Assembly: GCA_965178125.1 (NCBI GenBank)
Contig: OZ237748.1
Location: 620,001 to 684,000, forward strand
Direction of reading: 5' to 3'
Source of the DNA: Bilabrum cf. latius
Lineage: Eukaryota
DNA: 64,000 nucleotides
Both the position numbers and the translations under genes were made by a program. The notes under the pieces are model-generated. The model was not told where the DNA came from. It worked only from the letters and a program-made list of their open reading frames with translations, and did not search any database. Below, piece by piece: positions 1 to 64,000 of this stretch (its first letter is position 1; each line of letters begins with the position of its first letter).

Positions 1-143
1 CTTGCACCCAAATATGTTTCAATTTCCCCCACTAAGGCACTGAGCAGCCAAGAGGTCCTCTGGAACAACGGGCGCCAGCCGCCTCGCTAGCTGTCGTGCA
101 TAGGAACAGTTGCAGCACCAGTTCCAAAATGTATTCCTCTCAC

Positions 144-2785
144 CTCATTCATCGTATTCACGTTTCCACCATTTGTAATAAGCAACCGCAGACAGTCATC
201 ACGCCCTTTCTCAGATGCCGCATGAACAGGTGTCCAGCCATCCTGCGGTTTTGGGCTGAAATTCAGGGGGTGGGAGATTGCTTGGGACTGGTCTGCTGGG
301 GGGGCGGGCGTGGGTGCGCACCGGTCCACACGCATTTGTAGTATACCATTCGCGCATAAACTGATATGTATCATTTGGAAGCTACCACTACCTGTTCCAG
401 ATCAGGCAATGCCGAAAGAGACGAGCTGGTTGACTGAGTTCAAGCAACGAGCTGGACAAAATGCTGGAAACACTTCATACAGCATCCAGTTGAGGTATGC
501 ATTACATAAAAGATAAACAGACACGCACACTCATCCACCACGCAAACCACCATCTCACATAAATCTACCCCTAAATGTATTTCGCTCACCTCATCCATCG
601 TATTCACGTTTCCCCCGTTCTCAATAAGCACCCGCAGGCAGTCCTTGCGCCCACATGACGATGCCGCATGAGCAGCTGTGTAGCCGTCCTGCGGAAAGGC
701 GATGGAAAACAGGCGGTGTTGGGAGCAAGAAAGGCGTGTGCCTGGAGTGGGTTTGAATGCGTCTGTGTGTGTGTGCATGGCGTGGTTGGTTGGGGTGCGG
801 GGGTCCCGGGCAGGGTCAGCTGTTCGTTCGCGAACGTAAAGCTGGCGCGCACCGGTTGGAGTTGCTCTGATCTTTAGGGTCACAGTCCCCAGATGGATTC
901 CCGCTCGAGTGACAATCGCCAAATCTGTAATCTAAACAAATACACACAATTGTGGCATTTCATACCAGCAAGGGCAGATCTCACCCTCTGCATCCGTTTA
1001 GGTGCCGAGATAGCCGAGGGGCGCTCTGGAGGCAAGAAATGCAGACGTCTAGCCGCCTGGGCCTACCAACCTCATTAACAACAAACCAGCCAGATAGACC
1101 GCATCAATGCCATAATGACAATGATATGTCCAGAAAGAATCTCGTTAAGCTCGACCTATCGGTGCCACCGGCCAGACAGTGCAGACCAAGCTGCACGCTC
1201 GTCACACAGGCCCGTGCTGTCATCGATCAAGAATTAAGCTTGTACATAGCTAGTACACCAATTTGACTAATCTAAATACATTTGCCTCAAAAATTTAGAC
1301 ACGATCCTAGTGCATCCACATCTCGCTAGCCAACACACATCTGCCTCACCCAGCTCGGGAGCCAGGTAGATCTAGGCAAGCCGCGGGGTTGAGCGATGGC
1401 AAAACTGCCTCGCGGCAATGTATGTGGTCGTGCAAGTTCAAATCGTACCAACAACAAAATCCAACTCATCCACACGATAGCAAGAACAATCGAATCTCCT
1501 CTAAGACCTCATCAGTCACCGGGGAGCACTTGCTCGGTGGCACGGCTCGATCGACGAGGAGCTAACTAGAGGCCACGTAGGCCACTTTAACCGATACAAA
1601 CAGCATTATGAACCCCCACTCCAAAGTATATACTACGAATATCACCTGCAAGCCGCCAAGGAGCATGTTGATAACGCACTCGTCACGATGCTAGACCTAT
1701 CCCCTGCTGATGGGCCGCCACTAATCGAGCTGAATCGGAGAACCAAACACATACCAGCAACAATTTTACAGAGGCGAAATTGATCAATACTGCATCCGCA
1801 CAACAACGGCGCATCAGCCAGGAAATCCAATCCGCCGTGTTGGGCAGGCACCCTCTCACCCAGTCGGCAGCATTCACGTTGGCACCCCGCTCGATGAGCA
1901 GCTTTAGACAGTCCATTTTGCCGTTGCATGCAGCCAACCATGCAGCTGTCCGACCACTCTGCAATGCATCAAAGGAAGATAAAACCGTTAGTAGGTAGCC
2001 GTGGAATGGGAGCAACCTGGCGGCGGGGCACATCTATCACTGCGAGTTTGTTTCGTATTGTAACCACTTTTCAATAGAACTCCAGTGCCCAGATCTTTAT
2101 ATCTGTGGCGCTGCGTGTTCCAAGTCAGACTCCACTCGAGCACCTGCCCCAAGGGAAGTGCCTCGGGAGCACAACCCAGGACCCGAACAACTCGGAATCC
2201 GTCGGGCCTGATCCCAAGTTTTACCGGTCCTCGCTACGATGCTTAGCTCTCAGCGCGGTGGCGTATTGCAAGCGGGGTGGCACGACAGGTGCAGGGAAAG
2301 GCACCTCGTGCTATAGACCAGGCAGCGACGGCTCCATGGACGAGAATGCAAGTCTCTTCCGCCAATAAAGTCAAGTTCCAATGACCGAGCAGCTGTCTCG
2401 CCTCCTTGACGGGTAGCACCGGGCTGAGGATCCGCTGATAACCAGACGCGCATAGCAAGCAAAAGGGGTGCATTCGACTACTGGGACGCCAGCAAATCAT
2501 GCGAATCAAAAAAGCTTCCACAGGTTTCCCTCCCTGGCTCGCCGATGAATGAATTGATGGCGTGCATGGTGGATCGTCATCCATTCATTGGCAAGGTCTT
2601 TGACAGTCTCTCTACATAGATCTTCTGGTCTAAGCATTACCAAAAACTAAAGATGCATTCACAAAGTCCTACTAGTCGTTCCCAATCTCACTTCATCTTT
2701 GGATTCTGTGTCCGTTCCCGAATCCAGGCATGTCCTCAGGTCGTCCACCTTGCCATTTTTGGCTGCTGTCCTAAGTGTCTCTCCC
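144..2785 (-). CDS. Ankyrin-repeat protein, spliced, probably continuing past the left window edge; exons 2785-2692, 1958-1860, 688-590, 242-144
   Basis: Three 99-bp AG/GT-bounded exons each encode one ANK repeat (SGRTAAWLAACNGKMDCLKLLIERGANVNAADW; DGYTAAHAASSCGRKDCLRVLIENGGNVNTMDE; DGWTPVHAASEKGRDDCLRLLITNGGNVNTMNE). The 94-bp exon (ETLRTAAKNGKVDDLRTCLDSGTDTESKDE) parallels 16057-15964. Confidence 0.75.
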
Positions 2786-3234
2786 CTGCAAATCTCAAGG
2801 AAATCGATTTTATTGATCGCGTCGAACAGACTCATGTGGACCGAATCGACCAGGAGATCTCAGTGCGCAACAGACAGCCAAGATGCAACAGCTGCTATAC
2901 ATCGGTAGCTAAATAATGGCACCCACTGAACCTGTTCAACTTACATTCCAAAATTATATCACAACAACCAGCACGGTGAATTGCAAGCAGGTTGGAAGAT
3001 GGCCAATGGGCCACCGGCCCGCACCGCCGCACGGTGCACTTCTAATGTCACCTTTCAATTCAATATTACAGAGTTTTGCAAAGGTGCAGGCAAAATAATA
3101 ATTGGGTGTATCAAAATGATTCAGTTTTACACAGACAGGTGCAGGTTTTGGTGTGTGTAATCCGATTATCTCAACACGTAATTTACGGAAGCTTCCGTAA
3201 GGTTCCGTCGGGATCCTCCTCATGAACCTAGACC

Positions 3235-4468
3235 TCATCCCTAGGCCTCCTCCAGCAGCTTCACGCAATCGTCGTGCCCACCCAGCCTGGCTGCCTCCAG
3301 TGGAAGTACCAGCCTAGAAGTCACATCTTCAATCCTCGCATTTCCATTGATCTCCAACCCACCAGCCAGCTTACCAAGCCTCAGCCTCCTGGCCAGCTCC
3401 AAAGGCCCCCCCTCACTCGCCGCCCGGAACACCATCCCAGCGTCCCTCTTGGCCTCCACTGCCCTCCTCCAGCATATGGCTCTTCGCACTCGAAATGGAA
3501 CGAATGACCGGATGGCGGCAGCGGTCTTGGTCTCACCATCAGAGTGTGCCTTCTCAGCAGGAGTCTATCCTCTCTGTTCGATGAGGAAGCGAGACAGAGG
3601 GGCAGAGGAGAGAGGGCGGGGTAGCCAGGGGGAATGCACCGAGGGTGGATTCGTGCGTGGTAGTATCCGCTTATCCCTTGGGCAGCATGATGGATATGTG
3701 GGAATCATGAGATATTCCAAAGCAGCTGTAGAAGCTCACATGGTCCTTAATGTCCCTGCGGGCCCCTGCCTGCATGAGGACAGTGGCGCAGGCGGTGCGG
3801 CCACAGTACGCTGCCCAGTGAAGTGGAGTGTTCCAACTCTGCGAGTGAATCTAAGGAAATTGGAAGGTCATGAGCCAACATACTTCGTACCTTGATCTAT
3901 CCATCTTTGAGAGCTTCGATGCATGCAACATCACTACCATCGTTGTGCTCGGCCTTGTGCGGCAGCGCTCCGGCAGCGAGCCGACGACCGAGAGGTAGCG
4001 CCAGGTGCACTGCCAAACCATCCCCAACAGCACGCCTTACCCTAACCTACATGCACAAGAGTCCAGCCCTGATTCGTCCAAGCAGTAGTAGCACTGTGAA
4101 GAGACCTTTCAGCGGGTCTCGGACCCGGGCCGCTTGCTGGGCAGCGAATGCAGCAGACCCCTCAGGATCGCCTCCAGCTCCCTGCCGACTTGGGGCAGCC
4201 TCGGGATGGCAGCGTCCTTGTACAGCCTGCCGTTGCCGGGGAGGGCAGATGCAGTCGCATCCCCTTGCGCAAGCAGTTCCCACACGGTCTTGGCCGCGGC
4301 CCACGCATCGGACATTTCGTATGCCTGGGCCAGCGTCTCGAGCGGCTTGCCCCTCGAGTCCTTGGTGACCTTCAGCTTGCTCATGGCCATCAACTCGGCC
4401 AACACACGGGCAAAGGTTGGCTCGACGAGCGAGACCAGCCAAATATACCCATAGAAATGCGAAATCAC
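3235..4468 (-). CDS. 3' part of an ankyrin protein with the family C-terminal module, preceded by a protein-kinase C-lobe-like segment (~4468-4109); possibly disrupted
   Basis: 99-bp ANK exon 3838-3740 (SWNTPLHWAAYCGRTACATVLMQAGARRDIKDH). Last exon 3573-3235 reads RG[TAG]TPAEKA...KRDAGMVFRAASEGGPLELARRLRLGKLAGGL...EEA[TAG]G-TGA. SDAWAAAKTVWELL...LEAILRGLLHSLPSKR resembles kinase subdomains IX-XI. Confidence 0.55.
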
Positions 4469-4867
4469 TCATGCAAAGCAGACATCAGGACAGGCAGGGC
4501 GCCAAAATGGCATGCTGCCATGTCTCTGCATCGAATCAGGATCGGCAGTAGCCACGGGGCCAAGTGCACGATCAGGTGTCATGGCGTCCTGACGAAGCAA
4601 GCTCCAATGACAATCGAATGCCACATGTACCAAATTTATGCAATCTGTGCAGCTGGTCCGAACGGGCTCCCTAAGCGGGCATGCGAACGGAAACCAGCTG
4701 TGCAAATCAGCTCCTGTTCAAAACAACAAGTAGTGGGAATAAACTGAGTCGACTAGAGTGCCTGCAGCAGCCACAGCGCCGCTTCCCTGGGCCCCGAGCA
4801 AGCGATGTCTTTCATGGATAACTCTAGGCTAGGCTTGTAGGGTGCAGAGGCATTGCCAGCCAGGTTG

Positions 4868-7800
4868 TACCCGACCCGGCGAAATCGTGCGAACTTTCGT
4901 TAGGTTCGGTCGCGAAATTTCGTAAGGTTCGCTTTTGACTTTAGAAATCTGCTGTTCTGTTGCGTATTTGATTACAATTAAACTGTAGTACATATATTTG
5001 TATAGTTATGCATCTATCAAAGAAGTACTAGGTCCGCATATAGTACAGATGATGAGATCTGAGGTGCCCAAAATATTGCCTCCTCGGTCCAGCTGATGCT
5101 CGATCGCGTGCGGGTCGTCATCTGCAGTCTCGGCGAAGAACTATGATATCTGTACACAAGATGCTTCCCTTCCCCTAATTAAATTGCAATTATATACATA
5201 AGATACTTAATCATTGATTACACTGCATTATAGTTCCAATACTGCATTTAAGTAGTATCTACAACGCCTCCTTCCGGCGGCCCCTGATTCTGCTGGGCCT
5301 ATCTTTATGTACTGAATACAAAAATGCGTCCGCCGATTTTCATTCCATACACTACCCACGTATACCACATATTATGATTTATATACTGTATCCTTTAAAA
5401 GCTCTGCGTGATTATGGTTTTGCAGAAATCGTCAATAGTGTGGTCTTTGGGCAGGGTGGCCTAGCCGATCTACGAATATAATGTTCAGGCCCACAAAAGA
5501 ATAGTGCAAATCTTTCAGCTTCCCGCTAACCCTAATATTAAATACTTATATGGTAAATATACGATTTGGATATTCAAAGTATAATTTACGTTAAAATGTG
5601 CAGCGGTATCAAGAGAACTACCTCGTGCGCTAAGATCTGTAAATCTTTGTTTCACTGACCACATTAGATCCAGTCAGATTTTTTATTACCAAATTCTGAT
5701 ATTTGTTCTATATACATTGCCAATTAATTCAAGAGATTGGCGCAGAAAGCGTCAATTACTCTAGTAAGTGCAATTTTTGGTGGTCCAGTCGAGCCGTACT
5801 CGTGACAACTGCCTGGGGCTATGCATCGCAGTCTTCACCAACGAGTGTCCCTAGTAGCACCATCACCTTACAAGATCATTTATAATAGATGTACATCTAG
5901 TAGACACGAGTCATGACTTCAAATATTATGTTTGTATTGAATTATGTGACGAAGCTCCGACCTGCACAAATGGTGCTCAAAAAGCAGCTCTAGGTATACA
6001 GAAGGACTTTTGAGACTGATAATCGCCCATGTATATTTTTAATGATAGTATATAGGGTATACTAGGACCAAACCGAAATAAATGGTCGTGATTATGCCAA
6101 ACTGCAAGATTTTGAGCCGAAGCCTCAACCGGCGTGGAGCAATTGCATCCTAATAGCTATCCTAAATCGAGTCAATTATCCTTCGTAAGCTACAGACTAG
6201 TGTATATATTCATATTCTATTGATATAGGAAGTTTGCCTTGAATTGACATCGGTTTGATTGTCTGCAGTGTTGAATGTGCAATTTCCGTGACCACTCTGC
6301 AGCAAGGAAGCCTAGCCCATGCAATAATAATAAAGTGGTACTTCAGGGCGCTAACCAACTTCATTTAACATTCATGTATTAGTTGGTGGGCCCAAAGTAT
6401 GGTTTACGTCGAATACGAACGATATGTTCACGTCAACAACAATGCATCGAGTATGTGTCCAACGCGACACAGACAAGACTGCTTAGGGCTCATCTGCATG
6501 ATCCACAGTGATGATATGAACAAAGTAATGCTTGAATAAGGACAATATAGTAGTTATTATTATTGTTAAACCATTGTATACCCTTTCGATACAACGAACG
6601 AGTCTATGTCGAACGTGCACTACCGCGGGTGCGCCACGACCTCGAAATCCTGCTCAACTCCACGCAGCATCTACTTGATCTTTCCCTACCTACGAGTAGC
6701 ATAAGGTAATACCATCCATGCAATTGATTATTTATTAGCCATTTAATCCATGTAGGGCACCGTATTGTTAGATTCGTTACTATTCGAGATATAATCGATA
6801 TGATTTGGAGGCACCTCCGAGTCTCGCTCAGCATCAAACTAGAATCTGCTATACAGCTGCAAGTCTGTGCTTCAAGGCATGACTTATGCTACAAATGTTA
6901 GTCCCATTACAGTAACAAGCATATATTAATAGTAGTCGTGCTTACTTTGGGATTAAATCAGCCATGAACAAGCTACTGAAGGACTCCCAACTTAGGCACC
7001 GGTTCGACTTGCTCGGAAACCCGATCAAGTCAGAGCAACAGTTGTGCTTCCTTACACTACAAAAAGCCGTGTACGCTTGAAGTTACTGCATTTAACACGT
7101 AGATAATAAGGTATAACATGTATTCTGGCAAGTTAACTTTTTGTTTAGGCTTTACATGGCAAGCATGGTATGCTGAAGGCTGGTGCGTCGTCGACTCTGT
7201 CAGCCTCCAACCGAAACTTGTCCTGACTTCTACGCTCCATTCTAGCCTTCAAGAATAAAAATTGACTAATGCGTTACAACCATCTGTATAATATCCACAT
7301 ATTTAGCAATGCGCTAAGATAATACCGTTCTCTTTTGTTTATTTTGCTTGATTCTGCCAGGTTGTCACTACACAATCGGCAAGTAGCTAGGTAGGGGTCA
7401 GTTGACTGGAGTTTATAATCCATCCTCGCCAGTTTTGTGGCCATAAAATAATGTATATTGGAGTATATGGCGTGATTGTAGTGCGCATTCATTGAAAAAT
7501 TATGTATAGCTTGAGCCATGCTGCGTTCATGTCAAGAGCGTGATTCGGCCAATTTAAAGTCAAATCATAACCAGCGCATAATTTGATGTAGCCATAAAAT
7601 AGAGGCACGTCAAGTTGAATTATAGTTGCCACAACTGCGAATAATACATTAAGATTACGGGTTGATCAATTTGATTTATGCTGGCTACTAAGGAGAATGC
7701 TATAGACGCGCAGCCTCGGACACCAGTGCCACGCGAACCTGGTCAGAGCGCATGTATTGGCAGATTTAAATGCAATATTGCAGTCCCCGGCAGTTAAGCT

Positions 7801-8290
7801 ACATTTTACATCAACATTCACATGTTTGAGCTTGCATTTGACTTCAATTTCTTCGTATCTGCTTACCAGGGGCTGGTTCTGTTGAAGTCTGGCTAGCGCC
7901 CAACTCGCAGACCAAAATTTCATAGACAGCATTTCTCGACGTTGGTGTAGAACTGGCCGGACGCTAATTTATATTTTATTATTATATCAATAAATAATGT
8001 ATTGGTTGTATTATTATTACAATTACATATCCATGGAGTAAGAATATGAGCTTCCAAAAAACCGTGTCGCGATCAGAGCAAAATTATTGAGGCCCCATGT
8101 AATTCATCAATGAAGCCACCTACCGAATGCACAGCCGGCTATTACGTAGTTAATGAAGTTGATTTACTATTTCAACTATCAAAAGTAAAATTGGCATTCG
8201 TTATGCCTTTGAATTTTGACACGATTCGGAGGGGTACCAACCGATGAAATCCCGGAACTGCCGAAAGTTGGGTTTTCGCCGGGTCGGGTA
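4868..8290. mobile_element. ~3.4-kb AT-rich DNA transposon-like element with terminal inverted repeats; non-autonomous or decayed
   Basis: Perfect inverted repeat GTACCCGACCCGGCGAAA (4867-4884) / TTTCGCCGGGTCGGGTAC (8274-8291), compatible with CCCGA ends and a TA duplication. GC drops abruptly between the repeats and there is no long ORF inside. Confidence 0.75.
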
Positions 8291-8951
8291 CGTGTAACAG
8301 CGTTCGCTTCTTGGTATTGAGTTTGACATCGTGACTTCCATGTCAATCGCCTCCATTCGGGGTGGAAGAGCTCAGGACTGACAGATCATCTTGAATTCTT
8401 TTCGTTGTGGTCTCATGGCTTCGGGTGCGGGTGCAGATACAGTTCAGCCGGAGCGCTAGGGCGTGATGGCACGGCTTCAGCAGTTTTGGCGTGGCATATT
8501 CACGACGTTGGCCTTGAAAGAACCCGGTTTCCAACGTGCTATTTTCCTTTTTGAGGCATGCTTTGGGGCCTTGTCTGATCCAATGCAATGGGCATCGGTG
8601 ACGGGAGTGTGTGGGTTTACCGCAGAGCGGCTTCTCGCGCTAGAGGCGCAGTGGAACGAGGCCATCAAAGGCGTACGGCGTGGGTCTCCGAAGCGCGCAC
8701 AGATAATTGAATCAATGATTCGATACTTGTTGACAGCGGTGGTCACCATGAAAGGCGTGCATGGACAACCCTATTCCACGGTTCTGCCCGACTCCTTCCC
8801 GTCCTTCGCAATGTGGCTTGAACTTCCTGGAGTTAAGGTTAAGGAGACAGGGTCTGATTCGTAGATGGCTCTTCAAACCCGTGAGAGAGTGTATGACAGG
8901 ACGAGGGTCGTCATCATTTTGATGTCGTCCAGAGAAAGCGCTTAGCGTCCT

Positions 8952-10361
8952 TCATGTGTTCCGCTTGCTGCCTGCGCGGCTCTCTTCACTTCCGCCTACA
9001 ACTGCCTTTTTGCCCTTCGCTCCAGACTTTTTCGACCTCCTTCCCCCCTTAGATGCTCCCTTTGCTCTCCTTTTCTTAAATTTTGAATGATCCTAGCCAT
9101 CGCTTTCTTCTCTGACAATCTTAAGAATCTGCACGCACTCGTCGTGCCCTCCTAACCTGGCTGCTGCCAGCGGCCTCACCATGCGGGAAATCCCATCTGC
9201 CTGAGTGATAGACCCCTTGATTCTTAGTCCACCAGCCAGCCTGCCTAGCCTCAGCCGTTTCTCCAGCTCGAGTGGCCTACCCTCGCTAGCTGCCTTGAAC
9301 ACGAGTGCAGCGTCCCTGTGAGCGCGCCACGCGTGCGCCCACCTGATCAAGTGGGTCCCTCTCCGCACGTGCCCACGAAGCACCGCCACTATCTCCACCC
9401 TGTTTGTCTTGTGCTGTATCAAATGCAGCGGCGTGTGTCCATCCTGAAGCGGGTCGAGGTGGGGGCCGAATAGCAGGCGAAGCCTGTGGTTGGCAGCGCG
9501 ATAGTGCTGGAGCCAGCAGGCAGGACTGCTTAAAGTCCAGAAAACCTCGTGTAGCGGGTTAGATCACGGGGTTTCATGCACAGATGAATCCCGTTGAGGA
9601 ATGGCAGAGTGCCTTCTCACTTCGTTCACTATGCAGCGGTCTGCGCCGGCTTCCAGCAGCTCCTTTGCGACGGCACAATGGCCGTACTTTGCAGCAACGT
9701 GGAGGGGCGTGTTGCCGCACTGCATTGTAGTGAAGTAGAACAACTTGTCATTTCTAGTCGAGCGAGCTAAATTCATCCAAGAACCACTCGCAACTGTCTC
9801 ACCATATCTGGAATGGATGTGCTACTGCCAGCGAGCAGCATCTGCTGCAGGCACTCCACATGCCCGAATCTCGCGGACCAGTACAGTGGAGTTCGACCAA
9901 ACTGCGGCCCATGGGCAATAAGAACACGGGAGTAAGTGGGACACTACTTGCATGGGTGCGCGTGCGGGCACCAGTTGCTGAACTCGTTCACAGCATCTAA
10001 CGGTGGCTCTCGCCTCGCCTCACCTCGTCCTGGGTATCCAACCAAGCACCGTGTTGAACAAGTAAAGAAAGACATCTTGCATGCCCATGCCGACATGCGA
10101 TTGATAGCGGCGTGCTTTTCCCTTGCCAAGCCTGGGTTGCCAGTTCCGAAGTGGACAACGAGGAGCAGGGTGCTTGATATTATGGGCATTTACAATTATC
10201 ACTGGGTGCTGACAGCAAACGCAATTTTATACTGATATGGTCGATGCCACTGCACCTCACGACTTGAATAGAATCTATATCACAGCCCATCTCCAGAATG
10301 TACCGTAGCTGATCCGAATTGCCGTCCGAGGCTGCAGCCGGAAGCATTTCATGACCACTAT
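8952..10361 (-). CDS. Ankyrin-repeat protein with the family C-terminal module (paralog)
   Basis: Exons ~10361-10261 (EMLPAAASDGNSDQLRYILEMGCDIDSIQV), ~9719-9621 (CGNTPLHVAAKYGHCAVAKELLEAGADRCIVNE), and ~9443-8952 (DGHTPLHL...HRDAALVFKAASEGRPLELEKRLRLGRLAGGL), reading through TAG 9093-9095 into a Lys-rich tail ending at TGA 8952-8954. Confidence 0.65.
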
Positions 10362-10489
10362 CTGGAAGCACACTTCTATAACACTCCATTGATGGTTGAA
10401 AGGGAGTTGTGAAAGCAGAATGTTCATGCGATACTCATTCTGCAGGATTTGGTGCGATTCATAAGGTGTGACGAGTGTGTACAACAAAA

Positions 10490-11030
10490 GCGGTGCATGC
10501 AGCAGCAACTTGAAGCGGTAGCACATGCACCCTGGTACCAAAAGGTGCAAGCGCATTGACTTTCTTCTTCATAAATTCCTTGATACCGGTGAATATGGTG
10601 CTGCCCCTGGACATCACCTTGCTCTGGTACATTTTGACCCGCACGTCCGCTTTGCACGCGCCGGTCGCATTCGTCACAGCCCTATGTACACCAGAGCGGG
10701 GTTGAACAGTGCCCCCGGGTACACGAAGGTCTCATGCAGCGTGGTTATCACGCTCCCGTTTGGCAGCTCATACGTCTCTCTGAGCTCCTCGCCGGACTAA
10801 ATATCTACCTTGCCACTTCTGCATCAGGGTCTACCGCCCCGTGTCACAGCTTCTCCTTGATGCCCTGGGCGATTATCCGCTCTGCTGTGGTGTTTACGGG
10901 TTGCTTGTTTTCTGCCATCAGGCTATATACCCATCCAAATATTGGATGAGGTGCTCCGTGAGCTGCGTGCCTCCAAGGTCAGCTGTCTGCACGGCGGCAG
11001 TGACCACGTTGCCCTCGTGTATTAGCCAGG
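10490..11030 (-). pseudogene. Degenerate actin fragment (C-terminal part)
   Basis: Actin-like blocks YEGNVVTAAVQTADLGGTQLTEHL, TTAERIIAQGIKEKL*, TYELPNG and DVRVKMYQSKVMSRGSTIFTGIKEFMKKKVNALAP. TGA replaces the Cys of KEKLCY and frameshifts separate the blocks. Confidence 0.75.
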
Positions 11031-11377
11031 CCTGGTAATGGCATGGCACGAAGCCGACTGAAGATCCGACGCAGCGAAACGGATATAGCTAGTGGCCTGG
11101 TCGGATCATCCGGATTGAGGGTCGGGTGCTGGAATTTCGTGCGGTGCATCAGGAATTACCTGAACAGGTCAGGTGTATGATCCCAATAAGGTTAGCTCAA
11201 GCAATGCATTTTAAATCTCCCCGATCGGCTGCCTCACCATGGGACCCTGTGGAGGTGGTGATGGCGGTATATTTTAGCGATACATGGGTTTGTTTTTCTT
11301 CGACCCTCAGCCAGCACATTCGGATCAGACCCCTGGATGGTATCCAACCTATAGCTTTTCCAAGCCCTTGAAGACAG

Positions 11378-14300
11378 TCACACGGAGTGGCTCTCTTCTG
11401 TCCGATCTACTTCGGAAGCATACGCGGTGAGAGCTTCACTCACCCCGGGATGCGCTTTTTTGAAGCTCTCAGAAGCCGACGAGAAGAGTGTGCACAGCTC
11501 GTTGCATGTCAGAACCACCTCCATCGAAGCACCACAAACAGTGGGAGCTGGTCCTGCGGCACCGCCGCCGGACCTCACAGACCGCAAGGCCTACGCATCA
11601 AGCACCTTTGCACGATCAGTGCGAGACGTATCCCGCTGCTTGGTAGTCGTCTCCTTGATCGCTGCTACCAGAGCATTAACGGACGCTGTGTGACCTCCAA
11701 GAGCAGCCGCCAGCAGGGGCCCGCACATGAGCTGCGAGTCAGGCCTTGTAATGCGGTCCTTGAGCCGGGAAGCAGGCTCGCTGTCACCGGATCGCGAGAC
11801 CAGGGCCAGCAGTGCGCTTGAGTCACGTACTGGACCCAACGCGGTCAGGCCTCCTGCCAACTTGCCCAACTTCAGCCTCTTGGTCAGCTCCATGGGGCGG
11901 CCGTGGGCAGCAGCGTTGAACACCATCCCAGCGTCCCTCTTGGCATCCCCTGCCTGCCTCCATGAGAGAGCCCTCAGGACTCGCTTTGCTCTCTTTGACA
12001 AGAACGACCGAATGATTTCAGCGAGCTCGTACAATTGTTGGCCCTCTGCGGCCTCGGCAGGAGTCTAGCCGTGCTGTTTGACCAATTGGAAATGGAGGGG
12101 CAGGGGAGGGTGCGTGCATGTGAATGGAGCTAAGGCATTAGTACACGGGCTGACGCAAGGGGGAGCAACAATGGACAAGAATAGAAGTTTGGGTCCTGCC
12201 ATCGTACCATGCTTACCATGTCCTTAATGTCTTTGCGCGCGCCTGCTTCTAGGAATCGTATGGCCCATCCGTTTTCCCCTTCTGTTGCCGCGAAGTAGAG
12301 GGCGAAGTGGAGTGGAGTCTCTCCAACCTGGGAATAACAAAGAAGCAAAGGTAAGCCATGCAGTGCTAAGTCGTATGCATCGCGAAACCAAGCTAATAGA
12401 ATAAAAACAACGTTGCTCTATCGTCACTATACTCGGTTTTGTGCTGCAGCCGAGCGACCCACGCCCGAATCTGAACCGGCCGCGTCACTCGACTCGACCA
12501 TCCCTGTCCACTTGTGCACCAGCAGTTACATGCGCGCTATCGATTAAGTGCAGCTCACTTCATTTACCACGTTCACATCTCCACCGCGCTCTACAGTCTC
12601 AGCAAGACATTGGATATGGCGATTCTGTAGTGCAATATGCGCAGGCGTCTAGCCTTCCTGTGTGGGTCCCGATGTATTCTAAATAGATACAAGATCCCGG
12701 GTGGTTGGGCTTACAAAGGAGCTCCAGTGAGGAGCATGCGGGGCATGTGGCTCTGGGAGCGCCAAATAATTGCGTTGGTCTCGCTCCATCCATGTCTTAC
12801 CTCATTCACCGCATTCACGTCTCCACCGTGCTCTAAACTCGCAATGAGACAGTCCGTGTGGCCATTCTAGGCGGCGTGATGTGCCGGTGTGCCGTTAAAC
12901 TGTGGTGGAGATTGGTGTAGTCACCAAGATTGAATGTCCGGGGATGGCGCGGGCAAGGTCGCGTGTAGTAGACGGACCCCGATTATTTTATTACGACGCA
13001 ACCTAAAACAACACCACTATTTCGATAAGATACATTAAATTATGCCACGCAGGTCGCTTCAAACGCGAGCCATTATACCTGCCAATATCAACACGCACGT
13101 AGGTATACACCGCCAACCGATTTTGTTATAAATGTACCTTACCTCTTTACCCACTGTATTGAGTTCCCCGCCATGCTCCAGGATGACTGTTAGAGTCTTC
13201 AGATTGCCTTGTAAGGCTGCAAGGTGCGCTGGTGTTGAGCCATCCTACGATAGGAACGGTCGAAAGGGCGGGGCTGAGGCCTCCAAGTTGCGGGACGGGG
13301 TGGCAAAACGCCACCGCCTCGGCAGCCAAGCACCGTAGCGGTGATGATAGACAATACGCAGCAATGTCACAGTGACATAACAGCGTTCTATGCAAAGCAG
13401 AGCAGCGCAAGCTCCCGTCGTGCCGGTTGTTAATGTCAGCAGCTGTCTAACTTGGACAGATCTCCGACTGCATTATACAGCTCTTACCGCATCCTATACT
13501 TCGTTTACGTCACCACCGTGCTTCAAGATTGCGTTGAGACACTCCGTGTGGCCACCTCTTGCCGCGAGACCTAATGGTGCCACATTGAAAGACTGCGACA
13601 AAAGAAGGTGGCATAAACAGTGTTTGGAGCTCATTAAGTTGATGCACTCTTGGCTGTGTGTACACCTTGTAGACCACGTGCAACTGACAAACGACAGTCG
13701 CAGACTTAGCCCGATTATACAACTCCCAATACGCAATTACCCAATCGTGACTGACTGTTGCATCTACCCCATAGTGTATCACCTCTGTTCCCCCAGAGCT
13801 GCCAGCAGTCTACTGGACACGAACACAAACACGGCAAGTCCATGCAGTGCATATGCGGACAAATACGGCCAGTTTGACTCGTTCTCTACATTTTTCTCAC
13901 TTCAGGTTCCCGGTATACATCTACACCGTGCTCCATAATCGCTTCAAGACAATCCAAGTGGCCGTTCTGCGCGGCGACTTGTGCAGCAGTATTCCCATGC
14001 TGCGATGAAAGATAGGTCCTTGTTTTTGGTTGGAATGTCACGGAATTACACGTGCAACGCCACAAATATACAAAACACTGCCCGGCAAGCGCATTTGACG
14101 CTATGTGACCTAGTGCTGAACCTAAAACCATAGTTAAGAACACCCTAATACGATAAGGCCGAATGAGCCGCGAGAGGGATCGTTCACAGGATATCAACCC
14201 TGGAGCACCTATTTTTGTGGCCTAATATATCCGCGAGTGAGTGTGCCATACAAACGCGCGCACGCGCATATTTCCAACCTATCGTTTTCTTTCTCACCAT

Positions 14301-16057
14301 CATGCCACCCACCACATTCAAGTCCCCACCCTACTGTATGATCGCAACAAGACAGCCCACGTGGCCTTGCAAAGCAGCGAAGTGTGCAGGGGTCGCTCCG
14401 TCCTGCGCTCGCATTAAGAGAAAATGAGCACATGGGATGCCGAAACACGTGTAGGAGATAAAGTATATTGAGGGTGCGACTCCAGAAACACTATCCCCCG
14501 GTCCTGCTGAACCAATGGGCTGCGGTCACCTGAATGCGGTACTCTTTGATACCGTGACTGCACAAATTACATTCCCCCAGCACTTGGATTGGTCGGGCTA
14601 AACCGTCCAAACGCATCGAGTCTACAATGCAAAACCCAAGTGGGAGTGCCAGAGTGATGGTGGCCGCCACGTGGCCTGCCTTCCTGGGTTCCAGCCGGTC
14701 AGCATTGGACGCAATGATCAGGTCCAGTAGCTTGCCCCCGATGCCCTCCTCTCGTCAATCATCCACGGGCAATTACCTGTTACTTTCCTTAACCGCGTGC
14801 TGCCGCACCAAAGAATCATATGAACCAGTCAACAATAATCCGGAAATATCTAAAATAAATTGGTCTTACATCATCCAACGAATCCATGTCCCCGCCATAG
14901 GCTGCAATCACAGCAATGCATTCTGCGTGCCCGTTATTGGCGGCGTTGTGCGCAGGAGTCCAGCCATTCTACTATCGAGATCAGATGGGATAGTGGATAG
15001 GCGTACATAGGTCAGCAAGGGCGTCCATACTTGAAGTCGGTGCAACGTCTGGGGGGCACGAAACCCACGGTCAGCATGCCATAACAGTCCAACATAAATA
15101 CACACACAAACACTTTAAACCAATGCAATACAGATGCGCACGTACCACGTATGATTCAGGAGACCGATACAGAATCACGGCACACTGCATGTCGCCATGG
15201 CCGAGGCCTAGACGGACATCCCCCCGCACATGTGATCAGGCTCGACATTCTCAGGCCCGACGGGCTCTTAGCTTGCGATTACAGCCTAAGCCTAATGCAT
15301 TCAAACGACGAACGTCTCTTGCTCTCACTGCATCTAACGCATCCACATCCCCGCCGTACTCTAAGATTGCAACGAGGCAATCTACGTGACCTTTCGAGGC
15401 AGCGACATGCGCTGCTGTTGTGTACTCCTGCGGCAGGGACAGGGGCAGGGGCGAGAGGTGGGGAGTAGGAAAAAGCTGTGTACCAGTTTAGAGATGCAAT
15501 ACTCGTTTGAGTTCTATTCGGATCACAGAGACCCAGGGCACCCCACACGCCCCCCACCCAGGAGCCACTACAGATCGGAGACTAATCAAACACAATAGAA
15601 CTCATTTCAGAGTGAAATGATCTAGACGATTAAACCAAAGAAAGTTCCAATCGCATGTGCTGCCACCCCTGTGAAAGGCTTCACCCAGAGCTGCGTCAGC
15701 TCGCCTGCAAAGTGGGCTCTCTAATAGGCCCGGGCGGGGAGCAGGCGGAGACGACATTGTGCTGCTCTCTGATATATTCGCTTGCATTAGCATCGTGACA
15801 ACCTGAGGCACTTGCCTCCTCTGACGTCGTCAATTTAATCCTGTTGATGCGCAGCGGGCTCTGTCTGTCGGTAGCTACCTCCGCGATTACTGGTTTATGG
15901 TTCAACTGGGCTTGTAAAAAAACAAATTTACTGAAATTGATTACCAATGATACCTGATCTCACTTCAACCGCGGATTCCACGTCCGTGCCCGCGTCCAGG
16001 CAGGCCTTCAGGTCATCTACCTTGCCATTTTCAGCGGCATTAATCAGTGCAGATGCC
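11378..16057 (-). CDS. Multi-exon ankyrin-repeat protein (about 10 repeats) with the family C-terminal module; start codon not located
   Basis: AG/GT exons 16057-15964, 15427-15329, 14968-14870, 14402-14298, 13999-13901, 13592-13488, 13244-13143, 12899-12801, 12327-12217 each encode one ANK repeat. Last exon ~12073-11378 (HG[TAG]TPAEAA...KRDAGMVFNAAAHGRPMELTKRLKLGKLAGGL) reads through TAG 11591 and ends at TGA. Confidence 0.8.
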
Positions 16058-16739
16058 CTGCTACATTGCAATTAACAATTTGAAACGAAAACTAAAGCGT
16101 GCGAATGGCTCATGCAATTTCAAATGACCGAAGAGATGTTGCGTAGGAAGACCAGAAATAATATACGTATCAGCTGCTTTGTGTCACCAGAGAACCAGCA
16201 GCATGCAGCTTCAGCAATCAATACAATATCAATCTTACATAGTTGTCTAGCTGGGGAGTTTAGTACTCCGCTTGTTCACGATTGTAGGTTGATGAGACGG
16301 TCCCGTGCCCTGGTGAAGGGGGGGGGGGGCGGGGGGTGCAGCGGTGTGCCACAGTGAGGGGAGAAGTTACAGGGATGCCGCGGCGTAGGTCTGGTGCAGC
16401 GGGAGGACCCTTGGGGTGCGCTAAATCAGTGTATCGCTAAATCAGTGTTCAGTCATCATCAACACCTTCGGGACTTTGCCGTGGACTGGCATGCAATTTA
16501 CAGATTAGGTGCGGTTTGCAACGTAGGCGCAGACTAGCCTCTACGCGCACACCGCTGCGACTGAAGCGGTGACAGTGTGCCTCTCGGGGTACCTCATCGC
16601 CAGGTACCGGTTCAAACGTAGATCTAAAGCAAGCTACGTAGAAGCATATTCTTGCCAAGCTAAGTTTAAGCATCAAGCAACCAATTAGAAACACTTGTGG
16701 TGCACGATCGTGGGCCCGCTCTCGTCGTGCTCGTCACAC

Positions 16740-18180
16740 TTAGAAGCACTTGCGGTGTACGATCGACGGCCCGCTTTCGTCGTACTCGTCTTTTGAGATC
16801 CACATGCTCTGGAAGGTGGACAGTGAGGACAGGATGGAGCCCCCGATCCACACAGAGTACTTTCTCTCCGGAGGTGCCACAACCTTGACCTTCATAGTGG
16901 GAGGTGCGAGGGCGCTCACCTCCTTGGTTAGCCGCTTTTCAATGTTGGGGAACATGGTGGTGCCACCGGACAGTACGATGTTCTGGTACATCTGCGCCCG
17001 CACATCTACATCGCACTTCATGATGGTGTCATAGAGAGTCCTGTGCACGCCGAGCAGCTCCAGGCCAGCCTGATCTGGCTAGAAGAGCATCTCCGGGCAT
17101 CGAAACCGGCACGCCCCGACCGTGATCGTGTTCCCATCCGGGAGCGTGTACTCCTACTCCAGCTCCGACGAAGTCTCTGCCTTTCTCGTTTCTTCGTCAA
17201 AGTCCTCTGCCACGTAGCACGTCTTCTCCTTGATGTCTCTGAGGATTTCCAGCTCGGCTGAGGTGGTGAAGGAATGGCCGCTCTCGGTCAGGATGCGACC
17301 TAGCTGCTCGGTCAGATCCCGACCCGCAAGATCGATCCGCTTGATGGCGTGGGGCAGAGAGTACCCTTCATAGATGGGCACGGTGTGGGACACGCCGTCG
17401 CCCGAGTCAAGCACGGCTCCAGTCGTCCGGCCCGAGGCATACAGGGACAGCACGGCCTGGATGCTGATGTACATGGCGGGCACATTGAACGTCTCAAAGA
17501 TGATCTGGGTCATCTTCTCTCTGTTGCTCTTTGGGTTCATCGGTGCTTCCGTCAGCAAGCACGGCTGCTCCTCGGGGTTTGCCCGCAGCTCGTTGTAGAA
17601 GGCCTGGTGCCAGATCTTCTCCATTCCGTCCCAATCCACCACTACACCATGATTTACGGGATGAGATAGCCTCAGCACCCCGCGCCTGGCCTGTGCCTCA
17701 TCGCCGACATAGGCGTCTTTCTCGTCCATGCCGACCATGATGCCCGGATGCTTGGGGACACCGACAACTGTGGGGAACATCGCTCGAGGGGCGTCATCTC
17801 CTGCAAAACCCGCTTTCAGCATTCCAGAACCATTGTCAATCTGTTCAGGGAATCAAATGCAAGCAGAGATATAAGCAAAGCTTCTGTGGCCCGCAGTGGC
17901 GGATCGGTCACGATGACATCTGAGGCAACTACAGGGCATGCTTGACAATTTCAGTCGCTGCAACGAGCAAACTGTAGGCAGCATATATTCAAACATGAAT
18001 CGCTTGCAGTTGGGTACTAATATTTGACATTTACAGACTTCTTTGCAGAGTTGCACTTGCGATCCAAGTCGTACGTCGCAGGCATACTACGATTCGTATC
18101 ACGTGCAATCATACTGCAGATCCATACCTTTCGATACAATTCAGCAAACTTACAACGATGGGCTGTGTTTCATCTTCCAT
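16740..18180 (-). CDS. ACT: Actin (divergent paralog); join(18180-18154, 17840-16740), 375 aa with two internal TAG codons
   Basis: [28 protein letters not shown]...YASGRTTG...[15 protein letters not shown]...IVHRKCF-TAA. Spliced length is 1128 nt = 375 codons plus stop when TAG 17154-17156 and 17079-17081 are read as sense. Confidence 0.95.
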
Positions 18181-18390
18181 TATTGAGCCGATTCGGGAGA
18201 CTAGTCGGTGACATGCACATGATGCTGATGGCAGGAAATCCGATTTTCAATTGTGACGATCTATTTATGCAGATCGATGGCTTTGATGGGGAGATAGCAC
18301 CGAACTGAAGTACAGAGCGCCATCACCAGGTCAAATGATCTCGGCAGCTGCATCGCGCAGACCGAATCGCGCAAGCCACTTGAATATCAC

Positions 18391-20720
18391 TTACATGTGC
18401 TGCAACATGGATCCAGACCCCCCAGCACTGCCCCTCCCTGCTCCACTGGAAGTGCCGTTTCCAGCTCCACCAGCACGAGTTCCAGCAGCACGAGGGCCAG
18501 GATAAGGAGGGGGGCCAAGGAAAGGCTCCGAAAGCCTCGCCAAAGGCCTCGAAAGCACCTTGCCATCGGATGGGTCATCCACATACCCATGCATCACGGC
18601 GGATAGCACCATGTCCTCGTAAGAACACAGCTGGTTCATGAAGCGCACCCCGAGGACCTCGAACGTCTCGTTCGCGTCCAACTGCGGGTATTTTCTCGCC
18701 CGCGCGGCGGCAGAGGCAGCCTCTCTGGAAATGCAGGAAGCCAGCGACAGCACCCAAGTGGATATTTGCGACGTGGACACTTTGAACCCAAACGGGTTGA
18801 ATCGCCTCGAGAGCCTGTCCTGGATGGCTGCAAACGGGATGGTGCTGTGGGAGAGGACCAGGCGCTTTCCTGGAGCTTTAGGCGCGGTCAGTGCCAGCAC
18901 GTGGGCAAGAGCAGCATCCCTCACGTCTATGGAATTCACGCCCGCATCGAATTGAGAAGAACCCTTCATGATCCGCTGCAGGAACTTCATCGACTAGAAG
19001 GAACCTTGGTAGGCAAGCACGGGCCCGGTGATTGCGCCCGGGTGCATGGTAGTGAGGGCGAAGGGGGCAGGGCCTCCGAGGGATGCATATCCGGGATCCG
19101 GATGCTTCTTCACCCCGGGCAGGGTCAGCTGTTCGTTCGCGAACGTTCAGCTGATACTGGCGTGATCCTGTGATCGACCGGCGAGGTGTCATTCCGGTTC
19201 GAGTCTACACTGGGGAAAGAGAGAGATCAGCCTCTGCGCTAGACAGGATTAGCAAAGAAATGCAGAAGCAGCCTAAGCCAGTAGCTTACTTCTCTGGCAC
19301 GGCCTGTGACGCTGAGATGCGACGCAGCTCAGGGCACAACGGCCAGTCCGCAGCTCTGCGCCGCAGCACTGAGTATTCGAACGCTTTCGATGGCACTAGT
19401 TATTTTAGAAGTTTTAGCTGAACTTTCGCTGCCAGCAAGTCTGAATTCGGTGGGCTTTGAGACGCGCCACGATGTCTTTCTGTGCGATTCCTCTTCAAGG
19501 GGACAGACTACGCTATAGCTTCCAGAGAATTCGGTCTCCTAACTCACACGTGTGTATTCACTTTAGGATTATTGCGGCTGAGTGATTTGTGTGAATTGAT
19601 TGACCCATTGGCAGGGAGTCGTTTCCCTGAGACGACGGGGCGCACCGGCCGTGCCGGCAGGGGTCGCGGGAGGCGACCCAGTGGACCAGGCGACTCCGCG
19701 GCGGGAGTCTGACGCTGGTCCTGTGCCCCGTCGCTCTCTTTCTCAGCACCATTAACTGGTGGGTCTACACATTTGTTACTGAACTCCGAGCAAGCATTAC
19801 AGGATCCTCGCGATGGACCACGCTTCCTGCTCTGCGAGCGCCTTGGACTTGGGATACACGTCCACGCCAGGACCCTTGATGTTGGTGAAATCGCCTGGGC
19901 CCCAGCGCTTCGCATTCATGTCTCCGTGCCCGTACATGATGGTCGCGGTGGAGGCAGTTAGGATCACGCGGCGCACCGTGCCCGCCTTCCGGGCAGCGAG
20001 AAGAACGGCCCTGGTGCCTTCCGCGGCAGGCTTCACCAGCCTGCAAAACAAATGCTATAATATTCAATGTATTGTACGATCAATGGATGATGCATCGCCC
20101 TTCGTTGTCCGAGCAAAAGTCGACCGGGGAATCGCCGTGCGGCATGTCGGGAAATCTCCCGCCCACGGCGAAACCACTCTCTTGAGGTTGCAACCGGTCG
20201 GCGGCTCAAAAGTGCAACCGCAGCCATTGACTGATAAGGGAGTACTTTAATGCAGCCAGTGTAACATGATTTCTGGTAAATGCTTACGTTTCTTCGTCAT
20301 CGCCCAGCAAGAACGGGCTGGCGACGTGCAGAACGAACGCGCAGCCCTCCAGGACCGTGTCCCACACTGACGGCCCATCGAGCAGGTCAGCGGCCACGAG
20401 ACCGTGTCCCACACTGACGGCCCATCGAGCAGGTCAGCGGCCACGAGCTCGAGCCGGTCCGAAGCAAACGGAAGCGCCCGAAGAAATCCCACTTTTTCTT
20501 TCTTCAAGGAGCGCGCCGTGCCTCTGACACGATACCCGGAGTGGAGCAGCGTTTGGTCGCACCAGCTCCCGAGGTAGCCCGTCGCTCCCGTCACCAGCAC
20601 CAACGGGGGAGCGCCGGCACCGCCCTATGCCGCGGCTGATGCGTCAGTGCGACTTTCACTGTTTTTCGGCTTGGGAATTTCCTCCATGCCGATCAGCGGT
20701 GAGATCGCAGAGGAGGCCAT
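18391..20720 (-). CDS. NAD-dependent epimerase/dehydratase (extended SDR, dihydroflavonol-reductase-like); possibly disrupted
   Basis: VLVTGATGYLG Rossmann motif, RRVILTAS, catalytic YPKSK, HPGAITGP, IDVRDAALAH. In-frame TAG at 20625 and 18994, ends at TAA. Carries a 47-bp tandem duplication in exon 1 and a 686-bp interruption at 19114-19799. Confidence 0.8.
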
Positions 20721-21383
20721 GGAGTTGCGATTGAATGCTCGGTTGCAGTGTCAAGGGAGACTCCGTCCTGCCGGACTGGAAACCAGATTTTCCGCCGCTT
20801 TGTCACACAATAAACCACGAGACGAGACAATCACGAGTCCAGTGCACTGGGGTACGATGACCAGAGATACACGGCATTGCCAGTGGTCCACCACCGCGGC
20901 TGCTGGGACACAGGGACAGGGACGGGTCCGATTCGCGATCCGATGCCAGTGGGGCCCAGCCACCTTCACTCTACGGGTAGCTACCTACTGCACACCCATT
21001 GAATTACCCCTTCAAAAGTATCCATGCAACGCAATACACGCAATCAAACTTAATCCATTCCTTCATTCCTTCCCTACCCCTACCCCTACCCCATCCCACG
21101 CAATCAAACTTAATCCATCCCCGTCAAACTTAATCCATTCCTTCATACCCCTCGCTTCACCTGCTCCATCCCGAAATCCACCGGTGGAGCGCCGACCGCT
21201 GCAGTAGCAGCGGAAGCAGCAGCCATTCAAAGACCAAAGCTCCGCCCGTTTCCTACTGCTCTAGCCCCTCATCCCACCCCCAAAACATTTCCCGTACTAT
21301 ATCCCCCCCCCCCGGACAATTGGCCCCGCACGCCCTCTGCCAACGCACCCTTCCACATCTTTCACGTCCACACCCCTCACCAC

Positions 21384-23688
21384 TCACCCCTCCAAGCACG
21401 GCCCGGAATCCGAGTAGTCCGGCACGCCCGGCTTCACGTGCTGCTTGTAGTTCTCCTGGAATTTGAGCGCCAGATCCTTCAGCTGAGCATCGTATGCCTC
21501 CTTATCGGCCCAGGTGGACCGCGGGTCAAGCACCTCGCCGTCCACGCCTTCCACCTGCTGGGGAACAGCGAAACCGAACACGGGCATGGGCTTGAAGGAA
21601 CCTTCCTCGATAGAGCCGTTGAGCACGGCGTCCACGCAGGCCCTCGTCACATCGATGCTCATCCGCTTGCCCACACCGTAGCCACCCCCCGACCAACCGG
21701 TGTTGATGAGATACGCCCGCGTCCCGTGCTCCCTCATCTTTTCCTCGAGCAGCTTCGCGTACTCCGTCGCGTGCAGGGGCATGAACGCAGCCCCGAAGCA
21801 GTGCGAGAAGGTTGCAACCGGCTCCTTGATGCCCCTCTCAGTTCCCGCCACCTTGGCCGTGTATCCCGACAGGAAGTGGTATTGGGCCTCCCCCGCGGTG
21901 AGCTTGCTGACGGGGGGGAGCACGCCAGTGGCGTCGCATGTGAGGAACACGATCACGCTGGGGTGGTCCCCTTTCGATTCCGGGTCCACGTTCCGGATGT
22001 GGTGCAGGGGGTAGGAGACCCTCCCGTTCTGGGTCTTGCTCCCGTCGAAGTAGTCGGGGCTCGCGTCGTCCTCGTTGATCTTGATGTTCTCCAGGAGTGC
22101 CCCAGGCGCCTTGATGGCGTTGTAGATGTCGGGCTCGGCCTTCGGGTCCAGGTTGAGCGTCTTGGCATAGCAGCCCCCCTCCAGGTTCCAGATCCCGTGC
22201 TCGTCCCAGCCGTGCTCGTCATCGCCGATGAGGAGGCGCTTGGGGTCCGCCGAGAGGGTGGTCTTGCCCGTACCGGAGAGGCCGAAGAACAGGGCCGTGT
22301 TCCCCGATTCCGGGTCCTTGTTGGCCGAGCAGTGCATGGTGAGGACCCCATTGAGGGGGCAGCGAAGGTTCATCAGGGAGAAGGCCCCCTTCTTCATCTC
22401 CCCCCCGTAGCTTGTTCCCCCAATCACGGCCAGCCCCTCGTCCGCGTGCGCCGCCACGAACACCTCCGAGTTGAGGCCGTGGGATTTCCATTCCGGGTCG
22501 CTGGTCCGGCAGGAGTTCAGGATCATCAGGTCGGGCTCGGCTCCCGCCAGCTCCCGCGCGGCGCCCTCCGACTCCGGGTTGCGGAACATGTTGGTGACGA
22601 AGTGGTGCTGCCAGGCGAGCTCCGTCACCACCCGCACGTGGATGCGGGAGGCGTCAGACGCCCCCACAAAACCGTCGAACACGTACAGATCCTCCGCTTT
22701 GGACAGGTGGTTCGCAGAGATAGCGTGCAGTTTGTCGAAATTCTCCCTGCTGATGGGCTGGTTGATGTCCCCCCAGTCGATTTGCTCGGCGGAGGGGCCC
22801 TCGTTCACCCAGAACCTGCGTGTTTGGTGTGACAAGTGTGATTGGTGTGACGAGTGCGGAAGGAGGCGTGGCTCGCCGCGTGCAAAATTGCGCGGGGGAG
22901 GGCTGTCCTGGCCGGTGGTGGCATCGCAGGGTGGGAGCGCCGCGGCATGGGGGGCAGCAGCAGCGCGACACCAACCACCGACGGTGCCACGTTGAAACCA
23001 ACAAGGGATGCGCAGGCTGTGTGATACCATACGATGCACTGCATAACGATGTGATACATCACATGAGCAAATCCAGTGCCAACTCGAGGTGGTATCACGC
23101 GGCTCCATCGGTCGATTTCAACTCGAAGCAGCTGCTCACCTGTCTTTGGGGCTGCGGCCGCAGTACGGCGCTGCGAGCACGAGAAAGAACACGTTTTTGA
23201 AACAAGTGTGCGACTACTGAACCATGCTCGAGCATCGCTAGCATGTCGTGCGCGCGGCCTCGGCTTCGAGATCTACTTGCCGCCGAGCGGCCCGGGGATT
23301 CGGCACCGAATCGTCTCGGAATTCTCGCTTCGTCAAGACATGTCGCGCATCTTGCAGCAGGCCTTGCGGGCGCATGGTAACCCTCACCTGTATCAATGAC
23401 AAGAGTTCCATTGTCGATCGGCACAGCCTCCTTGCGCGCGAGCTCGTGCTCGTTCACTTCAGCCGCGGACAGGTTGTGGTACACTTTGGCAGACGGAGCG
23501 TTCACTCCCCACCGGGTCAGCCCCAGCGACTGCACCAGCGACTCATCTGCCTATCCAGACGAACCCATCGTGGATGAGAAAGAGCGTACGCCCCGCAGTT
23601 GGAACGCTGTTTTAAATCCAGCGCCACGGGACCCGACGGTAGCAACCACGCAGCGACGGCTCGCAGAACGCAGCGATTGGCGCAACAT
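21384..23688 (-). CDS. PCK: Phosphoenolpyruvate carboxykinase (ATP) with a putative mitochondrial presequence; join(23688-23388, 23170-23140, 22815-21384)
   Basis: GRSPKDR, YGGEMKK, MHCSAN, FFGLSGTGKTTLS, LIGDDEHGW, EGGCYAK motifs; splice phases are consistent. Arg/Ser-rich acid-free N-terminus, TAG 23551-23553 in frame, TGA stop. Confidence 0.95.
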
Positions 23689-24161
23689 GCTGAGAATAGA
23701 AAGTACAAAACGTGGCTAGATGCCTTGGAAAGCTTGTTGTTAAGTGCTTTGCTAGTGGAAGCTAGTCAAAGTATTCTTGCGTAGGATCGCAAATGCAGGA
23801 AACCGCTTTTCCGAGTCGTCACAGTGCGATGCATCTGATTGGTGTGACGATTGAAACACATCAAGTTGCAGAGTGGAAAGAAACTAGGCATTTGCTCTAA
23901 ACCTAAGCGTGTGAGAAACCTCAGAATCTGGAATGCCGTAAATCAAACATATTGAAAGATTGATAGCGAATATTTACCCGTTTGCATGATTCGACAGATG
24001 AGATATATCGGATTGTAGGGACCGATGTTGTCCGCATGACTTTGTATGCTTCATGCCACTAATTACGCAATGAACCAAAATGTAACACGCATGCATCGCG
24101 TGATTTACTATTTAGCATCATATGAACCCCTTGTCGGTTGCCTAACGCAGTCGAAAAGCAA

Positions 24162-25595
24162 ATGGCGGCCGCACCCCAACCTGCAGCAACAGCAGCCAGC
24201 GACAAGGCAAAGCCAGAGGCAGCTCCGGGAAAGACTCCCGAGGCCGCGCCGCAACCAGCCACTTCTACGATCACGTCTGCCTCTAGCACGTCGGCGCCGG
24301 GCAAGGCATCGGATGCGCCAGCCGCCAAGCCGCAAGCTGACCAAGCGGCAGCAGCAGCAGCAAGCGCGGAGGCTCCGACCGCTTCCGGCTCCGGCTCCGG
24401 GTCCAAGCCGACCCCTTCGAGACCCGCCCCCTCCACCGCCTACCAAACCCCCCTGGCCAGCGGCTGGACCTTCTGGTGGGACAGAAAGCTCGGGCGGGCG
24501 GAGTGGCAGCGCATGAAATCGGCCAACCCGGAACTGTCCTACAGGGAACTAGTCAGGCCGCTGGCCACCGTGCGGACCGTCGGGGCCTTCTGGAACGCCT
24601 ACCTGCACATGAAACGGCCCTCGGAGGTGGCCAAAGACGTGAATCTTTATTTTTTCAGGGAGGGCTCCACCCCACTGTGGGAGTCGTACCGGGAGGGCGG
24701 GTGCTGGATCCTAAAGCTGAGGCGGGAGCCTAAACCGGAATTCGAGGGGGGGAAGGGGCCCAGCTCCGGGTCATCTTCGTCTTCGGGCGGGGGCCGCCGC
24801 GGCGGGGGCGGTGGCGGTCGTGGAGGCGGCGCAGGTGACGGGGGTGCTCAGCTGTCAGCCGAGGCGCGGGCCGGTGCCATCAGCGCCGCCTGGCAGGATT
24901 TATTGCTGGCAGCTGCGGGGGAACAGTTCCAGTCCTGGGACGTGGTGGGGGTGTCTCTCAGCGCCAGAGCGGGGGAGGTGATGCTGTCTGTGTGGAGCAG
25001 GCGAAGCGCAGTGGATGCAGTGGTGAGGAACAGGCTGGGGGAGGGGCTCCGGCGGGTCCTCGGGTTGGAGAAACACTCGGTGCTGGCGTACAAGGACCAC
25101 GTGAGGTCTCTTCACGACAGGTCGGGCCGGGCAGGGGCCCAACAGTTCGTAGTGACCGACAAGGCGGCCCAGGCGAGGGCCGCCACGGCTGCCGCCAACG
25201 CGCTGGCGAGGCAGAGTGGGCTGGGATTCGGATACGGGTTTGGAGGGGAGGCGGCTGCGATCGCCAGGGCGGGGATGGAGCGGGCGAAGCGGGAGCAGGC
25301 GGCGGAGGCGGCCCGGGCGCAGGGGGGAGACGCGGCGGCGCGGGCGGCGGCGGATAGCGCGGACCCGCTGCATGCGGCTGGGCTCGCGGGGCTTGTGGCT
25401 GCGGAACAGCCCGCGGGCGCCGCGCACGCTGGCCACCACAGGGGCGGGCAGGGGGCCCACCACAGGGGCGGCAATGTTCACTCGTCACACTCATGGAAGC
25501 CGCACGGTTCCGGGGGCAAGGGCAAGGGGAAATCGCCGGGTGCGGGAGCGGGCGCAGCGCACGCCAGCGGCAAGCCGAAGCCATCAGGGAAATGA
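24162..25595 (+). CDS. Translation initiation factor eIF4E-family protein with low-complexity extensions
   Basis: PLASGWTFWWD, TVGAFWNAY, YFFREGSTPLWE, GGCW, VVGVSLS...LSVW and YKDH match the eIF4E core pattern; ends TGA TAA. Confidence 0.9.
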   Translation: MAAAPQPAATAASDKAKPEAAPGKTPEAAPQPATSTITSASSTSAPGKASDAPAAKPQADQAAAAAASAEAPTASGSGSGSKPTPSRPAPSTAYQTPLASGWTFWWDRKLGRAEWQRMKSANPELSYRELVRPLATVRTVGAFWNAYLHMKRPSEVAKDVNLYFFREGSTPLWESYREGGCWILKLRREPKPEFEGGKGPSSGSSSSSGGGRRGGGGGGRGGGAGDGGAQLSAEARAGAISAAWQDLLLAAAGEQFQSWDVVGVSLSARAGEVMLSVWSRRSAVDAVVRNRLGEGLRRVLGLEKHSVLAYKDHVRSLHDRSGRAGAQQFVVTDKAAQARAATAAANALARQSGLGFGYGFGGEAAAIARAGMERAKREQAAEAARAQGGDAAARAAADSADPLHAAGLAGLVAAEQPAGAAHAGHHRGGQGAHHRGGNVHSSHSWKPHGSGGKGKGKSPGAGAGAAHASGKPKPSGK

Positions 25596-25737
25596 TAAAT
25601 TTTGCACATTTTGTAGAAAAGGCCTTTATCCGAAAGCATGCTGGCTTTACTGCAAGAAATTGACGTCGAAACGTTTACAACCAAATTCAACCTTAACCTC
25701 AGCGTCATGCTTCCAGCGCCTGTGCCACCCGCCCCCC

Positions 25738-25946
25738 TGTCCCCTTCTGTTTCCCATCCAGCAGCCTGAGGCCTTGCATCGGACTCACTGTCCCCTTCTG
25801 TTTCCCATCCAGCAGCCTGAGGCCTTGCATCGGACTCGCTGTCCCCTTCTGTTTCCCATCCAGCAGCCTGAGGCCTTGCATCGGACTCGCTGTCCCCTTC
25901 TGTTTCCCATCCAGCAGCCTGAGGCCTTGCATCGGACTCGCTGTCC
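25738..25946. repeat. 51-bp minisatellite, 4 copies, between convergent genes
   Basis: CTGTCCCCTTCTGTTTCCCATCCAGCAGCCTGAGGCCTTGCATCGGACTC(A/G) repeated four times. Confidence 0.95.
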
Positions 25947-26087
25947 CGACCTCGGAAGCCCACCTGGCTGCACTGCCTGTCACACCAGCACAGGCACCGG
26001 CGATTCCCCTCGGAGGGAAAGTCCTCTTGGCTCCTCCAGCCCTCTTTGCTCCTGCGCCCGCTTGCAAGCCGGATGATGACCCCTACG

Positions 26088-28810
26088 TCAGAGCCGCTGC
26101 TACTCCGCCTCTTCGAGCCCCTCCAGCACCCCTTGTTCCCCGCCGAGTCCCTTGCCCTAGGGCCCCTCCCCCACCTCCTTCTCTTTCTCTTTCTCTTTCT
26201 CCTTCTCTTTCTCCTTCTCCTTCTCCTTCGACTGCGAGCTCTTGCCCGCCTGAATCTTGCCCTCTCTTGCCCCTGCCTCTGCCCCGCCCAGGCAACCGTG
26301 CGCCTTCTAGGCCACCGACTCGGGCATCACCTTCATCGCCAGACACGCCCCGATCAGCAAGAAAAACAGAACATTCGCCCAGAACACAAAGGCGCCAAGC
26401 GACTCGCGAAGACGCTCCTGACCCCCCAGGTCATCAAAGGCCGCCTGCTGCTCCGCCAGCACCGACTCGAACGAGGAAGGCACCATCAGGACCGGAGTCA
26501 GTGTGACGAGCAACACAACCGCGGACACCTGCTCCAGCCGGTTCTCCAAGACGGTCTTGAGAGGCTGACACAGAGCGATGGCCCACAGGTTTGCCACAAC
26601 CACCAGAACCGCCACCGTGGTCTGCATGGATGCCCCCACCGGCCTGAGAGCCGCCCCCATCACGGCCAGCAGCCCCTTCCGCAGCATCGCCACGCTCTCC
26701 CAGAACGGCGCATGGGCCGCATAGCTGGACGTCATGTAGCTCATCTGGTACCTGCTGCGGGGGGACCGCATCCTCCGCTTGCACACGGCCAGCCCCAGTC
26801 CAAGGGGTACCCCGAGAGAGAACAGCACCAGGGTCAACAGACCCACGGTGGCACGCAGACCCACAGTATAGTCGCACCGCACGTCAAGGTCTGCAGCCAG
26901 CCGCGACTGGAACGCCCGCCCCGTCCATCCCCCTCCGTCGCGTCCGTGGGGCTTGTCCCTGGCCCCACGGGCTGGCACACGAGCAGCTGCATGGCCTGCG
27001 TGGTCACAAAGATCGCCGTGGACGACAGGATCACGCGGTCCTTGAGACTCGGCCAGTAGGCTCCATCGGTACCACCGATCGGGGGCGCAGATGCAGACAA
27101 CTCGGGCATCTTGGTGCCAGCCGATCCACCAACAACTGCCGCAGCGCCTATCACCGGGCTGGCAGCACCCTCGGGCTTGTCGCTCCTGCCCGCCAGGTGC
27201 CTCAGCGGATTGGAGGACGCGAATGACGCCCCTCGCATCGCGGATGGACCCGTCGTGGCCACACGTCCTGCACCTGCCCCGCCGCCGATGCTGGTGCTCC
27301 TCTGGATGGTCACGGGGGCCGTCGTCTTCACATTCCTCTCCTTGTCCTCCTCCTCCCCCTTGCTTCCCGCTCCCAACTAGCCCGACAGAGCCCCCGCCAC
27401 GCCATCCTGCTGCACCTCCTGCCCCGCCACCACCCTAAGTACCAACTCGGGCAGCCCACAGCACGCCAGCGCCGCGAAACCCACCAGCAGCAGCGGCAAG
27501 ATTGCAGCCATGACCACTCGCAGCAACACGGGGAAATCCTCCAGCTCGATCCCGTCCATCGGATCCGCCTCTCGATCCACGTTCGAGAAGGCGATGCAGT
27601 CCGGTGACGCCAGATCCACGCCAGCCGAAGTACCCGTGTCCGACACGGCAAACAGATCAAGGAAACCCTTGGGCCAGTCCGCCACTACGGTGCTCGAGAT
27701 AGACACAACCTGCACGTGGCCAAGCACGATCCTCACGATGCCCAGGGGGGACCCTTTCTCCTCCTCCTTCACCTCCCCATCGCCTGTCCCCGACTAGTCA
27801 ACAACCTCCGTCGCACTCCTTCCCATGGCGTCCCGATGCGCCAGCAGCAGTAGAGCGCCCAGCCCCAGCACAATCAGCAGCCCCCCGCCGATCACCTGCA
27901 GCGCCGACAGCCCAGGCCGACACACCGTACAGCTCCCATCCACGCTCAGACTGTATCGCGCCGCGCACTGCGCGCACAGCACCCCTGCATGGTTGTCCCT
28001 GCACCCCTCCACCTGGCTCACGTTCACCGTCAGCAGTTGTCCCTGCACCCCTCCACCTGGCTCACGTTGACCGTCAGCAGCCCGTCCTCAGGCCCGCACT
28101 CGGGCAGCGTCAGCTCGATCCACCTGTCGACCAGTCCTTGGTTTGCGCTGCCCGTGGCCCTCTGCAGCTCGTTGCGGCCCAGCTGCTCGTCCACTTCCAG
28201 GATCTCGTCACACCGCAGCTCGTACACAGACACGTCCTGCCTCTACCCACACCCGAATCCGCCGCACTGCAGGGGATTCGGGCATGGCGCGAATGGCAGC
28301 GGGTCCCCGCTCACGTTGTGCAGGTACCTCTTGGAGGGGCTAGCCGCCGCACTGTGCGACCTGCCCCGTCCCATTACCCGATGCTACGCCCAGCCTTACG
28401 AGCCACGGGACAAGGCCGGCACTGCTGCTGCTCCAGCCCCCCTTGCTGGTCCAGGTACTCGCTTGCCTGGCACGAGTCCCGGATGGCAGCCGACGTCATC
28501 GTCCACAATGCCTTGTCAGCGTCCCCACCCTCAGGCACTCCGGCCACGGCAACAGACACAGGACCCTCCGCCCAGTCCAGCCGGGGCAGCTGCACCTCTG
28601 CCTGGAAGACCGACACGGGGAAGTTTCCACCAATGCCGCGCAGAGAAGCGAGCGCTTCCCGAATCTGCTCCTCCTCCGTGGCATTCATGGGCCCCCCTCC
28701 GGCTGTTGTGGTGCTGCTGGTATTGGCCACAAAAGAGCCGTTGGGCTGCAGCAGATGCAGGAGGTACAGCTGTCAAGGGATATCGCGGATGCCGTGCATC
28801 CGATCACCTG
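26088..28810 (-). pseudogene. Cys-rich ectodomain, multi-pass membrane protein gene with several apparent frameshifts (pseudogene or assembly indels)
   Basis: CRPCP, CPNPLQCGG, GCRDNHAGVLCAQCAARYSLSVDGSCTVC, then hydrophobic helices (IVRIVLGHVQVVS, SRLAADLDVRC, PFWESVAMLRKGLL, ENRLEQVS). TAGs at 27794, 27377 and 26307 join the ORFs; frame changes near 28390, 28035 and 26950; TGA at 26088. Confidence 0.65.
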
Positions 28811-29016
28811 CTGCAGCACGGGACAGTGCACCGCGACCTCATCCTTAACCTTACCAACGTGATGTGGGGTGGAACTCCAAGGGGGGCCTCGGGCCATGGG
28901 GTTGGCTGGTACTAACTGAGGATAAGCTGGGCTGGAATTCGAAGGTGCTGGTCCAAAAGTAGCTACCCGTAGAATAATTCAAAAACGAAATAAGAATCGG
29001 GATGATAGACTACTCG

Positions 29017-30870
29017 TCACATGTACTCATCCGCGAAATCCAGAGCTCCATCGTCGTCCTCCTCCTCCTCCTCCTCCTCCTCTTCTTCCTCCCCATCATC
29101 ATCATCCCCACCCTCCGCTGCTGCACCCCCAGGCTCTGCCCCTCTGGCCAGCCCCCTCGCCCTCGCCCAAGCCTCTTCCTTCGCCACAAACACCAGGGCA
29201 CGTTTCTGCGGCTTCCAGCTCGCGTCTGGTGGCCCCATCGGGGAGGCGCCCGGCGGGGGAACAAGCACGGTCTGCTCGGACACGTGCTCCGCCAGCTGCC
29301 TCATCTGCCTGCAGGCACCCTCACACTGGCCCGCCACGACCACGTCGCGGCCCCGGGGATCGAGTCCCATAGGGACGAGGACAGCCGGCGGCGGGGCTCC
29401 TCCAGGGGAAGCCGCCGCTTTTTTCTTTTCTGCGTCGGGGCCGGAGCCGGCGCTCTCATCCGTCGCAGCGGCTCCGGATCCACTCGCCGCGCCCTCCGCT
29501 TCCGATGGGGGGGGAAGCGGGACTGCCTCCAGCGGCGCCGCGACGATGGACCGGGCAAGTTCCGCAGCCATGGCCAGGCACTCGGCGTGCATGTCTCCCA
29601 GCGGGCCATCTGGCACCCCTGCGCCTGCACCACCGTGCGATGCACCCTTCAGGCCAACCCTCTCCATGCCCCGTTCCAGATCGCCCTGGTCCGTCCTGTT
29701 CCGCAGAGCGCAGAACACCTTCCCCACCAGCCTGCCCCCGCGGAACAGCACGGTCCCGCTGCAGGTCCGGATCAAGCCGTCCGCCATGGCCATGGCTTGC
29801 TGCGCCCCCGCCATGCGCTGGGGGGACGGGTCCCTCGCCGCTGCGGTGCGGGCTGCTTCCGTGACCGAGTTGCGGAACCAACGGGCGTACGCGGCGCCGG
29901 GGCCGGCCACGGCCAGCCACCAGTCTGCCTCTGGTGGGGCGCGCGGCGCCGCCAGAGGTTCCGCAACGGAGTCGCCGCCGGCAATGGGACGCAGCGGCTG
30001 CGCGGGTCCTGCGCCTGCGCCTGCTGCTGTTGTGCTTGCGGATGCAGAGGAAGATGAGGATGAGGGTGAAGCGCTGGTGCTGCTGGCAGCAACATCATCG
30101 GGTATGGCAGCAGCGGCAGCAGCAGCAGCAGCATCGGGCGGGACCGTGAACATCCGAAGCAGGCCAGGCATGGCCGCGCTGGTCTGCGGGTCCGTGCGCT
30201 CCGTGAACAAATCCATCGCCGTGTCGTCTTCGAGGTACTTAGCCGCGCGTTCGGCAGAAGGAAATAATCGTAAAATTACCATGACCATGCCGTTGTCTGA
30301 GGGCCGCCGGAAGCGAGAGACTACCTGCCGCTGGCACCTCTGCTCCCACGCGGCAGCGTCTCGCATCTCGGTTGGGGGAGCGGACACGCGCTCCAGGAGC
30401 TCAAAGCCCCGGCATAGTTCCTAAGGAGTCTTTCTATCACTTGACGCGTCTTCGCTGCCTGCTTTACCGATGGTAAGCTTGTTCGGTTCTGCGAGCAGAA
30501 TTTGATCGCATGGCAGCTCCCACCTGTGGCTCTCCAACACGTCGCCAAGCATCCCTCGTACGTGCGCACCGAGAAGATCCATATCGAGTAGAAGATACAA
30601 CGCTGAGTTAGGGTTCGAAACGGAGGAAGTGCGCGTAATTCGAAGCGCGGAAGACAAGGCAAGTGCTCCTCGTTCGGAATCGACATGACATTCTCCGGCC
30701 TCATGTACCCCATCCTTTGGATCCGTAGCAGGGCGGCTCAAAGATATAACTATGTTCGATGGCACTTTGAGCTCCCGCTGAGGTGCACCGATCATCTTCT
30801 TGCCATCCGTGGCAGCAGGGCCAATCCGCGGCAGCAGGGATGATACGGCGCGTCCAAAAATCTATGTTCG
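29017..30870 (-). CDS. Hypothetical protein, last exon about 617 codons, acidic C-terminal tail; 5' exon(s) unresolved
   Basis: ORFs 30795-30421 and 30387-29017 share a frame and are joined through TAG 30421. A putative CAG acceptor lies at 30873-30871; TGA stop. Confidence 0.6.
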
Positions 30871-31986
30871 CTGCGAACCAGTGGGCTCAATTCAAGATTG
30901 CGGTCTGGAGATGCACCAAAACTTGGCGAGATTTTTCTGTGTAGCGGTTGGAGGACGTCGTATCCCAGGTGAGAAGAATGGCCAGGTACAAGCAAAGGCA
31001 TGAGAACTCTGGAACCAGTGCAACCGTTCAAGCTGAACGTATCATCACCCTTGCGTGTCGCAGGACGTCCTAGGGCATCACATTTAGTAGGAAAAGAGCA
31101 AGCCCATGAGCGTCTCCTTAGATGGGTGGCTTGGTAGGCCGCAACTGGTTGGGCTGTCGTACAGCTTGGTCAACGATGGTGTGAAAGGTGATACTACCCC
31201 GCATGCTGAGGCGCGGATTCGAGCGCAGCCTTTGATTCACGGCCACGCATGCGATTATGACTGGGTACGCAGCGTATTTCCGGTCGTTAAAGACCTCTCG
31301 TCGTTCGACCAGGGTGCATTTGCAGGGGCTGCCACCCACGTTTTGAAAGCTTCGCATGGTGCACAATCGCGGTATCAGCGATCATCTGGATCACACAGTG
31401 ATCGATCCAACATGATAATCGAGGCCGCGTCGCTTCGTGGAATGCGCGACCCTCGCACGCGCATGGATGCCTAGGAACGCCAAGCATTGAGTTTAGGCGA
31501 GCCAATCACATTCGCGTGCGATTGTATTTTGCAACTGTCGAGACATGGGCAGTCTGAAAGCGTGACATGGAAACTGGACTCCATTGTTGTTTGAGCAAAG
31601 AAGTTGATATTTAAGGCTTATAAATCAATGCAATATGCCAACGTCTTGGTAGGCAAGCTATGAAGTCATGCAAACTTAAATTCATATAAACCAATTACCA
31701 TCAATACTCACAGACCTATCCAAGACCCAAACATCCCAATCAATACGTACCACCCAGGCAAGTCAACACATGCAGTTGAATGCCATACGCTTGTAGTAAT
31801 AAACACTAATACAGAATGCACGCAGGCATATCTCGCCTCATAAAAGAAGCGAGCACGAACCATGCTATTAGTTAATCCTTATCGTGACTATAATATTGAC
31901 ATACAAGTCTCAAAATATAACTAAGCTCAGTAATGATGAGGTAACATGTTAGAAGCAATAACTTCTTATATAGCAATATGCTTAAA

Positions 31987-33440
31987 AATGAATGAGCCTT
32001 TACTGACTTCTGAGGAAATTAAGTATAGCTCATTTTTGAAAAAAATGGAATAGCACAAATTTGTGAGAGTTTTAAACATTGTCCATTGCCAAATATATTA
32101 AGCATCGCCGAACTGTACAGAACTAATTAAATTCAGATATGATCGGAATGGAGATAGGCGATTTGAGAAGTGAGTATCAGAGTTGCTATGTTTAACGCAA
32201 GGAGCCTTGTCCTTTACAGAATTACGAGTGTATTCTATAGTGGCAACTCGAAGTTTCAATCGTATTATTATGAGGAGTGGTGCTCGAGCAATGGTTCTTC
32301 GATCTGGGTTAGGATACTCTAAGGCCTAAGCATCGACACACAAAATAGACAATGAGGATTGAATGAAGCCTTCGGGAATCGGGACTCACAAGCGATCCAT
32401 TAAAAACCATTACTTGTAAATTACAGAATGATATATTGAATAGATTTGAGAACTTCAAACGAGATTTTCAACTAATTCGCATCAAATCATAATTGCAATT
32501 ACGATTAATTGTTTAATACTTCATGAAATGTAGACTTTGAGAATCGGATCAAGCGAATCATCAGAATGATACTTCAAAATGAATAGCATAATCAAATCAA
32601 GTAACTTTTCAGATCGAGCCTTGTTCTGCATGTTAAATCTGTCTGGATTTCTATGAAAATGTAGCGCCAGAAAAAACTTAGTCGGGATTGTAGAGTTATC
32701 AGATCAAAGATTCTTAATTTGTCCACAAAAATATCGTGTCCGCAAGAACAGTCTTGGAGCAGCAATCAATGATTGAAGACTAAATGACTATGCTTAAAAC
32801 TGCAATAAAAAACATAATGGTTGGCCATAGCTTTGCTTTAGTTGTGTAAGAGACGGCAGTGGTACGAACCGAAATGCTTCGTTGGTTACCACAATTCAGG
32901 CACTTTGACTATCATGTTGTGTTAACATTTGATACTTTTGAAAGCCGATTTGTAGCAATATACTTCCAGTCTTTGGTCGTTTCCTGAACATAATGGGGAG
33001 GGGGTTTTCCAGGATGTACTCCATGTTTCAGGACGTCAATGCATTCCACATATCACAGTAATCCATTTACACAGCATCAAATATTTCGAGTAAGAATGTG
33101 ATGGTATGAATGAATCTGATCGAAAAAATATTTGTCCAACCGTTTTGCTTTCGCGTACAGCCAAGTAGTCAACGGATTGCCTCATTCCAGCTACCTACGC
33201 TTGTACCGAGGCTGACATAAAACCAAACTGTCAAATGCAAACCAGCATGTACTAGTTTAGACTCTTAAGTATAGTAGACTTGAGCTGAGACGTCGGTATA
33301 GAGAGCTACCATAAATTGGATGATATTCAGCAGAACGAAGGCAAGCTGGAAATGATTGTTTACGGCCATTATGTATCATCCAACAACAACGTTGCATACA
33401 TGGAAACTGCAGATTTAAGACATGATCATATATATATATG
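31987..33440. repeat. AT-rich segment, copy 1 of a diverged segmental duplication
   Basis: Aligns by eye with 35139-36912 (for example AATGAATGAGCCTTTACTGACTTCT and GTACGAACCGAAATGCTTCGTTGG); both copies run into 19-bp satellite. Confidence 0.85.
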
Positions 33441-34857
33441 TATGGCCTCGCTGGCCTAGCATGGCCTCACTTGCCCACAATCACCTCCCTGGCCCAGAAT
33501 AGTCTCCCCTGCCCAGTATGGCATCCCTGGCCCTTAATCGCCTCACCGGCCCAGATTGGCCTCCCAGGCCCAGAATGGCCTCACTGGCCCAGATTCACCT
33601 CCCTGGCCCAAAATGGCCTCCCTGGCTCAGAATGGCCACCCTGGTCCAGAATCACCTCCCTGGCTCAAAATGACCACGCTGGTCCAGAATCACCTCCCTG
33701 GCCCAGAATGGCCTCCCTGGCGCAGAATTGCATTCCTGGCTCAGAATGGCCTCCCTGGCCCAGAATCACTTCCCTGAAACATCATCGGTCTCCCTGCCCA
33801 AGAATGGCCTGCCTGGCTCATAACGGCCTAGAATGGCCTCACTGACCCAGATTCACCTCCCTGGCCCAAAATGGCCTCCCTGGCCCAGATTGACCTCCCT
33901 TGCCCAGAATCGCGTCCCTGGCCCAGATTCACCTCCCTGTCCCAGATTCACCTCCCTGTCCCAGATTCACCTTTCTGTCCCAGAATGGTCTCCCTGGCCC
34001 AGAATGGCCTCCCTGGCCCAGAATGGCCTCCCTGGCCCAGAATCACCTCACTGGCCCAGAATGGTCTCCCTGGCCCAGAATGGCCTCACTGGCCCAGAAT
34101 GGCCTCACTGGCCCAGAATGGCCTCCCAGGCCCAGAATGGCCTCCCTGGCCCAGAATGGCCTCCCTGCTCCAGAATGGCCTCCCTGGCCCAGAAAGGCCT
34201 CCCTGGCCCAGAATCGCCTCCCTGGCCCAGAATCGCCTCCCTGGCCCAGAATGGCCTCACTGGCCCAGAATCACCTCACTGGCTCAGAATGGCCTCCCTG
34301 GCCCAGAATGGCCTCACTGGCCTAGCATGGCCCAGAATGGCCTCACTGGTCCAGAATGGCCTCCCAGGCCCAGAATGGCCTCCCTGGCCCAGGATGGCCT
34401 CCCTGGCCCAGAATGGCCTCCCTGGCCCAGAATGGCCTCCCTGGCCCAGAATGGTCTCCCTGGCCCAGAATGGCCTCACTGGCCCAGAATGGCCTCACTG
34501 GCCCAGAATGGCCTCACTGGATCAGAATCGCCTCACTGGATCAGAATCGCCTCACTGGCCCAGATTGGCCTCCCTGGCCCAGATTGGCCTCCCTGGCCCA
34601 GAATGGCCCAGCATGGCCTCCCTGGCCCAGAATCACCTCATTGGCCCAAGATGGTCTCACTGGCCTACATGCTCCAGAATGGCTTCACTGGCCCAGAATG
34701 GCCTCCCTGGTCCAGAATGGCCTCCCAGAGGCCCAGAATGGCCTCCGTGGCCCAGAATGGCCTCCTGGTCCAGAATGGCCTCCCTGGCCCAGAATCGCTC
34801 AGAATCGCCGTCTTGTCCCAGAATCGCCTCCTTGGCCCAGAATCGCCTTCCTGGCGC
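33440..34857 (+). repeat. 19-bp satellite array, consensus CTGGCCCAGAATGGCCTCC
   Basis: Direct reading; the 19-aa periodicity of the ORF translations (SLAQNGLPGPEWPPWPRMA) equals 3 x 19 nt. Confidence 0.95.
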
Positions 34858-35138
34858 TGTGCAGCCGATCGGGTCAAGGATGGCCTACCAAACCCAGAGA
34901 CAATCAATATCGGGGTCACTGAGATAATTTCCGACTAGGGAAGCAATTCTGCGCCAGATGCGATTCGGTTGATTCATCACTCAGTTCGAGTCGGTGAAGA
35001 AGGAGCGTCTCAGTCGATTTCATACTGCCTATTCAAAAATCTCTGTTCATCGCAGGACCGCAATCTTGCTAGGCATGCGCAAAAAATGAGGGCACCACTC
35101 GTCCTACGGCAAAGCGCAGAAATACCAACGTGCTCAGA

Positions 35139-36912
35139 AATGAATGAGCCTTTACTGACTTCTAAGGAAATCAAGTATAGCTCATCCTTGAACACAATAG
35201 AATAGCACAAATTTGTGAGAGTTTCAAGCATTGTCCATTGCCAAAAATATTAAGCATCGCCGAGCTGTTCAGGACTAACAAAATTTAGATACGATCGGAA
35301 TGAAGATAGGCGTGATTCTGGCGTTTTGGGGAGTAACTACCAGAGTTTCTTGACGATATGTTTAACGCAAGGTTAAGGAGCCTTGTCCTTTCCAGAACTA
35401 CGAGTGTGATCTATAGTGGCAACTTGATGTTTCAATCGTGTTTTTTCGCGCACAACAGCAACATCTAAAAGGTTCGCTTTTTCAATAAGCATAGTCATTC
35501 AAGCTTCAATCCTTAATTGCTGTTCAAAGACTGGTCTTGCAGACACGATATTTTCGCGTACAAATTGAGAATCTTTGATCTGACGACTGTACGATCCCGA
35601 CTAAGTTGTTTGAGGCGCCTCTTTTTCGTAGAAATCTAGACAAATTTAACAGACAGAACAAGGCTGGTTCTGAAAAGCTAATTGAATCGACACTTTTTTC
35701 GCAACTCAAAAGGCTAAGAAAGATTCAATGATTATGCTATTTATTTAGGAATATTATTCTGATGATTTGCTTGATCCGATTCTCAAAATCTACATTTCAT
35801 AAAGTACTTATCAGCAACTCATAATTGCAATTATGATTTGATGCGAAATAGTTGGAAATCTCGTATGAATTTCTCAAATCTATTCGATATATATCATTCT
35901 GTAGTTTACAAGTTATGGTTTTTAATGGATCGCATGTGAGTCGCGATTCCCGGTTTCCGTAGCTCAAGGCTTCATTCAATCCCCATTGTCTATTTTATGT
36001 GTCGATGCTTAGGTACATTGATAGGCGCCAGCCGCATCTCGGATCCTTAGTATGCTAACCCAGATCGAAGAACCTTTCTCGAGCACCACTCCTCATAATA
36101 AAGAAAGACAAAATTTCATAAAATGAAATGGACTTTTGGCTGCACTCGTAACACTGCAATGAGGAACATAATGGTCGGCCATATCTTTGCTTTAGTTGTG
36201 TAAAAAAGAAAGAAACAAAATAGACGGCAGTGGTACGAACCGAAATGCTTCGTTGGATACCACAATTCAGGCGCTTTGACTATCATGTTATGTTAACATT
36301 TGATACGTGTTTAAATCGATTTGTAGCAATATACTTCCAGTCTTTGGTCGTTTCCTGAACATCATGGGGAGGGGGTTTTCCAGGATGTACTCCATGTTTC
36401 AGGACGTCATTGCATTCCACATATCACAGTAATCCATTTACACAGCATCAAATATTGGTATGAATGAATCTGATTGAGCAAATATTGGTCCAATCGTTTT
36501 GCTTTCGCGTACAGCCAATTTTGGTTTGCTATAGGAAGCAGGACCTAATGATCTTACTCAAGCAAACAGAAAGATAAATACAAGTTTCGAACATTAAATG
36601 GTTAATTGCAACACCAGCCAACGTCATTCCAGTAGTCAACGGATTGCCTTGACTCATTCCAGCTACCTACGCTTGTACCGAGGCTGACATAAAACCAAAC
36701 TGTCAAATGCAAACCAGCATGTACTAGTTTAGACTCTTAAGTATAGTAGACTTGAGCAGAGACGTCGGTATAGAGAGCTACCATAAATTGGGTGATATTC
36801 AGCAAAACGAAGGCAAGCTGGAAATGATTGTTTACGCCCATTATGTATTATCCAACAACGACATTGCATACATGGAAACTGCAGAATGAAGAGATGATCT
36901 GATGTATTTATG
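35139..36912. repeat. AT-rich segment, copy 2, with an internal inversion relative to copy 1
   Basis: Collinear with copy 1 at both ends; ~35478-36100 is the reverse complement of ~32262-32800. Confidence 0.85.
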
Positions 36913-36914
36913 TA

Positions 36915-37571
36915 TGGCCCCGTTGCCCCAACATGGCCTCCCTGGCCCAGAATGGCCTCCCCGGCCCAGAATGGTCTCCCTGGCCCAAAATGGCCTCACC
37001 AGCCCAGATTGGCCTCCCTGGCCCAGAATCGCCTCACCGGCCCAGATTGGCCTCCCTGGCCCAGAATGGCCTCACTGGCCCAGAATGGCCTCCCTGGCGC
37101 AGAATTGCATTCCTGGCCCAGAATGGCCTCCCTGGCCCACATTCGCCTCACTGGCCCAGAATGGCCTCCCTGGCCCAGATTCACCTCCCTGGCCCAAAAT
37201 GGCCGCCCAGCCCAGATTGGCCTCACTGGCCCAGATTCACCTCCCTGGCCAAGAATCACCTCCCTGGCCCAGATTGGCCTCCCTGCCCCATTAATGCCTG
37301 CCTGGCGCAGAATGCGCCTCCCTTGCATCCAGAATGGCCTCCCTGGCATCCAGAAGGGCCTCCCTGGCCCAGAATGGCCCACCTGGCCCAGATTCACCTC
37401 CATGGCCCAGATTGGCCTCCCTGGCCCACATTCGCCTCACTGGTCCAGAATGGCCTCACTGGCCCAGAATGGCCTGCCTGGGCCCAGAATGGCCTCCCTG
37501 GCCCACCCTGGCCCAGAATGGCCTCCCTGGCCCAGAATCGCCTCCTTGGCCCAGAATCGCCTTCCTGGCGC
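36915..37571 (+). repeat. 19-bp satellite array
   Basis: Same unit; ends with GGCCCAGAATCGCCTTCCTGGCGC, as does the 33.4-34.9 kb block. Confidence 0.95.
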
Positions 37572-37596
37572 AAACAAAAAAACAAAAAAGGCAACA

Positions 37597-39859
37597 GCCC
37601 CCCCCCCCCGGATGCGAGATGCGGCAGGTGCCTGCCAAGGCACCCAAGCATCGGCACACAAAATTAAAAAAGGGGATTGAAGCCTTGAGCTACGCCAGCC
37701 GGGAATCGCGGCGCACAGGCGACCCCAGCCATGCCCCCCCCCCCCCCGGATGCGAGATGCGGCAGGCGCCGGCCAAGGCACCCAAGCATCGGCACACAAA
37801 ATTAAAAAAGGGGATTGAAGCCTTGAGCTACGCCAGCCGGGAATCGCGGCGCACAGGCGACCCCAGCCATGCCCCCCCCCCGGATGCGAGATGCGGCAGG
37901 CGCCGGCCAAGGCACCCAAGCATCGGCACACAAAATTAAAAAAGGGGATTGAAGCCTTGAGCTACGCCAGCCGGGAATCGCGGCGCACAGGCGACCCCAG
38001 CCATGCCCCCCCCGGATGCGAGATGCGGCAGGCGCCGGCCAAGGCACCCAAGCATCGGCACACAAAATTAAAAAAGGGGATTGAAGCCTTGAGCTACGCC
38101 AGCCGGGAATCGCGGCGCACAGGCGACCCCAGCCATGACCCCCCCCCCCCGGATGCGAGATGCGGCAGGCGCCTGCCAAGACACCCAAGCATCGGCACAC
38201 AAAATTAAAAAAAGGGGACTGAAGCCTTGAGCTACGCCAGCCGGGAATCGCGGCGCACAGGCGACCCCAGCCATGACCCCCCCGGATGCGAGATGCGGCA
38301 GGCGCCTGCCAAGGCACCCAAGCATCGACACACAAAATTAAAAAAAGGGGACTGAAGCCTTGAGCTACGCCAGCCGGGAATCGCGGCGCACAGGCGACCC
38401 CAGCCATGACCCCCCCGGATGCGAGATGCGGCAGGCGCCTGCCAAGACACCCAAGCATCGACACACAAAATTAAAAAAAGGGGACTGAAGCCTTGAGCTA
38501 CGCCAGCCGGGAATCGCGGCGCACAGGCGACCCCAGCCATGCCCCCCCCCCTCCCGGATGCGAGATGCGGCAGGCGCCTGCCAAGGCACCCAAGCATCGA
38601 CACACAAAATTAAAAAAAGGGGACTGAAGCCTTGAGCTACGCCAGCCGGGAATCGCGGCGCACAGGCGACCCCAGCCATGCCCCCCCCCCCCCCCCCCCC
38701 CGGATGCGAGATGCGGCAGGCGCCTGCCAAGGCACCCAAGCATCGGCACACAAAATTAAAAAAGGGGATTGAAGCCTTGAGCTACGCCAGCCGGGAATCG
38801 CGGCGCACAGGCGACCCCAGCCATGACCCCCCCGGATGCGAGATGCGGCAGGCGCCTGCCAAGACACCCAAGCATCGACACACAAAATTAAAAAAAGGGG
38901 ACTGAAGCCTTGAGCTACGCCAGCCGGGAATCGCGGCGCACAGGCGACCCCAGCCATGACCCCCCCGGATGCGAGATGCGGCAGGCGCCTGCCAAGACAC
39001 CCAAGCATCGACACACAAAATTAAAAAAAGGGGACTGAAGCCTTGAGCTACGCCAGCCGGGAATCGCGGCGCACAGGCGACCCCAGCCATGCCCCCCTCC
39101 GGATGCGAGATGCGGCAGGCGCCTGCCAAGGCACCCAAGCATCGACACACAAAATTAAAAAAAGGGGACTGAAGCCTTGAGCTACGCCAGCCGGGAATCG
39201 CGGCGCACAGGCGACCCCAGCCATGACCCCCCCGGATGCGAGATGCGGCAGGCGCCTGCCAAGACACCCAAGCATCGGCACACAAAATTAAAAAAAGGGG
39301 ACTGAAGCCTTGAGCTACGCCAGCCGGGAATCGCGGCGCACAGGCGACCCCAGCCATGCCCCCCCCGGATGCGAGATGCGGCAGGCGCCTGCCAAGACAC
39401 CCAAGCATCGGCACACAAAATTAAAAAAGGGGATTGAAGCCTTGAGCTACGCCAGCCGGGAATCGCGGCGCACAGGCGACCCCAGCCATGCCCCCCCCGG
39501 ATGCGAGATGCGGCAGGCGCCGGCCAAGGCACCCAAGCATCGACACACAAAATTAAAAAAAGGGGACTGAAGCCTTGAGCTACGCCAGCCGGGAATCGCG
39601 GCGCACAGGCGACCCCAGCCATGACCCCCCCACCCGGATGCGAGATGCGGCAGGCGCCTGCCAAGGCACCCAAGCATCGGCACACAAAATTAAAAAAAGG
39701 GGACTGAAGCCTTGAGCTACGCCAGCCGGGAATCGCGGCGCACAGGCGACCCCAGCCATGACCCCCCCCGGATGCGAGATGCGGCAGGTGCCTGCCAAGG
39801 CACCCAAGCATCGGCACACAAAATTAAAAAAGGGGATTGAAGCCTTGAGCTACGCCAGC
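37597..39859. repeat. ~133-bp tandem array, 17 copies (last truncated), containing the 3'-terminal 18 nt of tRNA-Gly(CCC)
   Basis: Unit: poly-C, GGATGCGAGATGCGGCAGG...CACAAAATTAAAAAAGGGGATTGAAGCCTTGAGC TACGCCAGCCGGGAATCG CGGCGCACAGGCGACCCCAGCCATG. The 18-mer is identical to 50511-50528; unit length varies mostly in the poly-C tract. Confidence 0.95.
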
Positions 39860-41425
39860 AGGGAGGCCATTCTGAGCCAGTGAGGTGATTCTGGGCCAGT
39901 GAGGCCATTCTGAGCCAGTGAGGTGATTCTGGGCCAGGGAGGCCATTCTGAGCCAGTGAGGTGATTCTGGGCCAGTGAGGCCATTCTGGGCCTGTGAGGC
40001 CATTCTGGGCCAGGGAGGTGAATCTGGGCCAGGGAGGCCATTCTGAGCCAGTGAGGTGATTCTGGGCCAGGGAGGCCATTCTGAGCCAGGGAGGCGATTC
40101 TGGGCCAGTGAGGCCATTCTGGGCCAGTGAGGCCATTCTAGGCCAGTGAGGTGATTCTGGGCCAGGGAGGCCATTCTGGGGCAGGGAGGCGATTCTGGGC
40201 CAGGGAGGCCATTCTGGGCCAGGGAGGTGATTCTGGGCCAGGGAGGCCATTCTGAGCCAGTGAGGTGATTCTGGGCCAGGGAGGCCATTCTGAGCCAGGG
40301 AGGCGATTCTGGGCCAGGGAGGCGATTCTGGGCCAGTGAGGCCATTCTGGGCCAGTGAGGTGATTCTGGGCCAGGGAGGCCATTCTGGGCCTGGGAGGCG
40401 ATTCTGGGCCAGGGAGGCCATGCTGGGGCAGGGAGGACATTCTGGGGCAGGGAGGCCATTCTGGGCCTGGGAGGCGATTCTGGGCCAGGGAGGCCATTCT
40501 GAGCCAGGGAGGCGATTCTGGGCCAGGGAGGCCATTCTGGGCCAGTGAGGCGATTCTGGGCCAGTGAGGTGATTCTGGGCCAGGGAGGCCATTCTGAGCC
40601 AGGGAGGCGATTCTGGGCCAGGGAGGCGATTCTGCGCCAGGGAGGCCATTCTGGGCCAGTGAGGTGATTCTGGGCCAGGGAGGCCATTCTGGGCCAGGGA
40701 GGCGATTTTGGGCCAGGGAAGCCGTTCTGGGCCAGGGAGGCGATTTTGGGCCAGGGAAGCCGTTCTGGGCCAGTGAGGCCATTCTGGGCCTGGGAGGCGA
40801 TTCTGCGCCAGGGAGGCCATTCTGAGCCAGTGAGGTGATTCTGGGCCAGGGAGGCCATTCTGGGCCAGGGAGGCGATTCTGGGCCAGGGAAGCGATTCTG
40901 GGCCAATGAGGCCATGCTGGGCCAGGGAGGCCATTCTGGGCCAGGGAGGGCATTCGGGGCCAAGGAGGCGATTCTGGGCCAAGGAGGCGATTTTGGGCCT
41001 GGGAGGCCATTCTGGGCCAGGGAGGCCAATCTGGGCCAGTGAGGCCAATCTGGGCCAGGGAGGCCATTCTGGGCCAGGGAGGCCATTCTGAGCCAGTGAG
41101 GCCATTCTGGGCCAGGGAGGCCAATCTGGGCCAGGGAGGCCATTCTGGGCCAGGGAGGCCATTCTGAGCCAGTGAGGCCATTCTGGGCCAGGGAGGCCAA
41201 TCTGGGCCAGGGAGGCCATTCTGGGCCGTGCTAGGCCAGTGAGGCCATTCTGGGCCAGGGAGGCGATTCGGGGCCAAGGAGGCGATTCTGGGCCAAGGAG
41301 GCGATTCTGGGCCAGGGCGGTGATTCTTGGCTATTGAGGCTGATTCTGTGGCAGGGAAGCCGTTCTGGGCCCAGGAAGGCCATTCTGGGCCAGGGAGGCC
41401 ATGCTGGGCCAGGGAGGCCATTCTT
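39860..41425 (-). repeat. 19-bp satellite array, opposite orientation
   Basis: GGAGGCCATTCTGGGCCAG units, the reverse complement of the left arrays. Confidence 0.95.
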
Positions 41426-41867
41426 AGGCAAGTAGGCCTCTGTGGGCCAAGAATGCGGCCAGTCTAGACCTTTTGTTGGCATGCGACACAATATGATGCA
41501 GACCATTCCATATTGGTACATTGTATTGTGAATTGCATGTTCAGTCGTTGGATATAGTCGTATAGTATACATGTACGCGATTGCAGTTGGGACAGGCAGG
41601 GTCTCAATACCAAACTCAGTCAAAAAAGTGCATCTCATTCGATTCTTAACGACCAGTTAAAGTTATGTGCTCACCACAGGGCAGCGGTCTTGCAGCCCAA
41701 GGCAAGGGGGAAAAAAACAAACCGAACTACAACTATCCATATTTGAAATAAAAAGGGTCGTGAAATCACTACATTCCAAACAAACATGTCAGCGTCTAAC
41801 TGGGTTAAAAACCAAAAAGTGGACCAATCTGTGACATCGCTTGGCAGCTTGACCGCTCGCTCCTCAG

Positions 41868-44800
41868 TCACCTGACTGACTGGTTGGTCCTCGGTAAGAA
41901 GGCACCGAGTCCCGGAGGTGGTGGGTCCGCGAATACCCCTTTCACTATTTGGACCGCCTGTTCCAGCGTTTGGATCGCGCCCCGTGATGCGCGGGGTATC
42001 ACCGTACGCGCTTGCTCCAGCATCTCCGCCGCGTACGTGCGCCCGGTGGCGGGGTTTGTGCTGTGCGCAAGCCGCCTGAAGTCCATAGCCAGAAACCGGA
42101 TGGATCCAACCTTCGCTGAGTCGTCGCGCCGCAATGCTCGCAGGAGGCGTTTCTTCCAGCCCCGGGATCCGCGCGTGCCGGCAGCAAAAGCGCTGACCCT
42201 GAACCATGCGATCATCGCGTCGGCTCTCTCTGTCGGTGTCTCGAACAAGACCCCGTTCAGCTCTGGACTGCGCTCGATGTTCAGCAGAGCTACGCGGCGC
42301 GAGAACTCTGACCTGTACTTGTCACCGGCGTGAAGGATCTGTCTCCTCAAGAGATCACCCCGCACCGCGTACGCAACTCGGGCTGCGTCTCGTGGACCCA
42401 CCAGGCGAGGCCTGGGAGGAGGTGCGGCAGCAGACAGTCCGCTGCCAGCCGCAGACCCCCCTGCACCAAGAGACCGTACACCAATCGTGTGATTCCTAGT
42501 GACCTCGCGAGCCTGGGCAGCTTGAGCACGCACCGACGACCGAATGGCATCACGCACACTGGCCGGCCGCCGAACGCCCCCCATCAGGTGTTCCTCCTCA
42601 TTGTCGTCGTCCTCGTCGTCCATCTCCTTGCTCTCACCGTCTTCCGGTCCCTCTGGCTCCTTGCTCTCGCTGGCGGAGGCGCTCCGCCTGCTTCTCTCTA
42701 GAGGTGCACTGGGACCCGCAGGTGCCAACTGCTCCGTGCTGACGCCTCCCCCGATGGCATCGGCAGCCTCCTAAAGCAATGAGGCGCTTGGCGCCCAGCC
42801 AGGGCGTGCCTAGCTCGCTCCGGTTGCAGCACCTTTGGAGCGACCGACCCTTGATGCGGATGCGGATGCAGCCGCGGCTGGGGCACCGCTTGTCGATGAA
42901 TCGGGCACTCTGCCGTGGCGCGTGTAGGTACCTTCTTCCCAGCCCTTGTCCAGGCCTAGTGCGACCACCACGTCCCAGTTGGCCATCGTGTTCCCTCTCG
43001 GCGGAGACAGCGCAGGAAACATTCCATCCTCCACGTAGCACGTATCCAAACCCCATACCTCTATGAGGAATGCCCGTCGTCTCGCCTCTTCATCAGCAAC
43101 ACTCTGCATCAGCAGCACGCCACCGTCGATCTCCTCCGATTCGGGCTCCTGTGGGCCGGCGTCGCTGCCAACGACAGGGGCTTCGTCCAGCTGCTGGGAG
43201 GTAGGGTCGCCTCCTCCTCGGAAGATCCTCTGTACCTCCTCGTCAGAGCTCTCCATCACTAGCGTATTCAGCAACACACCGAGGTGTTTGTTTGACACGC
43301 CTAGCCCTCCACGACCGGGAGCTAGGGCGTTCCGCACACTGGCTTCGGAGACGGTGCCGTTGCTGACGGCAGCCAGAGCCCGTGCGAGGTCAGGCTGCGG
43401 CACCATATACGCCAGCTGTTTGAGGACATGGCGGTGGCCGGGCAGCGTGGACGGTGCCCTCCGCAGGAACACCGCCTCCTCGGCAAGTGCGATACCAAGC
43501 GGAGTCCCAATCAGCGTGATGAGAGCCTTGATTACGCTGTAGCGGCCTCGGATAGAGCACACGCTGTTGTACACGGCCTTGTACCCCACAATGCCCACTG
43601 CATAGCCCGCTCGCATGCAGCTGATACCATGCCGCACCAGAAAGTCTCGGACGGTCTCCGTCCCGTGCTCCAGCCGCAGGTCTTCCTCATTGGAGTACCT
43701 CCCAAGGAGCTCCAGCGCGTCTTCTTTGAGCAGCTTCATGCAACCGCAGGACGTTCCGTTTAGCGCCCCAGCTCCTTGGGTCAGCTACCACAGAGGACCG
43801 CAGGCGTGAGCCAGCAGATTGAGAGAGCTCCGAAGGATGCCTCGCTGCTCAGCCGCCCGCATGCAGCCGTACATCTGCGCAGTTCTGTCCACGAGGATGC
43901 CAAGGTCCGCCCCACGGCTAGATGGGTCCGTCTCAAGAGCAACACGGGCGAGGCACGTCTCAAGCACAGCGGACGATCCTTCCAGCCCGACGATGCTGCT
44001 GGTGGTAAGGTCCATGCAGACGGCGCCACGGTTGCTGCTTCGATCTCGTGGAAGACCGGCTATGGTGGTATAGGCATCCTGATCCAGGCAGTAGGCAACG
44101 GCTTCGAGCTTGCAGACTGTTGATTCGCGCAGCCCCCCGCTTCTTTGGACCCGCTGGAACAGGCGAGTCTCGTGAACACCGCGTGATACAGCCTGCTAGG
44201 CATAGCAGTACATCATCAGCCGCCTGAAGTACGACAGGAACCCCCGATACACAAGCTGCTAACGGAAGAAGGGGCAGAGGAAGTGCGGTCAACAAACTGG
44301 CAGTGGATTGGGAAGCGTTGCATCAGCGAGGAACGCCCAGAATTCGGCTCGTGTGTCTGACGTCTCACCCAGCGAATCAACTTGCGGGCACCAGCACCCT
44401 CCTGCAGCATCACAAGGAGAAAATAGGCAGCGGCTGCTGGCGTGGTCTTGGAGACCAGCGCACTTGCCGCACGTCTCAGCTTTCTGTTCTTCGCAAAGAC
44501 CCCGTTGAGCGCGGCCTCGTTGGTGCCGTCGGCATCCCTGGGAACCCGGCCAGCCTCCGGGTGTCCTGGGCCGAGTTGCGAGAGCAGGGCACGGGTCAGC
44601 TCAGCTGCGCTCGGCGGGCCTGTCGGTGTCTCGTTCGCAGGCGATTCACGCATCGCTGCACTTCCTGCACCCTTAGCTGCGTCCTGCGCGGTAGCAGCTG
44701 TGTCACAGGAGTCCTCTGCTGCATGACGTTTTCCTGCTTGCCGAGTGTCGCTCCCTGCGCCGTCCCCCGATGCCTGCAGCAAGGCCTCTAGCTCAGTGAA

Positions 44801-46262
44801 GCGGTACGTGCTGGCTTCCGCCGAATTCCGGATCCAAGGGTCGGCGTCAGATGCCACACTACCAGCAGCAACGGCGCAGTCGTCGGGCCGATTTGCCCTG
44901 CGTTCCGACGAGTTGGCATCGGGCTCTTTGCGAGACCCGGCCACCTGGGCAGACACCTCCCTCGAAGATAGGGACAGCAGGGACCCGTCGATCCTAGGGT
45001 GGACCACGGTGACAAGCGGGTTGCAGCGAGGTCCCTCAATACCGGGGTACATTTGGCGAGCAGCGGCCATCCCTGCTGCTACCGCGGCGGCCGTGGACAT
45101 GACCTGTGCCCGCCGATCGCTCGCCCCGTACGATGCGGGCCCAGCTCGATCGCTGCCACGCACAGCTGCCCCATCCGAGGCTGTCGTACCACCAGCATCA
45201 GCACCAGCACCAGCATCAGCACCTGCACCTGCCCCAGCCAACGCCTGTATGGACGAGGCAGAGATGCTGCTGGCCTGCGGCGCGGCAGCACCTCCAGAGC
45301 TCGAAGCCTGCTCCTGTGAAGCCATAGATGTCGTCTGCTGGGTAATGTAAGTATCGATGACCAGCACGTCGGGCGCCGAGGCGGGCCCTGGAGCAGCCCC
45401 CGACGCAGACGACGAGGACGATGACGATGACGATGACGATGAAGCGCTGGGGAACACAGCTGCCCCCCCGCCAGCCTGCAGCTCTTGGTCCTCTCGCCGG
45501 TGGAAGCGGATAGATTCGACCATAGCCTCGTCCGTCGCCGCGCGGCGCAGGACCCGTGCTGCCCCCACGCCTTGCGCGAACACGTCTCGTACCGCGAGGG
45601 ATGAACGCGGCTGCGACTAGCCCTACAGGGACCGGCGGATGGCCAGCAGGTCCTCCTCCTTGTACACGTGCGGAAGAAAGAAGGCTGCCTGCAGCTGGGC
45701 CTGCCCAGACCCGAAGAGGCGAGGGGACCTGGACCGCACGGACGCCGAGGTGAGCTGGAGGGACTGGTGGGCCTTGGACACGCAATCGTCGATCGGGAGG
45801 CATTCCTGAAACAGCTCTTGCCCCGCCTTCGCCCCGCCCTCGTGGCTGAGGAGGCCAGAGACCCCGTCCACCAAGCTGCCGGTGGACAGGAGCCCGCAGT
45901 AGTCCTTGTGCGCCTCGCGCTGCGAATTGTTGCTTGAAGCCTGGTACACTGTTTCGTTCTTGTACGAGAGGGCGGCTTCGTCCTCCACCCCTGCCGCCCG
46001 CAGGACGTCTGGACCGTGCGAGTGAAGGCACATGAACGCGCGCCTACTCGCATCGAGTGCGCCCGTGCCGGCCTCGAGCCCGGCGGAGGTGGCGTACAGG
46101 CTCCCTGCGGCTTCGACGCGCCTGGCCTGCAGGGTGCCTCCCGTGCCTGGGGCGGACCCGGCCGAGGTGAGGGAAGAAGTCATGATCTCCCGCACGTTGC
46201 GCGCCCCTCGCATGGCCCGCAAGCAGATGCCCCCGCGGATGGAGTCGCTGCGGAGCGCCGGT

Positions 46263-46297
<35 letters not shown>

Positions 46298-46924
46298 CTC
46301 TTCCTCCTCCTCTTCCTACTCTTCGATCCCGAGCACGTCCGCGTCGTAGCTCTCCGGCAGCAGGCCCGATGCCTCCCGAAGAGCCATCTGCTCGGCGCGC
46401 TCGGCCTCCAGGTCTCCGGCTCCTGCCCGCATCTGCTCCTCGGCAGCGCCCCGGAGACGGAGACGGGCGGCGGCCGCGGAACTCGATCCGAGACTTCCCA
46501 TAGGACCGATCGGCGCGCTATGGCTCCGCGGTCCCTCGCCCCCCTTGTCCCCGCGCCTGTCCCCTGCTCGCTCGGGGCCGGCGCCTGCTTGATGCTTCGC
46601 AACCGAGAGCTGCAGGCCCGGAGCAGCGGCGGCTGGCGATGTACGCGACGCAGCGTGCTGGGGTACTTCTGTTCGTGGCAATGCTACGATTCGCGCTCGC
46701 TTTGCTCGTGCTGGCGTGCGCAGGGGCTGCGCCGCGTCGATGTGCTCGCCGTCGGCCTGCGACGGCAACAGGGACCAGATCGCGCAGCAGGAGCGCAATT
46801 CGAGTGCGGCCAGGAACATCGCAAATTTGATACAATGATTGAATGTATGCGCATTCCAGAATGCCGCTCTCACCTCCATTCCTTGTACGTTAGCGCTGCT
46901 CGCTCCCGAAGTGCAACTGCTCAT
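41868..46924 (-). CDS. Large hypothetical protein (roughly 1600 aa); intron 44368-44256; true start uncertain
   Basis: ORFs 46924-46316, 46222-45623 and 45583- share one frame and are separated only by TAG. After a phase-0 GT-AG intron, ORFs 44015-43785, 43739-42810 and 42728-41868 share one frame, again separated only by TAG; TGA stop. No domain recognised. Confidence 0.7.
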
Positions 46925-47899
46925 CTCTGCTCGACCACGCTTTTGCGGCCTCGGATTGCTTGCTGCAGCACCAAAGGTGGCACTCTGATATTCCTAGCCT
47001 TCCATGGCTCGGCTTCTTGCTGAGTCCAGGGATTGGAAATGTGAGCTCGCCGCGGCATCGAAGCAGCGCTGGCGCAGATGCTCGCCCCAGCGGATGGTCG
47101 CAAGGGGCGCGTTCATCCATTGGGCCCAAAGACGGCGCTGATCCGTCAGAGCGCATCCATGTAATAACATGATTCCACCGACGGGGGCTGGAGGCTTTCA
47201 ACAAGGCTTCCTGCCCCCTCGAGCGAGCGATCGATGCTGCCTCAAGCCGGCGGATGAACAGGGGGAGACGATCGTCGCAGCAGGTTATAAATGCCGCGCG
47301 CTGTACTTCCAGTATCATCGTTCTCTATCATTCTGTTGCTGACGGTCGGTATCCCTGGCCAATCGCAAGCTAACTCGTGCGCTTGCGGCAGGGCAGATTG
47401 CCCGCGGCTGTTTTGACGACGGCTGCGCCGAAGCATCATGTTGCCTATCAGGGCGCGTGTTCAGGGCTACCGCAAGCAATACTAGAATACATGCGTTTGT
47501 AGGCACATTATGCGTGGTTGCCTGCACCGGAGCGATCGGCTTAGCATCGAGCGACGTACGGCACACGCAATGAAGGCTACGCGCAATGTGCGCTCTATGC
47601 AGGGCCTCACGGCAATCTCCACGCTACTAGTAGCATCATGTTGCAATCGTACGACACCGACTCGGCGCAGACTCAAAAACAGTCCCATAAGGGGGATGAA
47701 TTACAGTGACTCTACGGCGCGGCAGCTAGCCCCGCCACTTGGACGCCGGCGGGTAGGACGACATCTGTCAACAAAATGCCATTTCATCCACGATAGATGT
47801 AGCTGATGCGACAAAGCAAACACCGCATGCACTATCGGAGCGCCGCATCTCTAGTTGAGCCACTCACTCATCAGCCAAATGCCAGTGCATGGCGTGGGG

Positions 47900-50166
47900 T
47901 GGGCCATTCTGGGCCAGCGAGGCTGATTCAGGGCCAGGGGGAGCATTCTGGGGCATGTAAGCCATTCTGGGCCAGGGAGGCCATTCTGGGCCAGGGAGGC
48001 CATTACGGGCCAGGGAGGCCATTCTGGGCCAGGGAGGCCATTCTGGGCCAGTGAGGCCATTCTGGGGCATGTAGGCCATTCTGGGCCAGGGAGGCGATTC
48101 TGGGGCATGTAGGCCATTCTGGGCCAGGGAGGCGATTCTGGGCCAGGGAGGCCATTCTGGGCCAGGGAGGCGATTCTGGGCCAGGTAGGCTATTCTGGGC
48201 CAGTGAGGCCATTCTGGGCCAGGTAGGCTATTCTGGGCCAGGTAGGCTATTCTGGGCCAGGGAGGCCATTCTGGGCCAGTGAGGCGATTCTGGGCCAGGG
48301 AGGCCATTCTGGGCCAGTGAGGTGATTCTGGGCCAGGGAAGCCATTCTGGGCCAGGGAGGCCATTCTGGGCCAGGGAGGCCATTCTGGGCCAGGGAGGCC
48401 ATTCTGGGCCAGGGAGGCCATTCTGAGCCAGTGAGGCCATTCTGGGGCATGTAGGCCATGTTGGGCCAGGGAGGCCATTCTGGGCCAGTGAGGCCATTCT
48501 GGGCCAGGGAGGCGATTCTGGGTCAGGGAGGCCATTCTGGGCCAGGGAGGCGATTCTGGGGCAGGGAGGCGATTCTGGGTCAGGGAGGCCATTCTGGGCC
48601 AGTGAGGCCATTCTGGGGCATGTAGGCCATTCTGGGCCAGGGAGGCCATTCTGGGCCAGTGAGGCCATTCTGGGCCAGGGAGGCGATTCTGAGCCAGTGA
48701 GGCCATTCTGGGGCAGGGAGGCGATTCTGAGCCAGTGAGGCGATTCTGGGTCAGGGAGGCCATTCTGAGCCAGTGAGGCGATTCTGGGCCAGGGAGGCGA
48801 TTTTGGGCCAGGGAAGCCGTTCTGGGCCAGGGAGGCGATTTTGGGCCAGGGAGGCGATTCTGAGCCAGTGAGGCCATTCTGGGCCTGGGAGGCGATTCTG
48901 CGCCAGGGAGGCCATTCTGAGCCAGTGAGGTGATTCTGGGCCAGGGAGGCCATTCTGGGCCAGGGAGGCGATTCTGGGCCAGGGAAGCGATTCTGGGCCA
49001 ATGAGGCCATTCTGGGCCAGGGAGGCCATTCTGGGCCAGGGAGGCCATTCTGGGCCAGGGAGGCCATTCTGGGCCAGTGAGGCCATTCTGGGGCATGTAG
49101 GCCATGTTGGGCCAGGGAGGCCATTCTGGGCCAGTGAGGCCATTCTGGGCCAGGGAGGCGATTCTGGGTCAGGGAGGCCATTCTGGGCCAGGGAGGCGAT
49201 TCTGGGGCAGGGAGGCGATTCTGGGTCAGGGAGGCCATTCTGGGCCAGTGAGGCCATTCTGGGGCATGTAGGCCATTCTGGGCCAGGGAGGCCATTCTGG
49301 GCCAGTGAGGCCATTCTGGGCCAGGGAGGCGATTCTGAGCCAGTGAGGCCATTCTGGGGCAGGGAGGCGATTCTGAGCCAGTGAGGCGATTCTGGGTCAG
49401 GGAGGCCATTCTGAGCCAGTGAGGCGATTCTGGGCCAGGGAGGCGATTTTGGGCCAGGGAAGCCGTTCTGGGCCAGGGAGGCGATTTTGGGCCAGGGAGG
49501 CGATTCTGAGCCAGTGAGGCCATTCTGGGCCTGGGAGGCGATTCTGCGCCAGGGAGGCCATTCTGAGCCAGTGAGGTGATTCTGGGCCAGGGAGGCCATT
49601 CTGGGCCAGGGAGGCGATTCTGGGCCAGGGAAGCGATTCTGGGCCAATGAGGCCATGCTGGGCCAGGGAGGCCATTCTGGGCCAGGGAGGGCATTCGGGG
49701 CCAAGGAGGCGATTCTGGGCCAAGGAGGCGATTTTGGGCCTGGGAGGCCATTCTGGGCCAGGGAGGCCAATCTGGGCCAGTGAGGCCAATCTGGGCCAGG
49801 GAGGCCATTCTGGGCCAGGGAGGCCATTCTGAGCCAGTGAGGCCATTCTGGGCCAGGGAGGCCAATCTGGGCCAGGGAGGCCATTCTGGGCCAGGGAGGC
49901 CATTCTGAGCCAGTGAGGCCATTCTGGGCCAGGGAGGCCAATCTGGGCCAGGGAGGCCATTCTGGGCCGTGCTAGGCCAGTGAGGCCATTCTGGGCCAGG
50001 GAGGCGATTCGGGGCCAAGGAGGCGATTCTGGGCCAAGGAGGCGATTCTGGGCCAGGGCGGTGATTCTTGGCTATTGAGGCTGATTCTGTGGCAGGGAAG
50101 CCGTTCTGGGCCCAGGAAGGCCATTCTGGGCCAGGGAGGCCATGCTGGGCCAGGGAGGCCATTCTT
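47900..50166 (-). repeat. 19-bp satellite array with an internal 646-bp (34-unit) higher-order duplication
   Basis: The variant GGGGCATGTAGGCCATGTTGGG and the following variant order recur at 48441 and 49087. Confidence 0.9.
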
Positions 50167-50510
50167 AGGCAAGTAGGCCTCTGTGGGCCAAGAATGCGGC
50201 CAGTCTAGACCTTTTGTTGGCATGCGACACAATATGATGCAGACCATTCCATATTGGTACATTGTATTGTGAATTGCATGTTCAGTCGTTGGATATAGTC
50301 GTATAGTATACATGTACGCGATTGCAGTTGGGACAGGCAGGGTCTCAATACCAAACTCAGTCAAAAAAGTGCATCTCATTCGATTCTTAACGACCAGTTA
50401 AAGTTATGTGCTCACCACAGGGCAGCGGTCTTGCAGCCCAAGGCAAGGGGGAAAAAAACAAACCGAACTACAACTATCCATATTTGAAATAAAAAGGGTC
50501 GTGAAATCAC

Positions 50511-50581
50511 TACGCCAGCCGGGAATCGGACCCGGGGTCCTACCTTGGGAAGGTAGGATGTTACCACTACACCACTAGCGT
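50511..50581 (-). tRNA. tRNA-Gly (anticodon CCC)
   Basis: ACGCTAG TGGTGTAGTGGTAACATC CTACC-TTCCCAA-GGTAG GACC CCGGG-TCCGATT-CCCGG CTGGCGT A folds as a cloverleaf; TTTTT terminator about 15 nt downstream. T-loop reads TCC rather than TTC. Confidence 0.9.
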
Positions 50582-50874
50582 TCCATATGAGAGCTAGAAA
50601 ATTAGTGTATACAGACGCCTCATTGTGAAATCCTGTGAAGTTTCAAATCGCTCTCCATGCAGATGTGCGGCTCGCTGTGCATGCGTAGAGCGAGCGAAGA
50701 TGATTACGACCTGGATCAGCCTGAAGGAAAAAATTGTTTGGAAAAGAGCGGAATTGGTACAATTCGAACGGACAGATTAGCTGAATTGCATTGAAAATTG
50801 CGTTGGACGGCACAAATACGCCAAAGAAGAGTTCCGGTCACCTGGTGTGCCCTCATCATCACCACGCCGTCGAT

Positions 50875-51414
50875 TTACTTGCGAGATGCCCTTCCTCGCG
50901 ATGTGGCACGCTTGGTCTTCTTCTTGCCCTTGCTCTTGGGGGTGGTGCTCTTGACCTCTTCCTCCTCCTCCTCGTCATCGCCACCATCTTTGTCGACCAC
51001 TGCGCAGATTGGGTGTGCAATCGATTCACAGGACAGAGCGCCTCGTTGCAAGCTACTTTGTGCGGGTATGGGTCGAGCGAAACGATGTGCAGCGGCGGTA
51101 CGCACGACTCGCTCACCAGCTGTCTCACGCCGAGCTCCAGAGCCGGCCTCTGCAAAGTACGTCAGCGCCGCGATGACTCCCATGGCAATCAGCGACACCA
51201 GAATGATAACAATCAACGCCTCCGAGAGCTTGCTGTCAACGAGCGAGTCTCCGCCGGAGGCGGCATCATCTGAGCCGGGTGCTGCTTCAACAGCAGCACT
51301 GGCTGCGGCCTGCATCGACTCCACGATACCGGCATCCTCGGCTCCAGTACCGGTCGAATCGCCGGAGGGATTCACATCTGCCTGTAAAAGCTGATCGTCA
51401 GCGTGTTCTGCCAT
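50875..51414 (-). CDS. Hypothetical single-pass membrane protein, 179 aa
   Basis: ATG-to-TAA ORF with an acidic N-terminus, one hydrophobic stretch (ALIVIILVSLIAMGVIAALTYF) and an acidic then basic tail. Confidence 0.6.
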   Translation of the reverse strand: MAEHADDQLLQADVNPSGDSTGTGAEDAGIVESMQAAASAAVEAAPGSDDAASGGDSLVDSKLSEALIVIILVSLIAMGVIAALTYFAEAGSGARRETAGERVVRTAAAHRFARPIPAQSSLQRGALSCESIAHPICAVVDKDGGDDEEEEEEVKSTTPKSKGKKKTKRATSRGRASRK

Positions 51415-52571
51415 GGATTGCGGGAAGGGATGGAATGATTGTCTCTTGGTCGAGATTCAAACGGCAACCGCACCCCCATTCCTTGCATTCATCTTTTGAA
51501 TATTGCAAGATCTGATGGCGAGCCACCTGTGGACCTGCAAGGTACCCCCCGGGAAATCACCCAGCTGGAATCCTTTTCCAGGAGCCCTTTCGGGGGCTGG
51601 TTTTTCAAAGCTGCCTAGCAACGTGCTGGAGCTGCATGCGGCCCTGGGAGGATGACTGCATGCGGGCCTGTACTCGGACATCAGGATTGAAGCAACGGGG
51701 AGCAGAGGTGAGACGGAAGACGAGGCGGGAGGACAGGAGGCGGAGAAGAAGAGGGGGACACCGGCACAGGCGACGACAGTGCGGTGTCAACAGGGAGAAC
51801 ACAACGGGAGGAATGGGGGCTCCAGGTGCAAGGCACGAGGGAGACGCGGGTGGCAGCGGACTGCATGGCCAGCAGCACGCAGAAGGCCAACAGGTGGGTG
51901 GACAGATGGGGCGCACGGCAGGTCGGCCAGGACCGGCGCGTGCAAGCTGAAAGGATAGGGCCAAGGTGGCGATGCTGGGAGCAAAGCACACGGTCCCTAG
52001 GGCGGGGAACAGGAACAGGAAGCCATGTGGCGACGAGGCCAGTCGGGTGCATGGGGAAAGGGGCGTGTACATTCGTAGTGTCAGATGAATACCGCATGCA
52101 GGTGGACCGGTGAAGAACCAGTCGTTCGGGGTGAAGCCCAGTGGGTCCGCGGGACCGAGGCCAGGAATTTTTCTTGGTTCATGGACGATGCAATGCTACG
52201 TGCCCAGACGTGCCTCAACATGCAGGGTGGCGGTTCATGGACGATGCAATGCAGGGGGTGCGGCGCAATGCCCCAGGAGCACCCTTCGCCTGCCACAAGA
52301 CATCCTCACTGCATCATACCCGCCAAGGATCCCCCGGAAAGGCGTATTAGGCGCCTTTTCCGGGGGGTGAGTTTCACTTCTTGACTAGCCGGAATTTTCC
52401 AGGGGGTACCTCGCCGGTCTTGCGAGCCAGATACGAGTCTTGCATATTTCGAGCTATGCCGGTCCTGCAGGTGCTTATGTGAGCCCGACCTCTACCCTAA
52501 ATCCTTCAAGCTGACCACCGATGTGTACCAACGCAACGCCCTCACACTCAGCTTGAATCACACATCACACA

Positions 52572-53792
52572 TCACAGCTTCCCAGCCCCAGCCCCAGCCC
52601 CAGAAGCCCTAGAGTCACAAGAAACGGATCCGCCAGAGACCCCAGCCCCGCACGCCCCCCGAATGTGTTCCCCCACGGCCTCCAGCACGGGTCCCCTGTG
52701 CTCCGGGTCCAGGTGCGCGTGGTGCCAGCCGGGCACCCGCACCACCCGCACCCCAGTGCCGTGCACCCTCATTGCCTCGAGCCGCTTCTCCGCTGCCCCC
52801 TCCGGGAAGGGGATTCCCTCCTCTGCCCTCACCAGCAGCACTCCTCCCCTGGGCCTCAACTCTCGCAAGAAGGCCAGCATCTGCTCCTCGCAGAGATACA
52901 TGTCAGACGGGTCCTTCAGCCGCTGGTCGTGCCGAAACAGCACCTTACCTCCCTGTCCCGCCCCGCCACTCGCACCAACACCCTCGCCCTCGCCCTCGTC
53001 CGGCAGCAGAGCCCTAGTCCCCCGGCCCACCAGCGCCATGGCACCTTCCAGAGACAGCCGCTGGGGGCCGGGCAGCCTCCCCGCCGTGCTGGCCCTGTAC
53101 TCCCCCGCTGCGAGCAGAGACTCGAAGGGGGCCGTGCTGCGGCTCCCACCTGCACCTGCGCCTGCGCCTGCGCCTGCCTTGTCGGCCACGGTCTTGAACG
53201 CCTTCCACAGCGCCCCCGGCAGCGCGGCAGAAGGCCTGGTCAATAGGCCCATCGAGTCGAGCAGCACCATCGACTGCAGCCTCGTGCCAAGAGCACCCGC
53301 CGCCAAACACGCCACGCCTCCCCCCAGCGAGTGCCCCACAAGGTGAAATCCCTCCGATTTGGCGTCGTCCTCCTCTTTACTTGCATCTCCACCCTTCCCG
53401 CCCGCCCCCTTGGCCTTGACCCCGCTGCCGGCGGCATCCGCAGTCCCGTCGCCCGGCACCCACCCCAGGGAATGCGCCGCGCCTAGCGCGCACTGCGCGT
53501 ACGTTGTTGCGAGATAAATACCGTCTCTGAGGTGCGGCGAGCGGCCGTGTCCGGGCAAGTCGATCGCAACCACATCGCAGCCGGCCGCTGCAAGGGAGTC
53601 TGCAAGGGGGCCAAATGTCGCCGCATTGTCCATCCAACCGTGGAGCATGAGCACCCTTGGCGGCTGACCTGCACGTTGCCCGGCGCCTTCGGCCAAAGGT
53701 TTTCCCGGGCGCCACCGCAAGGCCTGAAGCGTCGTATTCGGACGGGAAATGGGGATCGAAAGCTCCTTGCCGCCGTGCGTGGGTACCGCCAT
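52572..53792 (-). CDS. Alpha/beta hydrolase (serine hydrolase-like)
   Basis: LMLHGWMDNAATF, AIDLPGHGRS, nucleophile motif GHSLGG, C-terminal GWHHAHLD; single exon, TGA stop. Confidence 0.92.
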   Translation of the reverse strand: MAVPTHGGKELSIPISRPNTTLQALRWRPGKPLAEGAGQRAGQPPRVLMLHGWMDNAATFGPLADSLAAAGCDVVAIDLPGHGRSPHLRDGIYLATTYAQCALGAAHSLGWVPGDGTADAAGSGVKAKGAGGKGGDASKEEDDAKSEGFHLVGHSLGGGVACLAAGALGTRLQSMVLLDSMGLLTRPSAALPGALWKAFKTVADKAGAGAGAGAGGSRSTAPFESLLAAGEYRASTAGRLPGPQRLSLEGAMALVGRGTRALLPDEGEGEGVGASGGAGQGGKVLFRHDQRLKDPSDMYLCEEQMLAFLRELRPRGGVLLVRAEEGIPFPEGAAEKRLEAMRVHGTGVRVVRVPGWHHAHLDPEHRGPVLEAVGEHIRGACGAGVSGGSVSCDSRASGAGAGAGKL

Positions 53793-54019
53793 ACTCGCCC
53801 TGTAAGAGTTGCTACGCTACGCTCGTTGCAGAACAAACTTGTGAGCAAACTGTGCGGAATGTCTCAGCATGCACCCGTCATCGCGCCACCGGAGGATCTG
53901 TTGTTGCGATCTCATCATCACACCTCTGCAGACCATTTTTGAAAGATGAAGCAGCATACGCCAGGACTTTCGGACCCTGCCAGCTTGCAGAATCTAGCTG
54001 TTGTACCTGCTTTGGAAGC

Positions 54020-56284
54020 ATGTCCATGGATTTACAGGACGAAGATGGGTCGTCGGAGGCCTCTCGATCTCTACTTGGCGTTGCATTCAACTAGGATTCC
54101 GGTGAGAGCTCGTGCGAGCATGCTTGATTGCTTGGATACCGCCTCTTTGCCACCCCTTGCCCCAATGCCGGCGGAAGCGGAGCAGCCGGGGCAGGATGGT
54201 TGCCTTTTGTAAAGTATCGAGCATGCAAGTGCGCCAGGTAGCTGCTGGGATGTCGCCGTGATGGCGCAGCCCCACGGAGCTGACAGGTCCGTGTACGCGC
54301 AATAATTTCGCGCGAGCTCACACTTGAATCGGATAGAACGGCGCGTGCATACACCTGTCTGCTCCGTGGGGAGCATGAGAGCTCGGTGCGTTGCCCAGGT
54401 ACCTTCGGGTACCTGCGCGTGCTTCCAATGCCGGTCGCTTCCACGAGGGGTGTCGCGAGTGCGCCTTGCACCGAGGCTTGACTCGGGGGTTGACATGCGC
54501 GCGTGATGTGTGCCATAAGCTGCCCACAGTTGTCCTGTCCTCGCTCCCTCCGCTCCCATCCGTGCACCGCCGATCCGCACCTCGCCCCCTTTCCTTTCCT
54601 TTCCTGGCTCTCGCTCTCTCTTCTCGTAGGCTGCTTCACCTGCGGCACCACCGGGGGATTTAGGATCTATAGGACAGACCCATTCAAGGAATTGTTTCGA
54701 AAAGGTGAGCCTTGCGAGGGTGGCCCCGAGATGATACCCTCTCCCTCCCCCTTTCTGGCTGGATTGGGTAGGGGGTCGAGCTGTTTGCCGTTCATGGATC
54801 GCCGCCACCACCCCCATCCCATCGCCCCGATTCGCACACCACCTCCCATAGACCGATCGCTGTGCATCGCAGCATTCACGAGCGGCGGTATCGCCAGGGT
54901 AGAGATGCTGTTCAGGTGCAACATCCTCGCCCTCGTGGGCGGGGGGGAGCACCCGAGGTTCCCGCCCACCAAGGTCATGATCTGGGACGATCACCAGTCC
55001 AGGTGCATCGGGGAGCTCGCCTTTCGATCGGCTGTGAGGAACGTTCGCTTGCGCAGGGACCGCGTGGTGGTGGCATTGGACCGGAAGGTGTACGTGCACG
55101 CGTTCGCCGACTTGGAGATGGAGACGCACATCGAGACGTGCCCCAACCCGCTGGGGCTGCTGGCGGTGTGTCCCAAGGCGGACGCCTGCGTGATTGCCTG
55201 CCCCTCCACCGAGACCGGCAAGGTACGGGTGGAGCTGCTGCACAAGGGCCAGACCGTGCTGGTGCAGGCGCACGAGACCGCCATCGCCCAGCTGGCGCTG
55301 TCCCTCAGCGGCACCCGGCTGGCCACTGCCAGCGAGAAGGGCACCCTCATCCGCATCTGGGACACGGCGTCGGGGAAGATGCTGCAGGAGCTGCGCAGGG
55401 GCAGCGAGCGGGCGACCATCCACTGCCTGTCCTTCAACCACGACGCGAGTATGCTGGCCTGCACCTCGGACAGAGGCACCTGCCACGTGTTCCGGGTCAA
55501 GAAGGAGGCCCAGGACCCGGGGGGCGTCGAGGTGGCCAGGGCCGGCATCGCGGGGGTGCTGGCTGCCCCCGGGGGGGAGGGCATGCGGAAGGGGGGGGAT
55601 GCGGGGGACACTACAGGCGGGGCGGCGGCGGGGGGCGCGGAGGCTGGGGCGGGGGAGGGCACTGATGCCGGGAAGGATGGGAGCGGGGGCGGGGGCGGGA
55701 GCGGGGCGGCGGGTGCGTCTCCCGGTGCTGCAGGTGCGGGTGCAGGGGGTGATGGTGCGAGTGCTAGTGCGGGTAAGAATGGAGGCAAGGGGGCCGGCGC
55801 GGGAGGCAAAGGCAAGGGCAAGGAGAAGGGCAACTCCACCAGTGGATTGGGTTTCTTGGGGGGTATGCTGCCCTCCTATTTCAGCTCCGAGTGGAGCTTT
55901 GCTCAGTTTCGAGTGCCCGCAGGCCGCAGCATCTGCGCGTTTGGCGCTGACACGGGCACCCTGGTGGTGGTGACGGCGGACGGGAGCTACTTCAAGGCCA
56001 AGTTCGACCCCAGCGGGGGGTCTGCCTCCAAGGAGATGGACCAGCTCGAGGTGGCGCCCCTGCTGACGGGGCCGGGGCCGGGGCCGGGGGCGGGGCCGGG
56101 GCCGGGGGCGGGCCCAGACCCCTCGGCTGCTGCATCGAGCGGGTCCAAGGGCACGGAGGCTGAGGCTGAGCCCAAGGAGGCGGGGGCGGGGGTGGGCGAT
56201 GGAGAAGGAGAAGGAGAAAGAGAAGGGTCCGGGGGCAGGGGTGCCACGGAGGGGGGGGCCGGAGGTGGTGAGCCGGGGTCGTGA
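54020..56284 (+). CDS. ATG18: ATG18/WIPI (PROPPIN) WD40 protein, WIPI3/4-like; join(54020-54101, 54630-54704, 54873-56284)
   Basis: VAFN[TAG]DSGCF, EMLFRCNILALVGGG, KVMIWDD, LATASEKGTLIRIWD, phosphoinositide-binding LRRG, PSYFSSEWSFAQF; splice phases are consistent. Confidence 0.93.
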
Positions 56285-56576
56285 GGGAAAGGGAGGGGAG
56301 GGGGGTGATGAACTGGTGTTCGAACATAGACAGAGTCCTCTATGGGTTGTCTTGCTCGTTGCCGTGGATCCAGCCGTGCCAGGCCCTCCCCTCCCCTTGA
56401 GGTAGGGCCAGGGGAGGGGACCTGCTTCCCGGCCCTCGAGGAGGCAGTCTTTTCGTCTCCCCCTCCCGCCAGGTTCACAGCGAGGGTGCAGCGAACTCTC
56501 ATGGTTTGATCATCATCCTCGCTTCGCCGCAGAATGCAGAATCAGCCGCGACTGCACCTTCAGTGCGGTGCACCCA

Positions 56577-59500
56577 TGATTCGTACACACCGTCGTGCCA
56601 CTGATCCCGCGATCGGGCCGCTAAACATGCGAGCAGGAAGCTTTCGCCGATTGCAACAATCATTTCGATAGGTTGGCTCTGATGTATTTAGGACCGCACG
56701 GGTACTCCAGCCTCGCGGGCAGCCGTTCTCCCAATTTCCTCGCTCCCCTGCTGCGCGGTGCACTTAGTGCAGCACATAGCGAGATTCGTTCGCCGTGAGA
56801 CTGCTACGATTGCAAACTACTTGCTGTTACAAGCTTGCTGGTTGGCTAATTTTATGTACGATCTGGCCGCAAACCCCAGCGCTGCCGCTTCCTCCCCACC
56901 GCAGCGCCTGAGCTCAAAGGTTGCTGCCGATCCTTTCGATACCGGTCGCTCTATTAGCCTGCGCTCGATTGCTACATGTGCTTCTGTGCGCAAATCAACG
57001 GAATCGTAGGCCGCCAAAGATGGCTCGGGCGAGGCGGCTACCCGTGCAGGTGCCGAGAAAGTCGCGTCGGCCGACAAGAAGCCCGAGGCAGTGGCGAAGG
57101 AATCATACGAGGTAGGGGAGGTTCCTGAGCCCCCTCCTGACCCGAGTCGGCATTCGCTCCCTCTCGGTCTGCGGACAGACCTGCCAAGCGTCCGCGAATT
57201 GGCCCAGCAGGCCGGCACTCTCGCGGTGACGGCGGGCCGCTTCCTTGGCTACGAGCTGCCCGTGTCCATCGGGGAGAAGGTGCTGGAGCTGGCCAAGATT
57301 GCGGTGACCAGTGAGGATCAGTATGCGGTGCATTGCGGTGCACGTCCCGCAGTCCCCCACGTCGCCTCGTACCCCCCACCCTGCTGCTGCTCCATCCCTC
57401 CGTCCCTCGCTGCGTCCTTGTCTGCACCCCGCATGATGAACCCGCCCCATGCCATTCCTTCTGTCCTTCCTTTCTTTTTTGTTGTTTCCCTTGCAGATCC
57501 CCGGGAGCTCGGTCCGATCTTCTCCCGCATGTGGTCCCACCTGAGGGCCGAGCTGGAGCACTACTACCTCGGCTTCCGGCTCTTCTTCCTCGAGTGCAGG
57601 ACGGCCACCTCACTCGTCACACGCATGGCCCAGGGATACGAGCTCAGCCGCAGGGAGCGCAAGCAGCTGGTACGCACCACGGGGGACGTGTTCCGCATGG
57701 TCCCCTTCGTGATTTTCATCGTGGTTCCGTTCATGGAGTTCCTGCTCCCAGTGGTGGTCTCATACTTCCCGGGCATGCTTCCATCGACCTTCCAGAGCGA
57801 CCTGCAGCAGGAGGAGAGGAGGAAGCGCATGCTGAAATACAGGCTGGAGCTGGCAAGGTACATGCAGGACACGGCCAGGGACGTGGGCAGGCAGATCGCG
57901 CACAGGGCGGAGGGAGAGACGAGGGAGACGGCGCTGGAGCTGATCCGGCTGGTGAACCGGGCCCGGCAGGGTGAGATCCTGGAGAGCTCTGACCTGATGA
58001 GGGTGGCCAAACTCTTCAAGGACGAGATCACGCTGGACAACGCCCCACGCGGGCAGCTGGTGGCCATGTCGCATTTCTTCCGGCTGAACGTGTTCCTGCC
58101 CGATCCATTGCTGAGGCTGCAACTGAGGAGCGCCGTGCGAGACCTGAAGAACGACGACCAGCGGTTGGCCTGGGACGTGAGACGCACACCTGCCTGCCCC
58201 TCGCCCGCTTCTTTACCTGCCCCTCGCCCGCTTCTTTGCCTGCCCACCCCGTGCTCCAACTTGCCACCTACACCCGCATCCACACCTACACCCGCATGCA
58301 CACCTGCACCCGCATCCACACCTACACCCGCATCCACACCTACACCTACCCTCCCACTCGCAGGGCCTCGAGAACCTGACCAAGCACGAGCTGCAGGAGG
58401 CTTGCAACACGCGTGGCATGCGATCCACGGGCCTCACCGTGGAGGGGTATCGCCAGCAGATGCAGCAGTGGTGAGTTGAGCTAGCAGCTCTGTTGCACTG
58501 GCACTGACACTGACACTGACACTGACAGTACGTAGACATCACCCCCACCACCGGCTTCACACCCCCCACCACTGTACCAACGGCACCCCTCTCCTTTCCC
58601 TCCCCACCGCAGGCTGGACCTCAGCATCAACAAGGAGGTCCCCGCCTCTCTGCTGATCCTGTCCAGGGCGTTCACCATCACGGCGGTGAGGGGAGACGCG
58701 GCCAGGGCCCTGCAGGACCAGATCGCGGACATTGACCAGGGGGCACTCTCGGAGGCCGTGCTGGACCTCTCAGGGGATGGGGAGAAGGGGAAGGACGCGG
58801 CGGGGGCGCAGTCGGAGCCCAAGCCAGTCCCTGCTGCGCCTGGGCTGGGACTGGGGCCCGAGCCAGGGGCAGGGGCAGGGAGTGCTGCAGCTGCATCTCA
58901 GTCAGGGACACCGCCAGCAGCCGGTGCGGGCAAGAAGGAGGTATAGAAAGACACGGAGATGGAGGGCGCCGCAGTGCAGCAGCAAGAGCAGTCTACTTTT
59001 ACTGCCAGCAGTCCCAGTCCTAGTGCCAGTCCCCCGTTGGCCATGGACGGGTCAGGGGAGGCCCCATCGCCCGTGGATGGCGTGGCAGCCGCCGCACAGG
59101 CGATCGAGGACAGCGCCAGGGACCTCCCCGAGCTGGAGAGGGCGGCGCGGGGGGCCATGGAGGAGGCCTAGGCGAGACTGGGGGAGGAGGGCGGGCATGG
59201 GAGCGAGGGCAAGCCGCTTCCATCTTCAACGACTTAGCGGGAGAGCACCGCCAGCAGCAGCAGCAAGAGCAGGAGCAACACGAGTAAGAGCAAGGCTGCT
59301 GCCCCCGCGCCGACCGACAGCGACTCCTCAGACGACGACGAGGCAGAGGACGCCGAGGCCCGGGCTGAGCTGCGGCGGGCTCGTCTGGCGGCGATCGAGC
59401 AGCAGAACGAGCTGATCGAGCTCGAGAGGGAGGTGCGTGCGGAGCTTGCGGGGGCAGAGGAGGCCACGGAGGCGGCTCTGGCCTTCGTGGATGAGGCGCG

Positions 59501-60725
59501 GCAGATCCTGACCGACGTGGAGGACGAGGCGGTGGAGCTGGGAGGGGCAGGAGCCGGAGTGGTTGGGGGAGCTGTGGAGGGGGGCAGTGGCAGTGGCAGC
59601 GGGTCTGACGGAGGCTCGAGCGGGGTCAGTCGTCGGGCGCGCGTGGCCGAGGCGATGCAGAGGTACAAGCAGGCGCGGGAATCCTTCCAGCGGGCGGCTG
59701 ACTTGCAGGAACAGGCGCAGGCGAGGCTGAGGCAGCACCATCGGGAGCAGCCCGTGGGCAAGGGCAAGGGCAAGGGCAAGGACGGGGATGGAGAAGGAGA
59801 AGGAGAAGGAGAAGGAGAAGAGGGGCCCGGTGAGCTGAGTGCGGCAGAAGCACAGGCCCTGGAGCTGCTGGTGCACGAGTCGGCCGTGGTGCGTGAGAGA
59901 GGGGTGCTGCACCGCTTGCGCGCGGCCAAGATGCAGATGGAGGCGATGGACATGATCGCGAGGGGCAGGATTGGGGTACAAGCCGGGGAGGGGGAGGAGG
60001 GTGGGGAGTTGAGTGGAGGACTACTGGTGGAGGGGGAGGGGAGTGAAGAGCAGTCGGAGGACAACCAAGGGGTATAGAAAGGGGCGGTGGGCTCCCTGGG
60101 GGACAGCAATGAGGGGGGTTCCCCCGGGGTTGGCGGGGTATCTGCCCCCGCGAAGGGGGCAGCGGAAGAAGCCCAAGCAAAAGCCAAATCCAAATCTCCG
60201 GCCCCGGCCCCGGCCCCGGCCCAGGACCCGGTGCGTGCCTATGTGGAGGACGCGGGGGCTGCTCGTGTCAAGTCGCTGCTGGACGGGCAGCTGGACCGTC
60301 TGCTGACCAACTGCGAGCAGGAGCTGGAGAGCGCAGACGAGGCCATTGGCAGCAAGCTGAAGCGCCTGGATCTAGACAGGGACGGCATCATCTCGGCTGG
60401 TGAGCTGCACTCAGCGGTGAAGCAGATCCTGGCCGGCAGGGACAGCGACGAGGCGGCGGCCAAGATCGTGGGGCAGCTGGACCGGGACATGGACGGGCTC
60501 ATCTCGGTGGAGGACGTGCGGCGGTTTGCGAGGCTGCGGTCTGAGGCTGAGGCGGCCCTGCAGGAGTGGGTGGGCGGGTCTGACGAGGAGGAAGACGGAG
60601 GGCCCAGGGAGGTGGCTGAGATGGAGGCGGAGGCAGAGTCCGCGGGGGCGGGCGCGGGCGCGGGAGGAAAGGGAGAGGGAGAAGATGCGACTGGTGAGGG
60701 GAGGGACAAAGGTGAGGGGCGCTGA
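56577..60725 (+). CDS. LETM1: LETM1/Mdm38 mitochondrial inner-membrane protein with C-terminal EF-hands; about 5 exons, start approximate
   Basis: HYYLGFRL, LSRRERKQLVRTTGDVFRMVPFVIFIVVPFMEFLLPV...FPGMLPSTF, FKDEITLDN, ELQEACNTRGM, WLDLS. The EF-hands DLDRDGIISAGEL and DRDMDGLISVEDV are reached in frame through TAG 58944, 59169, 59235 and 60075. Confidence 0.9.
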
Positions 60726-61065
60726 CTGACTCACAAATTTGACTGCCTGTACGATCGTATGACGATTGGCGACAGCCTACTGGTGGGATGCAGGATGGGA
60801 TGGCGGGAACGCGGAAGGAGTCGGGGCAATTCTGTCAAGACACTCGTGTGAGGTGCATGGCAGGATATATGGATTTGCACAGCTTGGACTAAATCGAATC
60901 AACGGATTCACCGTGCGTACATTTGTATTCAAGCAGATCGATCGAACGAGTGAAAAGCCTACAGTGTAGTGCATTTTAAAATGTACAGTGCTGATATCGG
61001 GTTCGTCCGGTAAATGCAGAATCCGCGTGACCAGCTGCAAGAAAACCTCTTCTATCGTTTGAACC

Positions 61066-63718
61066 ATGGCAATGCAGGTCGGCGTCCCTGGCGTAGGCGT
61101 ACAAGGTACTGCTGGTGCCCCAAGCAGCGGTGCTGGTGGCCAAGCAAGCGTACCTGGCGTGTCTGCTCCGCAAGGCCAGCAGCGCAAACCAGTTTCCCTG
61201 TACGTTGCCAACCTGGCACCAGAGACCAACCAGTCCGATCTAGGCAAGCTGTTTGCTTCCATTGGGCCAATTCAAAGCGCTCGCGTCATTTATGATGCTG
61301 TCGACTCAAGTGAGTGGTGCATACCGGCGCATAGCATGCTGCCGGCTTGTTGGCCAATCTTCTCTCAATGCGATTCCAACTTCTGGCACATCTGGAATGC
61401 GGCCTTCCAGCGCGTCAATAGCCTTACAATAGTGTTGAATTTCATTTCGCGCTTTGTTGGGCTGGCGGGTTTTCAATTGGCGTAGCGAAAGCGCATTCCC
61501 GAGCCGAAATGATTTTCTATCGTGGATGATGCTTTCAGTCACGCGAGAACTGATGGCTGAATCGAGACCGATGGCTCCATTTGTGAATTCTTACTCAGTG
61601 TGTGTAGCGGGCCGCAGTGCGCTGTTTGCACCATTTGCCTGCCGCGCTGGTCGAACCACGTGCGCTACATCCGTGTTCCCATCGAACGTTTTGCCACTTC
61701 AACGCAACGCAGACAAGTCGCTCGGGTACGGGTACGTCAACTTTGTAGAGCACGCAGACGCCAAGAGCGCACTGCGCGATTTCAGCGGGCAGATGCTGAA
61801 CGGGAATCCCCTCCGCGTGGCCTGGGTGCAGCGGGACCCCACCCTGCGCCGGAGCGGGCGCGGCAACGTCTTCATCAAGGGCATCGCCCCCAAGTGGAAC
61901 ACCGCGGATCTGTTCGAGTTCGTGGACACTCAGCTGGTGGCCGAGGACGGCAAGACCCCGATTCCCGACTCGATCATGTCGTGCCGCATCGCGCTCAACG
62001 TGGACGGGTCCTCCAAGGGCTACGGGTACGTGCAGTTCGACTCGATGGAGCACGCCCAGCGGGCCATCGACCAGTTCAACGGGCTTACCGTGGATGGGCA
62101 CAAGCTGGAGCTGGAGCACTACAAGCGCAGGGACCAGCGCCGCAAGGACGGGGCCAACCAGTGGACCAACGTGATCGTCTTCGGGCTGCCCCCCCAGTGG
62201 GGAGACCAGGCGCTGGCGGCCATGGCCAAGCAGTCTGGCTTCGATGCGCAGAGCTGCAAGGTGGCGGTGGACTCGGAGGGCAAGAGCAGGGGGTTTGGGT
62301 ACGTCAACCTGCGCTCGAACGGGGATGCGGTTGCATTCACGAGCAAGGTGACGGGGAGCATCTGGAGCGAGGACGTGGATCTCGTCAAGGCGGCGCCCGC
62401 CCCTCAGGAAGAGGGCAAGGTGGCGGGGGGAGATGGCGAGAAGGCGGGGCCGGGGGGCGCAGGGGAGGACGAGGGCGAGAGCAAGGACGGGGAGGGCAAG
62501 GAGGCAGCTGCTGCCCGCCCTCTGCTGGGCTCGCAGGAGTCCAGGAAGAGGGCGGGGGCTGCCGATGACGGGTCGGGGTACGTGCTGGACGCGCGGCGGC
62601 ACATGACCCGCGCCGAGATCGGCCGGTAGAAGGAGGAGCAGAGGCGCAAGCTGCGGGCCTCCCGTGCCAAGAGCAACTCGAACCTGTTCGTGCGTCAGCT
62701 GGACGAGGAGGTGACGGAGGATGACCTGCGGGCCGAATTCGAGGACTGCGGGCGCATCACGAGCGTCAAGGTGGCCCGGGACCAGGAGACGGGGGTGTCC
62801 CGCGGGTTTGGCTTCGTGGCTTTCTCCAAGGACGAGGAGGCGCAGGAGGCGCTGCGCAAGGACCGTACCCTGCTGCGTGGCAAGCCCATCAAGGTGGTGC
62901 TGCACGTGCCCAGGGACCAGCGGGCCAGGCAGCTGGCGGAGAAGAAGCGCAAGCAGGCGCAGAGGCAGGGCATGATGGCGGCTCAGGGCATGGGCATGGG
63001 CGGCGGGCCCGGCATGATGGGCGGCCCCATGGGCATGATGGGGGTGATGGGCATGCAGATACAGCCCATGATCATGCAGCGCGCCGCCCAGCTGCTCATG
63101 CAGCTCTCGCAGGAGGCGCAGAGGCAGAAGGGGGCTGCCCTGTCCATGCAGGAGCAGCAGCAGCTCATGCAGCGGGCCTTCATGGGCGCCCAGCAGGAGG
63201 TCATGCAGCAGATGTACCGCCAGCAGATGGCCATGATGCAGCAGATGCAGCAGCAGCAGCAGCAGCAGGGGGGGCAGCAGGGGGGGAGGGCCGCGCAGCC
63301 GCCGCAGGTGGCACAGGCCCAGCCCCAGGCACAGGCCCAGGCCCAGGCCGGCCAGCAGGCAGGAGCGGGTGCAGGCGCGGCCCAGCAGGCCCCCCCTGCA
63401 GTGTCCGCCTCGCAGCCCTCGTAGGCCGCCGCCTTCCTCGAGAGGATCAGGCACATGGCGCCCAACGAGCAGAAGCAGGCCATCGGCACCGAGCTCTACT
63501 CGCTGCTGCAGCGGCTCCCGTACGAGCGCCCAGCGATCAACGGGGTGGATGATCTGGAGGGGGCCATCACGGGCATGCTGCTCAATGGGTACCAGGGCGG
63601 AGACCCGGGGGCGCTCGTGGGGCTGCTGGACGAGCCAGCGACGCTGCAGAACCAGGCCAAGGAAGCTGTCTCTATGCTGGTTTCTTCTCGCGGGCTGCAG
63701 GGTGCACCTGCCCAGTGA
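61066..63718 (+). CDS. PABP: Cytoplasmic poly(A)-binding protein (4 RRM + MLLE); join(61066-61309, 61713-63718)
   Basis: SLYVANL, SLGYGYVNF, QRDPTLRRSGRGNVFIK, SKGYGYVQF, SRGFGYVNL, NLFVRQL, SRGFGFVAF, Gln/Met-rich linker, QKQAIGTELY...ITGMLL. TAG 62627 and 63422 are in frame; TGA stop. Confidence 0.95.
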
Positions 63719-64000
63719 TTCAATGGAAGCTAGCGATCTGTGCGGCAAGAGATGGATACTGGCCCAATGGTCCCATGGTTTCAATCGGCACTTGGTGTGG
63801 CATCTGGCCACGTTGCCCATGCTCTGCTCAACCAGGCCTGCAGTTGCAATCATTAAACACTGCAAGCGATATGTATTCTTATTGCAGTTCCGTACAAACT
63901 GTCCGAGTTAGTCTTGGCCCTTGGCCCTCACACTCGTACTAGAAGTAGCCCCGCAAACGCCCCAGGCCTACAGACTAGACTACTAGCAGTCGAGTGGGCG

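Follow-up and report, generated by a model that had tools for sequence, protein, structure and literature searches.

Nuclear genetic codes in which UAG and UAA differ in meaning are known from a handful of lineages (PMC11687900). In the partial texts of that paper and of PMC5304391, a UAG reassigned alone is given to glutamine, leucine, serine or glutamate, glutamine being the commonest, and a CUA anticodon is the sole means of reading UAG while ignoring UAA. The anaerobic flagellate Iotanema spirale (Fornicata) uses UAG for glutamine and retains UAA and UGA as stops; that case was made from hundreds of alignments, UAG is predicted to be decoded by a tRNA(CUA), and the eRF1 carries a T32G change (PMC5304391). 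The same table (15), in which UAG is no terminator, applies to the ciliates Hartmannula sinica, Trochilia petrani and Protocruzia tuzeti, where UAA closes 93.5-100% of the C-terminal alignments (PMC11687900). In the uncultured rhizarian exLh, detected only as a passenger within the transcriptome of another organism, UAG alone is reassigned, to leucine (PMC5304391). Finally, the AT-rich Amoebophrya sp. ex Karlodinium veneficum has all three stops in frame, in about half of its genes, essential ones included, and suppressor tRNAs have been proposed to account for them (PMC12005148, PMC6394959).

The 64-kb window analysed here (the whole stretch of DNA) comes from a GC-rich eukaryote nucleus in which UAG is likely to have lost its role as a stop and to be read as an amino acid, by our reading glutamine, with UAA and UGA terminating. 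As in Iotanema, UAG is the only one of the three in frame, UAA and UGA retain their role as stops, and a tRNA(CUA) is the decoder proposed. Unlike Iotanema, the genome is GC-rich and its LETM1 has a mitochondrial-type presequence, and in place of hundreds of alignments there are three conserved columns, one of which disagrees. The three ciliates favour UAA at gene ends, whereas here TGA closes six of eight genes, and the G+C content, satellites and long introns of the window appear unlike a ciliate somatic genome. The resemblance to exLh is that UAG alone is reassigned and that transcripts occur in runs labelled as something else, but leucine suits none of the three conserved columns here. The Amoebophrya pattern has in common with this one that in-frame stops fall in essential genes too, and differs both in its in-frame stops (here TAG only) and in its composition (here GC-rich). 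That TAG is a translated sense codon and that UAA and UGA act as terminators is supported by the codon counts, by the way genes end, by the order of protein domains and by the retention of TAG in spliced transcripts.

The first-pass annotation had listed TAGs at 17 positions within genes, and all 17/17 were found in frame on the strand of the gene named: actin (17154, 17079), PEPCK (23551), an epimerase (20625, 18994), an ankyrin-repeat gene (3565, 12065, 12867, 14331), ATG18 (54092), LETM1 (57007, 58944, 59169, 59235, 60075) and PABP (62627, 63422). Three more, at 56669, 56765 and 56777, lie in frame in the LETM1 presequence, so that LETM1 has eight. Frame 0 of six validated coding sequences (3,753 codons) contains 13 TAG, 0 TAA and 0 TGA, compared to 19 TAG, 7 TAA and 121 TGA in frames 1 and 2 of the same sequences; the zero for TAA has low power, as that triplet is scarce even off-frame. 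The probability that 13 of 13 in-frame stop triplets would be TAG by chance is 0.129^13 = 2.8e-12. Addition of PEPCK exon 1 brings the count to 14 TAG in 3,827 validated codons, and seven of the nine recognisable genes in the window have in-frame TAG. The comparison of ORF lengths under different stop sets was uninformative in DNA so rich in G+C. The in-frame observation is confirmed: TAG, and TAG alone, occurs inside conserved, expressed genes.

The ATP-dependent PEPCK gene (21384..23685, minus strand; PEPCK_ATP, E=7e-182) has an exon 1 with a presequence, a mini-exon encoding YCGRSPKD and a main exon at 21384-22832. Its TAG (23551-23553) is in exon 1, and there is no Met between it and the conserved domain. 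The NAD-dependent epimerase/reductase-like gene (18391..20750, minus strand, several exons) has one TAG, at 20625, after the start Met and ahead of the GATGYLG Rossmann motif, again with no later Met, and a second at 18994. LETM1 (56627..60725, plus strand; LETM1_RBD, E=6e-51, plus EF-hand) has exon borders at 56794/56905, 57310/57497, 58176/58364 and 58469/58612; LETM1_RBD is followed by four TAGs and then by the EF-hand pair. In none of PEPCK, the epimerase and LETM1 is there a start codon 3' of the TAGs. The poly(A)-binding protein gene, PABP (61061..63862, plus strand; intron 61310-61712, stop TGA at 63716, poly(A) site at 63862), gives profile matches to three RRM_1 domains and MLLE, with TAG 62627 between RRM3 and RRM4 and TAG 63422 ahead of MLLE. 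The canonical domain order of PABP (RRM, TAG, RRM, TAG, MLLE) and of LETM1 is obtained only if TAG is translated. The multi-exon ankyrin-repeat gene (3565..15487, minus strand) has all four of its TAGs in variable repeat positions. No TAG is present in eIF4E (IF4E match; 24162..25595, plus strand), which ends with TGA and then TAA, or in the coding sequence, from MAVPTHGG, of an alpha/beta hydrolase (52572..53820, minus strand), whose head-to-head neighbour is ATG18. No Pfam match was obtained for the large ORFs at 26-31 kb and 41.9-47.2 kb. The only tRNA in the 64-kb window is tRNA-Gly(CCC), and there is no eRF1 gene in it.

The identity of the amino acid was judged from the three TAGs in strongly conserved columns, namely ATG18 aa 24 and actin aa 233 and 258. 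ATG18/WIPI (PROPPIN) is encoded at 54020..56284 on the plus strand, in exons 54020-54100, 54629-54702 and 54871-56284 as defined by spliced contigs. Its TAG (54092) is in the motif FN[TAG]D, and the column is Q in 107/107 site-spanning homologues (120 fetched) and K in 0, which bears out the earlier placement of this TAG at the conserved Gln of FNQD. The best ATG18 match belongs to a cluster whose short members were considered as TAG truncations; these were rejected as such, being exons that run into introns. The actin gene (16740..18180, minus strand) consists of exon 1, MEDETQPIV followed by a GTAAGT intron, and exon 2 at 16740-17840. The protein was identified by phmmer against PDB (E=3e-191) and is collinear and gap-free over 366 residues, so the TAGs at 17154-17156 (ORF aa 233) and 17079-17081 (aa 258) are not intronic. 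The first-pass annotation had put actin TAG at a glutamine site, and for 17079 this holds in general: the LF[TAG]P column is Q in 102-103/120 homologues and K in 4/120, but in the actins nearest to this one the residue varies (D, K, N, R, A; D in the three closest), and among the nearest metagenome actins it is K or N. It had omitted that 17154 falls in a conserved lysine column, K in 117/120 homologues and Q in 0, and that the three closest actins (79% identical) share the flank ETSSELE[K]. Relatives in which TAG and CAG are exchanged were sought among 17 translated metagenome actins (80 loci, <=75% identical), and no in-frame stop was found in these.

When hmmbuild emissions were summed over the three conserved sites (Codetta-style), K scored 0.0 and Q -0.28 nats, ie a tie, while L lay 3.9 nats below the best residue. 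A sense codon for lysine, or for some residue other than glutamine, is nevertheless improbable in our estimation. Lysine would suit actin aa 233 and is present at aa 258 in LFKP of 7/17 metagenome actins inspected (of 80 loci), and yeast Pab1 has K opposite the PABP site at 62627, but it is never found at the ATG18 site, in a protein that alters only 1/43 fully (100%) conserved columns. This actin deviates at 19/217 columns conserved >=97%, and a change of K to Q in actin is therefore more plausible than one of Q to K in ATG18. PABP site 305 has no preference across 148 homologues (E 25, R 18, Q 17, K 16), and the first 60 residues of LETM1 include three TAGs and 5 Gln codons with no AAG or AAA, which is a post hoc hint against lysine. 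Residues other than K and Q fit none of the three conserved sites, and no nuclear code with UAG as lysine is described in the partial texts of PMC11687900 and PMC5304391. On substitution rates and precedent, glutamine is favoured, and UAG probably encodes it, although the assignment is less settled than had been claimed.

Other sites contribute little to this assignment. The match of AA[TAG]NGH to AAQNGH, put forward previously as evidence for glutamine, is not diagnostic, as sister ankyrin repeats have S, N, Q and R at that position. The TAG sites of the ankyrin gene, the epimerase and PABP are variable columns and uninformative on the amino acid. The PABP relative P0376, a 275-residue fragment, stops 12 residues short of the TAG position. 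Local amino-acid composition around TAG was rejected as a test because the controls, CAA and AAA, failed to recover Q and K. UAG would be read by a tRNA whose anticodon is CUA, pairing with UAG and not with UAA, which probably arose from tRNA-Gln(CUG) by one anticodon change; the recognition of UAG by eRF1 would be weakened.

The terminators were compared in eight genes. TGA ends six of them (PEPCK, eIF4E, the hydrolase, ATG18, LETM1 and PABP) and TAA two (actin and the epimerase); none of the 8/8 ends in TAG, as the annotation had said of the genes it traced. KCF is the universally conserved C-terminus of actin, and here, as also reported before, it is followed by TAA; the end reads KCF-TAA-V-TGA, with a TGA two codons past the TAA. 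Given the rarity of TAA off-frame, the case for UAA as a stop depends on these two gene ends. A code with both UAA and UAG as glutamine (translation table 6 type) does not describe the window, in which TAA is absent in frame and ends actin and the epimerase. A more ambiguous or wider code, in which UAG would be sense or stop according to context, or UAA would sometimes be read as an amino acid, seems to us a slight prospect. With n=8 the sample of gene ends is small and compatible with occasional UAG termination, and from the ratio of CAA to CAG (21:167) only about 1.8 in-frame TAA would be expected per 14 TAG, so that finding none is weak evidence. Codes with context-dependent stops, in which one codon serves as sense and as terminator and usually more than one stop is involved, are of the Condylostoma and Blastocrithidia type. 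They do exist, as in the alveolate Amoebophrya sp. ex K. veneficum, but the partial text of PMC12005148 describes an AT-rich genome with all three stops in frame, and neither holds here. TAG terminates none of the eight genes, TGA is found 0 times in frame against 121 off-frame, and the ends of actin and the epimerase argue for UAA as a true stop.

No close relative of the organism was found in the databases searched, and judged by its sequence it does not resemble a ciliate or a fornicate. Identity to the best match is 79% in actin and 65% in PEPCK, and it is 62% for the PABP fragment, which comes from an environmental assembly. The window has 52-65% G+C over 64 kb, kilobase satellites and introns of 110-530 bp, and both LETM1 and PEPCK carry mitochondrial-type presequences. 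GC-rich, satellite-bearing DNA with long introns and mitochondrial presequences is a misfit with ciliate macronuclei or with an anaerobic fornicate. Membership of a lineage already known to use UAG for glutamine (phyllopharyngean ciliates, Protocruzia or the fornicate Iotanema), in which case the code would be real and its origin not new, is doubtful. No rRNA was found in the 64-kb window (Rfam) by which to place it, and its nearest relatives are environmental sequences, but the best matches that carry a name come from oomycetes, brown algae, labyrinthulids, dinoflagellates and rhizarians, and neither from ciliates nor from metamonads. The window probably adds one more case to a rare type of code that is already known. 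We put the chances at about even that UAG-only sense decoding arose independently here, in a eukaryote lineage without a close sequenced relative. Open-access papers and preprints were searched for a GC-rich eukaryote outside the ciliates that uses UAG for glutamine, and no such report was found.

Pressure towards A+T is the usual explanation for the capture of UAR codons. A GC-rich case challenges the idea that reassignment needs an AT-biased genome in which the codon first becomes rare. Each new UAG-only case is also a natural experiment in how eRF1 discriminates UAG from UAA and how a codon is captured by a suppressor tRNA, and should the signal at actin aa 233 be the true one, UAG as lysine would be a codon assignment without precedent. 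In practical terms, gene calling under the standard code would truncate most genes of this genome; in the window it would truncate or split 7/9, including actin, PABP, PEPCK and LETM1. Recognition of the code is a prerequisite for annotating this assembly, for proteomics databases and for the use of the assembly in phylogenomics.

Transcripts were compared with the DNA over 52000-63900, which takes in ATG18, LETM1 and PABP, the TAGs of actin, PEPCK, the epimerase and the ankyrin gene lying outside. The contigs come from runs X5, X6 and X7, presumed to be RNA, which belong to two studies other than that of the DNA run; this last may have been made from the sample that was assembled. The contigs skip GT..AG introns at 54100>54629, 54702>54871, 56794>56905, 58176>58364, 58469>58612 and 61309>61713, and one spliced contig, from PABP, terminates in a poly(A) tail at 63862. 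Contig pieces cover the TAGs at 56669, 56765, 56777, 57007, 58944, 59169, 59235, 62627 and 63422, with no other letters at any of them, and the contig joining across 54100 has 94 letters of ATG18 exon 1, 54092 included; LETM1 TAG 60075 is outside all the RNA-type pieces listed. No difference between contigs and DNA is listed at any TAG. Neither CAG produced in the mRNA by editing nor removal of the TAGs by splicing was seen, and since TAG is kept in spliced contigs of two other studies, editing, splicing and assembly error are excluded for ATG18, LETM1 and PABP. That the TAGs are untranslated, as sequencing or assembly errors, edited sites in RNA, cryptic introns or nonsense mutations in genes undergoing decay, is extremely unlikely: the transcript comparison is limited to 52000-63900, and DNA run and assembly may share one source, but within that interval the explanation is contradicted by intron-free contigs of two other studies, one of them poly(A)-tailed. 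Also against it are the restriction of in-frame stop triplets to one of the three (P = 2.8e-12), homology that is collinear across the TAGs in actin and ATG18, and the presence of TAGs in 7/9 genes, essential single-copy ones among them.

Transcripts of this organism turn up in sequencing runs filed under the names of other organisms, so it may be associated with such organisms and have been overlooked.

All 17 TAG triplets named by the first-pass annotation, which had proposed that UAG encodes glutamine and that UAA and UGA remain stops, were found in the frame of the gene concerned, and a further three occur in LETM1 (56669, 56765 and 56777). The six validated coding sequences (3,753 codons) contain 13 TAG, 0 TAA and 0 TGA in frame; their other two frames (1 and 2) contain 19, 7 and 121, respectively. 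Were stop triplets tolerated at random, the probability that all 13 in frame would be TAG is 0.129^13 = 2.8e-12. In-frame TAG is present in seven of nine recognisable genes, being absent from the eIF4E and alpha/beta hydrolase coding sequences. UAG is almost certainly a translated codon in this genome.

The window is eukaryotic nuclear DNA with a G+C content of 45-65%, mostly 52-65%. The main exon of actin (16743-17840, minus strand) was matched by phmmer against the PDB (E = 3e-191), collinear across 366 residues; a short exon 1 encodes MEDETQPIV and is followed by a GTAAGT intron. Domain identification recognised genes for an NAD-dependent epimerase-like protein, eIF4E, an alpha/beta hydrolase, a PROPPIN (the ATG18/WIPI family) and ATP-dependent PEPCK, as well as LETM1 (LETM1_RBD and an EF-hand pair) and poly(A)-binding protein, PABP (three RRM_1 stretches and MLLE, the first RRM sitting partly in exon 1, which lies outside the domain scan). 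A multi-exon ankyrin-repeat gene is on the minus strand. PEPCK is composed of a presequence exon, a mini-exon and a main exon. The mini-exon (in 23117-23365, minus strand) is very short and encodes YCGRSPKD, a conserved phosphate-binding stretch. The hydrolase and ATG18 genes are head to head with about 200 bp separating their start codons (53820-54020), a spacing which suggests a common bidirectional promoter.

Contigs of four public runs, whose kinds (RNA-type) were guessed, were aligned to positions 52000-63900. Three of these runs (X5, X6 and X7) belong to two studies with organism labels unlike that of the DNA run, whose source may be the very sample used for the assembly. In the contigs of these three, GT..AG introns are spliced out at 54100>54629, 54702>54871, 56794>56905, 58176>58364, 58469>58612 and 61309>61713, and one spliced contig closes with a poly(A) stretch at 63862. 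The exact exons of ATG18, LETM1 and PABP follow from these junctions, and on translation each is one open frame from Met to TGA, broken by TAG only. The TAGs at 56669, 56765, 56777, 57007, 58944, 59169, 59235, 62627 and 63422 are covered by listed pieces of contig without a single differing letter, and that at 54092 (ATG18) is inside a contig that joins across 54100; the LETM1 TAG at 60075 lies outside the listed RNA-type pieces. The contigs aligned to this interval have no listed mismatch to the DNA at a TAG. The occurrence of spliced transcripts identical to the locus (54000-63900) under other organism labels in two studies may mean that the organism lives with or in others, or that one organism carries differing labels.

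The TAGs do not reside in introns: the alignment of actin to solved actins is gap-free across both, and those of ATG18, LETM1 and PABP fall within exons set by the spliced contigs. RNA editing and mis-assembly are rejected for 52000-63900 by the contigs identical to the DNA across the TAGs, and a later start codon by the lack of a Met between TAG and the conserved domain in PEPCK, epimerase and LETM1. Reading of TAG is required for the normal architecture of PABP (RRM, TAG, RRM, TAG, MLLE) and of LETM1 (RBD, four TAGs, EF-hands). In the ankyrin gene, the TAGs at 3565 and 12065 (minus strand) occupy the identical position, G[TAG]TPAE, in paralogous segments, so this TAG is older than the internal duplication or was gained twice.

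None of the eight traced genes ends in TAG, as had been claimed: PEPCK, eIF4E, the hydrolase, ATG18, LETM1 and PABP end in TGA, and actin and the epimerase in TAA. TGA is clearly a stop, since it occurs 0 times in frame and 121 times off-frame. TAA is rare throughout these GC-rich coding sequences (7 off-frame) and, if it shared the meaning of TAG, only about 1.8 would be expected in frame (scaled by CAA:CAG, 21:167). Evidence for UAA as a stop thus comes chiefly from the epimerase end and from that of actin, where the conserved KCF is followed by TAA, with TGA two codons further on. UAA and UGA are stops; with no TAG among the gene ends, a sample of eight, occasional termination at UAG is possible.

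Three strongly conserved columns hold TAG. The ATG18 FN[TAG]D column (54092) has Q in all 107 homologues spanning the site (120 fetched). For actin LF[TAG]P (17079, residue 258), 102-103 of 120 homologues have Q, 4 have K and 6 have D; the residue is D in the three actins nearest to this one (79% identity), and K, N or Q in the closest metagenome actins (17 of 80 loci translated). The column at actin LE[TAG]EY (17154, residue 233) is K in 117 of 120 homologues and Q in none, and the upstream context, ETSSELE[K], is identical in the closest actins. Summed over the three sites, hmmbuild emissions (a Codetta-like score) give a tie, K 0.0 and Q -0.28 nats, with R and E 1.6 nats lower. The remaining sites are variable: PABP site 305 has E 25, R 18, Q 17 and K 16 among 148 homologues, site 570 is mixed, and the epimerase and ankyrin columns also vary. 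The ATG18 column points firmly to the proposed glutamine and LF[TAG]P points to it except in the closest actins, where the residue varies; LE[TAG]EY points to lysine.

This ATG18 deviates at 1 of 43 fully conserved columns. Of 217 actin columns with at least 97% conservation, 19 deviate in this protein, the neighbouring changes E236T and E248C among them. On this basis, replacement of K by Q in the divergent actin is several times as likely as that of Q by K in the invariant PROPPIN motif. As a rough estimate, Gln is favoured threefold if the second actin site is left out and about thirtyfold if it is included. Known UAG reassignments, as covered in PMC11687900 and PMC5304391, are mostly to Gln and none to Lys. 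These deviation rates and precedents tip the balance, and UAG quite probably encodes Gln. Lys, favoured by LE[TAG]EY and level with Gln in the emission sum, is improbable against the invariant Q of ATG18 and the precedents; any other residue is less likely still. The actin is unusually divergent, being off at 26 of 248 positions in columns at least 95% conserved (120 homologues), and is at most 79% identical to anything.

Reading UAG while ignoring UAA requires anticodon CUA (PMC5304391). The decoder would be a tRNA(CUA), most simply derived from a duplicated tRNA-Gln(CUG) by a single change in the anticodon, and it would act alongside an eRF1 with poor recognition of UAG; the 64-kb window contains neither gene. 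The sole RNA gene there, a tRNA-Gly(CCC) (50511-50581, minus strand), directly adjoins the end of a satellite array.

The best match to PEPCK is a EukProt transcript (65%), followed by oomycetes (60-62%). Actin is closest to ENA/JGI proteins (79%), with intron position and motifs in common, and JGI metagenome actins reach 75% identity at most. The best matches are 63-66% for the conserved part of ATG18 and 62%, to one 275-residue ENA fragment, for PABP. Named neighbours are scattered over stramenopiles, dinoflagellates and rhizarians. The G+C content, kilobase satellites and mitochondrial-type presequences of LETM1 and PEPCK appear out of keeping with the somatic genomes of ciliates or with Iotanema, an anaerobic fornicate. 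Two organisms are excluded: Amoebophrya sp. ex K. veneficum, whose AT-rich genome has each of the three stops in frame (PMC12005148), whereas the window is GC-rich with TAG only, and the uncultured rhizarian exLh, in which UAG is Leu (PMC5304391). No report matching this organism was found in the open-access papers and preprints searched. UAG-only reassignment is an already known but rare code type, and sense decoding of UAG here is probably of independent origin. A new case is of real interest for the study of genetic-code evolution, and the code is essential knowledge for annotating this genome.

Large ORFs at 41871-47197 (minus strand) and 26000-31000 have coding-like GC3 and several in-frame TAGs, one inside a poly-Glu run (EE[TAG]EEEEEEE); no Pfam family was found for them. 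A 19-bp satellite forms large arrays of 33-120 copies in both orientations (33442-34795, 36933-37569, 39859-41424 and 47902-50165), and a 133-bp satellite of about 17 copies with 95% matches occupies 37602-39864. The arrays produce long spurious ORFs encoding PGPEWPPWPRMASLAQNGL-like repeats. The flanks at 41100-41746 and 49841-50487 hold ORFs equal in length and composition, which suggests, from the ORF table rather than an alignment, a duplication.
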